Source: Candidatus Sulfomarinibacter sp.
GTDB lineage: Bacteria; Acidobacteriota; Thermoanaerobaculia; Thermoanaerobaculales; Sulfomarinibacteraceae
NCBI GenBank assembly: GCA_041560205.1
Contig: JBFFBV010000002.1
Coordinates: 22,278 to 86,277 of the forward strand
DNA: 64,000 bases
Direction of reading: 5' to 3'
The translations under genes and the position numbers were made by a program. The notes beneath the pieces were generated by a model, which saw only the letters and a program-made list of their open reading frames with translations, was not told where the DNA came from and searched no databases. The first letter of the stretch is position 1. Every line of letters starts with the position of its first letter. Positions 1 to 64,000 of this stretch are shown one piece after another.

Positions 1-1143
1 GGGCGCCTGATTCGTCGCGGCCAGATCATCGCTCGTATCGACGAGCGCGAGGCGCGAAACCAGGTCTCCATCTCGTCGGTCGCCCGTGACGAAGCGAAGC
101 TGGCCTTCGATCGGGCCAAGAGCTCCTGGGAGGAAGGTCTCGTCAGCCGCGAGGCCTACGACACGGCGCTGTCGAAGCTGAACTCGACCGAAGCCCAGCT
201 CGAAAGCGCCCAGATCCAGCTCGCCTACACCGAGATCAGAGCGCCCTTCGACGCACTCGTGGTGACCAGGAACATCAAGCTCGCCCAGTACGTCACGCCC
301 GGCACCACCCTGTTTCGGATCTCCGATTTCACGCCGCTCTTGTGCCGGGTCGAGGTCCCGGAAAAAGACCTTCCGCGAATCCAGATCGGTCAGCCGGCCC
401 ACCTGAGGGTCGAGGCCTACCCCGGCGACCGGTTCTCGGCGCAAGTCGCGCGACTGCGACCGACCGTCGACGCTGCGACCGGGACCTTTACCGCGACCCT
501 CGAGGTCGACGGCGAGAACAAGCTCAGGCCCGGCATGTTCGCCTCGGTCTACCTCCAGACCGATACCCGAGAGGGCGCCCTCGTGATCCCGCGCGACGCG
601 CTCGTGCTCGATTCCCTCGGCGACACGGTTTACGTCAAGAACGACGATGTGGCCGAGCGCCGAGAGGTTCGGCTGGGTCTGCGCTCCGAAGATACGGTGG
701 AGGTGCTGGAGGGGCTGGTCGAAGGCGATCTGCTGATCGTGGTCGGCCAGGACGGTCTCGCCGATGGCACCCCGGTCTCCGTGATCGGCGACGAGCCCGC
801 GCCGCAAATGGCCTCGTCGGAAGACGCATCGGGTCCCCCACCCGAAGCGATCGAGAGGATGCGGCAGCGGATGAAGGAACGCGGCATGTCGGACGCAGAG
901 ATCGAGCAGCGGCTGCAACAGATCCGCGAGGACGGTGGTCCAGGCCAGGGACGGGGCCCTTTAGGAGGTTCGGGCCAGATGGCCGGCGGCCAGATTCCGC
1001 CGCGCATGGTGGAGCGGATCAAGAATGCTTCTCCCGAAGAGCTCGAACAGATCAAGGAACGGATGCAACAGTTCGGCATCCCCGAAGACCGCGTCGACGA
1101 GATCATCACCCAAGTGCGCGCCGGCGCCGAGGCCAGGAATTGA
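1..1143 (+). CDS. RND efflux periplasmic adaptor (membrane fusion protein), 5'-truncated by window edge
   Basis: Frame is open from base 1 (GRLIRRGQIIARIDER...). MFP motifs YTEIRAPFD, VEVPEKDL and LRPGMFA are present; gene is directly upstream of an RND permease. Confidence 0.9.
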   Translation, partial: GRLIRRGQIIARIDEREARNQVSISSVARDEAKLAFDRAKSSWEEGLVSREAYDTALSKLNSTEAQLESAQIQLAYTEIRAPFDALVVTRNIKLAQYVTPGTTLFRISDFTPLLCRVEVPEKDLPRIQIGQPAHLRVEAYPGDRFSAQVARLRPTVDAATGTFTATLEVDGENKLRPGMFASVYLQTDTREGALVIPRDALVLDSLGDTVYVKNDDVAERREVRLGLRSEDTVEVLEGLVEGDLLIVVGQDGLADGTPVSVIGDEPAPQMASSEDASGPPPEAIERMRQRMKERGMSDAEIEQRLQQIREDGGPGQGRGPLGGSGQMAGGQIPPRMVERIKNASPEELEQIKERMQQFGIPEDRVDEIITQVRAGAEARN

Positions 1144-1144
1144 A

Positions 1145-1270
1145 GCACCACGTCACGACGGACTCCAAGGGCATCTTTTGTGTGGGCGGTTCTGCGTTTC
1201 AAAGAACCGCCGCTGATTCAATGCTCAGACCCAAAAGAACTTCTCGGTGCTCTTGGCGTCTTGGTGGTGC
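1145..1270. repeat. Imperfect intergenic palindrome with CACCA.../...TTGGTG 9-mer-like arms (family D)
   Basis: gcacca(1145)/tggtgc(1265-1270), tcttttg/caaaaga and inner ggcggttct(1185-1193)/agaaccgcc(1203-1211). Arms resemble those at 19864-20025. Confidence 0.55.
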
Positions 1271-1300
1271 AAGAAGAACACCCATCGGAGAATCGACGAG

Positions 1301-4300
1301 ATGAAGATCGTCGATCTTTCGATTCGTCGGCCGGTGACGGTCTTCATATTCTCGGTGGCGGCAGTCGTCTTCGGGATCGTGGCCTTCCGCAATCTCGCGG
1401 TCAATCTTCTGCCGGACATCTCCTACCCGTCGCTCACGGTGCGCACCACCTACGAGGGCACCGCGCCGGTCGAGATCGAATCCCTGCTGACCCGACCTAT
1501 CGAGAACGCAGTCGGCGTGGTGAACAACGTCGTCCGGGTGACCTCGTCTTCTCGGGCGGATGTCTCCGAGGTGACCCTCGAGTTCGCGTGGGACACCAAC
1601 ATGGATTTCGCCGCCCTCGACGTGCGCGACCGGCTCGACCGCGTGCGGCTGCCGATGGACGCGGAGCTGCCGGTCCTCCTCAAGTACGACCCCTCGCTCG
1701 ACCCCATCATGAGGATCGGTCTGTACGGATCCGACGAGATGGCGCGGCTCCGATTTCTCGGTGAGGAGGACATCAAGCGAGCTCTCGAGCGCATCGAAGG
1801 GGTGGCCGCCGTTGTGGTGTCGGGCGGCCTCGAGGAGGAGATCCAGGTCGAGCTCGACGAGCGCAAGCTGGCCTCTCTCGGACTGTCGGTCGGCCAGATC
1901 GCCAGCCGCTTGGCGGCTGAGAACGTCAACATCACCGGCGGCACGCTGCGCGACGGTCACACCGAGTACCTGGTGAGAACGCTCAACGAGTTTGTCCGTC
2001 CCGAGGACATGCGCTCGATCGTGGTCGACCGCAGCGGCGACGCCATCGTCCGCCTTTCCGATGTGGCCAGGGTCTTCACCGGCCACAAGGAGCGCGAGAT
2101 CATCACCCGCATCGACGGCGCCGAGTCGGTCGAGCTGGCGGTCTACAAGGAAGGTGGCACGAACACGGTCACCGTCTCGAACGCGGTCACCTCGCGCCTC
2201 GACGAGCTGCGCGCCGACCTCGAACGGCTCGACCCCAAGCTCCGCATGGAGGTCATCACCGATCAGGCCCGCTACATCCGCCAGGCGGTGCGCGAGGTCC
2301 TGGAGACCGCCCTGTATGGCGGCATGCTCGCGATTGGGGTGCTTTACCTCTTCCTGCGTTCGATCAAGAAGACCCTCATCGTCTCGGTCTCGATCCCGGT
2401 GTCGGTGGTCGCGACCTTCTTCCTCATGTACGTCTCCGACATCTCCCTCAACATCATGTCGCTGGGGGGCCTGACTCTCGGCGTTGGGCTCTTGGTCGAC
2501 AACGCGATCGTGGTCCTGGAGTCCATTCAGCGGCGACGGGACGACGGGCTCGACGAGGTCGAAGCCGCACGCGTCGGAACATCCGAGGTCGGCCGAGCCA
2601 TCACCGCCTCGACCATGACCACGATCTGCGTTTTCGTGCCGATCGTTTTTGTCGAAGGCGTCGCGGCCCAGCTCTTCCGCGACCAGGCGTTGACGGTCGC
2701 CTTTTCGCTGGTCATCTCGCTGATCGTGGCCCTGACCTTGATTCCGATGCTCGCCTCGCGCACGTTCAGACCCGAGCCGATTCAGGGAGAGTCGAGCGAC
2801 GAGCGAAAGACCGCGGCCCCTCGTCGCTGGCTGGGACAGTTTGTTTTCGCCATTTCGACAGGTCTTCTCTCTGTCGTCGTCGGCATCGGGCGCATTGCCG
2901 GTCGAAGCGCCGCCACCATCCTCAAGCCGGGCCTCGACCTCTTCGATCGAGCTCTTACGGCGGTCGGAGAACGATACTCGATGACGATCGGGCGGGTGCT
3001 CGGACGCCCGCTGGTCGTCTTCGCGGTCGCCATTCTCCTCTTTATCGGCAGCCTCGGGCTCCTCGGCCGACTCGGATCCGAGCTCATTCCGGAGCTCATT
3101 CAGGGTGAGTTCTTCGCCGACATCGAGCTGCCGCCCGGCGCCCGCCTCGAGGTCACCGATCGGCAGCTCGTCGACCTCACCAAGGTGGCCGGAACCATCG
3201 ACAATGCCCGCACCGTCTACACCATCGCCGGCACATCGAACGAGCAGGGCGGGACCGCGGGCGAGCTTCGGGAGTATCTCGGACAGATCACCGTCACCTT
3301 CGATCCACCGGTTTCGAAGGCCATCGAGGATGCCGCCATGAAGACCGTACGCGACGCAATCGATGCCGATAATCGGCTCCTCGAGGGCACGTCGGCGCTG
3401 GCCTCATCGGCTGAGAGGCCTGCGATCGTCGCCCGTTTCGGCCGTCCCTCGTACTTCAGCTTCAAGACCGCGATCGAGGTCGAGATCCGTGGATTCAACC
3501 TCGAGCTTCTGGAACGCCTCGCCGACGAAGCCGTGGCGAGATTTCGGACCGTCGAAGGCCTGGCCGATGTCAGCTCGTCGACCGAGGGTGGGCACCCCGA
3601 GCTCCAGGTCCACCTCAACCGAGACCGCCTCGCGGCCTACGGTCTCGGCGTCTCCGACATCGCCTCCGTCCTGCGAGCGATGGTCCAGGGCCAAGTGGCG
3701 ACCGACATCACCCGTTCCGACCGCACCGTCGACATCAGGATCCGCGCCGCCGAGCAATTCCGCACCTCCGCCAGGGCGCTCGAAAACCTCACCGTGACGC
3801 ACGCCGGCACGACGGCGATTCCCCTGTCGGCGGTCGCCGAAGTGGTCGAGCTGGAGGGACCGGCCGAGATCCGGCGAGCCGACGGCAGCCGCATCGCACG
3901 CATCACCGCCAACCTGTTGGGACGGGACCTCGGTTCGGTGACACGCGACATCCGTGCCGAGCTCGAAAGCATGAACTGGCCCTCCGGCTACGACTGGCGC
4001 CTCGGCGGACAGGAGGAGGAGATGACCACCTCGTTCTCGTCGATGCGCCTGGCCTTCGGGCTCGCCGTCTTCATGGTCTACCTCGTGATGGCCTCGCAGT
4101 TCGAGAGCCTCCTGCACCCCTTCGTCATCATGTTCTCGGTCCCCTTCGCGATCATCGGCGTCCTGGCGACGATGTGGGTCTTCGGGATTACCATCAGCGT
4201 GGTTTCGCTCATCGGCTTCATCCTCCTCGCCGGCATCGTGGTCAACGACGCCATCGTCCTCGTCGATTACGCCAACCAGCTCCGCCGTCAGGGCATGGCC

Positions 4301-4525
4301 AAGCTCGAAGCCCTGGCCCGCGCGGGCAGGGTTCGACTTCGGCCGATCCTCATGACCACCGCGACCACCGTCTTCGGTCTCCTGCCGATGGCCCTGGGTC
4401 TCGGCGAGGGCGCCGAGCTGCGGACACCGATGGCGCTGACGGTCATCGGAGGCATGATCACTTCGACCCTGTTGACACTTCTGGTCGTGCCGGCCGTGTA
4501 CGCGGTATTGGACCGGCGGGCGTAA
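1301..4525 (+). CDS. RND efflux permease, AcrB/AcrD/AcrF family
   Basis: MKIVDLSIRRPV start, GLLVDNAIVVLE, GIVVNDAIVLVD and RLRPILMT motifs; about 1075 aa. ATG at 1301 follows GGAG. Confidence 0.95.
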   Translation: MKIVDLSIRRPVTVFIFSVAAVVFGIVAFRNLAVNLLPDISYPSLTVRTTYEGTAPVEIESLLTRPIENAVGVVNNVVRVTSSSRADVSEVTLEFAWDTNMDFAALDVRDRLDRVRLPMDAELPVLLKYDPSLDPIMRIGLYGSDEMARLRFLGEEDIKRALERIEGVAAVVVSGGLEEEIQVELDERKLASLGLSVGQIASRLAAENVNITGGTLRDGHTEYLVRTLNEFVRPEDMRSIVVDRSGDAIVRLSDVARVFTGHKEREIITRIDGAESVELAVYKEGGTNTVTVSNAVTSRLDELRADLERLDPKLRMEVITDQARYIRQAVREVLETALYGGMLAIGVLYLFLRSIKKTLIVSVSIPVSVVATFFLMYVSDISLNIMSLGGLTLGVGLLVDNAIVVLESIQRRRDDGLDEVEAARVGTSEVGRAITASTMTTICVFVPIVFVEGVAAQLFRDQALTVAFSLVISLIVALTLIPMLASRTFRPEPIQGESSDERKTAAPRRWLGQFVFAISTGLLSVVVGIGRIAGRSAATILKPGLDLFDRALTAVGERYSMTIGRVLGRPLVVFAVAILLFIGSLGLLGRLGSELIPELIQGEFFADIELPPGARLEVTDRQLVDLTKVAGTIDNARTVYTIAGTSNEQGGTAGELREYLGQITVTFDPPVSKAIEDAAMKTVRDAIDADNRLLEGTSALASSAERPAIVARFGRPSYFSFKTAIEVEIRGFNLELLERLADEAVARFRTVEGLADVSSSTEGGHPELQVHLNRDRLAAYGLGVSDIASVLRAMVQGQVATDITRSDRTVDIRIRAAEQFRTSARALENLTVTHAGTTAIPLSAVAEVVELEGPAEIRRADGSRIARITANLLGRDLGSVTRDIRAELESMNWPSGYDWRLGGQEEEMTTSFSSMRLAFGLAVFMVYLVMASQFESLLHPFVIMFSVPFAIIGVLATMWVFGITISVVSLIGFILLAGIVVNDAIVLVDYANQLRRQGMAKLEALARAGRVRLRPILMTTATTVFGLLPMALGLGEGAELRTPMALTVIGGMITSTLLTLLVVPAVYAVLDRRA

Positions 4526-4545
4526 GCCAGCACACGCTTCTCGCA

Positions 4546-4626
4546 GGTGCCACCTTTCGCATTGTTTCCTCTGACGGCGCTCCCCTTCGGCAGGCGGGGA
4601 ATTCAAACAATGCGAAAGGTGGCACC
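4546..4626. repeat. Palindromic dispersed element family A, copy 1
   Basis: Perfect 22-bp inverted repeat GGTGCCACCTTTCGCATTGTTT (4546-4567) / AAACAATGCGAAAGGTGGCACC (4605-4626), followed by flank GGTGTCGTCGAAGCGGCC. Confidence 0.9.
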
Positions 4627-4674
4627 GGTGTCGTCGAAGCGGCCACGCGCCTCCAGTGTCATAGGTTGACAGTG

Positions 4675-4704
4675 TTGACCTTTCCTCCATCGGCGTGTTA
4701 TACG
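4675..4704 (+). promoter_or_regulatory. Putative sigma70 promoter of argR-argG-argH
   Basis: TTGACC (4675-4680), 18-nt spacer, TG-n-TATACG (4696-4704). The palindrome CGCATATGCG overlaps the 3' end of the -10 box and could be an ArgR site. Confidence 0.45.
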
Positions 4705-4725
4705 CATATGCGCATAGAAAGCAGG

Positions 4726-5196
4726 ATGCCCCGCAATCGATCCACCATCCGTCGAATCGAGATCCGCCGGCTGCTCGCGGAGGAAAGGATCACCAGCCAG
4801 GTCGACCTCGTCAGGCTCCTCGGCAAGGCGGGTCATCGGGTCACCCAGTCGACGGTGTCACGCGACCTCTCTGAGCTCGGCGCGCTCAAGATCGCCGAGA
4901 GCGAAGGGCGCGAGCGATATGTTCTACCGGAACACCAGGGGACATTGAACGAGGGTCGAAACCGCTTGCGAAGAACACTTGAGGATTACCTCGAAGGAGC
5001 GGTTCCCTCCGGCAATCTCGTCGTGCTGAAGGTCCGATCGGCGACGGCCGGGACCGTGGCGGCGGCGCTGGACGCCAGCCCGCCGAGAGGCGTGGTCGGC
5101 ACTTTGGCCGGCGATGACACGGTCATCGTGATCGCCGACGAGACGATCGGAGGAGGATCGGTCGCCAAGACGATCATCGGATTTCTGGAGGAATGA
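4726..5196 (+). CDS. argR: Arginine repressor
   Basis: ITSQVDL...[14 protein letters not shown] winged HTH and C-terminal GTLAGDDT; upstream of argG. Alternative ATG at 4708. Confidence 0.92.
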
Positions 5197-5197
5197 T

Positions 5198-6403
5198 GTG
5201 AAGGTCGTACTTGCATACTCGGGTGGACTGGACACGTCAGTCATCCTGCACTGGATCAAACAGACCTATGACGCCGAGGTCATTTCCTACACCGGAAATG
5301 TCGGGCAGATGGACGAGGACCTTGACGAAGTCCGCGAGGCGGCACTCGCAACCGGCGCCTCCGAGGCCGTCGTCGAAGACCTCCGTGAAGCGCTGGTGAC
5401 CGAATGCGTGTACCCGGCTCTCAAGGCCAACGCCGTGTACGAGTGGTACTACCTCCTCGGAACCGCGCTCGCCCGTCCCGTTCTCGCACGAGGATTGGTG
5501 CAGACGGCGGAAGAATTCAACGCCGACGCCATCGCGCACGGTGCCACAGGTAAGGGCAACGACCAGGTTCGATTCGAGCTGTCGGCCTACGCGCTCCAAC
5601 CCGAGATCCGAGTCATCGCGCCGTGGCGCGAGTGGGAGATGAAGGGGAGATCGGATCTGGTCGCCTACGCCGAAGAACACGGTGTGCCGATCCCGGCGGC
5701 GCCAAAACCCGCCTACTCGATGGACGCCAACCTGCTCCACGTTTCCTATGAGGGCGGTGTGCTCGAGGATCCTTGGGCGAGCCCTCCCGATGGCATGTTC
5801 CGCATGACCACGGATCCCGAGGACGCCCCTGACGAGGCCGAAACCGTGAGTGTGCGATTCGAAAAGGGTGAGCCGACCGAGGTCAACGGCATCGGGCTCG
5901 ATCCCGTGACCTTGCTCGAGACGCTCAACACTATCGGCGGTCGCCATGGGGTAGGTCGCGTCGACATCGTCGAGAACCGTTTCCTCGGGATGAAGAGCCG
6001 CGGCGTGTACGAAACCCCGGGCGGCACCATCCTCCACCACGCCCACCGGGCAGTGGAGTCCATCACCCTCGATCGCGAGGTGCAGCACCTACGCGACGAG
6101 CTCGTGCCGAGATACGCGGAGATGGTCTACAACGGGCTCTGGTTCAGTCCCGAGCGCGAGGCGCTCCAGCGCTTCATGGACACGGTCCAGGAACGGGTCG
6201 ACGGCGAGGCGCGGCTCAGGCTTTACAAAGGCGGTGTCATGGTCGAGGGGCGAAGGTCGGAGACCCACACCCTCTACGACGAGGCCGTCGCGACCTTCGA
6301 GGCCGACGAGGTCTACGATCAGGCGGACGCCGCCGGCTTCATCCGTCTCAATGCCCTCCGACTGCGGACGCTCGGCGGCAAGAGGATCTCGGAGGGAGAA
6401 TGA
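5198..6403 (+). CDS. argG: Argininosuccinate synthase
   Basis: [23 protein letters not shown] and [12 protein letters not shown] motifs. Confidence 0.97.
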
Positions 6404-7785
6404 GCCTCCTCCGGCAGATCTTCGACGGCCCCGAAGACGATCTCTTCCGCGCCTTTGCATCGTCCATCGAGATCGACCGGTGGATCGCGGAGGAGGACAT
6501 CGAAGGCTCGATCGCCCACGTCACGATGCTCGGCGAGGTCGGTGTCCTGAGTGGGGACGAGGCAGCCATACTCGTGAACGGCCTCAAGCAGATCCTCGAC
6601 GAGCTCCAGCAGGGCAAATGGGAACCGGACGGCTCGCAAGAGGACATTCACATGGCCGTGGAGGCCCGCCTCACCGAACTGGTCGGGGAGATCGGCGCCA
6701 AGCTCCACACGGCGCGCTCACGGAACGATCAGGTGGCTACCGACGTCCGGCTGTGGTTGAAGCGGCGCCTCGAAACGCTTGCCATCAACCTGCGCGAGCT
6801 GATCGAGACACTCCTCGGTCGCGTGGAAAGAGACGGCCGGGTCCTCATCCCGGGCTACACCCATCTCCAGCGCGGGCAACCGATCTTTCTCGGTCACCAG
6901 CTCCTCGCTCACGCCTGGGCCCTGAGCCGCGATCTCGAGCGGGTCGGCCTCGCGACAACCAGGGTGGACCGCAGCCCCTTGGGCGCCTGCGCCCTGGCCG
7001 GTACTCCCCACCCCATCGACCGCCGGCGGACGTCCGATCTTCTCGGTTTTTCGGCTCCCGTCGAAAATGCGATGGACGCAGTGGCGTCGAGGGATCACCT
7101 TCAGGAGGCGGTATCTGTCTGCGCCATCTGCATGTCAAACGTCTCTCGGATGGCCGAAGAGCTCGTTCTCTGGTCGTCGTCAGAATTCGCCCTGGTCAGA
7201 CTCGATGAGCGCCACACCACCAGCTCGAGCATCATGCCGCAGAAACGGAATCCCGACGGCGCCGAGCTCATCCGCGGCGAAGCAGGTGTCGTTTTCGGGC
7301 ATCTTCAGGCGCTTTTGACCCTGACCAAGGCGATGCCCCTCGCCTACAACCGCGACCTTCAGGTCGAGCGGAGGCCGCTCGTCGAGTCGCTCCTGCGCAC
7401 GATTGCCTCCGTCCGGCTGCTCGCGGCAATGTGGCGAGAACTCCGGGTCATGCCGACACGTTTCGATGACGAACTCTTCGGCGACTTCAGCCTCGCCACC
7501 GATCTCGCTGACCTGCTCGTCACACGAGGGGTCCCCTTCCGGAAGGCGCACCACGCGGTCGCCTCGGCTGTCGCGTGGTGTGAGCGCGAAGGCGGGAAGC
7601 TCTCCCTCCTCGATGACGGTGCCGCAACGAAGTTCCATCCCGATTTCCCAAAAGACCTGAAACCGTGGCTCGATCCTCGAGCCGCCGTCGAACGTCGGAC
7701 CTCGACAGGCGGCACGGCGTCATCCGAAATCGGCCGACAAGTATCCCTGCTGCGCGACCTGATTTCGGATGGTCCAACCGCTTGA
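6400..7785 (+). CDS. argH: Argininosuccinate lyase
   Basis: [32 protein letters not shown] and PLAYNRDLQ motifs; overlaps the argG stop (ATGA). Confidence 0.96.
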
Positions 7786-7863
7786 GCAGAACCTCCAATG
7801 TCAAAACCGTGAAAAGAACCGAGCCAGGCAAAACTATCCACAGTCTCATTTCGTAGACACGCC

Positions 7864-10098
7864 ATGCCATGCTGGCGGGCCTGCCTCCTGCTTTTCACCG
7901 GCCTTCTCCCGATGATCGCGACCGCCCAGACACCCCCCACCCATGAACGGTCGGCCACGCCTCCATTCCAGATCCCGCGCATCGACGCACGGATTTCGGT
8001 CGATGGAGTCCTCGACGAGGACGTCTGGAAGGAGGCCTGGTCCATCACCCTCGACTACGAGGTTTGGCCCGGTGAGAACACTCCGGCCCCGGTCGAGACC
8101 GAGGTCCTGGTGTACCACGACAGCTCCCGCCTCTACATCGGCTTTCGCGCGCACGATCCGCAGCCGAAGGCGATCCGCGCCCACTTCACGGATCGCGACC
8201 AGGCGTGGGCGGACGACTGGGTCGGCGTCATGCTCGACACCTTCAACGACGAGCGTCGCAATTACGTGTTCATCGTCAATCCCTTGGGGGTGCAGTCCGA
8301 CAGCATCGAGCTGGAGGCCAACGGCCAGACGCCGTGGGACGGCATCTGGGCATCCGCCGCCGCCATCACCGACTGGGGGTGGTCGGCCGAGATGGAGATC
8401 CCCTTCTCCACTCTCAGGTTTCAGCGCAGCGAAGGCCCGCAGGTCTGGGGCTTCGACGCCAGTCGGATGTATCCGCGCAGCCTTTCCCACCAGATGGGGA
8501 CCTTTCCGCGCGACCGCAGCAACAACTGCTACCTCTGCCAGGCGAAGAAAATCGAGGGCTTTGCGGGCGTCTCTCCGGGACGCAACATCGAGTTCGTCCC
8601 GACCCTGGTCGCCTCACGCACCGACGAGCGCGAGGAGCTCCCCGACGGGCAGCTCGTCAACGGCGACCCCGATGTCGAGCTCGGCCTTACCGCCCGCTGG
8701 GGCGTCACGCCGAATCTCACCTTGAGCGGTACGATCAACCCGGACTTCTCGCAGGTCGAGGCGGACGCGCTCCAGCTCACAGTCAACCGGCCCTTCGCCA
8801 TCTTCTTCCCCGAGCTCCGTCCCTTCTTCATGGAAGGGGCCGATTTCTTCGAAACCCCGATGAACATCGTCTACACGCGACTGATGCGCGAGCCCGAGTG
8901 GGGCCTCAAGCTGACTGGCAAGGACGGCCAGCACACCATCGGCGCCTATGTGGTCGATGACGAGATCACGAACCTCATCATCCCCGGCAGCGAAAGCTCT
9001 GACTTCGCGGTCCTCGAGCAACCGAACACCGCCACCGTTTTGAGATACAAGTACGACATCGGCAACCGATTCACGCTCGGCGGGATCTTCACCAACCGCA
9101 GCGGTGACGAGTATCTGAATCGGGTCGCCGGGATCGACGGCGACCTCCGTTTTTCCGCAAGGGACCGAGTGCTCGTGCAGGCCCTGCGTTCGAGCACGCA
9201 CTACCCCGTCGAAATTGTCGAAGACTTCGAACAGCCCGAAGCCACCTTCGACGACTGGGCCGCGGAGATCGTCTACCTCCACAACACCCGTACCTGGGAG
9301 TGGTGGGCCGTGTGGTCCGACATCGGCAAGGGTTTCCGGGCCGACCTCGGCTTCATGCCGCAGGTGAATCGGATCCACCGGGAGGCGGGTCTCGGCTACC
9401 AGTGGAATGCGACCGATTCGAGCTGGTACTCGCGCATGGACATCAAGGCCAAGATCGCGGACACCGTCGACCAGACCGGTTTCCTCCTCTTCCACGAAGA
9501 CGTCGTCCAGTTCACTGTCGAGGGACCGATCCAGTCCCACTCGGTCATCCGTCCGAGCAGGGTTCGAGAGGGTTTCGACGGCCAGCAGTACGATTTCAAC
9601 CGCCTGAGGCTCCATTTCTGCGGCAGGCCCAACGGACACAGCCAGCTCTGGTTCAACCTTCACGGTGGTGGTCAGGTCGACTACGTCAACTCCCGCCCCG
9701 GAGATTTTCTCAACCTCAACGCGGGCCTCTGGTATCGCTTCGGACGACACCTCTCCCTCGAGCCGGGGTACACGCGCGAGACGATGGATGTCGACGAAGG
9801 GTGGCTCTACACGACATCCATCGCGCAGCTCGCCGCCTCGTGGCAGTTCAACCCACGATGCTTCGTTCGCGCGATCCTCCAGCACGTCGACAACGAATTC
9901 AACACCGACCTCTACGACGACGACCGCGATGCCGAGGAGCAGAGGCTCTTCACCCAGTTCCTCTTTTCCTACAAGCTCAACCCGCGAACGGTCTTCTTTC
10001 TCGGTTACTCGGACAACTCATTCGCCAATCAGGGTCATGGGCTCGTTCTCGGAGACCGCACGATCTTCGCCAAGATCGGCTACGCGTGGGTGTTGTGA
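7864..10098 (+). CDS. Exported protein, CBM9-like N-terminus plus DUF5916-type beta-barrel
   Basis: Signal peptide, ISVDGVLDEDVW, WSAEMEIPFSTLRF and TINPDFSQVEAD...FFPELRPFFMEG; ends in a barrel-like AKIGYAW. Confidence 0.75.
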   Translation: MPCWRACLLLFTGLLPMIATAQTPPTHERSATPPFQIPRIDARISVDGVLDEDVWKEAWSITLDYEVWPGENTPAPVETEVLVYHDSSRLYIGFRAHDPQPKAIRAHFTDRDQAWADDWVGVMLDTFNDERRNYVFIVNPLGVQSDSIELEANGQTPWDGIWASAAAITDWGWSAEMEIPFSTLRFQRSEGPQVWGFDASRMYPRSLSHQMGTFPRDRSNNCYLCQAKKIEGFAGVSPGRNIEFVPTLVASRTDEREELPDGQLVNGDPDVELGLTARWGVTPNLTLSGTINPDFSQVEADALQLTVNRPFAIFFPELRPFFMEGADFFETPMNIVYTRLMREPEWGLKLTGKDGQHTIGAYVVDDEITNLIIPGSESSDFAVLEQPNTATVLRYKYDIGNRFTLGGIFTNRSGDEYLNRVAGIDGDLRFSARDRVLVQALRSSTHYPVEIVEDFEQPEATFDDWAAEIVYLHNTRTWEWWAVWSDIGKGFRADLGFMPQVNRIHREAGLGYQWNATDSSWYSRMDIKAKIADTVDQTGFLLFHEDVVQFTVEGPIQSHSVIRPSRVREGFDGQQYDFNRLRLHFCGRPNGHSQLWFNLHGGGQVDYVNSRPGDFLNLNAGLWYRFGRHLSLEPGYTRETMDVDEGWLYTTSIAQLAASWQFNPRCFVRAILQHVDNEFNTDLYDDDRDAEEQRLFTQFLFSYKLNPRTVFFLGYSDNSFANQGHGLVLGDRTIFAKIGYAWVL

Positions 10099-10099
10099 G

Positions 10100-10576
10100 T
10101 CACTCCGAGGCGCCCTGGACCTCGAATCGGGTCCAGTGGACATCTGCGTTGTCCGTGAATCGGAGGGTCGTGCCGGGCTCGTCGAGGAACAGATCGACGG
10201 CGTGCTTGGTCCCGGCCAGATCGCGATAGAAGACCGTGTAGTGATTGATGTCCCCGATCTTCTCGGTGTCCATGCCCGTCACCTTGAACTTGACGACACC
10301 GGTGCCCCCGGTTCCGAACATGACGGTGTCTCGCTGAAATTCCACATACCGGTCGGTGAACTCGGGGTCGGAGGTCGTCCAGAGCCCGAAGAGCCGCGGC
10401 GCAACTTCCTTGAACTGGGGCTTTTCCCACAGAACGAGGCGCGCGCCCACGATTGCCACGACGACCACCACGAGCAGACCCACAAGGATCCTCGCGGTGG
10501 TCAGAACTCCGGGTTCCTCCTCTTCGAACTCCTCGAGGTCTTCCCAGTCGTCCTCGTCGTAGTCTCGCCGAGCCAT
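10100..10576 (-). CDS. Hypothetical single-TM membrane protein (paralog of 10713-11171)
   Basis: Acidic N-terminus, one hydrophobic segment, then LFGLWTTSDPEFTDRY...FGTGGT...YRDLAGT. Confidence 0.75.
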   Translation of the reverse strand: MARRDYDEDDWEDLEEFEEEEPGVLTTARILVGLLVVVVVAIVGARLVLWEKPQFKEVAPRLFGLWTTSDPEFTDRYVEFQRDTVMFGTGGTGVVKFKVTGMDTEKIGDINHYTVFYRDLAGTKHAVDLFLDEPGTTLRFTDNADVHWTRFEVQGASE

Positions 10577-10712
10577 ACGACCCTCCGTCACAACGTACCA
10601 TACGCCTCAGAGGGTCAGAATACCACCTCGCTCCGGCGACCACGCACCTCCACCGAGCATTGATCTTCCGCGAGAAAAGCTCTCTTGGGAGGGGAAGAAT
10701 GCTGCGCGGTGG

Positions 10713-11171
10713 TTACTGTCCGTATCGCTTCCAGACCACCGCTGGCTGGCTCGCGAAGAAGATCTCGTCTCCTGAGGCATCGATCACGAGGCTCCGCGAA
10801 TAGGCCGTCCCCGCCACATCGCGAAAGTGGAGCACGATCGTGTTCACCCCATCCACGTGCTCCTGCTCGATCCCGAAGACGGTGTACTTGACGCTCGAGG
10901 TGCCACCGACGCCGAAGGTGATGCTTCCTGGAGTCAGCGTGATGTAGCGGTCGGAATATTGGGGGTGGGAGCTCGTCCACTCGCCGATAAGGAACTCCGG
11001 CAGCTTCTTCGAGTCGTAGCCCTTGGGAATGACGAATGGACCCACCGCGAGCGCGAAGGCGGCGATCACAACGATCCAGATAATGATCCGACGCCTGGCC
11101 ACCACCCGCGGGTCCTCGGGTTCGTGGGCCGGGACTTCGACGATGATCTGGTTTTCTCCGTTGGTGCTCAT
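10713..11171 (-). CDS. Hypothetical single-TM membrane protein (paralog of 10100-10576)
   Basis: One TM, then LIGEWTSSHPQYSDRY...FGVGGT...FRDVAGT. ATG overlaps the stop of the HD-GYP gene. Confidence 0.75.
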   Translation of the reverse strand: MSTNGENQIIVEVPAHEPEDPRVVARRRIIIWIVVIAAFALAVGPFVIPKGYDSKKLPEFLIGEWTSSHPQYSDRYITLTPGSITFGVGGTSSVKYTVFGIEQEHVDGVNTIVLHFRDVAGTAYSRSLVIDASGDEIFFASQPAVVWKRYGQ

Positions 11172-13330
11172 CTGCGCCCCCCTGCCGCGTCGCGCAGCAC
11201 GTCCTCGGCGTCCCAATCTGGAACCCGGGAGGGATCCTCGCCGATCGCCTCCATGAAGGCCCTCAACACCTTCGGATCGAACTGCACACCCGACTCCTCG
11301 AGGATCAGCCGCACCGCTTTTTCATGGCTGAATCCCTTGCGGTACGGCCTGTCCGAGGTCATGGCGTCGTAGGTGTCGGCGACGGCGAGGATTCGTGCGT
11401 TGATGTCGATCTCGTCACCGGCGAGCTTTTTCGGATAGCCGGTGCCGTCGAACTTCTCGTGGTGCTGCTCGACGATCGGAAGAATCTCCGCAAAGGCCGT
11501 GATCGGCTGGAGTATCCGGCCCCCGATCGTCGCATGGGTCATCACCTCTTCGATCTCGTGGGCATCGAGCCGGCCCGGTTTGTCGAGCAGCTGCACCGAG
11601 ATTCCGAGCTTGCCGATGTCGTGCAGCAACGCACCGCGATGGAGCACCTCGAGCTCGGCCTCGCTGTGCCCCATCTGGCGAGCGATGCGCAGCGACATCG
11701 TCGTCACCCTCTCCGAGTGGCCGGCTGTCCACGGGGACTTGGCATCGATCGCGCGCGCAAAGGCCTCCAAGGTTCCCCAGGTGAGGGCTTTCAGCTCATC
11801 GATCAGGCTCGAGTTCGAAAGGGCAACCGCGACCTGGTCTGCGAGCTGGCGCGCCTGCGTGTCCTCTTCCTCGGAAAATTGCCTGCTATCCGCGCGACCC
11901 ATGCACAGCACGGCCTCCAACCGCTCTTCCAGTCGTATCGGGAAGGCCTTCACGATCCGGTCGTCGGCCTCCGGCAGCGCCTTCAAAAGGCCTGACCCGC
12001 CGGGGCCGCCGGTGAGCGTCACCATTTCCGGATTTCGCGAGAGGGCATCGAGGTCCCAGGCCGTCAGCTCGACCCGTTCCGTGTGCACCTCTTCCGGCGA
12101 TCCCTGGACCGCGTATAACATCATCATTTCGTCAGCGCTCTGGCTGGTGCGGAGGGCGACGCCGGCCACGTCGGCGTCCACAGCCTCGAGCCCGCCCATG
12201 ACCGCGGATTCGACGATTGTCGGGGTGTCGAGGGACGACAGCACCGCGCGATGGATCCCGGCGGTCGTGGCGAGGGCCTTGAACTGGCGACGAAGCCGCA
12301 CGGTCATGCCGTTGAAGGCGTCGGCGAGGTCCTCGAACTCGTCGCCGCTATCGACCTCCACCTTGGTCGTGAAATCCTTCTTGGCGATGCGTCGGGTGCC
12401 CTCGGTAAGCCGGTCCAGGGGGACGAGACTGCGTCGAATGGAGTAGATACTGGCGAGCAGTACCACCCACAGCGAGGTCAAGACCACCGGCGGGAAGATG
12501 CTCCGGAAATTGCGCATGGGCTGCAGGATCCGGTCCTCGGACTCGACCAGCACGAAGGTCCAGTCCTTGACCATGAAGACGGGCAGCAGAAAGAGATTTC
12601 TGAAGCTCGCCTGATAGTCTTCACCTTCCCAGGTGAAACCGAACTCGCCCCGCAATCCAGATCCTGAAAGCGCGCGGACCTCCGACACCAGCCCCGCACA
12701 CCCGGGAAAGGTCCCGTAGAGGAGGCTGCGCTTTTCGTCGTAGACGCAGATCTCGGTGTCGGGCGGCACCAAATTGCCGGACTCGAGTCCCCAGAGGTAG
12801 CTCTCGGACACGGTCCCGATGACGACTCCCGAGCTCGGGTTGCCCGGGTCCACAAAGCGCCACATCCGCATCGTTCCGGGGCCGACCTCGCCGCCGGTGT
12901 CGAGCAACGTCTTGCCCTGCTCGAGGTGTTCCCTCTGCTCCCGTCCCGGATCCGGATACGGTGGCGGATCGCCGTGGATCACATGCATCGACCCGTCGGT
13001 AGCAGCCACCGCAACGCCGCGAAACATCTTGTTCAGCCGAACCGAGGCGGAGTCCTCGACCCACCCCTCCCGCTCGACCCCGGCCAGCATCGTGGCGACC
13101 GAGCCCAGCTGCGACTCGAGAAAGAGCAGGCGTTCGTGGACGGAGAGGCTCTCTGATTTGGCCGTTCGCCAAAGGCGCTCCGAGCTCTGGGCGAAAAGCT
13201 GGTCGCTGACGTATGGATAGGCAACCACCGCGAGAATCGTGGTCGGGACCAGAGCACTGAGCACGAAGAGCGTGAAAAATCGCCGCGCCAGAATGCTGCG
13301 GAAGAGGCGGGTATCGACCTTCAGGGCCAT
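11168..13330 (-). CDS. Membrane-bound HD-GYP cyclic-dinucleotide phosphodiesterase (periplasmic sensor-HAMP-GAF-HD-GYP)
   Basis: Two TMs, HAMP (DEFEDLADAFNGM), GAF-like region, then AGHSERV, LLHDIGK, HHEKFDGTGYP and ADTYDAMTSDRPYR. Confidence 0.9.
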   Translation of the reverse strand: MALKVDTRLFRSILARRFFTLFVLSALVPTTILAVVAYPYVSDQLFAQSSERLWRTAKSESLSVHERLLFLESQLGSVATMLAGVEREGWVEDSASVRLNKMFRGVAVAATDGSMHVIHGDPPPYPDPGREQREHLEQGKTLLDTGGEVGPGTMRMWRFVDPGNPSSGVVIGTVSESYLWGLESGNLVPPDTEICVYDEKRSLLYGTFPGCAGLVSEVRALSGSGLRGEFGFTWEGEDYQASFRNLFLLPVFMVKDWTFVLVESEDRILQPMRNFRSIFPPVVLTSLWVVLLASIYSIRRSLVPLDRLTEGTRRIAKKDFTTKVEVDSGDEFEDLADAFNGMTVRLRRQFKALATTAGIHRAVLSSLDTPTIVESAVMGGLEAVDADVAGVALRTSQSADEMMMLYAVQGSPEEVHTERVELTAWDLDALSRNPEMVTLTGGPGGSGLLKALPEADDRIVKAFPIRLEERLEAVLCMGRADSRQFSEEEDTQARQLADQVAVALSNSSLIDELKALTWGTLEAFARAIDAKSPWTAGHSERVTTMSLRIARQMGHSEAELEVLHRGALLHDIGKLGISVQLLDKPGRLDAHEIEEVMTHATIGGRILQPITAFAEILPIVEQHHEKFDGTGYPKKLAGDEIDINARILAVADTYDAMTSDRPYRKGFSHEKAVRLILEESGVQFDPKVLRAFMEAIGEDPSRVPDWDAEDVLRDAAGGRR

Positions 13331-13337
13331 CTTCGCC

Positions 13338-13880
13338 TCAGAACTCGGACACCGGTCCGATGAAGGCGCCGTCGCTCGCCCGCACGATGTCGTCGCGGCT
13401 CGCCTTCGCCGTGAACGGTGCCTTGGACTCTCCATCGGGACCCATGCTGTAGAGGTCGTAGTCCGAGTTCACCGGGACCAGCGAGTGGTCTTTGCGCTGC
13501 TTGGCGCTGTGACCCGGGTCGGTGCTGCCGAGGATCTTCAGGTAGACATACGGCCGTCCCCAGGGATCGCGAAGCCCGTCGTAGCCGACGTCCGCCAGGC
13601 TGTCTGGCGGGACGTTGTGGTCCATACCGTACTGGGTGATGTCCGCGTCCATCCTCCGCATGTCGGCAATGGCTTGAAGGTTCCGTGTTCTCTGCGTGTA
13701 GCCGAGTAGACGAGGGATGGCGATCGCTGAGATGGTGGCGATGAGTGCGGCGACGATCAGGATTTCGATCAGCGTGAAACCGTCACTTCTGTGCGAACAT
13801 CGAACACATCCACCCTCATCGCCCGACAGGCGTACCTGCCCGGTTGGCCTCACCGACGGTTGAATTTCACGATATACCAT
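13338..13880 (-). CDS. Prepilin-type N-terminal cleavage/methylation protein (GspG-like pseudopilin)
   Basis: G|FTLIEILIV type IV pilin signal, plus DPWGRPYVY and YDLYSMGPDG...DDI (GspG-like). Start codon uncertain. Confidence 0.85.
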   Translation of the reverse strand: MVYREIQPSVRPTGQVRLSGDEGGCVRCSHRSDGFTLIEILIVAALIATISAIAIPRLLGYTQRTRNLQAIADMRRMDADITQYGMDHNVPPDSLADVGYDGLRDPWGRPYVYLKILGSTDPGHSAKQRKDHSLVPVNSDYDLYSMGPDGESKAPFTAKASRDDIVRASDGAFIGPVSEF

Positions 13881-14035
13881 GGCGGGTCAAACACTTCGGC
13901 CCGTTACTAAAATATTACCACAAGGCAAATTTGAGCAACAATTCGACGCAGCACAGCCCGAATTCGGACACTCGTGCGTCGATCACCGCCAGGACCACCA
14001 ACGGTCTTTCGTCAGCGCTTTGGTGTCGTGCCCGA

Positions 14036-14959
14036 TTACTTGATGCGGTACCTCGCCACATCCGGGTTGACGCCCGTGGCCTTGAATTTCTCCCAGACGT
14101 AGAAGCCCGAGCCGGTCTTGGCGCCGAGCTGACCCGACTCGACCAGTCGCTTGAGGAGCGGGCTCGGTTTGTAGAAGCTCCCAAACTCCTCCTCGATGAC
14201 CTCGCAGATGAACAGCATGGTGTCGAGACCCACGTAGTCGGCGGTCATCAGCGGACCCATCTTGTGGCCGAGGCAGTAGGTGCACTTGTCGACGTCGTCA
14301 ACCGCCGCGATCCCCTCTTCGACCACCCGGATGGCCTCGTTGACGAAGGGCACGAACATGCGGTTGATCGCGAATCCGGCCTTGTCCTCGGCCGGGATCT
14401 CGATCTTGTCCATGTCGTGACAGAGGGCGACCACCGTTTCATAGGTCGCATCGGAGGTCGCGAGCCCGCGGATGATCTCGACCCCCTTTTGCATCGGCAC
14501 GGGGTTCATGAAGTGCATGCCCATGAAGAGGTCAGGCTTTCCATAGGCCGCTCCGAGGCGGGTGATGCTGATGCCCGAGGTGTTGGAGACAAGGATCTTG
14601 TCATAGCCCTTCTCGGCCAGCTCGCGGTTGATCTTTTCTTTGAGCTCGGGCCTTTCCGGCACGGCCTCGATGATGACATCGCAATCGAGGAGATCGTCCA
14701 TCGAGGAGGTCGTCTTCAAGCGTCCCAGCGCCTCGTCCTTCGCCTCTCCTGTGATCCCCTTCTCGCCCTCCGACTTCTCGAAGGCCTTGACCAAGCGGTC
14801 GAGGCTGCGCGAGATGGCATCCATCCCCCGCTCGAGGACAGTCGAGTCCACATCCATCACGGTCACGTCGAACCCGCTCTGTGCGGCGACCTGCGCGATT
14901 CCGTTGCCCATCGTGCCGATGCCGATAACGCCGATCTTCTTGAGTCCGCTCTCGCTCAA
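14036..14959 (-). CDS. 3-hydroxyacyl/3-hydroxybutyryl-CoA dehydrogenase
   Basis: GIGTMGNGIAQV Rossmann motif, SNTSGISI, GMHFMNPVP, GFAINR and MGPL...D.VGLD. Confidence 0.92.
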   Translation of the reverse strand: MSESGLKKIGVIGIGTMGNGIAQVAAQSGFDVTVMDVDSTVLERGMDAISRSLDRLVKAFEKSEGEKGITGEAKDEALGRLKTTSSMDDLLDCDVIIEAVPERPELKEKINRELAEKGYDKILVSNTSGISITRLGAAYGKPDLFMGMHFMNPVPMQKGVEIIRGLATSDATYETVVALCHDMDKIEIPAEDKAGFAINRMFVPFVNEAIRVVEEGIAAVDDVDKCTYCLGHKMGPLMTADYVGLDTMLFICEVIEEEFGSFYKPSPLLKRLVESGQLGAKTGSGFYVWEKFKATGVNPDVARYRIK

Positions 14960-15032
14960 TGAATCCTCCTTGTCCGTACCGAGAGCATTCTACGCTCACC
15001 AAATATTTTTCGCAGTCGCCTTCGTTCATCAA

Positions 15033-15187
15033 GATACAAGATGCACCCGCCCTCCCTCCCGCCCGGATGCAGGATACAAGGCCACCCTTCCACTCCCACG
15101 GACTTTCAGACTCTCAAAACCGGGCGGGTGGGCGGCCCTGCATCTTGCATCGTGTTTCTGGGCGGGTGGCTGGTTGGGTGCATCCTG
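15033..15187. repeat. Palindromic dispersed element family B, copy 1
   Basis: GATACAAGATGCACCC...GGATGCAGGATACAAGGCCACCC arm with mirror GGGCGGCCCTGCATCTTGCATC...GGGTGCATCCTG; homologous to the copies at 37704, 41455 and 44786. Confidence 0.85.
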
Positions 15188-15250
15188 AAACTCAGTCACC
15201 GCTTCCTGTTGACGGAAGGCGATGCCGACGGTATACACGTCGAGCTTACG

Positions 15251-15868
15251 ATGATTTTGGAGATCGATCCCGTCGAGCCGGAACCCTGGCTGCTCGCGCG
15301 CGCCACACAGGTCTTGGGCGAGGGCGGTGTCGTGGTCATGCCGACTGACACCGTGTACGGAATGACCTGCGGCATCACCCATCACGAGGCGATTCGCCGG
15401 ATCTACAAGCTCAAGGACATGGATCCGAAAAAGCCCCTTTCGATCCTTGTCGGCGACATGTCCATGGTCGGCCGCTATGCGCGCGGCGTCTCGACGCCGG
15501 CCTTTCGGCTCCTCAAACGTGTGCTCCCGGGGCCATACACCTTTGTCTTCGAGGCAAGCCCGGAGGTTCCGAGGATCATGCTGCGCAAGCGCCGCACGAT
15601 CGGCATTCGAATGCCCGACAACCCGATCGCTCTCGCGTTGTTGGAGGAGATGGGGGAGCCCCTGCTCAGCTCCTCCATACGCGGTCCCGAGCAGGACTTC
15701 GTCAACGACCCGGAGGTGATCGACGTCTCCCTCGGCGACGACGTCGAGATGGTCATTGACGGTGGCATCCTGCTCCCAGTGCCATCGACCGTGGTGGATC
15801 TCTCGGGCAGCGAGCCGGTCCTGCTCCGCGAAGGCAAGGGGGACGTCGCGACCTTGGAACTCTTCTAG
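15251..15868 (+). CDS. Sua5/YciO/YrdC family protein (threonylcarbamoyl-AMP synthase-like)
   Basis: MPTDTVYG, KKPLSIL, LPGPYTF and IGIRMPD motifs. Upstream TTGACG-17-TATACA promoter. The ORF-track N-terminal extension is translated repeat B. Confidence 0.9.
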   Translation: MILEIDPVEPEPWLLARATQVLGEGGVVVMPTDTVYGMTCGITHHEAIRRIYKLKDMDPKKPLSILVGDMSMVGRYARGVSTPAFRLLKRVLPGPYTFVFEASPEVPRIMLRKRRTIGIRMPDNPIALALLEEMGEPLLSSSIRGPEQDFVNDPEVIDVSLGDDVEMVIDGGILLPVPSTVVDLSGSEPVLLREGKGDVATLELF

Positions 15869-15891
15869 GCGCATTGCGGTTTCGACGACTC

Positions 15892-15974
15892 AGGTACCAC
15901 CTTTCGCATTGTGTGGCGTCGGCGCGCTTCTGCTCGTCAACACGTTTCGATCACACAAGGGAAAGGTGGCACCT
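15892..15974. repeat. Palindromic element family A, copy 2 (reverse orientation)
   Basis: AGGTACCACCTTTCGCATTGTGTG / CACACAAGGGAAAGGTGGCACCT between convergent genes. Confidence 0.85.
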
Positions 15975-15999
15975 CTCGCGTCGACGCGGGGAGCGCTTC

Positions 16000-17193
16000 T
16001 CAAGAGGCGTTGTCGAAGCTCTGGCGCCCGTTGATTTGGGCAGTTTCCTCCACCACCTCGCGGATTTGCGAAGCGACGCGGTCTGGGTGGTAGAAACGCT
16101 CCCACATTCCCCTACCGCGGAGCCCTGTTTCGATCGCGGCATCCGGACTCTCGAGCAATGACACGATGGCTTCGACCCAACGGTTGGCACCGGACACCTC
16201 GACCACAGCTGTCCGCGCCTCGCCAACCAGCCCGGCGGCGGCCCACGGGTGAACCACCGCGGGCACACCTGCTGCCATCGCCTCGAGCACCTTCATCGGC
16301 ACACCCGAGCCCGAGCTCATCGGTGCGATCGCCGCCGTCGACCGGGCGAGATAGGAGCCGAGGTCCGGAACATCCGCGTGGACCTCGACCCCGGGCACCC
16401 GTTCGAGCTTGCGTATCTGGGGTGCGGGCCGCGCACCGGCCAACAGCCAACGCGCCCCAGGAACCAACGCATGAATGCGAGGCCACACCTTCGCGGCAAA
16501 CCACCGTGCGCTGCGGACAGTCGGCCGGTAGCCGAGGTTTCCCGACAGCAGGACCACCGGTTCGATGTCCGCACTTCGAGGCCGATCGACCTCCCTGCCC
16601 GCCACCGGGATCACCCGCCCCCTTTTCGCGGGCACCGAAAATGTCTCGAGGTCCCGTTCCGACACCGCCACGGAGGTCGTTGCAGCAGTCGCGAGGTGGA
16701 GTTCGCGTCGTCGGCACCTGGCAGCTTCAACCCGGTAGCCAAGGGACAGAGGCGGCGGGGCCGACCGCGCGGCGCTCTCGAAGTGGAGGCCCATCGAGTC
16801 GATGGCGTCGAAGATGATCGGTGTTCCCGGCGCGGACCTGCGGATCGTGTCGCAGGCCCACCCACAACGAAGCATCTGCACCACCGCGACATCGGGCGGT
16901 CGGTCTTTGAGAGCTTTGGCAAGGGCTGTGGCCGCTGCCGAGGTGTCGTAGAGACCCTCCTGCAGCGGTCGGCCACCGAGTGCGGCGCGAAACAGCCCGA
17001 CCGTCCGCGAGACAGCCCCCAGCCTGAATGGCACGCTCTCGACAGGCAGGGATGCGAGCGATTGGTCACCAGGGCTTGGGCACACGAGACTGAGCTCGTG
17101 TCCGGCGAGCGCCTCGATCCACTGCACGGTGCGCACCTGATTGCCGCGCCACGCCGGCAGCGGGCTCCGGCTGGTGACCAGGAGAATTCTCAT
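16000..17193 (-). CDS. Glycosyltransferase family 4 (GT-B)
   Basis: MRILLVTSRSP start and SGSGVPMKVLEAMAAGVP motif; ATG overlaps the stop of the DegT gene. Confidence 0.85.
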   Translation of the reverse strand: MRILLVTSRSPLPAWRGNQVRTVQWIEALAGHELSLVCPSPGDQSLASLPVESVPFRLGAVSRTVGLFRAALGGRPLQEGLYDTSAAATALAKALKDRPPDVAVVQMLRCGWACDTIRRSAPGTPIIFDAIDSMGLHFESAARSAPPPLSLGYRVEAARCRRRELHLATAATTSVAVSERDLETFSVPAKRGRVIPVAGREVDRPRSADIEPVVLLSGNLGYRPTVRSARWFAAKVWPRIHALVPGARWLLAGARPAPQIRKLERVPGVEVHADVPDLGSYLARSTAAIAPMSSGSGVPMKVLEAMAAGVPAVVHPWAAAGLVGEARTAVVEVSGANRWVEAIVSLLESPDAAIETGLRGRGMWERFYHPDRVASQIREVVEETAQINGRQSFDNAS

Positions 17194-18302
17194 CAGTTCG
17201 CGTAAAACTCCTCGATCGCCTGCACGACCTCTTCCTGCTCGCCCTCGGTCAGCTCGGGGAAGACGGGCAATGCCAGGACCTCGCGACTTGCCTGCTCGGC
17301 CACCGGGAAGTCGCCCTCCGCGTAGCCAAGGCATTCGAAACAGGGCTGCAGGTGCAGAGGCAACGGGTAATAGACCGCGGCACCGACTCCCCGCTCGGTG
17401 AGGAAGTTTCTGAGCTCATCCCGTCGCGGGGCTCGAATCACGTACTGGTTGAAAGTGTGACCACGGCCGGCGACGGCGTTCGGCAGACCCACCGTCGAAT
17501 CGAGCCCGGCGTTGGCGAAGAGGCCGCGGTATCGTTCCGCGTTGGCTCGACGCCCCTCGATCCAGCCGCTGACGTGGGGAAGCTTGACCCTGAGGACTGC
17601 GGCCTGCAGCGCATCGATGCGGAAGTTGCCGCCCACCGTCGGGTGGAGGTAGGGACCCGACTGCCCATGCATCCTCAGCTCACGCAGACCGTGATCGAGC
17701 TTCGGGTCGGCGGTCGTTACCAATCCGCCGTCACCGAAACAACCCAGGTTTTTGGATGGGAAGAAGGAAAACGCGCCCATCGCCCCGATCGATCCGACCT
17801 GCGCGCCGTCGAAGGTCGCCCCCCAGGCTTGCGCACAGTCTTCCAATACCGGCACATCATTCGCCGCCTCCATGATCCGATCCATGGCGGCCGCCTGACC
17901 GAAGAGGTGGACCGGGATGATGGCTCGGGTCCGGCCACCAATCCTGGCCAGAAGCTCCCTCGGATCCATGCAGTAGTCCACCGGGTCGATGTCGACGAAC
18001 ACCGGGGTGGCGCCGAGGCGGGCCACGACGCCGGCCGTTGCGAAGAAGGTGAAGGTCGGCAGGATCACCTCGTCCCCTGGCCCGACCCCGAGCGCCATCA
18101 GGGCCACGAGCAAGGCATCGGTCCCAGAGGTGACGCCGACGGAGTGGGCGGCTTCGAGCGTTGCCGCCGCCTCGCGCTCGAAGTCCTCGACCTCGGCGCC
18201 GAGGATGAATCGCTGGGAATCGCAGACCCGGTCGATGGCCTGGCGGAATTCCTCTCGGAGAGGTTCGTACTGTCGCGTCAGATCGAGCAGCGGCACGGGC
18301 AT
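17193..18302 (-). CDS. DegT/DnrJ/EryC1/StrS PLP-dependent nucleotide-sugar aminotransferase
   Basis: SGTDAL, PVHLFGQ, EDCAQA and FSFFPSKNLGCFGDGG motifs; GGAGG RBS before ATG 18302. Confidence 0.93.
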   Translation of the reverse strand: MPVPLLDLTRQYEPLREEFRQAIDRVCDSQRFILGAEVEDFEREAAATLEAAHSVGVTSGTDALLVALMALGVGPGDEVILPTFTFFATAGVVARLGATPVFVDIDPVDYCMDPRELLARIGGRTRAIIPVHLFGQAAAMDRIMEAANDVPVLEDCAQAWGATFDGAQVGSIGAMGAFSFFPSKNLGCFGDGGLVTTADPKLDHGLRELRMHGQSGPYLHPTVGGNFRIDALQAAVLRVKLPHVSGWIEGRRANAERYRGLFANAGLDSTVGLPNAVAGRGHTFNQYVIRAPRRDELRNFLTERGVGAAVYYPLPLHLQPCFECLGYAEGDFPVAEQASREVLALPVFPELTEGEQEEVVQAIEEFYAN

Positions 18303-18350
18303 GTCTTTCCTCCAGTTTCTCGGCGTTAGACAGGGTACCGCGGAATTGTG

Positions 18351-18440
18351 CAGGGGGGCAGGGGGGAAAGGGAGCAAGGGAGTAAGGGAACAAGGGAACA
18401 CCAAACAGGACAAGGGCACGGTCTCCCCTGCTCCTCTGCT
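18351..18440. repeat. Degenerate 8-mer tandem repeats (AGGGAGCA-like) with inverted partner
   Basis: cagggggg-cagggggg-aaagggag-caagggag-taagggaa-caagggaa, then ctcccctgctcctctgct; lies between divergent genes. Confidence 0.6.
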
Positions 18441-18481
18441 ACCATTTACCGGCGACGCGCTGTCGCGACAAAGGAGCCCTC

Positions 18482-19810
18482 ATGCACATCTGCGTTGTTG
18501 GTACCGGCTACGTGGGTCTGGTCACCGGCGCCTGCCTCGCCGATTTCGGCATCAACGTCACCTGCGTCGACAAGGACGAGAAGAAAATCTCGAAGCTCCT
18601 CGAGGGCGAAATCCCGATCTACGAGCCCGGGCTCGACGCGCTGGTCGAAAAGAACTCGAAGGCTGGGCGCCTCCATTTTTCCACCGAACTCGTCCCCGCC
18701 ATCGAAAACGCGCTCGCGATCTTCATCGCCGTCGGCACCCCACCCAAGGAGGACGGTTCGGCCGACCTCTCCTACGTCGTTCAGGTCGCCGAGGCGATCG
18801 CCGACAACCTCAACGGATATAAGGTCGTGGTGACCAAATCGACAGTGCCGATCGGCACCGGCCAGCTGATCGAGAAGATCATGACCGAGCGCGGCAGCGG
18901 CGAGCACCCGTTTTCAGTCGTCTCGAACCCGGAGTTCCTCCGGGAGGGCTCGGCCATTTCGGACTTCATGCGGCCAGACCGCGTGGTGATCGGTGCGCGG
19001 GACGCGCAGGCGGTCGCCATCATGAAGGACATCTACTCGCCGCTCTATCTGATCGAGACACCGTTCGTGATCACCAACGTCGAGTCGTCCGAGCTCATCA
19101 AGTACGCCTCCAACGCCTTTCTCGCGACCAAGATCACCTTTATCAACGAGGTCGCCGAGCTCTGCGACCGTCTTGGCGCCGACGTACACCACGTGGCCAA
19201 GGGGATGGGTCTCGACAATCGCATCGGACCCAAGTTTCTCCACCCAGGCCCGGGCTATGGAGGCTCGTGCTTCCCAAAGGACACCCACGCGATGTCCGAG
19301 ATCGCCCACGAGGCGGGGCGACCGTTTGAAATCGTGGACACCGTCATCGCTGTGAATGACCGCATCAAGCGGCGGGCGATCGAAAGGGTTTTCGAGGCAA
19401 CGGGCGAAGATCTCGAGGGCAAGGTGGTGGCGGTCCTCGGTCTCAGCTTCAAGCCCGAGACCGACGACATGCGCGAATCGTCGTCGATCCCGCTGGTCGA
19501 GGCCCTGGTCGACGGCGGCGCGACGGTCAAGGCCTTCGACCCAGTGGCGATGGACAACGCGCGGGAGCTGCTGCCCGACACGGTCCACTACTGCAAGGAC
19601 TCCTACGACGCGGCCGACGGCGCCGATGCGCTGATCATCGTCACCGAGTGGAACCAGTTCCGCTCCCTCGACATGGAGCGCGTCGGGTCCCTGCTCAACC
19701 ATCCAGTGGTGGTCGACCTCCGCAACCTCTACGATCCCAAGCGGATGAAGGAGCAGGGTTTCCAGTACTCCAGTGTTGGACGGGCGGCGGAGGATCTGCC
19801 AGGGGCGTGA
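18482..19810 (+). CDS. ugd: UDP-glucose/GDP-mannose 6-dehydrogenase
   Basis: GTGYVGL, KSTVPIGT, SNPEFLREG, GYGGSCFPKD and FKPETDDMRES motifs. Confidence 0.93.
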   Translation: MHICVVGTGYVGLVTGACLADFGINVTCVDKDEKKISKLLEGEIPIYEPGLDALVEKNSKAGRLHFSTELVPAIENALAIFIAVGTPPKEDGSADLSYVVQVAEAIADNLNGYKVVVTKSTVPIGTGQLIEKIMTERGSGEHPFSVVSNPEFLREGSAISDFMRPDRVVIGARDAQAVAIMKDIYSPLYLIETPFVITNVESSELIKYASNAFLATKITFINEVAELCDRLGADVHHVAKGMGLDNRIGPKFLHPGPGYGGSCFPKDTHAMSEIAHEAGRPFEIVDTVIAVNDRIKRRAIERVFEATGEDLEGKVVAVLGLSFKPETDDMRESSSIPLVEALVDGGATVKAFDPVAMDNARELLPDTVHYCKDSYDAADGADALIIVTEWNQFRSLDMERVGSLLNHPVVVDLRNLYDPKRMKEQGFQYSSVGRAAEDLPGA

Positions 19811-19844
19811 GGGGTTGAGGGGTTGAGGGCCTGAGGGCCTGAGG
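19808..19844. repeat. 8-mer tandem repeat TGAGGGGT/TGAGGGCC
   Basis: tgaggggt-tgaggggt-tgagggcc-tgagggcc-tgagg, beginning at the ugd stop codon. Confidence 0.7.
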
Positions 19845-19863
19845 AACCAGCCGCCCCCCAATT

Positions 19864-20025
19864 CACCACTGAAGCACCAAGAACACCACGGGAATCCTTT
19901 GTCATTGGGACACGGCGGGCATTCAAAACACTCGAATCCTCCAGTCAACAGTCAACTCGTCTGATCAGGCAGGCAGACATTGGGAATTACTTGGTGTATG
20001 TCTTGGTGACCTTAGTGACTTGGTG
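19864..20025. repeat. Imperfect palindrome with 9-mer-like CACCAAG/CTTGGTG arms (family D)
   Basis: caccactgaagcaccaagaacaccac ... cttggtgaccttagtgacttggtg. Confidence 0.6.
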
Positions 20026-20043
20026 GGCCATAATCTACCGACC

Positions 20044-20448
20044 ATGAAGAATGACGAATCGGTGCGGCTCGATGTGTGGCTCGATGTGGCGTGCATATTC
20101 AAGACACGCTCCCAGGCGCAGTCCGCGTGCAAACGGGGGCGGGTCGAGGTCAACGGCGACCACGGCAAGCCGCACCGCGCGGTGAGGCCGGGCGACGAGA
20201 TCCGCATTAAGATGCCGGGCGGCGGTCGTCGAATCATCGAGGTCTTGGAGCTCGAATCGACCAACGTCCCCAGGGCGCGCGCACGAGAGCTCTATGCCGA
20301 CCACACCCCGCCACCGACTGCCGAAGAGCTCGAACTCAGAAAAATGCAGCGGCTCTCCGCACCACCCAAGCGGGCTCGTGGAACAGGCGCCCCCAAGAAA
20401 CGCGAGCGCCGTGATCTTCGGCGTATGAAGGAAGAGTGGGAGCAGTAG
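20044..20448 (+). CDS. hslR: Ribosome-associated heat shock protein Hsp15 (S4 domain)
   Basis: VRLDVWL...FKTRSQA...GRVEVNG...KP, plus ARELY and C-terminal PKKRERR. Confidence 0.85.
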   Translation: MKNDESVRLDVWLDVACIFKTRSQAQSACKRGRVEVNGDHGKPHRAVRPGDEIRIKMPGGGRRIIEVLELESTNVPRARARELYADHTPPPTAEELELRKMQRLSAPPKRARGTGAPKKRERRDLRRMKEEWEQ

Positions 20449-20639
20449 CCCGCCCACCCATTCCCTCAGACACGAGATGCGAGATGCGCCCGCCATAGCC
20501 CGATCGCCGCGCGAATGGCGGGCCATGCCGTTTTCAATCTCGGATCTTGAGTCCTGGAGGCCAATTCAGGCACGGAAACGGGCACGGGCACGGGTCGAGG
20601 CGGGTTAGAATAACCGGACGCGATCAATGGGAGGTGCGG

Positions 20640-21965
20640 ATGAGCGAAGCGGCCAACTGGGACATGCTGGTCGTCGGCGGCACGGTGTTGACGATGGAGC
20701 CGGACACCGAGCCGATCAAGAACGGCGCGATTGCCGTGGCGGACGGCCGCGTCGCGGCGGTCGGCCCCGCTGAGGAGCTGCTCGAGGTCGGGCAGCCCGG
20801 CGACGTCCTCAACGCAGGCAACTGCCTCGTCCTCCCGGGTCTGGTCAACACGCACTCGCACCTCGCGATGACCCTCCTCCGTGGGATCGCGGACGACCTC
20901 CCGCTGATGCAGTGGCTCGAGAATCACATCTGGCCGGCGGAAAAGGCGCAGATGAACCGCGAAACCGTCCGCCTCGGCACCGAGCTCGCTGCTGCCGAGC
21001 AATTGCTCGCCGGGGTGACGACCACCACCGACATGTACTTTTTCGGGGACGAGGTCGCGGCGGTGCTCGCCGATGCCGGCATGCGTGCGGTTGTCGCCGA
21101 GTCGTTGATCGGCTTCCCGACGCCGCGCTGCGCCACCACCCAGGAGATGATCGACACGCAGCGCGAGCTGTTGCAGGCGTATTCGGACCACGCCCTCATC
21201 ACCCCGTCGGTCGCCGCCCACGCGCCCTACTCGGTACAGGCCTCCGATCTGGTCGCCGAAGCCGAGCTCGCCGAGGAGTTCGAAGTTCCGATGCAGATCC
21301 ACCTCTCGGAGACCGCCTGGGAGGTCGAGCAGCTCCTCGCGGAAAAGGGTCTGTCACCGGTCGCCTATCTCGCCGATCTCGGTGTTCTGTCGGAGCGCAC
21401 CGTGGCCGCACACTGTGTCCACGTCTCGCCAGAGGACATCGGCCTGCTGGCGGAGTTCGAGGCGGGTGTGTCACACAACCCGGTCAGCAACCTCAAGCTC
21501 GCCTCGGGGATCTCACCGGTACCGGCACTGATCGACGGCGGCGTCAAGCTCGGGCTCGGCACCGACGGCACCGCCTCCAACAACACCCTCGACCTGATGC
21601 GTGACATGCAGCTGGCCGCGCTGCTCCACAAGGGCACCTCCGGAGACCCCACCGTGCTGCCGGCGCGCACCATGCTCGAGATGGTCACGGTCCGCGGCGC
21701 CGAGGTCCTCGGTCTCGCCGACCACGTCGGGACACTGAGCGAGGGACGTGCGGCCGACCTCATCTGTGTGTCGGTCGACGGGCCCCACTCCGCGCCGATG
21801 TATGATCCGTTCTCACACATGGTCTTCGCCGCCAGAGCCTCCGATGTCCGGCACGTCATGGTTCGCGGTGAGGTCGTGGTCCGAAACCGGGAGCTCAAGA
21901 CGCTCGACGTGGAGCGCATCGAGGCCCAGGTGAGAGAATTCTCCGAGACCATGCGACCGAGTTGA
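20640..21965 (+). CDS. Amidohydrolase, MTA/SAH deaminase-like
   Basis: PGLVNTHSH, HAPY, IHLSET, AHCVH, HNPVSNLKLASG and GTDGTASNN motifs. Confidence 0.88.
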   Translation: MSEAANWDMLVVGGTVLTMEPDTEPIKNGAIAVADGRVAAVGPAEELLEVGQPGDVLNAGNCLVLPGLVNTHSHLAMTLLRGIADDLPLMQWLENHIWPAEKAQMNRETVRLGTELAAAEQLLAGVTTTTDMYFFGDEVAAVLADAGMRAVVAESLIGFPTPRCATTQEMIDTQRELLQAYSDHALITPSVAAHAPYSVQASDLVAEAELAEEFEVPMQIHLSETAWEVEQLLAEKGLSPVAYLADLGVLSERTVAAHCVHVSPEDIGLLAEFEAGVSHNPVSNLKLASGISPVPALIDGGVKLGLGTDGTASNNTLDLMRDMQLAALLHKGTSGDPTVLPARTMLEMVTVRGAEVLGLADHVGTLSEGRAADLICVSVDGPHSAPMYDPFSHMVFAARASDVRHVMVRGEVVVRNRELKTLDVERIEAQVREFSETMRPS

Positions 21966-21987
21966 CCGGCTCGAGAAGGAGGGAGCG

Positions 21988-22881
21988 ATGAACGAAGCAC
22001 CCAAAACGATTCTCTGCGCCACCGACTTTTCTCAGACCGCAGAGCGCGCCGGAATTTTCGCCCGCGAGCTTGCCCGGGCCTTTCAAGCGCAGTATCACCT
22101 ACTCCACGTGATTGTCATCCTGGAGGACCCCCATCTCGAGGAACGCCAACGCCAGCGGCTCGAGGAGTTGGTCGCTGCTGGCGACGAGGCCCGCCGTAGA
22201 GACCTCGAAAACGATTCGGACGGTCAACCCGGTCTCGAGGTCACACCCCACATGGTGCGAGGCCTCGCTCCAGCCGAGGTGATCGTCGAGACGGCGTCGA
22301 GCCTTTCGAGCGACCTCATCGTGATGGGAACTCACGGTCGGCGGGGTCTCTCCCACCTGCTGTTGGGCTCCGTCGCAGAACGCGTCGTTCGCACCTCCGC
22401 AATTCCCGTGCTCACCGTCCGGGCCGACGCCGACATCGAGCTGCAAGGGACGCCTCGAATCCTGGTTCCGCATGATTTCTCCGCGGCCTCGGCCGCCGCG
22501 GTCAGGACGGCAGCGTCGTGGGCTGGAACCCTGGGCGCCGAGATCACCCTCCTTCACGTGGTCGAGCCGGTTGTCTATCCGGAGTTCTACTCGGTCGACG
22601 TGCTCTCCGACGATGTGATGAAGCGACTCGTCGAACGATCGGAAAAGGCACTTCACTCCGCCGCGGTGGAGCTGCTGGGGGACACGGACGTTTCAATCAG
22701 GGTCGAGGTCGGACGTGCCGCCGACACCATCGTCGATCAAGCGCGAGCCGACGACTTCGACATCGTCATCATGTCGACGCGAGGACTTTCGGGTCTCGAA
22801 CAGGTCTTGCTCGGTTCGGTGGCCGAATCGGTGCTGCGGCGTTGCGAGGTGCCGCTGTTGGCGGTCCCAGCGGGCTCGTAA
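21988..22881 (+). CDS. Tandem-domain universal stress protein
   Basis: Two Usp domains: ILCATDFS...MGTHGRRGLSHLLLGSVAE and ILVPHDFS...LLGSVAESV. Confidence 0.93.
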   Translation: MNEAPKTILCATDFSQTAERAGIFARELARAFQAQYHLLHVIVILEDPHLEERQRQRLEELVAAGDEARRRDLENDSDGQPGLEVTPHMVRGLAPAEVIVETASSLSSDLIVMGTHGRRGLSHLLLGSVAERVVRTSAIPVLTVRADADIELQGTPRILVPHDFSAASAAAVRTAASWAGTLGAEITLLHVVEPVVYPEFYSVDVLSDDVMKRLVERSEKALHSAAVELLGDTDVSIRVEVGRAADTIVDQARADDFDIVIMSTRGLSGLEQVLLGSVAESVLRRCEVPLLAVPAGS

Positions 22882-22892
22882 TGGTGGAGGTC

Positions 22893-22973
22893 CTGCAGGG
22901 GCGAGGTATGCCCCGTCAATGTCGGTCGAAACACGGTTGACTGCACAAGAGCGGCATCGTGCCGCCCTTGCAG
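22893..22973. repeat. Degenerate GTAG-type REP doublet
   Basis: ctGCAGGGGCGAGGTATGCCCCGTC ... GAGCGGCATCGTGCCGCCCTTGCag: two inverted short palindromes between convergent genes. Confidence 0.5.
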
Positions 22974-22989
22974 CACGCTCATCGCGCAG

Positions 22990-23559
22990 TCACGATTGAG
23001 GTCGGTTGAAGACGTTCATCGCGCGCTCGAACCCCCCCCGCAACGCCGCGTCAACGGTGTCGGCGGCCCGCGAGATGGCCATGGCGGCGGTCTCGACCTC
23101 AGGGGCCGCGAACGGCGACAGCACGTAGTCGGCCAGGTCACCCGACATCTCGCTGCCCCGAACCCCGACGCGCAGGCGCGGGAAGCGGGTGCCAATCGCC
23201 CGGCACAGATCGCGGAGCCCATTGTGGGTCCCGGGACCGCCGGAACGCCGGAGGCGAAGGCGGGCTAGCGGCAGATCGACGTCGTCGACCACGACCAACA
23301 TCTGCTCGGGCGCAACCCCGAACTCGTCCAGCAACCACCGGGCCGCCTCTCCAGACCTGTTCATGAAGGTCGTGGGCCGGGCCAGCACCACCAGACGACC
23401 GACCGAGACCACGGCAAGGTCGCACAACGGTCGATCGAGCCACTCGGTCATTCCGCGGCGCTCGAGCACCTCATCGAGCACGCGAAAGCCGACGTTGTGG
23501 CGGGTCGTGGCGTACTCGTCCCCGGGGTTGCCCAATCCGAGAACCAGGTCGATGGCCAT
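22990..23559 (-). CDS. pth: Peptidyl-tRNA hydrolase
   Basis: GLGNPG..Y..TRHNVGF, PTTFMNRSG and HNGL motifs. Confidence 0.96.
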   Translation of the reverse strand: MAIDLVLGLGNPGDEYATTRHNVGFRVLDEVLERRGMTEWLDRPLCDLAVVSVGRLVVLARPTTFMNRSGEAARWLLDEFGVAPEQMLVVVDDVDLPLARLRLRRSGGPGTHNGLRDLCRAIGTRFPRLRVGVRGSEMSGDLADYVLSPFAAPEVETAAMAISRAADTVDAALRGGFERAMNVFNRPQS

Positions 23560-23592
23560 CGTCGAGGGGTGTCGCCCCGAATCTGGCAGGGG

Positions 23593-24294
23593 TTACTCGC
23601 CCTTCTCGCCCTCGCCCTCGTCCTCACCCTTGCCCTTGCCGATGACCTCCGGCTCGGCGGCCTCGGAGATGACAGCCTCTTCCTCGGCCAACTCTTCCTC
23701 GACAAGCTCTTCGACGATCCGTGGGGTCTCGACGACCACCACCACCCGATTCTCGTCCTCGAGGAATTTCGCGTTCTCGGGCAGCTGTGGCACGAGGTCG
23801 GCGACCGTCATGTGCTCACCGACCTCGAGATTGCTGATGTCGAGCACGAACTTGTCGAACATCTCCCGCGGAAGGATCTCGATCTCGAGATCGCGTGACA
23901 CGAAATCGATGCGGCCACCGTGACGCACACCCACGCAGTCGCCCTGGAGCTCGACCGGCATCTTGACCGTCAGCTTGTGGCCGCGGGTGATCCGAATGAA
24001 ATCGATGTGGATGAAATTGCCGCTGATCGGATCGGTCTGCAGCTCCTTGATCATCGCCAGTCGCTCTTCATCGGTGCCCGCGAGCTTGAGCAGGAAGATC
24101 GTGTTCTCGCCTGCCGCACCCTTGAGGATCTCCTTGACTGCATGCTCGTCGACCGAGATGGCCACCGGGGGCTTGTCGCCGCCGTACAAAACAGAGGGCA
24201 CTCTGCCCTGATGACGCATTCTCCCGGCCTCGCCCGAGCCTCGCCCCTCGCGAGCCTCAACCGTAATCATTATTTCTGGAGTCTGAATTGCCAT
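23593..24294 (-). CDS. rplY: 50S ribosomal protein L25/Ctc
   Basis: GRVPSVLYG and HIDF motifs with acidic tail; lies between prs and pth. Confidence 0.93.
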   Translation of the reverse strand: MAIQTPEIMITVEAREGRGSGEAGRMRHQGRVPSVLYGGDKPPVAISVDEHAVKEILKGAAGENTIFLLKLAGTDEERLAMIKELQTDPISGNFIHIDFIRITRGHKLTVKMPVELQGDCVGVRHGGRIDFVSRDLEIEILPREMFDKFVLDISNLEVGEHMTVADLVPQLPENAKFLEDENRVVVVVETPRIVEELVEEELAEEEAVISEAAEPEVIGKGKGEDEGEGEKGE

Positions 24295-24321
24295 GAATCT
24301 CTCCCTATGATTTCTTGCCGT

Positions 24322-25269
24322 CTATACGAACAGGCTCGACACCGATGCGCCTTCGTGAATTCGGCGAATTGCCTCTCCGAGAAGCACGGCCAACGACAGC
24401 TGCTCCACCTTGGGGCAGGTCTTGGCCTCTTCGCTGAGAGCGATCGTGTCGGTCACCATCACCTTTTCGAGAGGTGAAGCGTTGATTCTGTCGATGGCCG
24501 GTCCGGAAAACACCGGATGGACTCCGGTCGCGTAGACCGAGCGCGCTCCGCGTTCGATCAGCGCTTCCGCCGAGTGGACCAGAGTTCCGGCGGTATCGAT
24601 GATGTCGTCGACGATGACGCAGTCACAGCCTTCGACATTTCCAATGACGTTCATGATCTCGGCGCGGTTCGCCTCCGGCCGGCGTTTGTCCATGATCGCC
24701 AGATCGACCTTGAGGCGCTTGGCGAATGCGCGCGCCCGTTCGACGCCACCCGCGTCCGGGGACACCAGCATGGGCTTGGATAGCGACTTGCGCCGGATCG
24801 CCTCGATCAGCACCGGCGCCGCATACAGGTGGTCCACCGGGATGTCGAAGAAGCCCTGGATCTGGGCGGCGTGAAGGTCAATCGTCAGCACCCGGCCGGC
24901 GCCGGCAGTCGTGATCAGGTTCGCAACCAGCTTGGCCGTGATGGGGACTCGCGGAGCGTCTTTTCGATCCTGCCGCGCATAGCCCATGTACGGGATCACC
25001 ACGCAGACCCTCGTCGGGGACGCCCGGCGAAGGGCGTCGAGCATGATCAGCAGCTCCATCAGGTTTTCGTTGGGTGGCGAGCCCGTGGGCTGAACGATGA
25101 ACACGTCCGCTCCGCGCGCGTTCTCTTCGATCTGGCAGTAGAGCTCGCCATCGGAGAAGTTGCCGAGACGCATCCTCCCCATCTCGATCTGCAGGTAGCC
25201 GCAGATCGACTCGGTCAGCGCCGGGTTGGCGCGACCCGAGAAGACCAACAGTGGCGATTCCCTCAACAT
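24322..25269 (-). CDS. prs: Ribose-phosphate pyrophosphokinase
   Basis: FSDGE, YARQDRK, DLHAAQIQGFF, SPDAGGV and DDIIDTAGT motifs. Confidence 0.97.
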   Translation of the reverse strand: MLRESPLLVFSGRANPALTESICGYLQIEMGRMRLGNFSDGELYCQIEENARGADVFIVQPTGSPPNENLMELLIMLDALRRASPTRVCVVIPYMGYARQDRKDAPRVPITAKLVANLITTAGAGRVLTIDLHAAQIQGFFDIPVDHLYAAPVLIEAIRRKSLSKPMLVSPDAGGVERARAFAKRLKVDLAIMDKRRPEANRAEIMNVIGNVEGCDCVIVDDIIDTAGTLVHSAEALIERGARSVYATGVHPVFSGPAIDRINASPLEKVMVTDTIALSEEAKTCPKVEQLSLAVLLGEAIRRIHEGASVSSLFV

Positions 25270-25281
25270 GCTGCCATCCCG

Positions 25282-25356
25282 TGGCTGGGGCGGCAGGATT
25301 CGAACCTGCGAATGCCGGTTCCAAAGACCGGTGGCTTACCGCTTGCCGACGCCCCA
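25282..25356 (-). tRNA. tRNA-Gln(TTG)
   Basis: Minus strand TGGGGCGTCGGCAAGCGGTAAGCCACCGGTCTTTGGAACCGGCATTCGCAGGTTCGAATCCTGCCGCCCCAGCCA: cloverleaf, anticodon TTG, encoded CCA. TATACT -10 box lies upstream. Confidence 0.96.
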
Positions 25357-25433
25357 AGCGCCGCAGAGTATACAGGATGAGACATTGATCTCATCTTTCG
25401 CAACTCCAAAACAACGGCCTGTTCGTTGCGGAT

Positions 25434-25832
25434 TCACTTCTTGTCGTCATCGACCGAGGGGGCATCGCTCGTCCAGAACTCTTCATTGAAGAGCCTGGCG
25501 GAAAGCCGGTCCAGCACCGACGTCCTCGTCTCCTTGTCATCCGCTCCACGCTTGCCACGATCTCCAACCACCCGGCTCTGTCTGGCGGATTCATACTCTT
25601 CCAGGACACACCGCTCGATCTGTTCCCTGGTTTCGCCGTTGAGCGGGTGAGCGATGTCGCGCATCTGACCATTTCGCGTCTTGCGGGCCGGCATCGTCAC
25701 GAAGACCTGGCCCTCGCGGCCCTCGATGACCCGCAGATCGTTGACGATGAAACAGTCGTCGAACACGACGCTGGCAAAGGCGCGAACCTTGCCGCCCTTT
25801 GCCGGACTGATACGCACTTCGGTCACATTCAT
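25434..25832 (-). CDS. spoVG: SpoVG family nucleic-acid-binding protein
   Basis: MNVTEVRI...VRAFASVVFDDCFIVNDLRVIEG...FVTMP...DIAHPLN.ETR. Confidence 0.92.
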   Translation of the reverse strand: MNVTEVRISPAKGGKVRAFASVVFDDCFIVNDLRVIEGREGQVFVTMPARKTRNGQMRDIAHPLNGETREQIERCVLEEYESARQSRVVGDRGKRGADDKETRTSVLDRLSARLFNEEFWTSDAPSVDDDKK

Positions 25833-26737
25833 TCGAAGTCCTCCTGACCCTCACATCGCGCCACGATGGGGCGCCCTTTTTCGCGGCCAATGGTCGATAC
25901 CACGTTCACACTCCAAGGTCCCTTCACACCCTCCGCCGCGACCCGTGCCGCCCCGAGGTCCGGGAAGACGGCGACCGAAGCCCCCCCTGATCCGGTGACG
26001 GCGGAGTACAGCGGACCCGCAGCCTCGAGTCTATCCAAGGCTCGACCCACTTGCGGCCATCTCTCGATGACGACCGGTTCGAGATCGTTTCCGAAATCTC
26101 CCCACGGCGGGGCTCCCGAATACGTCACGAAGGCGTCCACCCTAGCGTTCGGTTCCGACCAGGTCAACCGCGATCGTTCCGAGTAAAGGCTGTAGACCTC
26201 GCCGGTGGCAACCTCGATCGGCGGTGTGCACACGACCACACCGAAATGACCCAGATCAGGCAGGGGCTGGACGGTCTCACCTCGCCCAGAGGCGATCGCC
26301 AGGCCGCCGACGAGGAAAAACGGCACGTCCGAACCAAGATTGATTGCCAGGTTCATCAGCTCATCCGGCCCGAGCTTCAAGCCCCAAAGCGCGTCGAGCA
26401 GCACCAATGTCGAAGCGGCATCCGACGAGCCGCCACCGAGACCGGCAGCGACGGGAATCTGCTTCGCCAGCTCGATTCTCGCTCCGACCGAGGCTCCAGA
26501 ATGACGAGCGAGAGCCTCGGCGGCCCGCGTGACGAGATTGCCTCCATCTGGGGGTAGGATGCCGGCAGGTTGGACGACGAGTTCGAGGACACCCGGCGGT
26601 GCCGGTTCGGCAGCGAGCCGGTCACAGAGATCGATCGTTTGGAGAACGGTCCGAAGCTCGTGGTACCCGTCCGCTCGCCTCCCCACCACCTGGAGGTGAA
26701 GATTCACCTTCGCGCAGGCGGCAACGGTGAGTCTCAT
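25829..26737 (-). CDS. ispE: 4-diphosphocytidyl-2-C-methyl-D-erythritol kinase
   Basis: AKVNLHL, DGYHEL, KQIPVAAGLGGGSSDAA, GSDVPFF and NDLE motifs. Confidence 0.95.
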   Translation of the reverse strand: MRLTVAACAKVNLHLQVVGRRADGYHELRTVLQTIDLCDRLAAEPAPPGVLELVVQPAGILPPDGGNLVTRAAEALARHSGASVGARIELAKQIPVAAGLGGGSSDAASTLVLLDALWGLKLGPDELMNLAINLGSDVPFFLVGGLAIASGRGETVQPLPDLGHFGVVVCTPPIEVATGEVYSLYSERSRLTWSEPNARVDAFVTYSGAPPWGDFGNDLEPVVIERWPQVGRALDRLEAAGPLYSAVTGSGGASVAVFPDLGAARVAAEGVKGPWSVNVVSTIGREKGRPIVARCEGQEDFE

Positions 26738-27474
26738 GCATCGGGCTCGAGGACGCACAGCGGAAGGTCTGGCAGCCTCGGCAGCTCGGCACCGTCGTTC
26801 CACTCCAGCCGCACGAGCTCGAGTTCGGCCCACCGTCCATCACGGTTCTCGACTCTGATCGAGCCGGGGACGGAGAGGCTGTGGCCGCTCAGATCGAGCC
26901 GCCATCCGCCATCTCGGCCGCCAGCTTCCTCGACCGAGACCACCCGCCAGGGGTCAGCGGCCACCGTGATTCGCGCCGACCACCCTCGACCCTCGACGAG
27001 AATGCTCCCGTCCTCGCGGCCGGAAAGCTCGTCATCCCCAGTCGCCGGCAGCCGGCCGGTCAACAACAGCACCGCCTGCGGCAGCGGCATCGCGCCAACG
27101 CCGAGGACCAGCTCGAGATCGGCTGTGTCGAGTCGACATCCTTCCCGCAGATCGAAAAAGGTCGTCGGTCGGGAGCCGGCCCACGCCGTCAGAGAAACCG
27201 CGGACCCGAATGGTTCGGACACCGTCAGCCGCCCCGCGTCGCCGCTGGTCAAAAGGCCCATTCGCAACCCACCCGACGAAGCGACCCGCAGACGGTAGAG
27301 GGCCGCCGGATCACCCGACAGCGGTCGCCGCAGCCGCTCGATCGCCGCCTCAACATCTTCTGGAGCGATCGTCGGAAGCGTCGAGCGGCAGCCAACGACC
27401 GAGCCTGCGACCAGTGAGGACACCACGATCCACATCGCTATCCGCAAACTCGCGTGGTGATTAAGGATTCTCAT
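26734..27474 (-). CDS. Putative lipoprotein, syntenic with lolB
   Basis: Hydrophobic signal ending VVG-C lipobox, PFG motif and beta-rich body; lies between a TPR gene and ispE with overlapping start/stop codons. Confidence 0.65.
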   Translation of the reverse strand: MRILNHHASLRIAMWIVVSSLVAGSVVGCRSTLPTIAPEDVEAAIERLRRPLSGDPAALYRLRVASSGGLRMGLLTSGDAGRLTVSEPFGSAVSLTAWAGSRPTTFFDLREGCRLDTADLELVLGVGAMPLPQAVLLLTGRLPATGDDELSGREDGSILVEGRGWSARITVAADPWRVVSVEEAGGRDGGWRLDLSGHSLSVPGSIRVENRDGRWAELELVRLEWNDGAELPRLPDLPLCVLEPDA

Positions 27475-29374
27475 CGTCGGTGCGTTCGAGGAGCGACCGC
27501 ACGTGGTCGGGATCGTCGCAGCCCATATCGAGCCCGAGCAGCAGATATCGGCGTCCCTCGTCCATTTGACCGCCGACCACGAGCACCTCGCCGAGATGAC
27601 AATAGATGGTGCCGTCTCCGAGGTCGCCACCGAGGTCGACTGCGCGCCGCAACCACCGTTCGGCCTCCTCGAGATCCCCTAGCCGAAAATGGACCCATCC
27701 CAGGCTATCGAGATAGGCCGAGTTCTCCGGGTCGAGCGCAACCGCCCGGGCGATCAGCTCGAGGGCTTCTTCGAGGTGCATTTCACGGTCCGCCCACATA
27801 TATCCCAGATAGTTGGCCGCGTTGGCGTCGTTGGGCTCGTCTTCGACGAGCTTGCGAAACAGGCTCGCCGACTCGTCCACCTGATCGAGGCGCTCCAACG
27901 CGGCCGCACGGGTGAACACGAGGTTTCTTTCGTCACCGAAGCGCTCGATCGCCTGAGCGGATTCACGATCGACCTCTCGCCATCGCTCTACCGCTTGGAG
28001 GACCTGCAGGCCCGTCAGCACATTCTCGATCCCTTCATCATCGAGCAGTGGACGCAGCCGTCTCCAGGCCCTGGGATCACCTGTCCTGAGACGGAACTCG
28101 GCCTCGATCGCCTCGGCCTCGGTCCGCGCCCGGCCGCTCGCCGAAGGTTGGAGCCGCACCATCGCGGCGATGCCGTCCTGCCACTGCTCATCTCGGCGGA
28201 AGGTTTCGGCAAGCAGCCGGACGTAGTCGACTCCGGCCTCCCCAGCGTCGTCCAGGCGATCGAGCCACTCCCTCGCCACCAACGGGTTGTCGGCGATCAG
28301 CTCGAGCCGCGCTGCGGTCAGGGCACACCTCACGGCATCCCGTGAATCGGCGGATTTCGAGACCTGCTCCCAGGCCCGGTCGAGCCACTCCCGTCCCTTC
28401 TTGAGGTTTCCCGTGCGACTCGTGGACCAGGCCATGGCAAGCATCAGATCGACGTCGTTCGGGTTCTTGCGCAGCAGACGCTGCAGCCGGGCCACAGCCT
28501 CGCCGTGCCGACCAAGAGACGAAAGGAGGTGCGCTTCCAGTGTCTGAGCCCTGATCGAGTCCGGAGCCTTGAGCAGCACGTGCTGCACCGTTTCCAGGCT
28601 CCGCTCGAAGCGGCCACCCTCCCACAGCAGAGCTGCCGCGCGCATCAGCGAATCCAGATTCGAGTCATCGAGCCAGGCCAGCATCAGCTCGCCAGCCTCG
28701 CCCGGGCGATCGAGCTCGACCAGAAGCTCGACGAGCTTTTCGCGGCACGACGCCGCGGAAGGGCCGCCGACCGCACACGAGGCGTAAAGCTCCACGGCCT
28801 CCTCCGTGCGATCGGTCGCGCGCAACAGATCGGCGTGCATCGCTTCGAGGCGAGGATTGCCCGGTCGTCCCTGCCGCAAACCCGCGATGATCTCTTCCGC
28901 TTCCGCGGTCTTGTTTTGGCGCTGCAACACCTGTGCGAGCGAGAACTGGAGGTTGGGATCGCCCGGGTTGCTGTCGATCGCGGATCGGAGGGCGGATTCG
29001 GTCCGCACCAGGAGCTCCGGGCTGCGCAGCGAGAGCTGCGTCAGAGCCAAAGCACGGATGCGGAGACCTTCCGGGCCCGGTTCCTCTGCCCCTTCGAGGA
29101 TATCGACCGCCTTCTTCGCCATACCGACATCGACCAGGAAGTTGGCATACGCGAGGCGGATCTCGTTGACCTCCGGAGCCGCCTTGACGGCCCGCTCATA
29201 GGCTTCCATGGCCTCCCGAAACCGGCCCTGAGTTTCGAGAATCCGGGCCTCGAGATATTGTTCGAGACCCTTCGGCAGGGCGGCGCCCTGATCCTCGGGC
29301 GCAGCCCCAGCCAGGGCCACTGTTGCGGTGGCGAGCATGATTGCAGCCAGTGCCAGGAGCTTCTTCGTCATCAT
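27461..29374 (-). CDS. Exported tetratricopeptide-repeat protein
   Basis: Signal peptide and multiple TPRs (NYLGYMWAD...AYLDSLGWVHFRLG). Confidence 0.88.
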   Translation of the reverse strand: MMTKKLLALAAIMLATATVALAGAAPEDQGAALPKGLEQYLEARILETQGRFREAMEAYERAVKAAPEVNEIRLAYANFLVDVGMAKKAVDILEGAEEPGPEGLRIRALALTQLSLRSPELLVRTESALRSAIDSNPGDPNLQFSLAQVLQRQNKTAEAEEIIAGLRQGRPGNPRLEAMHADLLRATDRTEEAVELYASCAVGGPSAASCREKLVELLVELDRPGEAGELMLAWLDDSNLDSLMRAAALLWEGGRFERSLETVQHVLLKAPDSIRAQTLEAHLLSSLGRHGEAVARLQRLLRKNPNDVDLMLAMAWSTSRTGNLKKGREWLDRAWEQVSKSADSRDAVRCALTAARLELIADNPLVAREWLDRLDDAGEAGVDYVRLLAETFRRDEQWQDGIAAMVRLQPSASGRARTEAEAIEAEFRLRTGDPRAWRRLRPLLDDEGIENVLTGLQVLQAVERWREVDRESAQAIERFGDERNLVFTRAAALERLDQVDESASLFRKLVEDEPNDANAANYLGYMWADREMHLEEALELIARAVALDPENSAYLDSLGWVHFRLGDLEEAERWLRRAVDLGGDLGDGTIYCHLGEVLVVGGQMDEGRRYLLLGLDMGCDDPDHVRSLLERTDDENP

Positions 29375-29508
29375 CGATCCACTTCGAATCCGCCGCGAGC
29401 GGCGGCGCACGACGCCTTTCGAAGCATGCAATCACGAGTGTACCCCGTATTGTTCCCATTCCCACCGATTCAACGGTTCATCGCCCCCGTCTGTTAGAAT
29501 CCCCGCCG

Positions 29509-30861
29509 ATGACGGACGCCGACCCCAAGGGATCGCTTTTCACAGATCAGGCATTCGACGGCCTCGACCTCCCTGAGCCGATTCGTCGAGCCATCGACGA
29601 TCTCGGCTTCACGCGTCTGACCCAGGTCCAGGCCGAAGTGCTCCCGATCTCGCTCGCCGGCCGTGACGTCGTTGCGCAGGCGCAGACCGGCTCGGGGAAG
29701 ACCGCGGCGTACCTCTTGACGGTTTTCTCCCACCTTCTGAGGGTCCCCCGGAAATCGCCACCGGACACACCACGAGCGTTGATCGTCGCTCCGACGCGCG
29801 AGCTGGCGGTACAGATATCGAGCGACGCGGAAGACCTCGGCCATCACGCGGGCATCCGGACGCATGTGGTCTTCGGCGGGCTGGATTACCGCAAGCAGCG
29901 TGAGATCCTGGAGCGGGGGACGGATCTCCTGATCGGTACGCCAGGACGTCTCATCGACTATCACAAAAAGGGCTCCTATTCGCTGCGCCAGACCGAAATG
30001 GCCGTCATCGACGAGTGTGACCGCCTCTTCGACATGGGCTTCGCCGACGACCTGCGGTGGCTTCTCCGGCGCATGCCGAGACCGACCGAGAGACAGTCGA
30101 TGATGTTCACGGCCACCCTTTCGCAAAGGGTCATGACCCTCGGATGGCGCCAGATGAACGACCCGGTCGAAGTGATCGTCAGTGCCGAGAGTCTGACCCC
30201 CGACTCCATCCATCAGGTGCTGTATCACGTCGCCACCCGCGAGAAGCTGTCGCTTCTTCTCGGTCTGCTCGAACGCGAGGGCAGCTCGCGAACGATGATC
30301 TTCGTCAACACCAGGTTTCGAGCGCAGCGGTTGGTGGACGACCTGCGGCGCCACGGGTACTCGGCCCGTGGTCTGACGGGCAATGTCGTGCAGACCAAGA
30401 GACTGCGTGTCCTCGACGAGTTCCGAGACGGCAAGCTTCCGATCCTGGTCGCCACCGACGTCGCCAGCCGAGGCCTCCACATTGAAGGTGTCAGCCACGT
30501 CGTCAACTACGACCTCCCCCAGGACCCCGAGGACTACGTTCACCGCATCGGCCGCACCGCCCGCGTCGGCGCCGAGGGCAAAGCCCTCACCCTCGCCTGC
30601 GAGGACTACGTCTACTCTCTCGATGCCATCCAGCGCTACGTCGGATACGAGCTCCCGACGGAGTTCGCGGACGACGGGCTCTATTCGGAGATTCGGCCAC
30701 GGGACCCGCGGCCTCGGAGGACAGATTCCCGGCGGGGTCGGCCGCCCCACGCACGACAGGACCGTGACGGGCAGCCCAAACCCAAAAAGCGGCGCCGCCG
30801 CCGACGCCCGAAACGCAAGCCATCCGGAGGCGGGGAGGGCGAGAGCAGCTCGAGCAACTAG
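29509..30861 (+). CDS. DEAD-box RNA helicase (RhlB-like; DECD variant)
   Basis: Q motif, AQTGSGKT, PTRELA, TPGRL, DECD, TAT, DVASRGLH and YVHRIGRTAR; basic C-terminal tail. Confidence 0.93.
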   Translation: MTDADPKGSLFTDQAFDGLDLPEPIRRAIDDLGFTRLTQVQAEVLPISLAGRDVVAQAQTGSGKTAAYLLTVFSHLLRVPRKSPPDTPRALIVAPTRELAVQISSDAEDLGHHAGIRTHVVFGGLDYRKQREILERGTDLLIGTPGRLIDYHKKGSYSLRQTEMAVIDECDRLFDMGFADDLRWLLRRMPRPTERQSMMFTATLSQRVMTLGWRQMNDPVEVIVSAESLTPDSIHQVLYHVATREKLSLLLGLLEREGSSRTMIFVNTRFRAQRLVDDLRRHGYSARGLTGNVVQTKRLRVLDEFRDGKLPILVATDVASRGLHIEGVSHVVNYDLPQDPEDYVHRIGRTARVGAEGKALTLACEDYVYSLDAIQRYVGYELPTEFADDGLYSEIRPRDPRPRRTDSRRGRPPHARQDRDGQPKPKKRRRRRRPKRKPSGGGEGESSSSN

Positions 30862-30872
30862 CTGACGGTCAC

Positions 30873-30950
30873 CAGCTGCCAGCTCTCAGCTCCCCCACTC
30901 CCCAAAGGACGTTGTGATGGCCGATGGCTGAAGGCCGCTGGCCCACAGCT
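30873..30950. repeat. 7-mer tandem-repeat palindrome (CAGCTNT / GCTGANG), family E
   Basis: cagctgc-cagctct-cagct ... tgatggc-cgatggc-tgaaggc-cgctggc, between convergent genes. Confidence 0.6.
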
Positions 30951-30958
30951 TCACTCCC

Positions 30959-32011
30959 TCAATCTTTCCCCAAATTGAGCGTCGGCTCATCGTCGTCCGA
31001 CCAATCGGGGAGCAGCGGACCCTCGAGCGAAGGATCACACCAGACGACATCGCGGGGTGCCTCGGGCAGGGCGGCGGTGGCCACCGGGAGCTGCTTGATG
31101 ACCTCGAAGATCGTCAGCTTGCCGCTCTGAAGTCCGACCGCGACGTGACGACGGTCAGGCGAGGCCACCAGGCGGACGGGCGCGGCCTCGAGCGGCACTC
31201 TCCACTCCTTCTTGATCTGCAGCCCCGTTTTCTTCTCTTCTTTGAGCTTCCAGAACAGGAGCTCGCCTCCTCCGTCGGCTCGCTCGACCGCCGTCACCAG
31301 GGTCGACCCGTCGACCGCGAAGACGATATCGGTCGGTTTGCCATCGACTGGAAACACCGCCACCGGCGTCAGCGTCGCCGGGTCCACGACCACGACCTGC
31401 TGGGACGCGGCATTGGCGAGGGCCATCACCCCGAGCGGCATCGACAGCGTGAAATGTCGGACATCACCGCTCAGCGGACGCCGGTAGACCACCCTGCCTT
31501 CGCCCAGCTCCACTGCAGTCAGCTTCGCTCCATCACCACTGTCCGGCAGGCGCTCGAGCACGAGCAGCACGGTGTTGTCCGCAGCGACCTCCACCTGCCA
31601 AGGATGCTCGAACGGTATTTCGAAGCTGTTCATCAGGGCGCGGTCGGGGTAGCTCAGCACCAGCAGCTGCTTTGACAAGACCAGGTACCTGTCGGAAAGC
31701 GTCCCGAAGTGAGGCATGGTCACGCCTGGGATAGGCTCTCTCACTGTCAGGTTCCTGAGATCGATGACGGTTGTCCTCCCGTGGACCAGATCGGGAGCGA
31801 AGAGGATGCCGCCAGGGGCCGGAAAGAGCCACGCCACCGGACCCGAAGGGACGAATCGCGACCCTCCGGTCTTGGGATCGACGACGACGACCTCCTCGCC
31901 GGCAGACGCCGCCAGCAAGCCCATCGGAGGCTTGTCCTTGGCCGATGCCGACGGCAGAAAAACCACGAGAGCAAACGCAACTGCAGACAGTCTCGATAAT
32001 CTCATCGCCAT
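30959..32011 (-). CDS. Exported beta-propeller-like protein
   Basis: Signal peptide ending ASA, then repeated VVVVDP / P..I.F..DG / P..L..SPD blades. Confidence 0.7.
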   Translation of the reverse strand: MAMRLSRLSAVAFALVVFLPSASAKDKPPMGLLAASAGEEVVVVDPKTGGSRFVPSGPVAWLFPAPGGILFAPDLVHGRTTVIDLRNLTVREPIPGVTMPHFGTLSDRYLVLSKQLLVLSYPDRALMNSFEIPFEHPWQVEVAADNTVLLVLERLPDSGDGAKLTAVELGEGRVVYRRPLSGDVRHFTLSMPLGVMALANAASQQVVVVDPATLTPVAVFPVDGKPTDIVFAVDGSTLVTAVERADGGGELLFWKLKEEKKTGLQIKKEWRVPLEAAPVRLVASPDRRHVAVGLQSGKLTIFEVIKQLPVATAALPEAPRDVVWCDPSLEGPLLPDWSDDDEPTLNLGKD

Positions 32012-32095
32012 GCTTCCACTCTAACCACTGCCGGCTCTCCAATCATGATTGGGTACGGGATCGTTGGATACACGAGTACGCAGCAATTCGCGGCC

Positions 32096-34228
32096 CTACT
32101 CCACCTCGAAGGGGCGCCCACGCGCCATCCAGCTCAGCACACCGCCTTTGAGGTTGAAAACTTCTTCGAAGCCGCTCTCGACCATCAGGCGCATGGCGCG
32201 GGTCGAGCGGCGCCCGGATCGACTCACGAGGAAGACGGGCCTGTCCTTCGGCAGAGTCTCGAGTGCGCCAACCAGGTCTTTCAACGGCAGCAGCTGCGAG
32301 TTCGGCAGGTGGCCGCGCTCGTACTCCTCCGGCTCCCGCACGTCGATCAGGAGCGCACGCTCACCGGCCTCCGCGACCGCATCCTCGAAGTCCACGACCT
32401 TGAGGTGCTTGAGCGGAAACCGCAGTCGTCCGGTGGACGTAGGCAGCCGCAGGTCGTAGCTGTACTTGGGCAACGGCTGGCACTCCGCAAAGACCTTGTA
32501 CTCGCACTCGTAACAGCAGACGGCGGAGTCGATGATCTCGTTGAACAGATAATGAATGGCGTCATCGGCTTCGAGGAATCGATCACTCCCCAAGATGTGC
32601 TCGAAACCCGTGAGGCGCATGAAATCACGGATATGTGGCCGGACGTGCGTCAGATAGAGATCTCCGCCGGCTCCACGGTAAAGGCGAAGCAGACCCTCCA
32701 GAATATCGATACCCGAGAGGTCGCACCGGTCGACGCCGTGCATGTTCAAGAGCAGCACGTTTTGCCCGGGGTTGGCTTCAAAGTTCTCCAGCAACCCGTC
32801 CTCGACATGGCTCGCCGCACCGAAGAACAACGAGCCGTCGATCCTGACGACCCCGAGCTGCGGACAGACGGGAGCTCCAGGATTGACGACAAACTGGGTG
32901 AAGCTCTCATCGGGGACCACGGGCTCGACCGTCGGCATGCTCGACTGGTAGATGTAGATTGCCAGCGAAAGGATGATCCCCGCCAACACCGCAAACTCGA
33001 GCGGGACGATCAAGGTCGCAACGAAGGTCGAAACCATGATCCAGGTTTCCGAGCGTGAACCGCGCATCACCCGACGGATCCCACGCCAGTCGACCATTCG
33101 ATAGGCGATGAGCATGATCAGCCCAGCGAGGCTGGCGCGCGGGAGGTAGGCCGCCAGGGGCCCGAAGGCGAGCAGGCCCCCGAGAATGAAGAGGCCGCAA
33201 AAGACGCTCGACATCTGACTGCGCGCCCCGGACTGGAAGTTGACGGCGGAGCGCGTGAAGGAGCCGGACGAGGCGTAGCCACTGAAGAGACCGGCGGCGA
33301 TGTTCGCCATTCCCTGACCGATCAACTCCTGGTCGACATCGAGGTGCTCTCCGCTCTGGCGAGAGATCTCGCGGGCGATCGAGATCGCCTCGACGAGGCC
33401 GAGCGCAGCGACTGCGAGCGCTCCCATCAGCAACGCGCCAAAGACATCGCGCTCGAACATCCACCCGATCTCAAACTCCGTCGCTCGAGGCATCGCGCGC
33501 GGCACCTCGCCGACTACCGCGATTCCCAGCCGTTCCACCCCGAGAGCGGCCACGGCGGCACCCATAGCAACGAGGGCCAACAGGGCGCCTGGCAAGCGTC
33601 GCGTAAAGCCGTCGATCACGAGGATCAGCAACACCGTCACCGCACCCAGAACGAGGCTGATGACGTGGATCTCGTCGATGTTCCTCGCCAGATTGAGCAC
33701 CGTGGTCAACAGGTGGGTGCTGCGCGGGATGTCGATATTGGATAGGTTGCGCAGCTGTCCAAACGCGATCAAGACTCCCGCGCCGGCCGTGAAACCGAGG
33801 AGCACCGAACGCGAGGCGAAGTTGACCAGCATGCCGAGGCCGGCGAAACCGAAGACGATGCACAGGGCGCCGACCATCACCGCCATGGCACTCGCCGCCA
33901 CCAAGTACTCCGGCGCTCCAATCGCGGCGAGAGGTGTCAGGATGGAGAGGACCAGAATCGATATCGCGTTGGTCGGGCCGGTCGACAGATGGCGCGACGA
34001 GCCCCAGATGGCGCCGGCAATCGTCGCCACCACCGCCGAGTAGAGCCCGTAGGTCGGGGGCAGACCCGCGATCGAGGCGTAGGCGATGCACTGCGGAATC
34101 GCGAGCACGGCGACCGTGGCGCCCGCCACCAGATCGGGACGGAGATAGCGTCGGCGGTAGCCGCGCACGATTTCCAGCGGCCGTGCAAACGACCTCGCGT
34201 ACCTGCGCAGCGATTCCGCTGGACTCAT
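32096..34228 (-). CDS. SulP/SLC26 anion transporter with STAS and C-terminal rhodanese-like domain
   Basis: DLVAG.TVA...IPQ.IAYA.IAGLPP.YGLY, QELIGQG.AN, SGSFTRS, STAS (DGSLFFGAA) and rhodanese (LIDVREPEEY..GHLP...LKGG). Confidence 0.93.
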   Translation of the reverse strand: MSPAESLRRYARSFARPLEIVRGYRRRYLRPDLVAGATVAVLAIPQCIAYASIAGLPPTYGLYSAVVATIAGAIWGSSRHLSTGPTNAISILVLSILTPLAAIGAPEYLVAASAMAVMVGALCIVFGFAGLGMLVNFASRSVLLGFTAGAGVLIAFGQLRNLSNIDIPRSTHLLTTVLNLARNIDEIHVISLVLGAVTVLLILVIDGFTRRLPGALLALVAMGAAVAALGVERLGIAVVGEVPRAMPRATEFEIGWMFERDVFGALLMGALAVAALGLVEAISIAREISRQSGEHLDVDQELIGQGMANIAAGLFSGYASSGSFTRSAVNFQSGARSQMSSVFCGLFILGGLLAFGPLAAYLPRASLAGLIMLIAYRMVDWRGIRRVMRGSRSETWIMVSTFVATLIVPLEFAVLAGIILSLAIYIYQSSMPTVEPVVPDESFTQFVVNPGAPVCPQLGVVRIDGSLFFGAASHVEDGLLENFEANPGQNVLLLNMHGVDRCDLSGIDILEGLLRLYRGAGGDLYLTHVRPHIRDFMRLTGFEHILGSDRFLEADDAIHYLFNEIIDSAVCCYECEYKVFAECQPLPKYSYDLRLPTSTGRLRFPLKHLKVVDFEDAVAEAGERALLIDVREPEEYERGHLPNSQLLPLKDLVGALETLPKDRPVFLVSRSGRRSTRAMRLMVESGFEEVFNLKGGVLSWMARGRPFEVE

Positions 34229-34281
34229 TCCTGCCCTTCCGACCCCAAGCATAGCCCACGACGGTGGGTTACCCTCTGAGG

Positions 34282-35229
34282 GTGATGACACTGACCGCCA
34301 AGCTCAAGCAGCGGGCCCTTCACGAGGGTTTCGACCTCGTGGGGGTCGCAGCAGCCGCTTCGGCGAGTACGGCGGTTCATCTCGAGCGTTGGCTGAACGC
34401 GGGCATGCACGGCGAGATGGCATACATGAAGCGCACCCGCCATGTCCGCTCGGACCCCCGGCACCTGCTGCCGGGGTGCAGGTCGGTTGTGGCAGTGGCG
34501 ATGAGCTATCACACCGACCCTCCCGATTCCACGTCCTTCTCGTCGGACGACGGTCGTGTGTGGGTCTCCCGCTACGCCTGGGGTCGCGACTACCACCGCC
34601 TGATCAAGAAGAGGCTGGTACGTTTGGGACGCTGGATGGCGGAGCTCCGACCGGGCACCGCGTGGCGAGCCTGCGTCGACACGGCACCGATCCTCGAGCG
34701 GGAGTGGGCGGCCAGGGCCGGGCTCGGCTGGATCGGCAAGAACACGCTCCTCCTCAACCGCGAGCTCGGATCGGAGCTCTTCCTCGGCGTCCTCTTGACC
34801 GATCAGGAATTGAAGCCCGACAACCCGGTTTCCGAACACTGCGGAACCTGCACCGCGTGCCTCGACGCGTGTCCCACCAGCGCATTCCCCGAAGCAAAGG
34901 TCCTCGACGCCCGGCGCTGCGTCGGCTATCTGACCGTTGAACACCGGTCTTCGGTCCCTCCAGAGCTGCGGCCGGGCGTCGGGAATATGATCGCCGGCTG
35001 CGACGTCTGCCAGGAGGTCTGCCCATGGACGCGACGGGCTCCCACAAACCTCCACCCGGAATTCGCCCCCGACGCGACAAGGTTTCGACCGCTTCTCGAC
35101 CATCTCGAGCGCGTCGACCCGGAGGCTTATCGAGAGTGGAGACGCGGGAGCGCCCTCAATCGCATCAGCTTTGAGCAGTTCCAACGGAATCTGGAAATCG
35201 TGCGTGGGAACCTCAATCGCAAGGGATAG
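34282..35229 (+). CDS. queG: Epoxyqueuosine reductase
   Basis: SRYAWGRDYH, VDTAPILER, AGLGWIGKN, CGTCTACLDACPT and GCDVCQEVCPW motifs. Confidence 0.95.
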   Translation: MMTLTAKLKQRALHEGFDLVGVAAAASASTAVHLERWLNAGMHGEMAYMKRTRHVRSDPRHLLPGCRSVVAVAMSYHTDPPDSTSFSSDDGRVWVSRYAWGRDYHRLIKKRLVRLGRWMAELRPGTAWRACVDTAPILEREWAARAGLGWIGKNTLLLNRELGSELFLGVLLTDQELKPDNPVSEHCGTCTACLDACPTSAFPEAKVLDARRCVGYLTVEHRSSVPPELRPGVGNMIAGCDVCQEVCPWTRRAPTNLHPEFAPDATRFRPLLDHLERVDPEAYREWRRGSALNRISFEQFQRNLEIVRGNLNRKG

Positions 35230-35232
35230 GGG

Positions 35233-35328
35233 GCTCTCAGCTGTCAGCATTCAGCCATCAGCTCCACCGCATTTCACCGCACCGGTCGGCGCCGCAATCG
35301 GTTGGCTGCAAGCTGATTGCTGACAGCT
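35233..35328. repeat. 7-mer tandem-repeat palindrome, family E
   Basis: gctctca-gctgtca-gcattca-gccatca-gct ... gctgcaa-gctgatt-gctgaca-gct. Confidence 0.7.
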
Positions 35329-35350
35329 CAAGGTGCGCGGCAAAGCTGGA

Positions 35351-35899
35351 CTAGCTCTTCTTGAGCGGTCGCAGGACCATCGTCAGGTCCCGACCTTCGA
35401 GCCGTGTCGGCATCCGGTCGACATGAGCCACGTCTTCGAGATCTGCGGCCACCCTCTTGAGCAGCTCGAAACCGTTTTCCGGACGACGCATCTCCCGCAT
35501 CCGGAACATGATCGTCACCTTGACGTGCTTGCCCTGCTTGAGGAACTTGCGCGCGCGTCGCGTCTTGGTGTCGAAATCGTGGATATTGATGTTGGGTCGG
35601 TACTTGACCTCTTTGACGTCGACCTGGTGTTGCTGCTTCCTGGCTTCTCGGGCCTTTTTCTCCTGCTCGTAGCGGAAACGCCCGTAGTCCATGATCTTGC
35701 ACACGATCGGCCGCGAATTGGCTGCGACCTCGACGAGATCGAGGCCCTTTTCGCGCGCCATCGCGAGGGCCTCTTCAACCGGCAACACTCCGACCTGGTT
35801 TCCTTCGTCATCGACGAGACGCACCGGAGAGAGCCTGATTCGTTCGTTGATCCGCACCTGAGGTGCTTCGGGGTCCTCACGAAACGCGAATTTTCTGAT
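35351..35899 (-). CDS. infC: Translation initiation factor IF-3 (non-canonical ATC start)
   Basis: INERIR...GLDLVEVA...CKIMDYG and KEVKYRP.I..HD motifs; GGAGG lies 6 nt before the in-frame ATC at 35899. Confidence 0.95.
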   Translation of the reverse strand: MRKFAFREDPEAPQVRINERIRLSPVRLVDDEGNQVGVLPVEEALAMAREKGLDLVEVAANSRPIVCKIMDYGRFRYEQEKKAREARKQQHQVDVKEVKYRPNINIHDFDTKTRRARKFLKQGKHVKVTIMFRMREMRRPENGFELLKRVAADLEDVAHVDRMPTRLEGRDLTMVLRPLKKS

Positions 35900-36028
35900 G
35901 GTCGTCCTCCCTTGGTCAAGTTTTTCGATCAGACACCTTCGACCGTCCGCGACGGCCGACAACACAAAGCGGAGTATACCACCCGAGATACGAAAAACAG
36001 CGCCATGTCAACGATTTTCGAGTGGCTT

Positions 36029-37669
36029 TCATTCTTGGTCCACCGGCCGGCCGACAATCCGCACCCAGGCCGCGATCGCGAAAATGCCGAACACCAGCAA
36101 CATCCACGGCGGCACCCCGGCAACGGCGTACGGGACGTAACCGACAGTCACGGCGACAACCGCCGCGATGAGGGCATACGGAAGCTGTGTCCGCACGTGA
36201 TCGACGTGATCGCAGCCCGACGCCATCGACGACAGGATCGTCGTGTCGGAGATCGGAGAACAGTGGTCGCCAAATACCGAGCCACCGAGAATCGCTGCTA
36301 CCGATGCGGCGAGGACGCCGGGGTCGCCGGCCGAGGTGGCAAGGGCCAGAGGCACCGCGAGTGGGGTGAGAATGGCCATCGTGCCCCACGAGGTCCCGGT
36401 CGCGAAGGACACCGCCGCCGCAACCAGAAAGACCGCCGTCGGCAGCAACGCCGCCGGCATGTTCGGTCCGACTGCCGACTTGAGGAAGAGCGCCGTTTCG
36501 AGATCCGTACAGACCTGACCGAGTGACCAGGCGAGGGTCAGCACGACAAAGGCCATGAACATGCTCTTGAAGCCGGTGACGGTTGCCTCGAGCGACTTCC
36601 GGACGGTCAGAAGGCCCTGGCCGACAGCGAGAACGACAGCCGCAGTGAGCCCGATGAAGCTCGCCCACAGGAGCACGGTGAAGGGGTCCGACGCACCGAT
36701 GATCCGGCTGAGCGAGATCGTCGTCTCCCCGGCCTCGAGGAGACCCTCGCGGCCGGTGTGGAGGAGCCCGGCCAGCGTCGCACCGATAACCAAGGAGATC
36801 GGCACGACGGCGTTCCACCAGCGACACGGAATACCCTCCTCCGGCGAAAGGTCGCTGCCGTCGAAATCGGCGAGAGGCTGTGCGCCGGCCGCAAGGAGTT
36901 CTCCCTCGCGCGCCCGGCGCTCCGCACGCAACATGGGCCCCCAATCACGGCGCGAAATCGCGATCACAAAGGTGGCCGAGAGCGCGAACACCGGGTAGAA
37001 GGAAAAGGGAAGAGAAGCGAGGAAGACGGAGAACGGGTTCAGCTCCGAGCCCGCCTTGATCAACGCGTCGCCGACCAGCGAGACCTCGTATCCGATCCAG
37101 GTCGAGACGAGCGCCACGCAGGCCACCGGCGCGGCCGTGGAATCGACCAAAAAGGCCAGCTTCTCGCGGCTGACACGGTGCCGATCGGTCACAGGGCGCA
37201 TGGTGTTGCCGACGATGAGGGTATTCGAGTAGTCGTCGAAGAAGATCAAGACCCCCATCACCCACGTCACCACCTGCGTGCGGCGAGGCGTCGTCGCAAA
37301 AGGTTCGAGGGCCCGTACAACGCCGAGGGTGCCCCCACTCTTGCTGATGACCGCCACCATCCCACCGAGCAGCATCGAGAAGACGATGATGCTCATGTGA
37401 TCCGAATCGATGAGCGCGTCACGCACGTAGGTGTCGATCAAACGCAGAAATCCGGCCAGGGGCTTGCCACCGGCGAGCATCGTTGTTCCCACCCAGACTG
37501 CGACAAGAAGGGCGACCAAGACGTCGTGGAAGGCCAACACCAGTGCGATCGCCACCAGCGGCGGCAGGAGACTCCACCAGGAATTGGTCGCCGACTGCCC
37601 GGCCGGCAACAGCGCGAGTACACCTACGGTTGCGAGGAGAATCAGAGCGGTCTTCAGCCACTGAGGCAC
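36029..37669 (-). CDS. Na+/H+ antiporter NhaC-family (ion transporter superfamily) permease
   Basis: WSLLPPLVAI, IFFDDY.N, SREKLAFLVDSTAAP, SFATGTSWGT and FGDHCSPISDTTILSS motifs. Confidence 0.9.
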   Translation of the reverse strand: MPQWLKTALILLATVGVLALLPAGQSATNSWWSLLPPLVAIALVLAFHDVLVALLVAVWVGTTMLAGGKPLAGFLRLIDTYVRDALIDSDHMSIIVFSMLLGGMVAVISKSGGTLGVVRALEPFATTPRRTQVVTWVMGVLIFFDDYSNTLIVGNTMRPVTDRHRVSREKLAFLVDSTAAPVACVALVSTWIGYEVSLVGDALIKAGSELNPFSVFLASLPFSFYPVFALSATFVIAISRRDWGPMLRAERRAREGELLAAGAQPLADFDGSDLSPEEGIPCRWWNAVVPISLVIGATLAGLLHTGREGLLEAGETTISLSRIIGASDPFTVLLWASFIGLTAAVVLAVGQGLLTVRKSLEATVTGFKSMFMAFVVLTLAWSLGQVCTDLETALFLKSAVGPNMPAALLPTAVFLVAAAVSFATGTSWGTMAILTPLAVPLALATSAGDPGVLAASVAAILGGSVFGDHCSPISDTTILSSMASGCDHVDHVRTQLPYALIAAVVAVTVGYVPYAVAGVPPWMLLVFGIFAIAAWVRIVGRPVDQE

Positions 37670-37703
37670 GGCGGTGAGAGTAGCACGCCCGCCCCCCCAT
37701 CCA

Positions 37704-37855
37704 GATACACGATGCACCCAACCGCCCATTTACCCTGATACACGATACAGGGCCACCCTTCCACCCCCGCGGACTCCACGCCTCGATTTCTCGGGCGGGT
37801 GGGTGGCCTTGCATCGTGCATCTGGGCGGGAGCTGGGGCGGGTGCATCGTGTATC
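37704..37855. repeat. Palindromic element family B, copy 2
   Basis: Perfect terminal inverted repeat GATACACGATGCACCC / GGGTGCATCGTGTATC with inner GGCCACCC/GGGTGGCC; between divergent genes. Confidence 0.9.
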
Positions 37856-37900
37856 CCGTCGTCGCATGTGAGCCCACAGCCGCTGGGATACCATGAGCGC

Positions 37901-38563
37901 GTGCCTGTCATCGAAGATGAAGCCCTCGTACTGGACCACTACCCCTACGGCGATCGACACCTGGTGTTGACCGTGCTCACCCGCCGCTTTGGCGCCCAAC
38001 GAGGAATTCTGCGTCGCGCGCGTGGCGGCAAGGCGCCCGCAGCGGCGGCGGCGCAGATCCTGTCGCACGTCCACGTCGGACTCTTCCAACGCCCTTCGGC
38101 CGAGCTCGCCACCTATCGGCACCTCGACCTCGTCACGAGCTCCTTTCCCCTGACTCGCGAGCTCGGAAGGTCGGCGGCGGCGGCAGTGGTGGCCGAACTC
38201 CTGACCACCTTTTGTCCGCCGGCGGAACCGTCAGAGCGAGCCTTTCGCCTTGGAGTTTCCTGCCTCGAAGCACTCCTGGCCTCAACACCGGCCGAGACGG
38301 TCGTTGCCTACACTCAGTTCTGGGTGTTGGCGCTCGGCGGTGTTCTCCCGTCGGGTTCGGATCTGACAGAACAACTCGGTCCTCGAGACACCGCGTTTCT
38401 CTCCTCTTACCGGCAGCAACGCGTCGACCACGTACCTGAGGTCGTCCCGGCGGGCGTGTCGGCCTGGCTCGACCGCCTGGTTCGCGAGGAAGCGGATCGG
38501 CCGCTCCGCGCACTCGGCTTCTTCCGGCAGCTGGTTGCCGAGCGGGGCAACGATGACTGTTAA
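37901..38563 (+). CDS. recO: DNA repair protein RecO (compact)
   Basis: N-terminal OB fold EALVL...YGDRHLVLTVLTRRFG...ARG, followed by a helical domain (AEL...P.EPSE..F...LALGG.LP). Confidence 0.75.
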   Translation: MPVIEDEALVLDHYPYGDRHLVLTVLTRRFGAQRGILRRARGGKAPAAAAAQILSHVHVGLFQRPSAELATYRHLDLVTSSFPLTRELGRSAAAAVVAELLTTFCPPAEPSERAFRLGVSCLEALLASTPAETVVAYTQFWVLALGGVLPSGSDLTEQLGPRDTAFLSSYRQQRVDHVPEVVPAGVSAWLDRLVREEADRPLRALGFFRQLVAERGNDDC

Positions 38564-39233
38564 GGGCCATCAGATCGAGGTTGCTTCGAGAGACGGTGTC
38601 GCTGTGATCACCTTCACCTCGCCCATCCTCGCGGTGGAGACCCTCGAGGCTCTTGCTTCGGCGATCGAAACACTCGCCTCGGCCGACGAACCCGAGCCCC
38701 TCGTGCTGCACTCCGCAAACCCACGCGTGTTCCTCGCCGGCGCCCACCTCGCCGAGATCGCTCGCCTCGACGCGAGCTCGTGCGCGCCCTACGCCCACCG
38801 CGGTCGCAGGATCATCGCCGAGCTCCAGGGATTTCCGACACCAACAGTGGCGGCCGTCGACGGCATGTGCTCGGGTGGAGGATTCGATATCGCTCTCGCC
38901 TGCGATGTGATGGTCGCAGGCCCCAAGGCCAGATTCGGTCACCCCGGTATCCGCAGGGGACTGATCACCGGGTGGTCGGGAACGACCCGCCTTCCCGCGG
39001 CGCTCGGCAGAGCGGGCGCGAAGGCCGCGGTTCTGGAGACCCGCGAGATCGAAGCCGACTCGCTGGCGAACTGGGGAGGCCTTCGACGGGTCGACGGAGA
39101 CAGGCTCGCCAAAGCCATCGAGGCGGCTCGACAGCTGAGCTCGGTCGATCCCGCGCGATGGCATCTTTGGCGGGTGCTCAGGGCTCCCGGTTTCATTGAC
39201 AGATTTGCCACCTCCGTGGTACATAAGTTATGA
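38553..39233 (+). CDS. Enoyl-CoA hydratase/isomerase (crotonase) family protein
   Basis: VFLAGAHL, PTVAAVDG.CSGGGFDIALACD and ARFGHP motifs. Confidence 0.85.
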   Translation: MTVKGHQIEVASRDGVAVITFTSPILAVETLEALASAIETLASADEPEPLVLHSANPRVFLAGAHLAEIARLDASSCAPYAHRGRRIIAELQGFPTPTVAAVDGMCSGGGFDIALACDVMVAGPKARFGHPGIRRGLITGWSGTTRLPAALGRAGAKAAVLETREIEADSLANWGGLRRVDGDRLAKAIEAARQLSSVDPARWHLWRVLRAPGFIDRFATSVVHKL

Positions 39234-39333
39234 CAGTGGAGGACTTGCCACAAATCAGCGCGGACAATCAAAGGACTATTGACGGTCGCTCCGCGCGACC
39301 GGCGGGCGGCCGCGAGAGGGAGCTGGGAGTGCC

Positions 39334-40581
39334 ATGAGCCGAACGATCCTGCTTGCCGACGACAGCCTCACGATTCAAAAGGTCGTAGAGCTCACCTTCG
39401 CCGACACCGACTACGACGTCGTGGCCGTGTCGAGCGGCGACGAGCTTCTCCAAAAGCTCCCGGAGACTCGACCAGAGCTTGTCATCTGCGATGTCATCAT
39501 GCCGGGGCGAGACGGCTACGACGTCTGCCAGGAGATCAAGTCGAGCCCGGACCACCTTCACCTGCCAGTCATTCTCCTGACCGGCACCTTCGAGCCCTTT
39601 GATCGCGATCGAGCGATCGCAGTGGGCTGCTCGGAGATCATCACCAAACCCTTCGAGGCCAAGAAGCTGGTCGACGCGGTCGAGCGGCTGGCCGCCTCCC
39701 CGTCCGGACCTCCGCCACAGGCTGTCGACACCCAGTCGATCGGTCCCGAGGATCTCGCGTCCTCCGCCGCCGACGAGGGGCTGGACGATACCGAGGTCAG
39801 CCAGGAGTTCGGGCCGGGCGCAGCGCTCACCGATGAGGGCTTCGAACTGGAAACCGACGAGGCCCAAATCGATGAGCCGAGCGAAGACCTGCCACCGGTC
39901 GAAGCTCTCCCCGATGAAGCTCAGGAAGAGCTCGAGTTCGGGGTTGTTGAAGGTGCGCTGGAGACGGATTCCGTCGAGCTGCCGGACGTCGAGGCGCCTC
40001 CGGCTGTCGAAGATTTCGCCGACCTCACGCCCGATCCGGCAAAGACCCTAGCCGCCGAGGACTTCCAGGCGATCATGCAGACCGAACAGGCCGACCAGAT
40101 CGGGGAAGTCGAGCATCTCAGCCTCGACGAGGAGCCCGAGCTCACCGAGGATCCGATGATCGAGTCGGAGACCGAGGAAGAGCCGTTCCCGTCCGCCAAC
40201 GAGACTGCTGAGGAGCCGTCACAGGACGCTGTCGAGGTCGACACCTCGTTGACCACGCCGATCGATGTCGATGCGGTGATGGCTGACGACCAACCTGAAA
40301 CGGAGACCGCTATGGACGATCACGTCGACCTGCCGGCCGACGAAGCATCGGACGACGCCGACACTCAGGATTTCGGCGACAAACCACCGGTCGAGGAAGT
40401 GCCGCCTCCCCCCGTCGAGGGCGTTGGCCTCAGCGACGCGGATGTCGACAGGATCGCGCGAAGGCTGCTGGAACTTGCCACCGACCGAATCGAAAACATC
40501 GCGTGGGACGTCATTCCGGACATGGCCGAGGTGGTCGTGCGCGAGCGAATGCGGGAGATCGAGGCCGAAGCCGAACGCTGA
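39334..40581 (+). CDS. RomR-like response regulator (receiver, acidic linker, RomR-C motif)
   Basis: LLADDSLTIQKVVELTF receiver, long D/E/P-rich linker and C-terminal IENIAWDVIPDMAE. Confidence 0.8.
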   Translation: MSRTILLADDSLTIQKVVELTFADTDYDVVAVSSGDELLQKLPETRPELVICDVIMPGRDGYDVCQEIKSSPDHLHLPVILLTGTFEPFDRDRAIAVGCSEIITKPFEAKKLVDAVERLAASPSGPPPQAVDTQSIGPEDLASSAADEGLDDTEVSQEFGPGAALTDEGFELETDEAQIDEPSEDLPPVEALPDEAQEELEFGVVEGALETDSVELPDVEAPPAVEDFADLTPDPAKTLAAEDFQAIMQTEQADQIGEVEHLSLDEEPELTEDPMIESETEEEPFPSANETAEEPSQDAVEVDTSLTTPIDVDAVMADDQPETETAMDDHVDLPADEASDDADTQDFGDKPPVEEVPPPPVEGVGLSDADVDRIARRLLELATDRIENIAWDVIPDMAEVVVRERMREIEAEAER

Positions 40582-40666
40582 ACCGCAGAATCGGTCCCTG
40601 TATATTCAAGAGACACAAGCTGTCGCCACAACCGCTCGTGGGCGGCGGCGTGCGAAAGGTCAGAGC

Positions 40667-41440
40667 GTGAGTGATCGCCTCGAAAGACTGAAGGAACGGC
40701 TCGGCGGGCACGTCGAAAACCTGGTCCTTTTCGATGTTACGGATTCCACTCACGCGTTGGCGCGACGCATCATCGCCGAGATGGACGACGAGAGCCAGAA
40801 GCTCGGAGCGACGCTCATCCTCGCCGACAGCCAGGAACGAGGCGAAGGACGCGGCGGACGGGCGTGGGCGTCGCCGGAGGGCGGTCTGTATGCGAGCTGG
40901 CTGAGGTCGGGCGTCAAGGCCGAGACCATCGCGCAGCTGCCGATGTTGGCCGCGGCAGCCGCTGCCACGGCGATCACCCGGGTCGGTGTTGCCGATCTGC
41001 GCATCAAGTGGCCGAACGACATCCTGGTCAACGGGCGAAAGATCGCCGGGATCCTGGTCTTCGCTCGCCACGGCGGTGTGAGCTGGGTGACGGTTGGGCT
41101 CGGAGTCAACCTCATGCAGGCGCCCGCGCTCGGCGAAGGCGCCCTGCCGTCGACCTCGGTGGCCGAGGTGCTTGGCGATGGCGACATCGAGGTCTGGCGG
41201 CACGAGATCGTCTGCACCTTCATCGACGCGCTCAATCGCCTCATGGAGAACCCTGATTCGGCCCTCGCCGACTGGCGACAGATGCTGCTGCAACAGCCCG
41301 GTGACGCGCTCGACGTGCGCCTCGCCTCTGGAGAGGTGATCTCGGGGACATTGCAGGGTCTCACCGACGAGGGTTTTCTGAAGATCAGTGAAAACGGCAA
41401 GGAACGCGTCGTGACCGGCGGCGACATCATCGAGAGCTAG
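40667..41440 (+). CDS. birA: Biotin-[acetyl-CoA carboxylase] ligase (no N-terminal HTH)
   Basis: DST, Q..GEGRGGRAWASP, IKWPNDILVNGRKIAGIL and GLGVN motifs. Confidence 0.92.
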   Translation: MSDRLERLKERLGGHVENLVLFDVTDSTHALARRIIAEMDDESQKLGATLILADSQERGEGRGGRAWASPEGGLYASWLRSGVKAETIAQLPMLAAAAAATAITRVGVADLRIKWPNDILVNGRKIAGILVFARHGGVSWVTVGLGVNLMQAPALGEGALPSTSVAEVLGDGDIEVWRHEIVCTFIDALNRLMENPDSALADWRQMLLQQPGDALDVRLASGEVISGTLQGLTDEGFLKISENGKERVVTGGDIIES

Positions 41441-41454
41441 CTCCCGCCCACCCG

Positions 41455-41602
41455 GATTCACGTTGCACCCGCCCCACCTCCCGCCGAGCTGCAAAATGCG
41501 GCGCTACCCGCCCTCCCGAGCAATCGAGGCGTTGAGTCCGAGAGGGTGGAATGGCGGCACTGTATCGTGTATCCGGGTGGGCGGGCGGATGGCAGCATCT
41601 TG
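41455..41602. repeat. Palindromic element family B, copy 3 (reverse complement of copy 2)
   Basis: Aligns end to end with the reverse complement of 37704-37855 (e.g. aatcgaggcgttgagtccg, ctgtatcgtgtatc). Confidence 0.85.
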
Positions 41603-41671
41603 CGCCTGGGTGGGCGGCTCGCATGCTCCGATATGATTTTCTAAGCAGTATTTTGCGCTCAGGAGCCTTCA

Positions 41672-42616
41672 TTGCCGAATTCCATCACCCTGCTCTCCCT
41701 CGTCATCGGCAGCTCGCTGGCCTCATCGCTCTTCTTCGTCCTGTCGGCTCGTATCCTGCGTGGGGCAGCTGAAGACAATCCACCTAGCACGCTGGGAGTC
41801 GTCGCCATCACCCATATCGGTGCGGCCCTTTTCCTCGCACCATTCCTGCCGCTCACCGGTGTCAGGTCGATGTCCGACATCAGGTCGATGGCGTCGACCT
41901 CGGTCGTCGTGCTCATCCTCGTGACGGCCGTTCTTCATCTCACGGCGAGGTTTTTTCACTTCAAAGCCCTCAGCCTGATCGATGTCACCCTGGTGAGCCC
42001 CTTCGCGGCGCTCACACCGGTCCTGACCCTTTCCACGGCGTGGGCGATCCTCGGGGAGACCCCGAACGCCCTCGAGCTCGTCGGCATCTTCATCATCGTC
42101 ACGTCGCTGCTCGGTCTGACTGGCGCCACGGACGCGTTCCGGACGCATTTCGCCGCAGGACAACGCACGCGCTCGAAAGCCGCGACCGCCGGCCTCTGGT
42201 TCGCCGTGTTGTCTGCCGTCCCGCCCGCGTTCAAGATCGCGGTCCAGAAGAAGGCGATCCTCCTCTCCAGCCCCTACACCTACGCCCTGATCATGCTACT
42301 CATGACGGGTGCCGGAGCGCTCGCTGTCTGTCTCGTCCGCAACTCGGCCAGCGATCTCCGCGCGCAGTTTCCCCCGCAGAGACTGCGTGCGCTCTTGCTC
42401 ATCTCCGGTCTGCTGGGTCTGAACACACTGCTGTTCTGCGCAGCTCTCACCCTGGGCCTGGCCGCCGGAGTCAGCGCGATGGCCCGCATCAGCATCATCT
42501 TCCAAGGGGTCATGGCGTACTGGATCGCCGGTCAGAAGACCGATTTCCGAAGGAGGATCCTGTGGGCGGTCGCCATCTTCGTGGGGACCCTGATCATCGG
42601 CACGTCCACCTCGTGA
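41672..42616 (+). CDS. DMT superfamily / EamA-like transporter
   Basis: About 10 hydrophobic segments in two repeats; KAL..IDVTLVSP...LTPV...AILGE motif. Confidence 0.82.
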   Translation: MPNSITLLSLVIGSSLASSLFFVLSARILRGAAEDNPPSTLGVVAITHIGAALFLAPFLPLTGVRSMSDIRSMASTSVVVLILVTAVLHLTARFFHFKALSLIDVTLVSPFAALTPVLTLSTAWAILGETPNALELVGIFIIVTSLLGLTGATDAFRTHFAAGQRTRSKAATAGLWFAVLSAVPPAFKIAVQKKAILLSSPYTYALIMLLMTGAGALAVCLVRNSASDLRAQFPPQRLRALLLISGLLGLNTLLFCAALTLGLAAGVSAMARISIIFQGVMAYWIAGQKTDFRRRILWAVAIFVGTLIIGTSTS

Positions 42617-42689
42617 TTGACATTCGGGACGGAAAGACTGAACGGCGGAGCAGCGGGAGGGTGCACAGAGACTTCATGAGAGGAGGGGA

Positions 42690-43616
42690 TCAGGGGCGGC
42701 TCCCTCGATAGACCTTCAGAAGCCCCTTCCTCTCCATTTCGTCGCGAAGTTGGCCGTCGAAGTCGGTCGAGTGGAAGCCGTCCGCATCGACTGATTCGTC
42801 CTCGTAATACCGGTCCCAACGACCCTTGGCGTCGGCACCGAAACCGAAGACGGCGACCTCGTCGCAGACATGGAGGGCGACCATCAACGCGATGAAGCCG
42901 GTCGAGGGTTACTGGCCTCGGCCCCCGGTCCAGTCTTCGCGGAGGTACTTGACGAACTCCGGATGGAGGAGCCGGACGCTGTCGGAAACCCAACCGAAAC
43001 CGCCCACGAGCGTCTCGATGCGGTCGAACACGTCGCTCACGTTCGACACAACCGGGTTCATCAGGAGAACTGCTCCGAGGTCGTACTGCGTTTCCTCGAG
43101 CTCACGCGGCCACATGACGTGGTGGGTTGTTCTTTCCCCGACATCGTCCTCGAATCCACCCGTTCGTGCACGATTCACCCGGAAAACGAGATCATGAGCA
43201 TCGATGAGGTCGCCGTATGGTGACTCGAGCAGGTTGCGGGAGGCGCCGACAACCGCGCAGAGCCGCTTCTCATCGTCATCCGGAAGGACTGGCGCCTCAC
43301 TCGTGAAGCGTTCGAAAGCCTTGGCGGCTGCCTGCGGCGTCAAATCGGCGCGATCGTCGGGTGCGACGAGGAGCTTCCACCACTCGAGCACCTCCTGCGA
43401 AACCCAGCCGTCGCTCGATTCCCAGAACAGGTCGACGCCGATTCTGAACGAGTCGGGGCAGGCCGACGCGAGCCGGCGCTGAAGGTGACCCCGGATCGAG
43501 GTCTTGAAATTTTGATCGTGAAACGGGGCCGCTGCGATGCCGACCTAGGCGACGACCCACGACGGCACGAGGAGGAACTGCAATAGGAAGACACGCCCAA
43601 TCGACGCTCTCAACAC
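42690..43616 (-). pseudogene. GT29 (eukaryote-type, ST3Gal-like) sialyltransferase with two in-frame stop codons
   Basis: One frame from GTG 43616 carries a hydrophobic N-terminus, sialylmotif L (CAVVGASRNL...IDAHDLVFRVN...DVGERTT), S (PSTG...HVCDEVAVFGF), III-like (RYYE) and VS-like (HSTDFD). Stops are TAG 43545-43547 and TAA 42909-42911. Confidence 0.85.
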
Positions 43617-43675
43617 GAATCTCCCGACCTCGGACCATGACAGATCCCGCGCGTCATCCGGTGCAGACAGCCCCG

Positions 43676-44674
43676 TCAACGAGCGTGCGAACGCGATTCC
43701 GCGAGCCCTTCGACCTCGAAGGAGACACACTGTGCGCACACCGTCTTTGCCACCTCGCGGCGGAGATGTGCGGCTCGCAGCGAGCGAAACCCGGGCGAAT
43801 GCCAGGCGTCCATGAACCGAGAATGTTTGAGATCTCCCATGTCGAATCGTCCGTCGTGGTCGAAGCAGCAGGCGCTGAGCCTCCCGTCCCATGTCACGTG
43901 GCCTTCGGTGAAGAGCGCCCAGCACGGGATCGGTGCCCGCATCATGTCGTACCTGCCGGGGTTGCCCCCGGTGAAGACCCAGCGCGTGCCGTCGTCCTGC
44001 TCGATGAGGGCGGCCTGTGAGTAAAGCGGCAGGGCGTAGACCTCGTCGGTGAAATCCTCGATCTCCTCGATGATTCGCGCCATCTTCTCGTGCTGGCGCT
44101 CGCCTTCGAACATGATGTAGGAGGCGTACAGACCGCAGGAGTAGCCGCCCTCCTCGCGAATCTGCCAGGCCCTCTTGAGGTTTTCGATGACCTCCCCGTA
44201 CACCGATTCGGGCCTGTTGGTGACTGATACGAAGTGCTCTGGATCGGAGTAGTTCAGGGAGAACTTCAGGCTGTCGAGACCGGCCTCCATGCAGGCCTCG
44301 ACCTTTTCGGGCGTGCAGAGCGAGCCGTTGGTCGTCAGGAAGACATAGGGGAAGCCGGTGTCCTTGGCAAACTTGACGGCGTCCGCGAGCCACGGAACGA
44401 GGAAGCTCTCACCCAGGTAGAAGAGCCCGAGCTCCTCGACCCCTTCGGCCAGCAGGTCGGTCACCAGCTCTTCAAAAAAACCGCGGTCCATCTGCCCCAC
44501 CAGACGCAGGCGCTTGGACCTCGCGCAGTATCTGCACGAGAAATTGCAGTGGCCGGTGAGCTCGATCTTGACGGACTTCGGGCACGGGGGCGCGTCAGAA
44601 ACATAGTCCCCGCGGATCTCGGTGATGTTGTCGATCCGTCTGGTGATGGACTCGCGCTGAATCTCCGAACCCAA
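43676..44674 (-). CDS. Radical SAM protein with SPASM/Twitch domain
   Basis: ELTGHCNFSCRYC (CxxxCxxC), GES and TTNG motifs; C-terminal C...DG...CCFD...C..C. Confidence 0.92.
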   Translation of the reverse strand: MGSEIQRESITRRIDNITEIRGDYVSDAPPCPKSVKIELTGHCNFSCRYCARSKRLRLVGQMDRGFFEELVTDLLAEGVEELGLFYLGESFLVPWLADAVKFAKDTGFPYVFLTTNGSLCTPEKVEACMEAGLDSLKFSLNYSDPEHFVSVTNRPESVYGEVIENLKRAWQIREEGGYSCGLYASYIMFEGERQHEKMARIIEEIEDFTDEVYALPLYSQAALIEQDDGTRWVFTGGNPGRYDMMRAPIPCWALFTEGHVTWDGRLSACCFDHDGRFDMGDLKHSRFMDAWHSPGFRSLRAAHLRREVAKTVCAQCVSFEVEGLAESRSHAR

Positions 44675-44785
44675 TCCGGTGCACCACCTTTCAACTCATA
44701 TTCTATCCCTGACGGGGTCTCCGCCCATAACGAAGCCGTTGAATCTACATAGCTTTGACAAATCGCCCACCCACCCACACACCCA

Positions 44786-44906
44786 GATACACGATGCAGG
44801 ATGCACGTCCCACCCTTCCCCACATCGCTGGCAAGGTCGATCCGGCAGGGCGGGCGGCCTTGGATCGTGCATCCGGGCGGATGCGAGGGCGGATGCATCC
44901 TGTATC
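44786..44906. repeat. Palindromic element family B, copy 4
   Basis: GATACACGATGCAGGATGCAC...GGCCTTGGATCGTGCATCCGGGCGG...GGATGCATCCTGTATC; same orientation as copy 2. Confidence 0.8.
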
Positions 44907-44941
44907 CAACAGGGCGTCCACCGACGGAGCCGGACGACCGG

Positions 44942-46738
44942 CTAGGGGACGGCCTGCAAACGCTCGAGGAACTTCGCGGGAGGCTCGAAGCCGGTGATGC
45001 GGAAGGCCTCTTCACCACCCGAGAAGACGATGACCGTCGGAACGCCTCTCACCTCGTACTCGGTGGCCAGGGCTTGATTCTCCTCGCTGCTTCGCGTCAG
45101 ATCGATCTTGAAACGCGAGTAGCCCTCGAGCACGGAACGCACCGCTGGGGCCGGAAAGGTCTTCTTGTCGAGCTCCCGGCAGGGCGCACACCAATCGGCG
45201 TAGAAATCGAGGATGACGGCCCCACCGGCCGAGATCGCACGCTCCACCCGTGACGCCTCGTACCGCTCCCACTGCAGGTGCGTGGCCACCTCGCCAACTT
45301 CGGCGGTACCGACCCGAACCGCCGGCGCCATGACGACCCCAGTGACGAGCGTCGCGGCGGCCAGCACCCGCATCACCCGATCGATGGTTGGCTGCTCGTG
45401 ACCGGTGCGATCGATCACCAGCAGGTAGAGCGCGCCAAAAACGAGAACCGCCGACATCAGCCAGCGGCCCGAATCCCCCGGCATGAGCGGCGCCGCGAAA
45501 TAGGCGGCCATGGCGATCAGGATCACGCCAAAGACCCGCCGCACGCCCACCATCCACATTCCGGAGGTGGGGAGCTTGTTGACCGCGCCGGTAAAGGTGC
45601 CGAGGATCAGGTAGGGCAGACCCAGCCCGAGAGCGAGCGTGAAGAACAGGAGGAATCCGAGGAGCGGGTCGCCGCGCTGCCCGACGTAGGTCAGGAGTCC
45701 GACCACGAAGGGACCGATGCACGGCGCCGCAACGAAACCCATGACCAGGCCCATGATGAGGGCGCCAAACACCCCGGTCCGTCCGCCGGAGGCACGTTGC
45801 GCCCAGCCCGGCACCCGCAGCTCCCACAGCCCGAACATCGATGTCGCGAGCGACAGCAGAACGACCACGATCACGCCGATTACCCATGGGTTCTGCAACG
45901 CGCTTCCGAAGATCGCACCGCTCAAGGCGGCGAGAACACCGAGCACCGAGTACGTCAACGCAATGCCGAAGACGTAGGCGAGCGCGAGCGGAAAGGCGCT
46001 GCCCTCACGATCTTTGGTCTGCTGCGTGAAGAAGCCCACCGTGATCGGTATGAGGGGAAAGACACATGGCGTGAGGTTGAGGGCGAGCCCGGCCAGGAAC
46101 ACACCGATCAGGAGCAGCGGAAACGACTTCGAACCGAAGTCTGCAGAACCCGAATCACCGGAACTGGATGCGCCGGCCATGATTTCCCTGAAAAGCGCCT
46201 GGTTCACGGCGTCAGAAGGGCTCCCTGGAGAAGCGACGGTGACGTCGACGCCGGTACGCACCTCTTCGGGCGGGAGACATTGGGTGTTGTTGCAGGCCTG
46301 GGCGGTGACCACGACCCGAAGGCGATGGTCACCGCCCGCCGAGTCCGGAACGACGAGCCCCGCCAGAATGACGGCCTCACCCTCCCACACCTCGATCGGG
46401 GTGTCGGCGAAGTCGAAGTCGAGGGCTTCCCCGTCGGGGAAGCTGACCACCGGCACGGGCCACCCCTCGGGCAGACGGAACTCGACAGTCGTCGGCAGCG
46501 AGAATTCGTCGCCCGGATCGTCGGAGTTGATGTGCCAACCCCGGTTGATCGCGATGCTGATCGCCAGATGAAGCTCCTCTCCTGCGACCAGCGGGTCACG
46601 GTCGGGCAGCAGCCGCACCTTGAAGACCGGCTCGGAGTCGAAGCCCTGCGCGAAGGCGTGGCCGGCCATGCCGAGCACCATCGCCGACACCAGAGTCAGG
46701 GTCGTGATCATTTGCTTGTTCAAGCTCGAGGCCGCCAT
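44942..46738 (-). CDS. dsbD: DsbD-like thiol:disulfide interchange protein (Ig-like domain, CcdA TM domain, thioredoxin)
   Basis: GWHIN, QACNNTQCLPP, LTPCVFPLIP, APCIGP and DFYADWCAPC motifs. Confidence 0.88.
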   Translation of the reverse strand: MAASSLNKQMITTLTLVSAMVLGMAGHAFAQGFDSEPVFKVRLLPDRDPLVAGEELHLAISIAINRGWHINSDDPGDEFSLPTTVEFRLPEGWPVPVVSFPDGEALDFDFADTPIEVWEGEAVILAGLVVPDSAGGDHRLRVVVTAQACNNTQCLPPEEVRTGVDVTVASPGSPSDAVNQALFREIMAGASSSGDSGSADFGSKSFPLLLIGVFLAGLALNLTPCVFPLIPITVGFFTQQTKDREGSAFPLALAYVFGIALTYSVLGVLAALSGAIFGSALQNPWVIGVIVVVLLSLATSMFGLWELRVPGWAQRASGGRTGVFGALIMGLVMGFVAAPCIGPFVVGLLTYVGQRGDPLLGFLLFFTLALGLGLPYLILGTFTGAVNKLPTSGMWMVGVRRVFGVILIAMAAYFAAPLMPGDSGRWLMSAVLVFGALYLLVIDRTGHEQPTIDRVMRVLAAATLVTGVVMAPAVRVGTAEVGEVATHLQWERYEASRVERAISAGGAVILDFYADWCAPCRELDKKTFPAPAVRSVLEGYSRFKIDLTRSSEENQALATEYEVRGVPTVIVFSGGEEAFRITGFEPPAKFLERLQAVP

Positions 46739-47496
46739 CAATCGCCCCCCCTCTTCGGAGCCAGCTCCGGGCTGAATCGATGCACGAGCTCCCGGATCTC
46801 CTCTGAAAAGTACTCCCAGTACCTCTTTACGAGGTCCGGGCGCCTGGTTACCGTGCACTCGACGGACCGTTCCAGTCGCCACCGCCGGATCGCCTCGTGG
46901 TTGCCAGAGGTCAAGACCTCGGGCACGGAGACCCCTTCCACCTCCGGCGGGCGCGTGTAGCAGGGGTGGTCGAGGAGCCCGCGCTCGAAGCTGTCCGAGC
47001 TCACCGATTCAGGATCACCGACCACGCCGGGCACCAGACGCGACACGGCCTCGATGAGCGCCATTGCCGCGACCTCGCCCCCTCCCAGGATGTAATCGCC
47101 GATGGACACCTCCTCGGCCCCGCTGGCCTCGAAGATGCGCTCGTCGAAACCCTCGTAGCGGCCGCACACCAACACGACGCGCTTTTCGCGGGCCAGCTCC
47201 CCGGCGAGCTCCTGGTCCAAAAGCCGACCCCTCGGGCCGAGGATGATGCTTCGCACCTCGTCTGATTCGCCGCCCAAATCGCGAATCGCAGCCAGCACCG
47301 GAGGTGCCTGCAGCACCATCCCGGCACCGCCGCCGTAGGGTTCGTCATCGACCTGTCGCCACTTGTTGTCGGCCCAATCGCGAAGATCGTGGGCCTCGAG
47401 TTCGATCACGCCACGCTCGACCGCCTTGCCGAGCACCCCGGCGGTACGGAACGGCTCGAAAAGCTGCGGAAATATCGTCAGTATGTCGAAATGCAT
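46738..47496 (-). CDS. trmD: tRNA (guanine37-N1)-methyltransferase
   Basis: VDDEPYGGGAGM, CGRYEGFDER, SIGDYILGGGE and YTRP motifs. Confidence 0.97.
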   Translation of the reverse strand: MHFDILTIFPQLFEPFRTAGVLGKAVERGVIELEAHDLRDWADNKWRQVDDEPYGGGAGMVLQAPPVLAAIRDLGGESDEVRSIILGPRGRLLDQELAGELAREKRVVLVCGRYEGFDERIFEASGAEEVSIGDYILGGGEVAAMALIEAVSRLVPGVVGDPESVSSDSFERGLLDHPCYTRPPEVEGVSVPEVLTSGNHEAIRRWRLERSVECTVTRRPDLVKRYWEYFSEEIRELVHRFSPELAPKRGGD

Positions 47497-47551
47497 GAGA
47501 TCGTCATCCAGGGGGGAATGGTAACCCGGCCATCGCGTCTCGCTTCCACCC

Positions 47552-47690
47552 GAGGAGCGCTTCCCGCTTCGTCGTGCCAGGTGCCACCCTTCACATTGTT
47601 TGAATTCGTGACCTCCCAATCGAGCCACGCCATCAGGGCAAACAATGTGAAGAGTGGCACCGGTGTCGCTGAGTCCCCAACGCGCTTCTC
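47552..47690. repeat. Palindromic element family A, copy 3 (between rimM and trmD)
   Basis: Arms GGTGCCACCCTTCACATTGTTTG (47580-47602) / CAAACAATGTGAAGAGTGGCACC (47639-47661); outer ends GAGGAGCGC / GCGCTTCTC. Confidence 0.9.
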
Positions 47691-47700
47691 ACCTTGCTTC

Positions 47701-48246
47701 CTACCGCGCCTCGATCGCGCCGTCGTCGAGGAGACCCGGCGGCGCATCGATGACCACGAAGCCACCTTCCAGATCGACCTCGAGGACGATGTCCGGTACG
47801 TAGGGCACGAGGGATTCACGATCGCCCGAACGAACGACGAGTCGCGATTGGCCCTCGCCCGGGTCGAGGCCGGTCACCCGGCCCAAGACCTCACCCTCGG
47901 GTGAGCGACACTCGAGGCCCTGCAAGTGGTGCTCGTAGTAGTAACCGTCCGGAAGATCATCGAGCGCCTGTTCGGGGAGAAACAGGTTGCTCCCGCGCCA
48001 CCGTGCGACGACTTCTCGCTCGCGAATCCCACGAATCGAGAGCAGCCACCTGCCCTTGTGGTACCGCACGCGGTGGACCTCGAAGAAATCCTCAGGCCGC
48101 TCGTCGCTTCCGAGACCGAAGCGGACCCCATCCGCCAGCCGCTCCGGAAAGTCGGTAATGATGTCCACCAAGATGTCGCCGTGAACGCCGTGCGCTTTGC
48201 CCGCACGACCCACGATCAACCAGTCGCGACCTTCGTCGCCCGACAC
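47701..48246 (-). CDS. rimM: 16S rRNA processing protein RimM
   Basis: VGRAGKAHGVHG, YYEHHL.G and LVPYV...V motifs; conserved operon position. Confidence 0.92.
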   Translation of the reverse strand: MSGDEGRDWLIVGRAGKAHGVHGDILVDIITDFPERLADGVRFGLGSDERPEDFFEVHRVRYHKGRWLLSIRGIREREVVARWRGSNLFLPEQALDDLPDGYYYEHHLQGLECRSPEGEVLGRVTGLDPGEGQSRLVVRSGDRESLVPYVPDIVLEVDLEGGFVVIDAPPGLLDDGAIEAR

Positions 48247-48485
48247 TACTCGAGGATTTCGAGGACGAATCGCTTCTGGACCTTCATCCCCGCCGCCGCC
48301 AGCAAGGTCCTGATGGCCCGAGCCGTCCGCCCCTGGCGGCCGATCACTTTTCCGAGGTCCTCGGTACGAACCCGCAGCTCGAGAACCGTCGTCTGCTCGC
48401 CCTCGACCTCTGTCACCGCAACATCTTCCGGATTGTCAACCAGTGCTTTCGCGATCTCTTCCAGCAGGTCTTTCATCGCACTCAT
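48246..48485 (-). CDS. khpA: KH-domain RNA-binding protein
   Basis: LVDNPEDV...[18 protein letters not shown]; lies between rpsP and rimM. Confidence 0.93.
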
Positions 48486-48543
48486 TGGAGCTCCCTTCAG
48501 AGGTGGGGAAGATGACCCGGAGCCCTCACGCCCCGGGCGCGCC

Positions 48544-48786
48544 TCACTGCTGTTGTTGAGCCTTACGAATCAAGGATCGCACAGTTTCAGACACTCCGGC
48601 CCCTTGACTCTGCCATTTTTCGACTTTTTCGAGGTCGAGCCTGATTTCCGGCGGGTCGAGGTGCGGGTTGTAGAAGCCCACCTGGTCAAGGTAGTCGGCC
48701 TGGGTGTCCTTGCGCGAATCCGACACCACGACACGGTAGACGGGGTTGTGCTTCGCACCACCACGCCGCAATCTGATCATCAACAT
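48544..48786 (-). CDS. rpsP: 30S ribosomal protein S16
   Basis: [22 protein letters not shown]...GFYNP. Confidence 0.95.
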
Positions 48787-48809
48787 TTGATTCCTCCCTG
48801 GGCGGATAT

Positions 48810-50144
48810 TCAGCCGATTCCCAATTGACGTTTCAGCGCACGGGGATCGGCCTTGCCCAGACGCTTCATGAGCTTACGCATCTGTCCGTATTGACGCAAG
48901 AGGCGATTGATTTCTTCCACGCTGGTTCCGGAGCCTTTTGCGATTCTCTTCTTTCGTGATCCGTTGAGCAGCTGCGGGTGGCGGCGCTCCTTGGGGGTCA
49001 TGGAGTCGATGCAGGCCTCCATCCGCCGGAGCTGGCGTTCCTGGCCTTCGCCCATCCCGCCCTCGGGCATCACCTTGCCCATGCCCGGTACCATCTCCAT
49101 GACCGACTGCAGCGGTCCCATCTTCTTGAGGCTGCGCAGCTGGTCCCGCAGGTCCTCGAGGTCGAATTTGTTCTTCTTGAGCTTCGCCTCGAGCCGACGG
49201 GCTTTCTTCTCGTCGACGGCATCCTGCGCCTTCTCCACCAGCGTCAGGACATCGCCCATCCCGAGGATTCGGCCGGCCATACGGTCGGGGTGGAATTGCT
49301 CGAGATTATCGATCTGCTCGCCGACACCGGCGAAAACGATCGGCTTGCCGACGACCTCGCGGACCGAAAGCGCCGCTCCACCGCGCGCATCACCGTCCAG
49401 CTTGGTGAGGATGACACCGGTGATTTCGAGGCGCTCGTGAAATGCTCGCGCTGAACGCACCGCGTCCTGGCCAGTCATCGAGTCGGCTACGAAGAGGACC
49501 TGCTTCGGCCTGAGGATTCCCTTGAGGCGCTGCAGCTGCTCCATCAACTCGTCGTCGATGTGCAACCGCCCCGCAGTGTCGAAGATCAGGACCTGATAGC
49601 CCTTGACCGAGGCCTCGCGAAGAGCCTGGCGGGCAATAGCCTCGGGATCGTCCATCTCCCGGGTATCGACGGTCGGGATCGAGGCTTGCTCACCGAGGAC
49701 CAGGAGCTGCTCGCGGGCAGCGGGGCGCGAGGTGTCGGCTGGAACGAGCAGTGGAAAGAGGCCCTTGCGGTCCTTGATCCACCGGGCCAACTTCGCCGCC
49801 GTCGTCGTCTTACCCGAACCCTGGAGACCGACCAACATGACCACCGACGGGCGCCCTTTGAAGCTGAGCTCGGCGGTTTCGCCGCCGAGGAGGCTGACCA
49901 GCTCTTCGTGGACGATCTTCGTCACCATCTGGGCCGGCGTCACGGAGTTCAACACCTCTTTGCCGAGGGCTCTGGTCCGCACCCGATCGATGAAGCCGGA
50001 CACGACCTCCACGCTGACATCCGCTTCGAGCAGAGCGAGCCTGATCTCACGCAGCGCGGTGTCGATGTGGTACTCGGTCAGGTGCCCCTCACCTCTGAGG
50101 GTCTTGGTGACGCGAGCCAGACGGTCCTGAAGCCCTTCCAACAT
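48810..50144 (-). CDS. ffh: Signal recognition particle protein
   Basis: GLQGSGKTT, DTAGRL, TKLDGDARGG and M domain (SMTPKER...RIAKGSG). Confidence 0.97.
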   Translation of the reverse strand: MLEGLQDRLARVTKTLRGEGHLTEYHIDTALREIRLALLEADVSVEVVSGFIDRVRTRALGKEVLNSVTPAQMVTKIVHEELVSLLGGETAELSFKGRPSVVMLVGLQGSGKTTTAAKLARWIKDRKGLFPLLVPADTSRPAAREQLLVLGEQASIPTVDTREMDDPEAIARQALREASVKGYQVLIFDTAGRLHIDDELMEQLQRLKGILRPKQVLFVADSMTGQDAVRSARAFHERLEITGVILTKLDGDARGGAALSVREVVGKPIVFAGVGEQIDNLEQFHPDRMAGRILGMGDVLTLVEKAQDAVDEKKARRLEAKLKKNKFDLEDLRDQLRSLKKMGPLQSVMEMVPGMGKVMPEGGMGEGQERQLRRMEACIDSMTPKERRHPQLLNGSRKKRIAKGSGTSVEEINRLLRQYGQMRKLMKRLGKADPRALKRQLGIG

Positions 50145-50256
50145 GGGACGGGCAGTCTAAGGGAGAGCCCTGTGCAGGTCAAGGGGCGCGGGGAGCCAAG
50201 CGTTTGGCGTGGAGTACTTTGGAGGACGCGCGGACAACGGTACAATACAGATGGAA

Positions 50257-51165
50257 ATGGGCGCCGTGCATCCAATCGTCCTCCCGCCGCGTTGTCCGGG
50301 TGGTGAGGATCCAGAGGTCCAGGAGTTCCTGCGCCTCGTGCGGGTCGTGACCGGCGCGACCTGGGCCGAGCTCGAGCTGCAACCGAATGGATCGGCGCCG
50401 AGCCAAAAGTACCGTCTCGGATCCGGCAACGGAATCGTCGCGCGCGCGGAACTCGCCGTCGGGAGGGATTTCGACGCCATCCTTCGGCTCGGAGGGCTTG
50501 CGGAGCCGGAGGGCGAGCAGGTCGAACTGCTGACGGATTCGCTCGCGCGTATGCTCGATAGAAGGCGACTGCTCATCCAGGCCGAAATCCTGCGAGGCGC
50601 CTTGGAATCCATCCCGAGCTCGGTCTTTCTCTTCGACGACGAGGGCGAGATCCTCTTTGCGAGCCCGTCGGCGGATCGGCTCCTCTCCCTGCAAACCGAG
50701 GACGAGCTCCTCGCCACATGCAGCGACCGGCCGACGCAGCCGCTCTTCACCCTTTTGAGCTCACTGGCGGATGGCGTCGCCTCGGGCGACCGTACGGCGC
50801 CGAACTGGAAGGGAACGGTCGAGCTCGGCGACGGCCGGGTGATGCACTGCTTGACGACCCGTTTGCTGGATCCGGCCGCCGATCTGCCGGGGGCCGTCCT
50901 CGTGCTCCTCCAGCCGCTGGAGTCCGAGGTCGACGCCCGGGTTCAGACCTTTTCGTTGAGCCACGGCCTCAGCCCACGAGAGCAGGAGGTGCTCGGGCTT
51001 CTCGAAAAAGGGCTGACCACAGGTGCGATCGCGGAGAGCCTCGGTATCAGCCCGCACACGGTCCGAGACCACCTCAAACACCTCTATCGCAAAACCGGCA
51101 CCAAGGGCCGGAGCGAATTGCTCGGTCTGATCACGAGGGCGACCCGCGTCACGGCTGAGGCTTGA
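50257..51165 (+). CDS. PAS-like plus LuxR-family HTH transcriptional regulator
   Basis: C-terminal LSPREQEVL...G.T...IA..L.IS..TV..HL..LY.K. Start uncertain (50251 or 50257); TACAAT at 50241. Confidence 0.82.
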   Translation: MGAVHPIVLPPRCPGGEDPEVQEFLRLVRVVTGATWAELELQPNGSAPSQKYRLGSGNGIVARAELAVGRDFDAILRLGGLAEPEGEQVELLTDSLARMLDRRRLLIQAEILRGALESIPSSVFLFDDEGEILFASPSADRLLSLQTEDELLATCSDRPTQPLFTLLSSLADGVASGDRTAPNWKGTVELGDGRVMHCLTTRLLDPAADLPGAVLVLLQPLESEVDARVQTFSLSHGLSPREQEVLGLLEKGLTTGAIAESLGISPHTVRDHLKHLYRKTGTKGRSELLGLITRATRVTAEA

Positions 51166-51169
51166 AAGA

Positions 51170-51255
51170 GCTTTCGGCCGTCAGCAATACGCTTTCAGCT
51201 CCTCCTCCCTGCCATCGACAGTCCGCTGGAGGCTGATACCTGACTGCTGACAGCT
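51170..51255. repeat. 7-mer tandem-repeat palindrome, family E
   Basis: gctttcg-gccgtca-gcaatac-gctttca-gct ... gctggag-gctgata-cctgact-gctgaca-gct, running into TATAAT. Confidence 0.65.
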
Positions 51256-51280
51256 ATAATGATGTGTGGAGGTCAGAAAA

Positions 51281-52039
51281 ATGTCTCGGTTACGCGTATT
51301 GGGTGTCGTGACAGCCGTCATCCTGATCGCCGCGGTCCTGGTGGCGGCGCAAGGGTACGTTGTGATCCTCAAGAGCGGCCACAAGATCCGCTGCAAAGAA
51401 CCGATGCGAATCGAAGGGAACAATGCCATCCTCACGCTCGCGACCGGTACGGTTGCCAGCTATCCGCTCCAGCTCGTCGACCTCGTCGAGACCGAGCGCT
51501 ACAACCAGCTCGGTCTCGGAGACGCCCTGATGATCGAGGAGCTATCGGTCTCTGGAACTCCGGCGCCAACAGCCACTCCGTACACGTCGCTCGGGCAACA
51601 CGCGACCATTGACGCCAGTCCCAGCGGTCCGACCCTCGGGTCGACCATCGAACCGACGCCAGTTCCGACGCCCGGGATCAAACTCCAGTCCGAGAAGTAC
51701 CACGACGAGCGGGTCGAACAGGCCTTCGCCAGGATCTTCGACGACAAGGAGCTCCTGATCTACCGGACGAGCCAGGGCACGCAACCCGATTACTTTTTCG
51801 TCCAGACCGTGACGGACTCCGAGAGTGAGGTCTTCGAAGCGCTCGAGACCGTCGCCGAGGCATACAATCTGATCAACCGAATCCACGGGGAGATCGCTCC
51901 GGACGCCGTCGAGCTGGAGATGATCCAGACCTCCGGCAAAGCGGCCGGCACCTTCCGCCTCACGCCGGCGCTCGCCAAAGAGCTGGTGGACGGTGAAACG
52001 CCGACCCAGACGTTCTACATCAAGAACGTCATCTTCTAG
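51281..52039 (+). CDS. Hypothetical exported protein
   Basis: GGAGG RBS, N-terminal signal peptide and P/T-rich linker; TATAAT at 51255-51260. Confidence 0.75.
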   Translation: MSRLRVLGVVTAVILIAAVLVAAQGYVVILKSGHKIRCKEPMRIEGNNAILTLATGTVASYPLQLVDLVETERYNQLGLGDALMIEELSVSGTPAPTATPYTSLGQHATIDASPSGPTLGSTIEPTPVPTPGIKLQSEKYHDERVEQAFARIFDDKELLIYRTSQGTQPDYFFVQTVTDSESEVFEALETVAEAYNLINRIHGEIAPDAVELEMIQTSGKAAGTFRLTPALAKELVDGETPTQTFYIKNVIF

Positions 52040-52066
52040 GGTGCCGCCCTCGCGGGTGACGGCGAC

Positions 52067-53383
52067 ATGAGCCAAAGCAAGATCGCCGTCGTCGGCGCAG
52101 GTCTCGCCGGTTTGACTGCGGCCCTCCGTCTGACCGAAGCCGGTCACCGGGTCAAGGTCTTCGAGCGCTACCCCCGTCCTGGCGGTCTCGCGCGCGTGCT
52201 GGAGGTCGAGGGCGAGCCTCTCGAGGCCTTTTACCACCACCTGTTCACGAGTGACACGGCCTACGTCGCCCTCGCAAAGGAGCTCCAGGTCGACGACCTG
52301 ATCGAGTGGCTGCCGTCGCGGATGGGTATCTGGACCGACGGTCGGCTGTGGGACTTCGGCACCCCGCAGTCGCTCCTTCGCTTCCGACCGCTTTCGTTGC
52401 TCGACAAGATGCGCTTTGCGGCATCGACCCTGCTCCTGCAGCGCAGCAAAGACCCGTCAAGCTTCGAAGATATCACCGCCCACGACTGGATCTGCCGCCA
52501 CCAGGGAGAGCGCGTCTGGAACAAGGTGTGGGGACCGCTCTTTCACCAGAAGTTCGCCGAAGACGCCGACAAGGTGGCCATGGTGTGGCTGTGGGGCAAG
52601 CTCTGCCTCAGGGGGAAATCGAGGTCGGCATCGGGCATGGGTGAGCTGCTCGGCTATATGCGGGGGTCCTTCGCCAAACTCGTGGAGAAATTGGAGACTC
52701 GTCTCGAAAAAAGCGGCACCGAGCTTCTCCTGAGCGATGCGGTTCAGCGAATCGACCGCACAGTCGGCGGACTCGCGATCCAGGGCCGCAACTCGTCATG
52801 GACCGCCGACAAAGCGGTGGTCGCGACACCCGTGCCCGACTATCTCGAGATCGCGGGCCATCTCCTGACGGAGGACGAGCACGACAATCTGGCCGGTCTC
52901 CGCGCCACCGGCGCCATCTGTACGATTTTGGAGCTCGAGCACTCGCTGACCCCGTACTACTGGCTCAACATCGCCGACCCCGACATGCCCTTCGGCGGCC
53001 TCATCGAACACACCAACTACATCCCGCGCGACCGCTACGGAGGTCGTCACATCCTTTACATCTCAAACTACCTGTTCACCGACCACCCGCTCTTCGAAGC
53101 GCCCAGGAAGAAGGTCCTCTCGAGCTACCTGCCCGCACTCACACGGATCAACGAAGCCTTCGACCCGGCGTGGATCGTCGACAGCCACCATTTCAGGGCG
53201 GCCTACGCCCAGCCCGTGGTCCCGGTCGGATATCGTGATCTGATCCCGTCTTTTCGATCCACGGTTCCAGGGCTTTACCTGTGCACGATGGCCCAGATTT
53301 TCCCCGAGGACCGAGGCCAGAACTACGCCATCGCCTACGGGGAGAAAGTCGCACGGGAGCTTCTACGGGATCTTCGGGACTGA
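52067..53383 (+). CDS. FAD-dependent oxidoreductase (amine oxidase/protoporphyrinogen oxidase-like fold)
   Basis: VVGAGLAGL dinucleotide motif, GGLA, FYHH and C-terminal QIFPEDRGQN. Confidence 0.85.
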   Translation: MSQSKIAVVGAGLAGLTAALRLTEAGHRVKVFERYPRPGGLARVLEVEGEPLEAFYHHLFTSDTAYVALAKELQVDDLIEWLPSRMGIWTDGRLWDFGTPQSLLRFRPLSLLDKMRFAASTLLLQRSKDPSSFEDITAHDWICRHQGERVWNKVWGPLFHQKFAEDADKVAMVWLWGKLCLRGKSRSASGMGELLGYMRGSFAKLVEKLETRLEKSGTELLLSDAVQRIDRTVGGLAIQGRNSSWTADKAVVATPVPDYLEIAGHLLTEDEHDNLAGLRATGAICTILELEHSLTPYYWLNIADPDMPFGGLIEHTNYIPRDRYGGRHILYISNYLFTDHPLFEAPRKKVLSSYLPALTRINEAFDPAWIVDSHHFRAAYAQPVVPVGYRDLIPSFRSTVPGLYLCTMAQIFPEDRGQNYAIAYGEKVARELLRDLRD

Positions 53384-53398
53384 GGCGGGAGGGAGGAG

Positions 53399-53490
53399 GG
53401 GTGCCACGTTTCGCATTGTTGCATTGCATCCACGGATCGTCACGCCAGTTATCGAGCTCCCGCAATGCAACAATGCGAAACGTGGCACCC
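53399..53490. repeat. Palindromic element family A, copy 4
   Basis: Perfect 29-bp inverted repeat GGGTGCCACGTTTCGCATTGTTGCATTGC / GCAATGCAACAATGCGAAACGTGGCACCC. Confidence 0.92.
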
Positions 53491-53568
53491 TTCTGGCACC
53501 TTTTGAATGGTGTACCATTGGGCCGCCCGCGGCACACGGGCAGAATGCGAGCATGGAGGCACGACTCG

Positions 53569-53895
53569 ATGGCAGCCAATGCGGTAGAGATCACAGATGC
53601 GAATTTTGACGAGATGATCCTCAACGCGGACAAACCCGCGCTGGTAGATTTCTGGGCAGTATGGTGCGGACCGTGCCGGGTGATCGGCCCGATCGTCGAG
53701 GAACTCGCGGCCGAGTACGGGGACCGAATCGTCGTCGGCAAGCTCGACGTGGATGCGAACCGCGACACGGCTGTCAAGTATGGGATCCAGGCCATTCCAA
53801 CCCTGCTCTTGGTCAACAACGGTGAGATCGCCGATCGAATCGTCGGCGTGACGGACAAGGCGAGCCTCTCGTCGAAGCTGGACAGCCTCCTATAA
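53569..53895 (+). CDS. trxA: Thioredoxin
   Basis: VDFWAVWCGPC and IPTL motifs; GGAGG RBS. Confidence 0.96.
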   Translation: MAANAVEITDANFDEMILNADKPALVDFWAVWCGPCRVIGPIVEELAAEYGDRIVVGKLDVDANRDTAVKYGIQAIPTLLLVNNGEIADRIVGVTDKASLSSKLDSLL

Positions 53896-53986
53896 TTCGC
53901 GGAGCCTCCCCCTCGCGCGCACAGCTCGTGAAGCGCCTGAGAATCGGTCAGGCGCGTGTTTACCGGGCATGACTGAGGTCTGAACC

Positions 53987-55861
53987 GTGTTGTGTCAGTC
54001 TTGCGGCGCCGCCAACCCCTCCGAGACGGACAACTGCCACCGGTGCGGCAACAAGCTGCTGGTGGTATCCGGCGTGGTCGGGCCTGCGGAAGCGCCCGAA
54101 GAGTTCTTCGTCCAGGCCCAGGAGGAACTCGAGGAGCACATGCTCGAGCGCATCAGCGTGCTGGAGGACGGTGTGCGACGCCTGTCGGAGGCACTCGCAT
54201 CCACGGCCCAACACCTGGCACAGCTGGAGCACAACCTGACGGTTGCCCACGCCGGAGTCCAATCTCTCGGCGGGCTCCTCGAGTCGCAGGGGATCGTCAC
54301 CCGCACCGAGGTGGTCGACGGCTGGGAGCGGACCGCCGATCAGGAACTCCTCTCCCGTGATCTCTCCCGACGATTCAAGGCCCACTCCGACCGGATTCTC
54401 TCCCAGGCATCCCACACGGGCCACGCGAACACCGCATTCCGTGACAAGCTCCGAGCGCTCGAGCTCGCCCTCGTCGGACCGGACACCGAGGTCGTGCGCG
54501 ATCTCCTCACCGAGCTCGCGGCGATGGCACCTGACAGCGACGAGCTTTGGTCGTTCATCGGCGAGGCCGCATTTCACAGCGGTGAGCTTGAAACTGCGCG
54601 CATCGCCTTTCGCAAGGTCCTGGAGCTGCGAGGTCCCCAATTTGAGGCCCTCGTCTACCTGGGTGCGGTTTCGTCGGATCTCGGACAGTGGGACGAGGCC
54701 GAAGAGGCTCTCACCCGAGCGAAGGAGATGGCTCCCGACGCATTTCTCCCGCACTTTGCGCTCGGCGCGCTCAACGTGCTCAAAGGACGACATCTCGACG
54801 CCGTCGCCGATCTCGAACGCAGCCTGGAGATCGAAGAGGCCCCCCAGAGCTGGTACCTGCTCGGACTGAGCCGTCTGGAGCTCGGGCAGAGCGGTCGTGC
54901 CGTCGAAGCATTGAGACGAGCCACCGCAATCGCACCCGACTTCGAAGAGGCGCTCTATCACCTCGGCGTTGCCTATCTCAGACGCGGCTGGAACAACAAG
55001 GCTCTGGAGGCTTTTCAGCGAGTTCTTCGCCTCGACCCGCAGAGCCTCCAGTACCAGGAGACGGTCCGCATGCTGAGCGGAACCCCTCCGAGCGATCTCC
55101 CCGGCGAGAGCGCCCATCTGGCGGGGCTCGCGGAAGCGGCCCTCGAAGAAGGTCGCCCCGCCCAGGCGCTCGACCTCTTCACGAAGGCCCTCGACTCGGC
55201 GCCCGGCCAAGCCGAGCTTCAGGCAACGGCGGCACTCCTCGCATCGGCGCTTGGGCGGGTCCGCCAGGCGATCGCGTATTCGCACGCGATTCTCCGCGAC
55301 AGACCGCAGGGTTCGCCCTATCTGGCCGCCGCTGTGGTCGCCCTGTTGGAGTCACTCCGCCATGCCGGAAGGCTTCGTGCATCGCGCCGGATCGCGAGGC
55401 GCCTTCGCCACGAGCGAGATCTCGACGAGCTGGCACGCGGAATGGCCACCTACGAGCTGGCCGTTGTCGAAACCGAGCTCGGTGAAGACCTGGTCGTCGC
55501 CCGCGACCTCGCCCGCGAGGCCCTCGAAAGGGCGCCCCGTGAGCTTCGCCACTATCCGCTGGCGGTGCTCGGCTCGATCGCCCTCAAGAGGGGCCGCTAC
55601 CACGAGGCGATGCAGTACCTCGAGCAAGCGGCACGTGCCGGTGTGGCGGAGCCGCCGCTTCTGCGTCAGCTCGCCCTGGCCCGACTCGGTGCCGGCGATC
55701 CATCGGGCGCCGACGAGGCCCTGCAGACGGCCAATGGCGACGCCAAAGGCGGCATCGATCACGAGCTGCTCGACCACGTCCGCCGCCTCGGCGGTTTGAT
55801 CGGCGACATCGCCCGCAATCATCGGCCCCCGACGAATCGGCGTGCAGGAAGACGGAGCTGA
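53987..55861 (+). CDS. Zinc-ribbon / coiled-coil / TPR protein
   Basis: N-terminal CxxC-x10-CxxC, heptad region, then multiple TPRs. Confidence 0.8.
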   Translation: MLCQSCGAANPSETDNCHRCGNKLLVVSGVVGPAEAPEEFFVQAQEELEEHMLERISVLEDGVRRLSEALASTAQHLAQLEHNLTVAHAGVQSLGGLLESQGIVTRTEVVDGWERTADQELLSRDLSRRFKAHSDRILSQASHTGHANTAFRDKLRALELALVGPDTEVVRDLLTELAAMAPDSDELWSFIGEAAFHSGELETARIAFRKVLELRGPQFEALVYLGAVSSDLGQWDEAEEALTRAKEMAPDAFLPHFALGALNVLKGRHLDAVADLERSLEIEEAPQSWYLLGLSRLELGQSGRAVEALRRATAIAPDFEEALYHLGVAYLRRGWNNKALEAFQRVLRLDPQSLQYQETVRMLSGTPPSDLPGESAHLAGLAEAALEEGRPAQALDLFTKALDSAPGQAELQATAALLASALGRVRQAIAYSHAILRDRPQGSPYLAAAVVALLESLRHAGRLRASRRIARRLRHERDLDELARGMATYELAVVETELGEDLVVARDLAREALERAPRELRHYPLAVLGSIALKRGRYHEAMQYLEQAARAGVAEPPLLRQLALARLGAGDPSGADEALQTANGDAKGGIDHELLDHVRRLGGLIGDIARNHRPPTNRRAGRRS

Positions 55862-55863
55862 AC

Positions 55864-57588
55864 ATGCGTTGGACCAGGACTTTCATACACACGCTGCGCC
55901 AGGACCCCTCGGATGCCGAGGTCGTATCGCACCGCCTGATGACCCGTGCAGGACTGATCTCGAAGGTCGCTGCGGGCATTTACAACTATCTGCCCCTCGG
56001 CTGGCGATCGCTTGCGAAGCTCATGCTCATCATCCGCGAGGAGATGGAGCGGGCCGGCTCCGCCGAGCTCGTGATGCCGGCCATCCAGCCGGCGGAACTG
56101 TGGCAGGAATCCGGCAGGTGGTTCGAGTACGGACCGGAGCTGCTGCGGATGAACGACAGGCACGAGCGTGACTTCTGCTTCGGACCGACGCACGAGGAGG
56201 TCATTACCGACATGGTTCGGCGATCCGTCACCTCCTATCGCCAGCTCCCGGTCAACCTCTTCCAGATCCAAACGAAGTTCCGCGACGAGATCAGGCCCCG
56301 CTTCGGCCTGATGCGCGGTCGTGAGTTCGTGATGAAGGACGCCTACACATTCCACACCGATGCCGAAGATCTCGATGCCGCCTACCGAGCGATGGAGCAG
56401 GCCTATTGCCGGGTCTTCGAGCGCTGCGGTCTCGGATACACGCAGGTCGAGGCCGACACCGGCAATATCGGCGGCTCGGAGTCGCACGAGTTCATGGTCC
56501 TCGCCGACACCGGTGAGGACGCGATCCTCTCGTGTCCCTCGTGTTCCTATGGCGCGAACGTCGAAAAGGCGGAAGCGGGGCCAGTGGCGGCCGCTCCCGA
56601 CTGGCCGCTCGACCGGCCCGACCGGCCCGAGGCGGTCGACACGCCCGATCTGCGCACGGTGGAGGAGGTTGCAGAGTTCCTCGGCATCTCCCCGGCCCAC
56701 CTCATCAAGACCCTGATCTTCGAGACCGACGAGGACTTCGTGGCGGTCCTGATCCGCGGAGATCTCGAGGTCAACGAGGTCAAGCTCAAGAACGAGATCG
56801 GCTGCACCCACCTCCAGCTCGCTTCCGAGGCCAAGATCGAGGAGGTCACGGGCGGACCGCAGGGCTTTTCCGGACCGGTCGGCCTCGAGGACATCCGCAT
56901 CGTCTCCGACCCTTCGGTGATGGACCTCGAGGTGGCGGCAACCGGCGCGAACGCCAATGACACCCACCTCGTCGGTGTCGTCCCGGGCCGCGATTTCACC
57001 CCGTCGCTGGTGGCGGAGCTTCGTCTCGCCACCGCCGGTGATCCCTGTCCCTCCTGTGATACTTCGTTGATCGAGAAACGGGGCATCGAGGTGGGCCATA
57101 TCTTCAAGCTCGGCACCAAGTACTCCGAATCCATGAACTGCCGCTTCCAGGACGCCGAAGGCAACGAGCAGCCGATGATCATGGGCTGTTACGGCCTCGG
57201 TGTCGGCCGCACGGTGGCGGCAGCGGTCGAACAGAACCACGACGACAAAGGCATCATCTGGCCACTGCCCCTGGCCCCGTACGAGGTACTGCTGGTCGTA
57301 CTCAACGCCGACAAGCCCGAGGTCGTCGAGGCAGCGAGGGGGCTCTATCAGGAGCTCGTCGACGCGGGCATCGATGTCCTCTTTGACGACCGGAGCGAAC
57401 GGCCGGGGGTCAAGTTCAACGACATGGACCTGATCGGCTTTCCGGTTCGAGTAGTCCTCGGTCAGCGGGGACTCGATGCGGGCGAGGTGGAGCTCAGCCT
57501 GCGACGCGACGGCGAGAAGCGGGCGACACCGATTGCGGAGATGGTGCCTGCCGTGCAAGCGCTTCTCGAGGAGTTGCGAAGCCAGTAG
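55864..57588 (+). CDS. proS: Proline-tRNA ligase (with INS editing domain)
   Basis: GPTHEE, FRDEIRPRFGLMRGREF, GIEVGHIFKLG and MGCYGLG motifs. Confidence 0.97.
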   Translation: MRWTRTFIHTLRQDPSDAEVVSHRLMTRAGLISKVAAGIYNYLPLGWRSLAKLMLIIREEMERAGSAELVMPAIQPAELWQESGRWFEYGPELLRMNDRHERDFCFGPTHEEVITDMVRRSVTSYRQLPVNLFQIQTKFRDEIRPRFGLMRGREFVMKDAYTFHTDAEDLDAAYRAMEQAYCRVFERCGLGYTQVEADTGNIGGSESHEFMVLADTGEDAILSCPSCSYGANVEKAEAGPVAAAPDWPLDRPDRPEAVDTPDLRTVEEVAEFLGISPAHLIKTLIFETDEDFVAVLIRGDLEVNEVKLKNEIGCTHLQLASEAKIEEVTGGPQGFSGPVGLEDIRIVSDPSVMDLEVAATGANANDTHLVGVVPGRDFTPSLVAELRLATAGDPCPSCDTSLIEKRGIEVGHIFKLGTKYSESMNCRFQDAEGNEQPMIMGCYGLGVGRTVAAAVEQNHDDKGIIWPLPLAPYEVLLVVLNADKPEVVEAARGLYQELVDAGIDVLFDDRSERPGVKFNDMDLIGFPVRVVLGQRGLDAGEVELSLRRDGEKRATPIAEMVPAVQALLEELRSQ

Positions 57589-57610
57589 GCGCTTCCTGCA
57601 GCGACGCGCA

Positions 57611-57708
57611 AGGTACCACCTTCACCATTGTCGCCTGTCATGACACGAGTGCGTGGCTGTGAGAAGCGCTCCTCAGGGTGGTCGGCGACAATGGTGAAGG
57701 TGGTACCT
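57611..57708. repeat. Palindromic element family A, copy 5
   Basis: Perfect 25-bp inverted repeat AGGTACCACCTTCACCATTGTCGCC / GGCGACAATGGTGAAGGTGGTACCT; between convergent genes. Confidence 0.9.
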
Positions 57709-57745
57709 GTGTCGCCGAAGCGGCCTCGCGCTCCTCAATAAGCCC

Positions 57746-58858
57746 TCAATCCAGCGACAGCACCTTCCTCGCGACCTCGATCATGTCCCCCTTCGCTTGC
57801 ACGAGCATCTTGAGGTCAGAACCCATGCCTTCCGGATCGAGCAGGCGCTTGACCTCCTGACGGGCCGAAACCGTCGTCGCGTCGAGGTCGGCTTCCATTC
57901 CGAGGCCTCGAGATTCGAGCTCCTGTTCGAGGCCCGAACGAATCAGAAACTCCGCCAACGGCCAAAGCTCAATTTCGGTCCATTTGGCAGCCGATGCCGC
58001 GACTCGCAGATCGTCCCAGTTGACATGAGCGGTGAGATCGACCTCTCCCGGAGCGATCAACGGGTCCCGACCCAACTGGTGGCGGCGAAAGGTCGTTAAC
58101 GAACCTCCGCCCCTCCCCCTGGCATCGTAGAGCCTCCGCGCCTCGTACCCGTAATCCAAAACAAGGCTCGCGCCGTTGCCCCCGGCCATGGTGAGCAACC
58201 GGGAGTGCAAGGGTGCGGCGTCCAGGTTTGCCTCGGCAATCTGACCCTCCTCGATCTCGATGCCGTGGCTCGCGAAGTACGCCTCGACCTCGGGACGAGC
58301 CGGACGACGTCTCCACGCCAGCCCGCCTGAATCCACGCCAAGCGCCATCTCTGCCAAGCCCCCGCGGTCACCCGCGACCCGCACGACAGGGAGTGCGTCA
58401 TACAGCTCGGACGCGTGAACGACGGTGGCTTCCGTCAGAGCCTCGATCTCCCGTTCGTTCCCCGCCCAGCGAACAGGCACAACCGCGCCAGCCAGTCGCG
58501 CTTTTTGGAGATCGCGCATCGATGGCGAGCGCTCGATCGAGGTCACCTCTCCCAGCACGTCCGGCACCTTCGGGCCGAGGGCCTCGAAGAGACCGGAGAT
58601 CAGTGCCCCGTCCCCTGATGCGAGATCAATCAGGTGAAGCGGTCCGGTCGCGGCGGAAATCGAGGTCAGCAGACGCGCAAGCACTCTCGCGTACCACTCG
58701 GAAGCCGTCGGCGCGGTCAGAAAATCGCCCCCACGACCGCAGCGCGGCTCAGCGCGCGAGTAGTAACCGTGCTGCGGGTGGTAGAGGGCGAGCTCCATGA
58801 AGACGTCGAAGGTGACCTCGCCGCCTCGGGCCTCGATCTCATCAACGATCCAGGACAT
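57746..58858 (-). CDS. SAM-dependent methyltransferase, MidA/NDUFAF7 family
   Basis: FMELALYHP..GYY, GDFLTAP, ELYDALPV, DYG, DLTAHVNW and L..P.GMG motifs. Confidence 0.88.
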   Translation of the reverse strand: MSWIVDEIEARGGEVTFDVFMELALYHPQHGYYSRAEPRCGRGGDFLTAPTASEWYARVLARLLTSISAATGPLHLIDLASGDGALISGLFEALGPKVPDVLGEVTSIERSPSMRDLQKARLAGAVVPVRWAGNEREIEALTEATVVHASELYDALPVVRVAGDRGGLAEMALGVDSGGLAWRRRPARPEVEAYFASHGIEIEEGQIAEANLDAAPLHSRLLTMAGGNGASLVLDYGYEARRLYDARGRGGGSLTTFRRHQLGRDPLIAPGEVDLTAHVNWDDLRVAASAAKWTEIELWPLAEFLIRSGLEQELESRGLGMEADLDATTVSARQEVKRLLDPEGMGSDLKMLVQAKGDMIEVARKVLSLD

Positions 58859-58907
58859 GGGGAGATAGTAACCCGGGGGAGCGCTTCCTGCGTCGACGAC
58901 TCCCAGT

Positions 58908-59046
58908 GAGGAGTGCTTGGGTGCGTCATCGACACAGGAGCCACCTTGAGCATTGTTCGCCCGAGACGCGTCGCGTGATTTCGGGGCGACACGTTCGAAC
59001 AATGCAAAAGATGGCACCCCGCACGTCGATGCGATTCGCACTCTTG
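58908..59046. repeat. Palindromic element family A, copy 6 (reverse orientation)
   Basis: Arms GGAGCCACCTTGAGCATTGTTCG (58937-58959) / CGAACAATGCAAAAGATGGCACC (58996-59018); outer ends GAGGAGTGC / GCACTCTTG. Confidence 0.8.
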
Positions 59047-59060
59047 ATGGGCGGGGGTCC

Positions 59061-59197
59061 GGGAAGCGCTTCTCGCATCGGTGTGTCAGGTGCCACCCGT
59101 CGCATTGTTTGATGTACCGCGCTCACGGCGGACTCGCACTGAGGGCAAACAATGCGACGAGTGGCACCGGTGTCGTCGAAGCGGCCAAGCGCTCCTC
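59061..59197. repeat. Palindromic element family A, copy 7
   Basis: Arms GGTGCCACCCGTCGCATTGTTTG (59089-59111) / CAAACAATGCGACGAGTGGCACC (59146-59168); right flank GGTGTCGTCGAAGCGGCC is identical to copy 1. Confidence 0.9.
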
Positions 59198-59232
59198 AAG
59201 AGGCCACGTTTCAATCTTGAAACACAAAACCC

Positions 59233-59261
59233 TTGCTTCAGCGGGTCCTATGTGCTATAAA
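59233..59261 (+). promoter_or_regulatory. sigma70 promoter of the rimP-nusA-infB operon
   Basis: TTGCTT, 17-nt spacer, TG-c-TATAAA. Confidence 0.65.
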
Positions 59262-59283
59262 ACCCGCTGCTGCTTTCGACTGG

Positions 59284-59311
59284 AAAGTGGGCCCGAGGCC
59301 CACTTTTTTTT
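59284..59311 (+). terminator. rimP leader attenuator hairpin
   Basis: AAAGTGGGC-ccgag-GCCCACTTTTTTTT between the promoter and rimP; matches the GGGC/GCCC rimP-leader pattern. Confidence 0.75.
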
Positions 59312-59328
59312 CTGCAGCGGGGAGAGAG

Positions 59329-59817
59329 ATGAAGCTGGAGAAGGATGTGCAGGATCAGCTTGCCGCCATCGTGGCGGACGAGGGGCTCGAGCTCGTCGCG
59401 ACAGAGGTCGTGGGCTCCGGGCCGAAGACCATCCTGCGCCTGGTCGTCGACGGTCCCGAGGGGGTCAACCTCGACCAATGTGCATCGGTGTCACGGCAGG
59501 CCTCGGTCATGCTCGATGTCGAAGACCCGATCAGGCACCACTACACGCTCGAGGTTTCGTCACCGGGTCTCGACCGCAAGCTCTATCGGGACAATGATTT
59601 CGAGCGTTTCGTCGGCCACCGCGTAATGATCCGCATGGCGCCGTCATACCGCGAATACCGAACGGTCCGAGGCGAGCTGCTCGGCAAACGCAACGACGCC
59701 GTTCGAGTATTCGACGACTCCGGTCAGGAGATCGAGCTCCCGATCAGCGAGATCTTCGAGGCGCGCCTCGAAGTCGATTGGACCTCGGTCATGAAGGAAG
59801 GGAAAGCCCGTTCATGA
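59329..59817 (+). CDS. rimP: Ribosome maturation factor RimP
   Basis: GVNLDQC..VSR...LDVEDPI...YTLEVSSPGLDR. Confidence 0.95.
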   Translation: MKLEKDVQDQLAAIVADEGLELVATEVVGSGPKTILRLVVDGPEGVNLDQCASVSRQASVMLDVEDPIRHHYTLEVSSPGLDRKLYRDNDFERFVGHRVMIRMAPSYREYRTVRGELLGKRNDAVRVFDDSGQEIELPISEIFEARLEVDWTSVMKEGKARS

Positions 59818-61262
59818 AGCTCGACATCAATATGCTCGTACGGCAGATGGCCGCCGAACGCGACATCGAGGCCCAAACCCTGGTCGAAGCCGTGGCCGAG
59901 GCGATCTCTTCGGCGGCGCGCAAGCACTACAAAGAACGCAACGTCCACACCGATATCGACGTCGAGACCGGCGAGGTCCAGTCGTGGACGACCCGTGACG
60001 TGGTCGAGGAGGTCGAGGATCCGGAAATCGAGCTGACCCTCAATGAGGCGCAGGCGATCGATCCCTCCGCGGAAATCGGAGGTATCGTCAAGCTCGAGGC
60101 CCTCGACACATCGGTGCTCGGCCGGATCGCCGCACAATCGGCCCGCCAGGTGCTGTTCCAGCGGGTACGCGAGGCCGAGCGGGCCGTGGTCTACAGAAAC
60201 TACTCCGGCCGCGTCGGCGACATGATCAACGGCATCGTCAAGCGCATGGACCGGGGAGCGCTGATCGTCGAGCTCGGCGATACCGAAGGCATCATCCCGC
60301 GCAGCCATCAGGTCCGCCACGAGCGCTACAGCCAGGGGGACCGCGTTCGCGCAGTGGTGGTGGACGTGACGATGGATGCCAACCGTCCGCAGGTCGTGCT
60401 TTCTCGGACGTCACCCATGCTCCTCGAGAAGCTCCTCGAGATGGAGGTGCCCGAGATCTACGACGGCACGGTCATCATCAAGATCTGCGTGCGCGAGCCG
60501 GGCGAACGCGCCAAGGTGGCGGTCTTCTCCAAGGACAGCGATGTGGATCCGGTCGGAGCCTGCGTGGGCCTCAAGGGTTCGAGAGTCCAGGCCATCACCA
60601 GGGAGCTCAAGGGCGAGAAGATCGACATCATCCCCTACAACAATGACCTCGTCACCTTCGCCCAGAACGCACTGTCGCCGGCAAAGATCAACCGGGTGGC
60701 GGTGCGCGAGGAGCCGATCACCGTCGTGCTTCGCGACGAGGACGGCCAACCGATCCTGGACGAGAACGGCGAAGAGCTGAAAGAAGAGAAGAAGGAGGTC
60801 GTGCTGGACGTCATCGTCGGCACCGAGCAGCTGTCGCTGGCGATCGGTAAGCGCGGCCAGAACGTGCGGCTGGCCTCGAGGCTTCTCGATTGCCGCATCG
60901 AGATCAAGAGCCAGGAGGCGGTGAAGGACGAGCTCGCTTCGGCGTTGGCGACGATGCTGCGCGAGATGGAGGGCATCTCCGAGGACGACGAGATCCCTGA
61001 GCTCGAGACAGTTACCGAATCCGTTTCGTATGACGAGATGATCCCCCTCGAGGAGATGGAAGCGCTCACCGACCGCCTGCGCGAGCGCCTCCAGGGGCAC
61101 GGCATCCACACCACCCAGGACCTCCTGGCCAAGGATGCAGAGGAGTTGTCGACGATCCCCGGTATCGGGCCCGTCACCGCTCAGAAGCTCCTTGAGATGG
61201 CCAGGGAGACCCTCGAAGCGAATCTCGCCGAGGCAGCGGAGTCCGCGGTCGGGGAGGAGTGA
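59814..61262 (+). CDS. nusA: Transcription factor NusA
   Basis: GRIAAQSARQ, S1 domain, EVPEIYDG, REPGERAKVAV and LSLAIGKRGQNVRLA motifs; C-terminal HhH. Confidence 0.97.
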   Translation: MKLDINMLVRQMAAERDIEAQTLVEAVAEAISSAARKHYKERNVHTDIDVETGEVQSWTTRDVVEEVEDPEIELTLNEAQAIDPSAEIGGIVKLEALDTSVLGRIAAQSARQVLFQRVREAERAVVYRNYSGRVGDMINGIVKRMDRGALIVELGDTEGIIPRSHQVRHERYSQGDRVRAVVVDVTMDANRPQVVLSRTSPMLLEKLLEMEVPEIYDGTVIIKICVREPGERAKVAVFSKDSDVDPVGACVGLKGSRVQAITRELKGEKIDIIPYNNDLVTFAQNALSPAKINRVAVREEPITVVLRDEDGQPILDENGEELKEEKKEVVLDVIVGTEQLSLAIGKRGQNVRLASRLLDCRIEIKSQEAVKDELASALATMLREMEGISEDDEIPELETVTESVSYDEMIPLEEMEALTDRLRERLQGHGIHTTQDLLAKDAEELSTIPGIGPVTAQKLLEMARETLEANLAEAAESAVGEE

Positions 61263-61268
61263 GGAAGC

Positions 61269-63887
61269 ATGGAGCAGCTTCGAGTCGTCGACCTTGCCCA
61301 CACCATGGGCATCACATCGCGCGAGCTGATTTTCAAGCTTCGCTCGATCGGAGTCACTGTGGCCAGCGAGGAGGACACCCTCGATCTGGCGACGGTGCGG
61401 GCGATCATCACGGGTGAGACCTTGCAGCGGCGCCCGCGCGAGGTCATCGTCCGGCGCGAGAAAAAAGAGGAAGAGACAGCCACCGTTTCGGCGAAAGACC
61501 GTCTCGCACGCCGGCGCAAACGGCAGGTCATCGAAACCGAGAAGGAAATCAAGGAAGTCATCGCCGAGCCCAAGACCGCAGAGGACGAGGTCGAGGTAGC
61601 GTTGGCCGAGGAGGTCGTCGCGGGGGGGGAGGTTTCGGAAGTCGAGGCCCTTCCTGTCGAGGCGGAGATCGAGGAAGAGATCGAGCCCGAGCTCGAGATC
61701 ACCGAGGAGGAGATCACCGCCGAGCGCCAGGTTTCGGATGACGAGGAATCCCCGCAGAGAGTTCGCCCCGCCAGGGCCAAGACGCCGCTCGAACAGAGCT
61801 TGCGCGAGCTTTCCGAAGACGAGATCCGCCAGCGCCTCGCGGACCAGAAAGAGGCCGACAAGCGGCGCAAGACCGAAAAGGTCGCGGATAGGGGAGCTGG
61901 CCGCAAGGCAAAAGCTGCAGCGGATGCCAAGGAGATCCGTGATCTGCTCAACAAGTTCGAGGAGCAGAAGCTCAAGGGTCAGGAGGAGGCGAAGCCCCCG
62001 ACCCGTCCGGCACCACGTCCGGGGGCTGGTCGGCCGAGCAAGAAGGCCCGTCGACGGCGGCAGGACGAGGAGCGCCGTGCCGCACCGCCGAAACCCACAC
62101 GGACGATTCAGTTCAAGGACGAGAAGCCCGAAGGTCCCATCATCCTTTCCGAGATGGTGACCGCGCGCGAGCTGGCCGAGAAGCTCAACGTCACCGCCAA
62201 GGACCTTCTCGGCCTTTTGATCCAAAAAGGCGTCATGGTGACGACCAACCAATCGCTGCCGCACGAGCTCGCCGAGGAGATCTGTGCAGACCTCGAAATC
62301 GAGGCCATGGTGGCCTCGGCGGAGGAGCTCATCGAATACGAGCGCGAAGAAGCCGCCGATGTCGCCGGGCCGGAGGAGTCACGTCCACCGGTGGTCACGG
62401 TCATGGGCCACGTCGATCACGGAAAAACCTCGCTGCTCGACGCGATCCGCTCGAGCCGCGTCGCCGAGCAGGAGGCGGGTGGAATCACCCAACACATCGG
62501 TGCTTCCCGGATTGAAAGCTCTGACGGAAGAACCGTGGTCTTTGTCGACACACCGGGTCACGAGGCTTTTACCCAAATGCGCGCCCGCGGCGCGCAGGTG
62601 ACCGACATCGTCATCCTGGTCGTGGCCGCGGACGACGGCGTGATGCCTCAGACCAAGGAGGCCATCACCCACGCCCGCGCCGCCAACGTCCCGCTGATCG
62701 TCGCCATCAACAAGATCGACAAGGCAAACGCGAATCCCGATCGAGTGAAACAGCAGCTGGCAGAATTTGACGTCCTGGTCGAGTCATGGGGCGGCGACGT
62801 CCCTTCGGTGGATGTTTCGGCAAAGAAGAACCAGGGACTCGACGACCTCCTCGATATGATCCTGCTGGTCGCGGAGCTCAAAGAGCTCAAGGCCGTCGCC
62901 GAAGGCCCGGCCCGAGGAGTCGTCCTCGAGGCACGCAAGGAGAAGGGTCGCGGCATCGTCGCGACCGTCCTCATCCAACAGGGGAATCTCAAGGTTGGTG
63001 ATTACTTCTTCTGTGGGTCCACCTGGGGACGCGTCCGCGCCATCGCCGATGACACTGGCGATCGTATCGAATTTGGTGGGCCATCGGTTCCCGTGGAGCT
63101 CACGGGTTTCGAGGACGTCCCGGCCGCCGGTGACATCCTGCAGGGTACCGAGAGTGAGGCCAAGGCCCTCGAGGTCGCCAGCTACCGCAGCCAGCGCGAC
63201 CGCGAGGAAGGGTTGTCGGCGACCAGAAAGGTCTCGCTGGACAACCTCTTCGACACGATCTCGGAATCAGAGATTCAAGAGCTTAACGTGGTTATCAAGG
63301 GCGACGTCCAGGGCTCGGTCGAGGTCCTTCGCGAAACTCTGATCAGTCTCGGCACGGAAAAAGTCAAAATCAACGTCCTCCAGGGTTCGGTGGGTGCGAT
63401 CACGACCAACGACGTCATGCTCGCTTCGGCGTCCAACGCGATCATCATTGGATTCGCCGTCCGCCCCGAGCGCACCGCCCGAGAGCTCGCCGAAACCGAG
63501 CAGGTCGACATCAGACTCTACACCGTGATCTATGACCTCGTGGACGACATCCGGAAAGCGATGGTCGGGCTCCTCGAGCCCGAGTACCGCGAGGAAGAGC
63601 TCGGCCACGCCGAGGTGCGGGAGATCTTCAAAGTTCCGAAGATCGGCGCCATCGCAGGCAGCCACGTGATCGACGGTGTCATCACCCGTTCGGCCAAGGT
63701 GCGTTTGCTGCGCGATCACGTGGTGATCTACGAGGGTGAGCTCGCCTCGCTGAAGAGGTTCAAGGACGACGCGTCCGAGGTCCGTGAGGGATTTGACTGC
63801 GGTATCGGCCTCGCCCGCTATCAGGACATCAAGGAAGGTGACATCATCGAGGCCTACAAGATGGTGGAAATCGCGCCGGAGCTCTGA
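61269..63887 (+). CDS. infB: Translation initiation factor IF-2
   Basis: RPPVVTVMGHVDHGKTSLLD, DTPGHEAF, NKID and SLKRFKDD motifs. Confidence 0.98.
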   Translation: MEQLRVVDLAHTMGITSRELIFKLRSIGVTVASEEDTLDLATVRAIITGETLQRRPREVIVRREKKEEETATVSAKDRLARRRKRQVIETEKEIKEVIAEPKTAEDEVEVALAEEVVAGGEVSEVEALPVEAEIEEEIEPELEITEEEITAERQVSDDEESPQRVRPARAKTPLEQSLRELSEDEIRQRLADQKEADKRRKTEKVADRGAGRKAKAAADAKEIRDLLNKFEEQKLKGQEEAKPPTRPAPRPGAGRPSKKARRRRQDEERRAAPPKPTRTIQFKDEKPEGPIILSEMVTARELAEKLNVTAKDLLGLLIQKGVMVTTNQSLPHELAEEICADLEIEAMVASAEELIEYEREEAADVAGPEESRPPVVTVMGHVDHGKTSLLDAIRSSRVAEQEAGGITQHIGASRIESSDGRTVVFVDTPGHEAFTQMRARGAQVTDIVILVVAADDGVMPQTKEAITHARAANVPLIVAINKIDKANANPDRVKQQLAEFDVLVESWGGDVPSVDVSAKKNQGLDDLLDMILLVAELKELKAVAEGPARGVVLEARKEKGRGIVATVLIQQGNLKVGDYFFCGSTWGRVRAIADDTGDRIEFGGPSVPVELTGFEDVPAAGDILQGTESEAKALEVASYRSQRDREEGLSATRKVSLDNLFDTISESEIQELNVVIKGDVQGSVEVLRETLISLGTEKVKINVLQGSVGAITTNDVMLASASNAIIIGFAVRPERTARELAETEQVDIRLYTVIYDLVDDIRKAMVGLLEPEYREEELGHAEVREIFKVPKIGAIAGSHVIDGVITRSAKVRLLRDHVVIYEGELASLKRFKDDASEVREGFDCGIGLARYQDIKEGDIIEAYKMVEIAPEL

Positions 63888-63894
63888 ACGACAA

Positions 63895-64000
63895 TTGGGC
63901 GGAGAAATCTATATCGGCGTTGCGCACCTGGAGCTGCACATCCCGGAGGCGCGGAGCCTCAAGGCCAAACGCTCACCGGTGCGTAGCCTCATCGAGAAGA
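63895..64000 (+). CDS. DUF503 (YlxP-like) protein, truncated by window edge
   Basis: IYIGVAHLELHIPEARSLKAKRSPVRSLIEK immediately after infB, the usual position for DUF503. Confidence 0.75.
   Translation, partial: MGGEIYIGVAHLELHIPEARSLKAKRSPVRSLIEK

Follow-up and report, generated by a model that had tools for sequence, protein, structure and literature searches.

A dispersed family of intergenic hairpin doublets in Candidatus Sulfomarinibacter probably stems from the terminal inverted repeat of a TIRtron

The window, i.e. the whole analysed stretch of 64,000 nucleotides from contig JBFFBV010000002.1 of a Candidatus Sulfomarinibacter draft genome, contains seven copies of a palindromic repeat, termed family A here. 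All seven copies listed in the initial annotation were read and found to be real and located between genes. Strands refer to the canonical orientation of family A as used in the alignment, and z values to DNA folding. Copy 1 (4533..4655, minus strand; core 4546-4626 with arms 4546-4564 and 4608-4626 and a 43-nt loop; z −4.94) lies 20 nt past the stop codon of an AcrB-type pump gene (1247-4525, plus strand) with argR/argG downstream, and has an intact right and a truncated left outer module. Copy 2 (15869..16006, plus strand; core 15893-15973; z −3.37) carries outer modules on both sides and a degenerate right arm (CAAGGGAAAGGTGGCACC), and occupies the convergent gap between a Sua5/YrdC gene (15041-15868, plus strand) and a glycosyltransferase gene (16000-17334, minus strand). 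Copy 3 (47552..47690, minus strand; core 47580-47661; z −5.48), a full element of the commonest subfamily with both outer modules, sits within the rimM-trmD operon in a gap which is filled in the genomes G000 and G003 and comprises just 17-67 bp in six other species of the genus. Copy 4 (53399..53490, no strand assigned; core 53400-53489; z −10.25) belongs to the transposase-type subfamily without outer modules, has 29-bp arms with a two-unit CATTGTTGCATTG motif, and is located between an amine oxidoreductase gene (52067-53383, plus strand) and a thioredoxin gene. Copy 5 (57589..57737, minus strand; core 57612-57707; z −7.07) has outer modules on both sides, a loop of 58 nt and a GGTACC variant in each arm (57612-57630 and 57689-57707); it occupies the convergent gap between proS (55864-57588, plus strand) and a Methyltransf_28 gene (from 57746, minus strand), where family members are also present in G003, G006 and G007. 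The degenerate copy 6 (58877..59050, plus strand; core 58937-59018; arms GGAGCC.. and ..GATGGCACC; z −3.09) has a duplicated left outer module; it is found where the Methyltransf_28 gene and rimP-nusA diverge, adjoined by copy 7 (59061..59199, minus strand; core 59089-59168; z −6.04), again a full element with both outer modules. Tandem clusters such as this one (58877-59199) also occur in relatives.

The seven copies thus cover tandem, convergent, divergent and intra-operon (rimM-trmD) gaps, in agreement with the varied gene context described before. The ATTG-to-CAAT distances of 43, 44, 44, 52, 58, 44 and 42 nt for copies 1-7 also agreed with that description, and all mirrored arm variants were recovered (CTTTCGC/GCGAAAG, GTTTCGC/GCGAAAC, CTTCACC/GGTGAAG, TTCAC/GTGAA, GTCGC/GCGAC and GGTACC/GGTACC); four of the arm starts were right, while three were one base low (15892, 53399 and 57611). 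With up to 3 mismatches, the 19-nt arm had 11 matches in the window; the mean for shuffled sequences was 0.02, and none of 100 shuffles reached 11.

DNA folding yielded strong hairpins for 7/7 window copies (z −3.09 to −10.25), with 0-1 of 200 shuffles folding as well. For pairing and covariation, counts were taken from our own alignments, with structure pairs counted on 27 of the approximately 100 elements. The core helix of 21 pairs had 96.6% of its cells paired and both-sided changes in 8 of the 21 pairs, and for this helix together with a 6-bp local hairpin the covariation score was 0.165 compared to 0.092 for shuffles, none of 500 being as high. Mismatches averaged 1.55 between the two arms of one element and 2.77 when the partner arm was taken from the element most similar to it; of 98 elements, 63 had fewer mismatches with their own arm, 23 as many and 12 more. 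Pairing of the outer modules, long-range or locally, was considered and rejected, as only 59.5% of the cells in their outermost helix and 61% in the right local hairpin were paired, and pairing was not element-specific (43.3% within vs 43.5% between elements). Of the previously proposed hairpin of about 140 nt, the outer GAGRAGCGC / GCGCTYCTC modules are indeed conserved in most copies, but they pair poorly, and pairing and covariation support a core stem of 21-23 bp only. Likewise, the proposed co-variation of the arms was statistically supported for the 21-bp core, but none was seen in the outer arms. In the consensus fold each arm pairs only with its partner arm; a single arm, either of the window copies or of the gene-flanking repeats described below, showed neither a stem-loop of its own nor a GTAG end. 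A wobble site is fixed at arm position 9, with T.G in 41 and C.A in 17 elements.

The draft genome contains about 100 such doublets, with 104 at up to 4 mismatches vs 38 unpaired arms, and merely 3 of 98 doublets fall inside rough ORF proxies for genes. A strict doublet pattern had 56 matches in the genome of the window and none in 300 other Acidobacteriota genomes. The doublets are intergenic and confined to one genus. Within the genus, an exact 20-mer was present in 12 of 24 genomes with counts from 1 to 70, and G006 has its own expanded subfamily, which shares a CACATTTGT motif with the terminal inverted repeat (TIR) of its own transposase gene (24 exact matches in G006 vs 3, 1, 0 and 0 in four other genomes), i.e. 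copy number and subfamily composition vary among the species. Among 98 elements, 59 distinct left-arm haplotypes were found, the loops are variable with many subfamilies, and element length is 90-170 bp; with their extra outer modules, the commonest doublets form units of about 150 bp. Of 27 full left outer modules, 22 are followed by the canonical core and 3 by a variant core, and the remaining 2 seem to be fortuitous matches within coding sequence. The idea that the outer modules represent a prior palindromic target was dropped, as an unoccupied outer palindrome was not found: 5 adjacent left-right matches all apparently are coding sequence. A looser outer-module motif was too frequent in coding DNA to be used.

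At orthologous sites, some species have a filled gap and others a short one, and several gaps are filled in four species. The comparison suggested in the initial annotation thereby revealed such differences, but among the relatives neither a clean filled/empty pair nor a target duplication was found and the intergenic DNA does not align, because their flanking genes are only 70-85% identical at the DNA level. A metagenome scan with TrmD for closer strains yielded a best match of 67% protein identity and no usable relative. Contigs of two DNA and two RNA public runs covering positions 45001-61000 of the window stop at or break within the repeats and contain no clean empty-site joint; apparent joints between copies 3 and 7 turned out to be other family members with different loops. 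In the plasmid records searched, the family was unmatched. The only Rfam family at gathering score in the whole window was tRNA-Gln, and at E ≤ 1 the region 57400-59400 gave sub-threshold generic eukaryotic miRNA precursors (13.6-28.9 bits vs cutoffs of 50-180).

The initial annotation saw no transposase in the window, and a Pfam Y1_Tnp search of the genome gave no match on its contig and five matches on other contigs (C72, C5, C95, C108 and C153). C95 carries an intact gene for a 340-aa Y1/HUH transposase between 29-nt arms which are 100% complementary and 1025 nt apart, so that, as had been envisaged, family arms do flank an HUH/RAYT gene. These TIR arms contain the GGTGCCAC..TTC.GCATTGT core of the family, and window copy 4 and one copy on C151 match 26/27 and 27/27 aligned bases, respectively; in sequence, the dispersed arms and the repeats of the C95 gene belong to one family. 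The transposase start codon follows 52 nt after the left TIR. With at least 24 nt and up to 3 mismatches, the 28-nt typed part of the C95 TIR had 27 genomic matches and the TIRs of the paralogous genes on C5 and C108 had 3 each, i.e. the three intact paralogs differ in their repeats, and just one of the TIRs is amplified. Contig C83 contains a 52-codon remnant with 78% identity to the C95 protein across residues 1-40. The left TIR of this remnant resembles the commonest arm, the main difference being an additional 8-nt unit in the TIR. This truncated gene is the only cognate gene of the commonest subfamily in the 93%-complete assembly; the commonest subfamilies have outer modules and a one-unit arm, both absent from the intact C95 element. 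C72 encodes a 148-aa IS200-type protein and its gene is flanked by a different hairpin repeat.

Across the genus, 24 of 30 homologous loci enclose the gene in a perfect inverted repeat with a span of 1047-1373 bp, mostly beginning with GGTGCCA. In 15 of the 24 TIRs a direct repeat with a period of 8-9 nt is present, of which the amplified doublets retain one unit. Same-orientation arrays of solo TIRs adjoin the transposase gene. Paralogs and fragments are many and diverged, with up to 19 matches in one genome; in G000 each TIR type has a single intact gene, MAGs being incomplete. The homologs are frequently found on contigs of 1.0-1.4 kb, which are likely discarded on binning. Therefore, that the copy-rich relatives G003 and G007 lack a close C95 ortholog in their assemblies (36% identity at best in G003, no match in the 66%-complete G007) is weak evidence against the TIRtron origin proposed below. 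No clean relation was found across the genus between the presence of a close ortholog and the copy number of the exact 20-mer, a comparison confounded by TIRs differing between species and by the likely loss of such elements from bins.

The three long paralogs matched the NCBIfam model REP_Tyr_transpos (NF047646) with 87.6 (C95), 85.3 and 81.3 bits at a cutoff of 80. H60, H62 and Y119 are invariant in 28 sequences and are read as the putative HUH histidines and the tyrosine motif. In Foldseek, the AF2 model of the C95 protein (pLDDT 77.8) matched best to 4er8_A (E 8e-8, TMt 0.71), a structure of TnpA_REP together with a REP hairpin, and also to DnaA domain IV (3pvp_A and 1j1v_A; TMt 0.82). Judged by alignment lengths of 91-93 columns, the latter match probably falls on the helical domain of residues 232-322; the C-terminal tail had no Pfam match by sequence. 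According to the model, the protein comprises a TnpA_REP-type nuclease domain and a DnaA-domain-IV-like domain.

The initial annotation did not recognise the family; its kind, however, fits the TIRtron/TIRYT class defined by Di Nocera, De Gregorio and Rocco in 2013 (PMC3733652), which Quentin et al. 2018 (PMC6006769) equate with TnpA-Y1 subclass 2.1, i.e. Bertels' RAYT group 1. The TIRtrons described in PMC3733652 have a RAYT-like Y1/HUH gene which exceeds classical RAYTs in length and has a DnaA-C/HTH-like tail, bracketed by long TIRs instead of REP hairpins, with the right TIR overlapping the 3′ end of the gene, and with several paralogs per genome, each having its own TIR, of which only some are amplified into dimers or clusters; the family described here is alike in all these points. 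Here, long TIRs surround the gene, the protein has 340 aa with a C-terminal HTH-like domain, and a TIR family is dispersed as dimers and clusters. TIRtrons with dispersed TIR families described there include an Acidobacteria group, and in K. versatilis one of three TIRs is repeated (PMC3733652). In contrast to the GGGGWSAS motif reported there for most TIRYT repeats, the family TIR starts with GGGTGCCAC, and in our own comparison starts of the type (G)GGTGCCA[CG] agree at best in 6 of 8 positions. Further differences are the C-terminal domain, undetected here by Pfam, the extra outer modules of the commonest doublets and the host, an uncultivated marine-sediment genus of Thermoanaerobaculia. 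Also, Quentin et al. (PMC6006769) state that they found no REP-like sequences close to subclass 2.1 genes, whereas about 100 doublets are present here. REPIN-RAYT systems of Pseudomonas and Enterobacteria, as portrayed by Bertels and Rainey 2011 (PMC3116915) and Bertels et al. 2017 (PMC5581495), share the hairpin-forming inverted doublet as dispersed unit, common compensatory changes in the hairpin, a Y1 gene flanked by the same repeat, and clustered elements outside genes. Unlike the single REPs portrayed there, the single arm has neither its own hairpin nor a GTAG tag, the stem being formed solely between arms, and the transposase is one of the long type with a DNA-binding tail, of which the genus has many paralogs. 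Structurally, the N-terminal domain comes closest to E. coli TnpA_REP with REP/BIME (PDB 4ER8), and the HUH and Tyr motifs are conserved, but identity is only 22% over 149 aligned columns, and the E. coli protein has 165 residues without the DnaA-like domain; the entry title describes it in complex with a REP hairpin. IS200/IS605 elements (IS608 and ISDra2) have the same nuclease fold, and their lagging-strand targeting (described in PMC6006769) resembles the orientation bias reported below, but that description gives them subterminal hairpins at the ends and not the long terminal inverted repeats of family A. Family A hence is a new member of the TIRtron/REPIN kind, the kind itself being already known.

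With GC skew as a mere proxy for replication direction in a draft genome, the orientation of the elements was associated with skew (21/20 vs 11/46, odds ratio 4.4, p 0.001; with marker-based orientation, odds ratio 6.7, p 8.5e-5), and as copies sharing a contig are not independent, one vote per contig was also counted (12/9 vs 6/21, p 0.018). The bias persisted in convergent and divergent gaps alone (13/9 vs 3/22, p 0.0016), and the direction of tandem neighbouring genes was not linked to element orientation (p 0.35). Orientation tracks GC skew and not gene direction, and therefore DNA-level, strand-specific insertion is favoured over a role as RNA.

Taking these data together, family A probably consists of miniature doublets that carry no gene and stem from the TIR of a TIRtron, and the initial proposal of a non-autonomous REPIN/MITE-like hairpin element is supported by the link to a RAYT-type gene and the covariation of the core arms. 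In the mechanism that we propose, the transposase would act in trans on the doublets by a single-stranded, replication-fork-linked route as in IS608/ISDra2 and as proposed for REPINs. The arms would be kept complementary via pairing in the single-stranded intermediate, either by selection for pairing or by mismatch correction within the hairpin. The conserved GGTGCCA end may serve the nuclease domain, and the direct repeat with 8-9-nt period in the gene-flanking TIRs may serve the C-terminal domain. That the DnaA-tailed RAYT class (subclass 2.1/group 1) as such disperses hairpin doublets by a single-stranded, strand-biased route with two-part recognition is a more tentative proposal, which we consider possible but rather doubtful. 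The nuclease domain would then read the shared GGTGCCA end and the DnaA-IV-like domain the paralog-specific direct repeat, and the same-orientation solo TIR arrays beside the gene might be one-ended products of that mechanism.

It is quite improbable that the copies are first of all structured RNAs, acting as terminators, mRNA stabilisers or small RNAs, under selection at the transcript level, with a merely secondary likeness to transposase repeats. The strong hairpins of all window copies and the arm covariation would suit such a role, several copies directly after stop codons and the one within the rimM-trmD operon are probably transcribed, transcript roles are known for REPs (PMC3733652), and convergent gaps are enriched (31 of 88 classifiable, 35%, vs 668 of 3212 gaps, 21%, with rough ORF-based gene proxies). 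However, the orientation is unrelated to tandem gene direction and tracks GC skew, the wobble at position 9 follows a canonical orientation independent of gene direction, the loops are variable in many subfamilies, no Rfam family reached its gathering score, and the stems of the window copies are not followed by a T run. Secondary effects of TIRtron-derived doublets on host transcripts, such as termination or mRNA stabilisation, are nevertheless possible by analogy to REPs.

Terminal inverted repeats, a size of 90-170 bp and a clustered position between genes are also features of classical MITEs, i.e. deletion derivatives of a DDE-type insertion sequence moved by cut-and-paste with target-site duplication; yet Y1/HUH genes are the sole genes found between matching arms (Y1_Tnp search and homologous loci), flanking duplications were not seen when the copies were read by eye and the element ends are fuzzy, which makes this origin highly improbable. 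Immobile relics or host-recruited sites, e.g. binding sites of a regulator or nucleoid organiser or an old, decaying burst after loss of the cognate gene, are in our view unlikely. The truncated cognate gene of the commonest subfamily, the divergence of the copies into 59 left-arm haplotypes and the gaps with family members in four species would agree with it, and the left TIR upstream of the transposase start codon would suit autoregulation; but the strong differences between species in subfamilies and copy number need lineage-specific amplification, and the concordance of the arms exceeds that with the nearest relatives, which decay would erode.

TIRtrons were named in 2013, the term is rarely used in the literature searched, and in the portions of the literature on the class that were covered we found no TIRtron biochemistry. 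For annotators of marine Acidobacteriota MAGs, the repeats explain contig breaks, and they would also account for 1.1-kb transposase contigs dropping from bins. With about 100 doublets, several subfamilies, three intact paralogs and one decayed paralog, the genome represents a rich natural data set, to which the sister genomes add species-specific subfamily expansions. The orientation bias relative to GC skew and the co-variation of the arms provide two testable handles on the mechanism and bear on how REPIN-like populations persist. If the proposed reading is true, the genus would be a natural test bed for doublet dispersal by a class reported to have no REP partners.

The 19-nt arm GGTGCCACCTTTCGCATTG was found 11 times in the window (≤3 mismatches), compared with a mean of 0.02 in shuffled sequences and none of 100 shuffles reaching 11. 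The repeats are real and their abundance is far above chance. Inspection of the seven loci showed that each is a doublet, that is, two inverted arms with a loop between them. The ATTG-to-CAAT spacings, read directly as 43, 44, 44, 52, 58, 44, and 42 nt for copies 1 to 7, agree with the initial annotation, and all mirrored arm variants quoted there were recovered from the copies; of its arm starts, four were right and three were each one base too low. For the gene context, neighboring ORFs were scanned with Pfam. Copies 1 and 4 are located between tandem genes: copy 1 separates an AcrB-type pump gene from argR-argG, and copy 4 has genes for an amine oxidoreductase and a thioredoxin on its two sides. 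Convergent genes flank copy 2 (Sua5/YrdC gene and glycosyltransferase gene) and copy 5 (proS and Methyltransf_28 gene), while copies 6 and 7 share the divergent gap between the Methyltransf_28 gene and rimP-nusA. Copy 3 is located within an operon, between rimM and trmD.

The genome containing the window is a 4.68-Mb draft (184 contigs, 63.8% G+C, 93% complete), in which 284 arms were detected at ≤4 mismatches. Pairing of arms yielded 104 doublets and 38 unpaired arms at this threshold, and 120 doublets at ≤5 mismatches; after duplicates and outsized pairs had been dropped, 98 doublets were kept for analysis. Core lengths peak at 73 nt (21 copies) and 79–82 nt (80 copies). The oriented consensus unit of about 150 bp opens with an outer module, in which CCCATGAGAAGCGC is followed by GCnTCGACGACACC after a short spacer, and closes with the mirror image of this module. 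Between the two lie the 23-nt core arms, which enclose a variable, asymmetric loop. By their loops, at least four larger subfamilies with 32, 20, 13, and 11 copies can be defined. Using rough gene proxies, doublets were more common in convergent gaps (31 of 88) than expected from the share of such gaps among all gaps (21%).

The outer module as a pre-existing target sequence was rejected, because the canonical core comes next at 22 of its 27 occurrences and a variant core at three. An unoccupied outer palindrome was not found in the genome, and the outer module belongs to the element itself. As for the hairpin, single-stranded DNA folding gave long hairpins for all seven copies (z-scores −3.09 to −10.25), and the initial annotation had proposed a structure of about 140 nt with mirrored arm changes. 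The core part of this proposal holds. Across the 98 elements, the 23 core positions are paired in 94.1% of cells, versus 88.0% with shuffled partners (best of 200 shuffles 88.9%). Variable positions change together in both arms, as at position 10 (C/C 67, T/T 22), position 11 (T/T 81, C/C 12), position 14 (G/G 65, A/A 30), and position 21 (T/T 54, C/C 32); at position 9, a wobble or mismatch is fixed. Fourteen distinct arm haplotypes are fully concordant. The arms of one element differ on average at 1.55 positions, compared with 3.73 against the arm of any other element and 2.77 against that of whichever element resembles it most in the loop; in the latter comparison, the own arm had fewer differences in 63 cases, equally many in 23, and more in 12. 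RNAalifold, applied to an alignment of 27 of about 100 elements, predicted only the 21-bp core. In this alignment, 96.6% of the core helix cells are paired and both sides have changed in 8 of 21 pairs. The covariation score, calculated for the core helix plus a 6-bp local hairpin, was 0.165 versus 0.092 in shuffles, none of 500 being as high, and slid controls gave 0.047–0.088. The 140-nt hairpin was not confirmed, since the outer modules pair poorly (59.5% in the outermost helix, 61% in a local alternative) and no better within elements (43.3%) than between them (43.5%). Compensatory changes are described as frequent by Bertels and Rainey in their treatment of REPIN hairpins (PMC3116915).

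A Pfam Y1_Tnp search of the genome yielded five hits, none of them on the contig of the window, in agreement with the earlier statement that the window carries no transposase gene. The proposed search for an HUH/RAYT gene flanked by copies was successful on contig C95, where a 340-aa ORF is located between GGGTGCCACGTTCCGCATTGTTGCATTGT and its exact complement. These 29-nt arms are 100% complementary and 1025 nt apart; the left one ends 52 nt ahead of the start codon and the right one lies inside the last codons. Paralogs of 343 and 334 aa on contigs C5 and C108 are 36–37% identical and are arranged in the same way between different repeats of their own; these terminal inverted repeats (TIRs) likewise start with GTGCCA. 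All three proteins pass Pfam Y1_Tnp and the NCBIfam model for REP-associated tyrosine transposases (87.6, 85.3, and 81.3 bits; cutoff 80), while their last ~190 residues gave no Pfam match. Three residues do not vary among 28 aligned homologs: H60 and H62, read as the putative HUH histidines, and Y119, read as the tyrosine motif. The right arm encodes the C-terminal peptide ..NATMRNVAP, which is found in many of these homologs. The AlphaFold model of the C95 protein (pLDDT 77.8) comprises a nuclease domain (residues 1–186), a disordered linker, and a helical domain (232–322). Its best Foldseek match is E. coli TnpA_REP with bound REP hairpin (4er8_A; E 8e-8, TMt 0.71), and DnaA domain IV on a DnaA box was also matched (3pvp_A and 1j1v_A; TMt 0.82, 91–93 columns).

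Homologs are present in 22 of 25 genomes of the genus, with up to 19 matches per genome, and many carry the JGI label 'REP element-mobilizing transposase RayT'. Of 30 fetched loci, 24 have the gene inside a perfect inverted repeat spanning 1047–1373 bp. Contigs of 1.0–1.4 kb carry many of the C95 protein homologs (P0002–P0121). Such a gene between its long TIRs, a TIRtron, apparently comes out of assembly as a contig of its own, cut at the repeats. Failure to find the gene in a MAG is weak evidence, because these short contigs are likely to be lost in binning. A 148-aa IS200-type gene on contig C72 (L011, 1320–2106) is flanked by different, classical REP-like hairpins (GACGCCC-AAA-GGGCGTC); the 26-nt hairpin unit has seven genomic matches of ≥24 nt and is therefore part of a second, separate Y1/repeat pair.

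For assignment of dispersed arms to genes, TIRs were compared with the whole genome. With ≤3 mismatches, 27 matches of ≥24 nt were found for the typed 28 nt of the C95 TIR, versus three for each of the C5 and C108 TIRs, i.e., their own two arms and one further copy. The two-unit arm of the C95 TIR is also present in window copy 4 (26 of 27 aligned bases) and in a copy on contig C151 (27 of 27). The commonest doublets have a one-unit arm (..TTCGCATTGTTTG..), for which the best gene-linked match is a 52-codon remnant on contig C83, 78% identical to the C95 protein over residues 1–40. Its left TIR, ..TTCGCATT-AACTCATT-GTT.., corresponds to the common arm plus one additional 8-nt unit. Since the best match is a remnant, the gene that goes with the main subfamily has decayed or is missing in the 93%-complete assembly. 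The orthologous gene of the sister genome G006 has CACATTTGT in its TIR, and doublets with exactly this motif form an expanded subfamily in G006 (24 exact hits versus 3, 1, 0, and 0 in the window's genome, G003, G007, and G016). Family A most likely represents non-autonomous partners of a TIRYT-type tyrosine transposase, TIRYT being the protein encoded by a TIRtron.

Two-unit solo TIRs, all in the same direction, were also observed: nine of nine on C83 (249–20560) and five on C95 (1296–14643) upstream of the gene. They are spaced by 0.03–9.7 kb, with unrelated genes between them (transporters, PD40 Ser/Thr kinases, hydrolases), and in some of them GGCACCC follows 5 nt further on, giving a 7-bp mini-hairpin.

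In 15 of 24 TIRs flanking long Y1 genes of the genus (L108–L137, L014), a direct repeat was detected, exact over ≥6 nt, with an 8–9-nt period and a start about 12–18 nt inside the GTGCC of the TIR. The best direct repeat averages 6.1 nt in the 24 TIRs versus 3.6 nt in shuffles. The units vary from paralog to paralog, and amplified doublets retain only one of them. We infer that these units could be a site of the DnaA-like domain.

The direction of a doublet, defined by loop and outer modules, tracks the sign of the local GC skew: forward doublets were found 21 times at positive and 20 times at negative skew, reverse ones 11 and 46 times (odds ratio 4.4, p = 0.001). Marker-based orientation gave an odds ratio of 6.7 (p = 8.5e-5), and with one vote per contig the counts were 12/9 versus 6/21 (p = 0.018). 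No relation to the direction of tandem neighboring genes was found (p = 0.35), and the link to skew persists when convergent and divergent gaps are considered by themselves (13/9 versus 3/22, p = 0.0016). These results point to a strand-specific process at the DNA level, with GC skew being a mere proxy in a draft genome. Strand-specific action on DNA is known for IS200/IS605 transposases (PMC6006769).

Among public records with an exact 20-mer of the family, MAGs under the titles Candidatus Sulfomarinibacter, Sulfomarinibacteraceae, or Thermoanaerobaculia predominate. Within the genus, 12 of the 24 other genomes contain this 20-mer, in very uneven numbers (70, 59, and 52 in three genomes, ≤15 in the rest); for the order's other family, 16 genomes gave no match. 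A strict doublet pattern occurs 56 times in the window's genome and was not found in 300 other genomes sampled evenly across the phylum. The 20-mer was also seen in MAG records titled Alphaproteobacteria, Deltaproteobacteria, KSB1, Planctomyces, and Bacteroidia (L032, L081, L091, L023, L043, L070); in the Alphaproteobacteria-titled records, two loci are on one 288-kb contig and one of them is a doublet. These off-group records could be mislabelled or mis-binned contigs, or could reflect transfer.

The 14 kb around copies 3–7 show conserved synteny throughout the other 24 genomes of the genus. The rimM-trmD gap (region 46738–48246) measures 204 bp with copy 3 and contains family members also in G003, versus 17–67 bp in six related species; five others have unrelated repeats there. 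In the proS gap, the window's genome has one family member, G003 two, G006 two plus fragments, and G007 two, while G001, G017, G021, and G024 have related variants with different outer modules. In the comparison of filled and empty sites, the intergenic DNA was too diverged for boundaries or duplications. The same gaps contain other intergenic repeat families in the genus, which are enclosed by inverted tandem-heptamer arrays (GAGTTTT.../...AAAACTC, CACCAAGA..., and GAATTCAAAA...; L143, L146, L155, L140, L165, L154, L159). Upstream of the thioredoxin gene (window 53500–53545), a ATGGTGTACCATTGGGCCGCCCG-like motif is kept in all eight relatives compared (orthologous sites L142–L164), and the rest of this gap is not conserved; the motif may be a promoter or operator.

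The terms TIRtron and TIRYT were found in only two articles of the literature searched. They were coined by Di Nocera et al. 2013 (PMC3733652) for RAYT-like genes between long inverted repeats and for their proteins. There, TIR families are described as moderately abundant, occurring as dimers and clusters, the Acidobacteria group as sharply defined, one of three K. versatilis TIRs as repeated and the others not, and many TIRs as having a GGGGWSAS motif; the phrase 'direct repeat' is absent from its main text. Quentin et al. 2018 (PMC6006769) equate TIRYTs with subclass 2.1 and with RAYT group 1 of Bertels, and describe the tail as DnaA-C/HTH-like; their account of this subclass states that no REP-like sequences were found near its genes, and doubts that the tail reads the TIRs because GGGGWSAS is unlike a DnaA box. 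The gene between TIRs, the DnaA-like tail (by fold), and the dispersed TIR family are shared with this class as these articles portray it, but the TIRs studied here do not fit GGGGWSAS. The working is similar to that of REPIN-RAYT systems, but the arms do not qualify as REPs with a hairpin and tag of their own. The family A system belongs to the known, barely studied TIRtron/TIRYT class. For specialists, two of its features deserve attention, an orientation bias resembling that of a replication strand and the direct repeats inside the TIRs. Copy 3 could serve as a natural test of whether a hairpin repeat has polar effects on an operon for ribosome biogenesis.

Follow-up and report, generated by a model that had tools for sequence, protein, structure and literature searches.

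Three genes lying between birA and dsbD in the window (the whole 64,000-nucleotide stretch of Candidatus Sulfomarinibacter DNA analyzed here) form a conserved, co-inherited unit, a real relocatable cassette that, among the genomes searched, is confined to one marine-sediment genus of Thermoanaerobaculia. The cassette encodes a radical SAM enzyme (rSAM), an EamA/DMT permease, and a GT29 transferase resembling animal ST3Gal enzymes; the GT29 gene in the window is a pseudogene. We somewhat favor a reading in which the cassette is an accessory, relocatable envelope-glycan unit comprising a Twitch/SPASM rSAM, one to four exported GT29s, and a convergent EamA permease, with a CMP-keto-sugar as the donor.

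Layout, sites, and distribution of the cassette

Profile searches gave the gene sequence birA, EamA, GT29, rSAM, dsbD, and trmD along the window (Table 1). The preliminary description of this DNA had placed the EamA/DMT, GT29, and radical SAM genes between birA on one side and dsbD followed by trmD on the other, and the coordinates and Pfam matches agree with this placement. The insert between birA and dsbD measures 3.2 kb. The rSAM and GT29 genes lie on the same strand, with a gap of 59 nt (rSAM stop at 43676, GT29 start at 43616) where about 60 nt had been described, and the convergence of EamA on GT29 is confirmed, with 73 nt between them.

Table 1. Features of the cassette and its flanks, in window coordinates
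Feature	Position	Strand	Remarks
birA	ends 41440		left flank of cassette
birA-EamA intergenic stretch	41441..41671	.	contains low-copy dispersed G-rich repeat
EamA/DMT permease, 314 aa, intact	41672..42616	+	PF00892, E 4e-16
GT29 (ST3Gal-like) pseudogene	42690..43616	-	PF00777; two in-frame stops
Radical SAM enzyme, 332 aa, intact	43676..44674	-	PF04055, PF13186
Upstream region of rSAM, putative promoter/operator	44700..44762	-	conserved boxes; travels with the cassette
G-rich dispersed repeat copy, cassette/dsbD interval	44767..44900	.	inverted match to 41543-41592
dsbD	44942-46882	-	trmD follows

The order rSAM, GT29 (one to four copies), and convergent EamA was found in all 10 loci in which a contig covers the whole unit (the window, G003, G015, L013, L019, L020, L022, L023, L025, and L027). 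The cassette occupies three chromosomal sites inside one Thermoanaerobaculia genus: site A, between dsbD and birA, with eight cassette loci; site B, at lolA and an IF-2B-like gene, represented by L023, L025, and contig C39 of the source genome, G000; and site C, at leuS, represented by G015. Its presence at lolA/IF-2B and leuS as well shows the adjacency to dsbD to be incidental, and because all of the loci come from one genus-level lineage, the conserved order partly reflects shared ancestry. The birA-dsbD site is empty in relatives, a comparison that the preliminary description had proposed: birA directly adjoins dsbD in 5/5 same-genus genomes checked. GT29 and the orthologs of rSAM and EamA share one distribution, all being found in an identical set of 3 of the 401 genomes of the class, and rSAM is 77 to 81% identical across the cassette loci in which the gene is intact. 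The co-occurrence expected from the preliminary description thus holds as a shared phyletic pattern but not beyond the genus, where neither GT29 nor EamA was present in any of 80 loci bearing relatives of rSAM. A profile search of genome contigs with the GT29 alignment matched two already known relatives only. Searches of PLSDB plasmids and INPHARED phages by tblastn with rSAM and GT29 gave no match, none of the three proteins of the window had a match in PHROGs, and we found no account of the cassette in the published literature on bacterial GT29, on radical SAM enzymes with a sialyltransferase and EamA, or on Thermoanaerobaculia sialyltransferases.

The cassette had further been described as bracketed by two family-B repeat elements in opposite orientations. 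One inverted pair is indeed present (41543-41592 versus 44767-44816), but it is weak, with 72% complementarity over 50 nt, and these repeats were not seen at either end of the cassette in other loci. Since neither site B nor site C has the repeats at its borders, the idea that they mobilize the cassette was dropped. When up to 3 mismatches are allowed, the 19-nt core of the repeat occurs four times in the window, compared to 0.04 expected, and across the genome another 3 and 9 short matches exist for the two intergenic stretches flanking the cassette. The birA-EamA stretch also contains an internal inverted repeat (41443-41467 and 41561-41585) and has a 125-nt copy, 83% identical, near positions 37732-37856 of the window.

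Two conserved boxes precede rSAM. A TAGAAT box (44700-44705) lies 25 nt ahead of the rSAM start and has five of its six positions invariant in 8/8 aligned loci from sites A, B, and C, and a 24-nt box (about 44739-44762) is common to the site A and site C loci. These boxes constitute a putative promoter or operator. Over positions 41300-45100, a simple sigma-70 consensus scan found no promoter, and Rfam gave no match; the intergenic stretch before the rSAM start, aligned across eight loci, contains no conserved coding stretch.

An ST3Gal-like transferase and its broken copy

A profile of the GT29 clade matched pig ST3Gal-I with 196 bits (E 8e-57), while the other solved GT29 structures reached at most 86 bits. 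Among 1.84 billion representatives, the best protein outside the clade was mammalian ST3GAL1, at about 38% identity, and the next-best GT29 representatives (P0247 onward) are 40 to 50% identical to mammalian ST3GAL1. The invariant columns of a six-sequence alignment that includes the window copy (C183-A-V-V-G, P301-S-T-G, C315, Y334-Y-E, and H346...E357) are aligned to the corresponding motifs in pig ST3Gal-I; we take these to be sialylmotifs L (C-x-V-V-G-x-S), S (P-S-T-G...C), III (x-Y-Y-E), and VS (H...E). The distribution alone would suggest that the gene was transferred from a eukaryote to a bacterium.

The N termini point to export. In all 27 assessable copies, a hydrophobic stretch of 15 residues (mean Kyte-Doolittle score, 2.0 or higher) follows an Arg or Lys residue; the count was made with a hydropathy script, not a trained predictor, on 37 copies, 10 of which could not be assessed. 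In several copies the hydrophobic segment ends in an AxA-Q motif, some anchor-type copies also carry an Arg after the segment, and motifs L and S each keep an invariant cysteine. The GT29s are thus predicted to be secretory or type II proteins with an extracytoplasmic catalytic domain, as the preliminary description had supposed. Proteobacterial GT29-like sequences likewise bear sialylmotifs, but the available part of the published account reports finding in them neither a transmembrane domain nor the motif L and motif S cysteines that form the disulfide (Petit et al. 2018, PMC5811610), unlike the cassette clade, which has both an N-terminal anchor and these cysteines. The available text of that paper names no Acidobacteriota (Thermoanaerobaculia), the source of the cassette clade.

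The GT29 reading frame in the window is interrupted by two in-frame stop codons, which the preliminary description had missed. It opens with a GTG at 43616, preceded by a GGGAG Shine-Dalgarno-like motif, encodes a signal-peptide-like N terminus, and has its natural stop at TGA 42690-42692. A TAG (43545-43547) directly follows the signal peptide, at a position where homologs have Gln, and a TAA (42909-42911) replaces the Tyr or Phe codon of homologs directly ahead of motif S (PSTG). The pieces matched PF00777 with 93.5 and 54.9 bits (cutoff, 23), and a whole-genome scan scored the gene at 151.4 bits with one TAA within the match, compared to 164 to 170 bits for intact homologs. The TAA was recovered in metagenome contigs from 4/4 runs belonging to four studies, and the TAG was recovered in both of the runs that cover it, and those two runs may represent the source sample. 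Neither stop is an assembly error; the window GT29 is a pseudogene, and no full-length protein can be made from it. Its dN/dS ratio against its nearest homologs, in comparisons in which dS is near saturation, is 0.17 to 0.24. This falls within the range for pairs of intact GT29s, which are under purifying selection (0.15 to 0.36), so that the breaks appear to be recent. Substitutions at sites where five other GT29s agree did not set the pseudogene apart (13/107, compared to 13/107 in the intact C39 copy).

The source genome contains one intact GT29, which stands alone at the second cassette site on contig C39, where rSAM and EamA have been lost entirely. In total, G000 carries one rSAM gene, one EamA gene, and two GT29 genes; since one GT29 is broken, each cassette gene is kept in exactly one intact copy. 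In two other loci, L029 and L032, rSAM has been lost or gutted and GT29 stays, suggesting that GT29 may work without it. These losses, together with the two nonsense codons seen in independent samples (with the proviso on the TAG runs given above) and the presence of the cassette in only 3 of 401 genomes, could indicate a decaying remnant, in which a eukaryote-derived GT29 is being lost, rSAM and EamA persist for unrelated reasons or will go next, and the three genes have no joint function in G000. We consider this improbable: the genome retains an intact copy of each gene, its rSAM and EamA have their full length and lack none of the family-invariant residues, purifying selection acts on intact GT29 pairs, and metagenomes contain over 120 distinct protein clusters of the GT29 clade at 90% identity.

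The radical SAM enzyme, the permease, and the probable donor

The rSAM protein matched PF04055 with 53 bits and PF13186 with 47 bits. Its CxxxCxxC motif (C43, C47, and C50) is invariant across 12 homologs. The C-terminal SPASM/Twitch-like domain has five invariant cysteines (C251, C269, C270, C313, and C316), compared to seven in the full SPASM motif, and so fits a Twitch-like single cluster; the spacing presumably resembles that of the auxiliary-cluster ligands of BtrN. The structure model has low confidence at residues 236-254. BtrN was the best sequence match in the PDB (E 4.7e-7), followed by DesII, and the best fold match was DesII (E 5.5e-11), followed by BtrN, viperin, and BlsE. The cassette enzyme shares with these four proteins the CxxxCxxC motif and a C-terminal cysteine cluster but is only 14 to 18% identical to them, and no NCBIfam equivalog reaches the cutoff.

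The rSAM family is very widespread: its homologs number in the thousands, and more than 100 lie on viral contigs in IMG/VR; alphaproteobacterial homologs are roughly 60% identical. In IMG/VR, a GT8-like GT-A transferase adjoins relatives of rSAM in 38 of 80 loci, and a DegT aminotransferase, a GDP-mannose 4,6-dehydratase, and methyltransferases also lie nearby. The phage GT8-like neighbor was considered as a relative of GT29 and rejected (profile comparison probability, 0.1).

Enzymes with SPASM domains are often peptide maturases, and the fold matches of rSAM to the sugar enzymes are only slightly stronger than those to SuiB, SkfB, and anSME, with PqqE also among the NCBIfam and fold matches. 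The cassette could then make a RiPP-like glycosylated peptide, with rSAM cross-linking a small precursor, GT29 glycosylating it, and EamA exporting the product. This appears very improbable, since rSAM has no N-terminal peptide-recognition domain, given that CxxxCxxC begins at residue 43, and its five C-terminal cysteines are Twitch-like. The relatives of rSAM elsewhere neighbor sugar-nucleotide enzymes and glycosyltransferases, and no conserved precursor open reading frame is visible, because the intergenic stretches of the cassette are unconserved apart from the promoter-like boxes.

The EamA protein, the only copy of its type in G000 (a single tblastn match), aligned over its full length with eight orthologs at 66 to 74% identity. 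PF00892 matched it in two stretches, corresponding to the two EamA repeats of a DMT-superfamily membrane protein. The preliminary description had likened it to eukaryotic nucleotide-sugar transporters, a likeness that our searches do not bear out: none of the nucleotide-sugar-transporter families in Pfam (Nuc_sug_transp, TPT, and UAA) scored above the cutoff, and the nearest Atlas clusters are generic bacterial EamA. TPT appeared below the cutoff (E 0.0028 and 0.02) in two of three orthologs, not in the protein of the window. The sequence had no match in the PDB at E values up to 10, and the predicted structure has a mean pLDDT of 42 (from a shallow nine-sequence alignment).

The suggestion of sialylation fared no better. 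NeuB (PF03102) was not found in G000, which is 93% complete, or in G003, and G015 has one PF03102 match. NeuA was not found in G000 or G003 either, where PF02348 (CTP_transf_3) gave a single gene, KdsB (292 bits). The searches of these two genomes thus revealed no CMP-nonulosonate synthesis, on which the preliminary description had made its reading depend. Neu5Ac is therefore unlikely to be the native donor, and CMP-Kdo or a derivative is more likely than sialic acid.

There is a precedent for such a donor. The available part of a study of the bacterial LOS sialyltransferases Lst and LsgB reports that they can use endogenous CMP-Kdo, transferring Kdo, in cells that make no CMP-sialic acid (PMC8092323), but they belong to another CAZy family and fold (GT52), were shown there to be cytoplasmic, and have no partner permease or rSAM. 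Plants, which make CMP-Kdo but lack sialic acid, have GT29-like proteins, and the published text, as far as available, relates a proposal that these proteins transfer Kdo or Dha onto rhamnogalacturonan-II (PMC5811610); they differ from the cassette enzymes in acting in the eukaryotic Golgi, and some are described as lacking motifs III and VS, while the cassette clade keeps all motifs.

As described in the available part of PMC8092323, CMP-Kdo is short-lived and nucleotide-sugar transporters are unreported in bacteria, which argues against use of the donor in the periplasm. The pathway could instead run on the cytoplasmic face, with GT29 tethered to the inner membrane and acting within the cell on an acceptor of the lipid-linked or lipid A-core type, and with EamA exporting or flipping the product, or an unrelated metabolite, rather than the donor. 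Such a pathway would fit the cytoplasmic location of the known bacterial sialyltransferases and the lability of CMP-Kdo (PMC8092323, in the same part), the lack of a nucleotide-sugar-transporter signature in EamA, and the Arg that also follows the hydrophobic segment in some anchor-type copies. We nonetheless regard it as rather unlikely. Basic residues precede the segment in every assessable GT29 N terminus, several segments end like cleavable Sec signals (AxA-Q), and the cysteine pair that forms a lumenal disulfide in the animal enzymes is invariant, whereas the cytoplasmic-type bacterial GT29s in the available part of PMC5811610 have neither anchor nor cysteines.

A proposed role in envelope glycans and a Golgi-like reading

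In the envelope-glycan reading that we favor, rSAM would be a cytoplasmic Twitch/SPASM enzyme that modifies a sugar or sugar nucleotide, and the DMT permease would move the donor, or an intermediate, over the inner membrane to the exported transferase; both the export of the donor and the modification of the sugar are steps that we infer. The exported GT29s would cap an envelope glycan with an acidic keto-sugar taken from a CMP-activated donor, likely CMP-Kdo or a derivative, and the variation in GT29 copy number and the losses of single copies may reflect diversification of surface glycans.

Because an exported enzyme resembling an animal sialyltransferase is paired with a transporter and a radical SAM enzyme, the cassette may serve to decorate the envelope of the cell in the manner of the Golgi. 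The likeness to animal Golgi sialylation by ST3Gal-I and SLC35A1 extends to a catalytic domain that aligns over its full length, with sialylmotifs L, S, III, and VS, to an N-terminal anchor or signal with the motif L/S cysteine pair, and to a DMT-superfamily permease, SLC35A1 in animals and an EamA encoded beside GT29 here. The differences are that the host is a bacterium in which sialic acid synthase and CMP-sialic acid synthetase were not found (G000 and G003), that the permease is a generic bacterial EamA and not a member of the SLC35/NST family, and that the cassette includes a radical SAM enzyme and a GT29 with only the modest identity to ST3GAL1 given above. The periplasmic Golgi-like module of the preliminary description is thus partly supported: the exported GT29 and the conserved unit stand, while sialylation is unsupported, the GT29 of the window is a pseudogene, and the permease is generic. 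In its strongest form, which we hold to be doubtful, the cassette would represent a bacterial equivalent of Golgi glycosylation, the first of its kind, in which a periplasmic, animal-like GT29 of the Leloir type, captured from a eukaryote and later joined by bacterial partners, works with a DMT permease acting as the nucleotide-sugar transporter for a CMP-keto-sugar and with an rSAM that tailors, and perhaps stabilizes, the donor, the lumenal logic having been reached by convergence.

Periplasmic glycosyltransferases are generally understood to depend on lipid-linked donors, and an exported, disulfide-type ST3Gal-like enzyme encoded beside a DMT permease offers a concrete and cheap test for an exception to this rule. 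The cassette also ties a widespread, unstudied radical SAM family to glycan chemistry. Its GT29s form a bacterial group nearer to animal ST3Gal1 than to anything else in a library of 1.84 billion proteins; the clade is relevant to the question of gene transfer between domains and to the debate over where eukaryotic sialyltransferases came from, and it may yield soluble, bacterially produced ST3Gal-like enzymes for glycoengineering.

Gene content at the birA-dsbD site and a broken GT29 gene

The preliminary description had placed three accessory genes between birA and dsbD, and Pfam matches confirmed all three: an EamA/DMT permease, a member of the GT29 sialyltransferase family, and a radical SAM (rSAM) enzyme with a SPASM domain. 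The spacing of about 60 nt between the rSAM and GT29 genes was also correct: 59 nt separate the rSAM stop codon from the GT29 start GTG, which is preceded by GGGAG, and the convergent EamA and GT29 genes are 73 nt apart. While gene content and spacing stand, the GT29 gene is not intact; two in-frame stops had been overlooked. The first, TAG at 43545-43547, lies immediately past a signal-peptide-like stretch, and the second, TAA at 42909-42911, immediately ahead of the PSTG of sialylmotif S. With X in place of the stops, the GT29 translation can be aligned over its full length to five intact homologs, which have Gln at the TAG position and Tyr or Phe at the TAA position; to judge from the codons, the stops look like two single-base nonsense changes. 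Their recurrence in contigs from public runs rules out an artifact of assembly: all four runs compared, which belong to four studies, have the TAA unchanged in their contigs, and the TAG is present in both runs that cover it, both possibly the source of the window's DNA. The window GT29 is a pseudogene. Since its dN/dS against the nearest homologs (0.17-0.24) is comparable to that of intact GT29 pairs (0.15-0.36), with dS near saturation in the pseudogene comparisons, the breaks look recent. Upstream of birA is a gene for a 415-aa protein, whose ortholog in G003, another genome of the genus, carries a receiver domain at its N terminus and, after it, a long Pro/Glu-rich stretch that is very acidic.

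Features of the cassette region (window coordinates)
Feature	Position	Strand	Remarks
G-rich intergenic repeat copy	37689-37856		
415-aa protein	39334-40581	+	upstream of birA
birA	ends 41440	+	left flank of cassette
G-rich intergenic repeat copy	41443-41620		
EamA/DMT permease	41672-42616	+	PF00892, E 4e-16
GT29	start GTG at 43616	-	PF00777
Radical SAM gene with SPASM domain	43676-44674	-	PF04055 + PF13186
G-rich intergenic repeat copy	44767-44900		
dsbD	44942-46882	-	right flank of cassette

Distribution, insertion sites, and boundaries of the cassette

In G000, the genome to which the window belongs (184 contigs, 93% complete), a second, intact GT29 gene lies on contig C39 as the sole cassette gene between lolA and an IF-2B-like gene, in a neighborhood adjoining tgt-yajC-secDF. 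Genome-wide there are two GT29 genes and a single copy each of rSAM and EamA, and the two sites together hold exactly one intact copy of each cassette gene, which lends modest support to a joint function. GT29 was sought in 41 relatives and subsequently in 401 genomes of the class, and it turned up in just three, G000, G003, and G015, all of the window's genus. Orthologs of rSAM and EamA were found in these 3 of the 401 and in no others. The three genes co-occur, a point that the preliminary description had proposed to check; since the three genomes are kin, they count as a single pattern rather than as independent occurrences. In G003, the unit occupies the same birA/dsbD site and includes two GT29 genes, while in G015 it adjoins leuS and the birA/dsbD site is empty. 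Relatives with an empty site, which the preliminary description had suggested looking for, do exist: birA and dsbD are directly adjacent, with a gap of 109 to 377 nt, in all five same-genus genomes checked.

A metagenome scan yielded 20 loci, one of which duplicates G003. The known positions are dsbD/birA (site A, 8 loci), lolA/IF-2B-like (site B; metagenome loci L023 and L025 and contig C39 of G000), and leuS (site C, G015). Ten loci lie on contigs that cover the whole unit, and in all 10 rSAM is followed by one or two copies of GT29 and then by a convergent EamA gene. GT29 copy number varies across loci from one to at least four in tandem, the latter on L026 (2777 nt), and GT29 copies are just 50-60% identical, compared to the far more conserved rSAM (~78%) and EamA (~70%); such copy-number variation and divergence are typical of diversifying surface-glycan genes. 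In L029 and L032, GT29 is intact but the neighboring rSAM has lost large internal segments, and only the tail of EamA is left in L029. The rSAM frame of G015 (locus L008, 5486-9276) shifts near residue 70, and the adjoining housekeeping gene leuS is in three ORFs; assembly indel errors are a more likely source of these breaks than real pseudogenes.

Upstream of rSAM, the window (44700-44762, minus strand) was aligned with L008, L009, L013, L019, L022, L023, and L025. In all eight loci, which represent three sites, five of six positions are invariant in a TAGAAT box that precedes the rSAM start by 25 nt, and a 24-nt box (TTTGTCAAAGCTATGTAGATTCAA-like) further upstream is common to the site A and site C loci. 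These boxes probably serve the cassette as a promoter or operator of its own, moving with the unit as it relocates.

The proposal that repeats bracket the cassette was borne out only in part. The two flanking intergenic stretches share a single 50-nt inverted match (72%), but the flanking repeats were not found to border the cassette at other loci, which disfavors them as elements that define or move the cassette. The G-rich repeat core GGGTGGGCGGG occurs four times in the window with up to three mismatches, versus 0.04 expected, and further short matches genome-wide in G000 number 3 and 9 for the two stretches; the flanking repeats are a low-copy dispersed repeat. A 125-nt repeat copy, 83% identical, lies ~3.6 kb upstream of the cassette.

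Type, topology, and origin of the GT29 clade

The clade profile matched pig ST3Gal-I over the whole catalytic domain (E 8e-57, 196 bits), as against 86 bits for ST6GalNAc2, 65 for ST8Sia3, and 64 for ST6Gal1 among other solved GT29 enzymes. When 1.84 billion representatives were searched with phmmer, the clade was reduced to a single full-length representative and some fragments. The first protein beyond the clade (164 bits, 38% identity) shares 90% identity with a carnivore protein named ST3GAL1 and over 80% with many ST3GAL1 entries from mammals; subsequent representatives are 40-50% identical to that mammalian ST3GAL1-like protein. ST3Gal is broadly distributed in animals, while the clade is restricted to one of the 133 genera sampled, a contrast suggesting that the gene was captured from a eukaryote.

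The preliminary description also called for the topology of GT29 to be predicted. A hydrophobic 15-mer preceded by basic residues is present in all 27 copies with an assessable N terminus (10 of 37 could not be assessed), so that the enzymes are predicted to be exported; several of these segments end in AxA-Q, as cleavable signals do. The cysteines of motifs L and S are invariant in the aligned proteins. For the bacterial GT29s that they describe, mostly alphaproteobacterial, Petit et al. 2018 (PMC5811610) state that a transmembrane domain and the motif L/S cysteines were not found. By that account, the present clade, which retains both anchor and cysteines, differs from the described bacterial enzymes in exactly the marks of a lumenal enzyme. 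An RR pair lies within 8 residues before the hydrophobic segment in 16 of the 27 assessable copies (in L007, L008, L009, L013, L015, L018-L021, L023, L029, and L032), which suggests that export may use Tat instead of Sec.

Radical SAM enzyme, permease, and donor sugar

The window rSAM matched no NCBIfam equivalog. Its best PDB sequence matches were BtrN (E 4.7e-7) and DesII, and a model built from 12 homologs (mean pLDDT 76.7, pTM 0.81) matched the folds of DesII, BtrN, GDGT-MAS, viperin, MoaA, and BlsE best, with peptide maturases close behind. Five invariant C-terminal cysteines would fit a Twitch-like single auxiliary cluster. The family comprises 4631 proteins at E <=1e-5; homologs ~60% identical are labeled Rhodobacteraceae, Rhodospirillales, or Alphaproteobacteria, and IMG/VR holds relatives (44-58% identity) on 105 further viral contigs. 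In the 80 of these whose neighborhoods were examined, neither GT29 nor EamA was found, which shows the link of rSAM with these genes to be lineage-specific. Adjoining rSAM in 38 of the 80 loci, usually just downstream, is a GT-A-like protein that has a DxD motif and whose profile matches a solved GT8 enzyme (E 3e-4); the neighborhoods repeatedly include methyltransferases, a DegT aminotransferase, and GDP-mannose 4,6-dehydratase. Because rSAM and its relatives neighbor varied glycosyltransferase families and sugar-nucleotide enzymes, gene context favors a sugar as the rSAM substrate. The IMG/VR loci often lie beside capsid and terminase genes, and the gene group as a whole may represent an apparently undescribed module, carried by phages, for glycans or virion glycosylation.

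The permease gave no match above cutoff to NST families and none to PDB sequences, and its Atlas neighbors are generic; by these comparisons it is a generic EamA protein. Donor transport is proposed solely from its fixed place beside exported CMP-sugar-type transferases.

Strict sialylation is unsupported, since neither G000 nor G003 yielded a NeuB (PF03102) match and the sole CTP_transf_3 gene of G000 is KdsB (292 bits, NCBIfam model). G003 has one CTP_transf_3 gene; G015 has a second, partial match and one NeuB, ~190 kb from the cassette. The available CMP-sugar is CMP-Kdo or a product derived from it. According to PMC8092323, the sialyltransferases Lst and LsgB can use CMP-Kdo.

The interpretation first offered, Golgi-like periplasmic sialylation, survives as to the cassette and the predicted exported topology but not as to sialic acid. 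The description that fits the cassette best is an envelope-glycan decoration unit, specific to its lineage and built on an animal-type GT29. In the mechanism that we propose, rSAM would tailor the sugar, EamA would carry the donor, and the exported GT29 would decorate an envelope glycan with CMP-Kdo or a derivative as donor. PMC8092323 also describes CMP-Kdo as short-lived and nucleotide-sugar transporters as unreported in bacteria, which makes a periplasmic route less likely. Given that account, a periplasmic CMP-sugar route, if it exists, would be notable. We regard the Golgi-like mechanism as a live hypothesis of fairly low probability.
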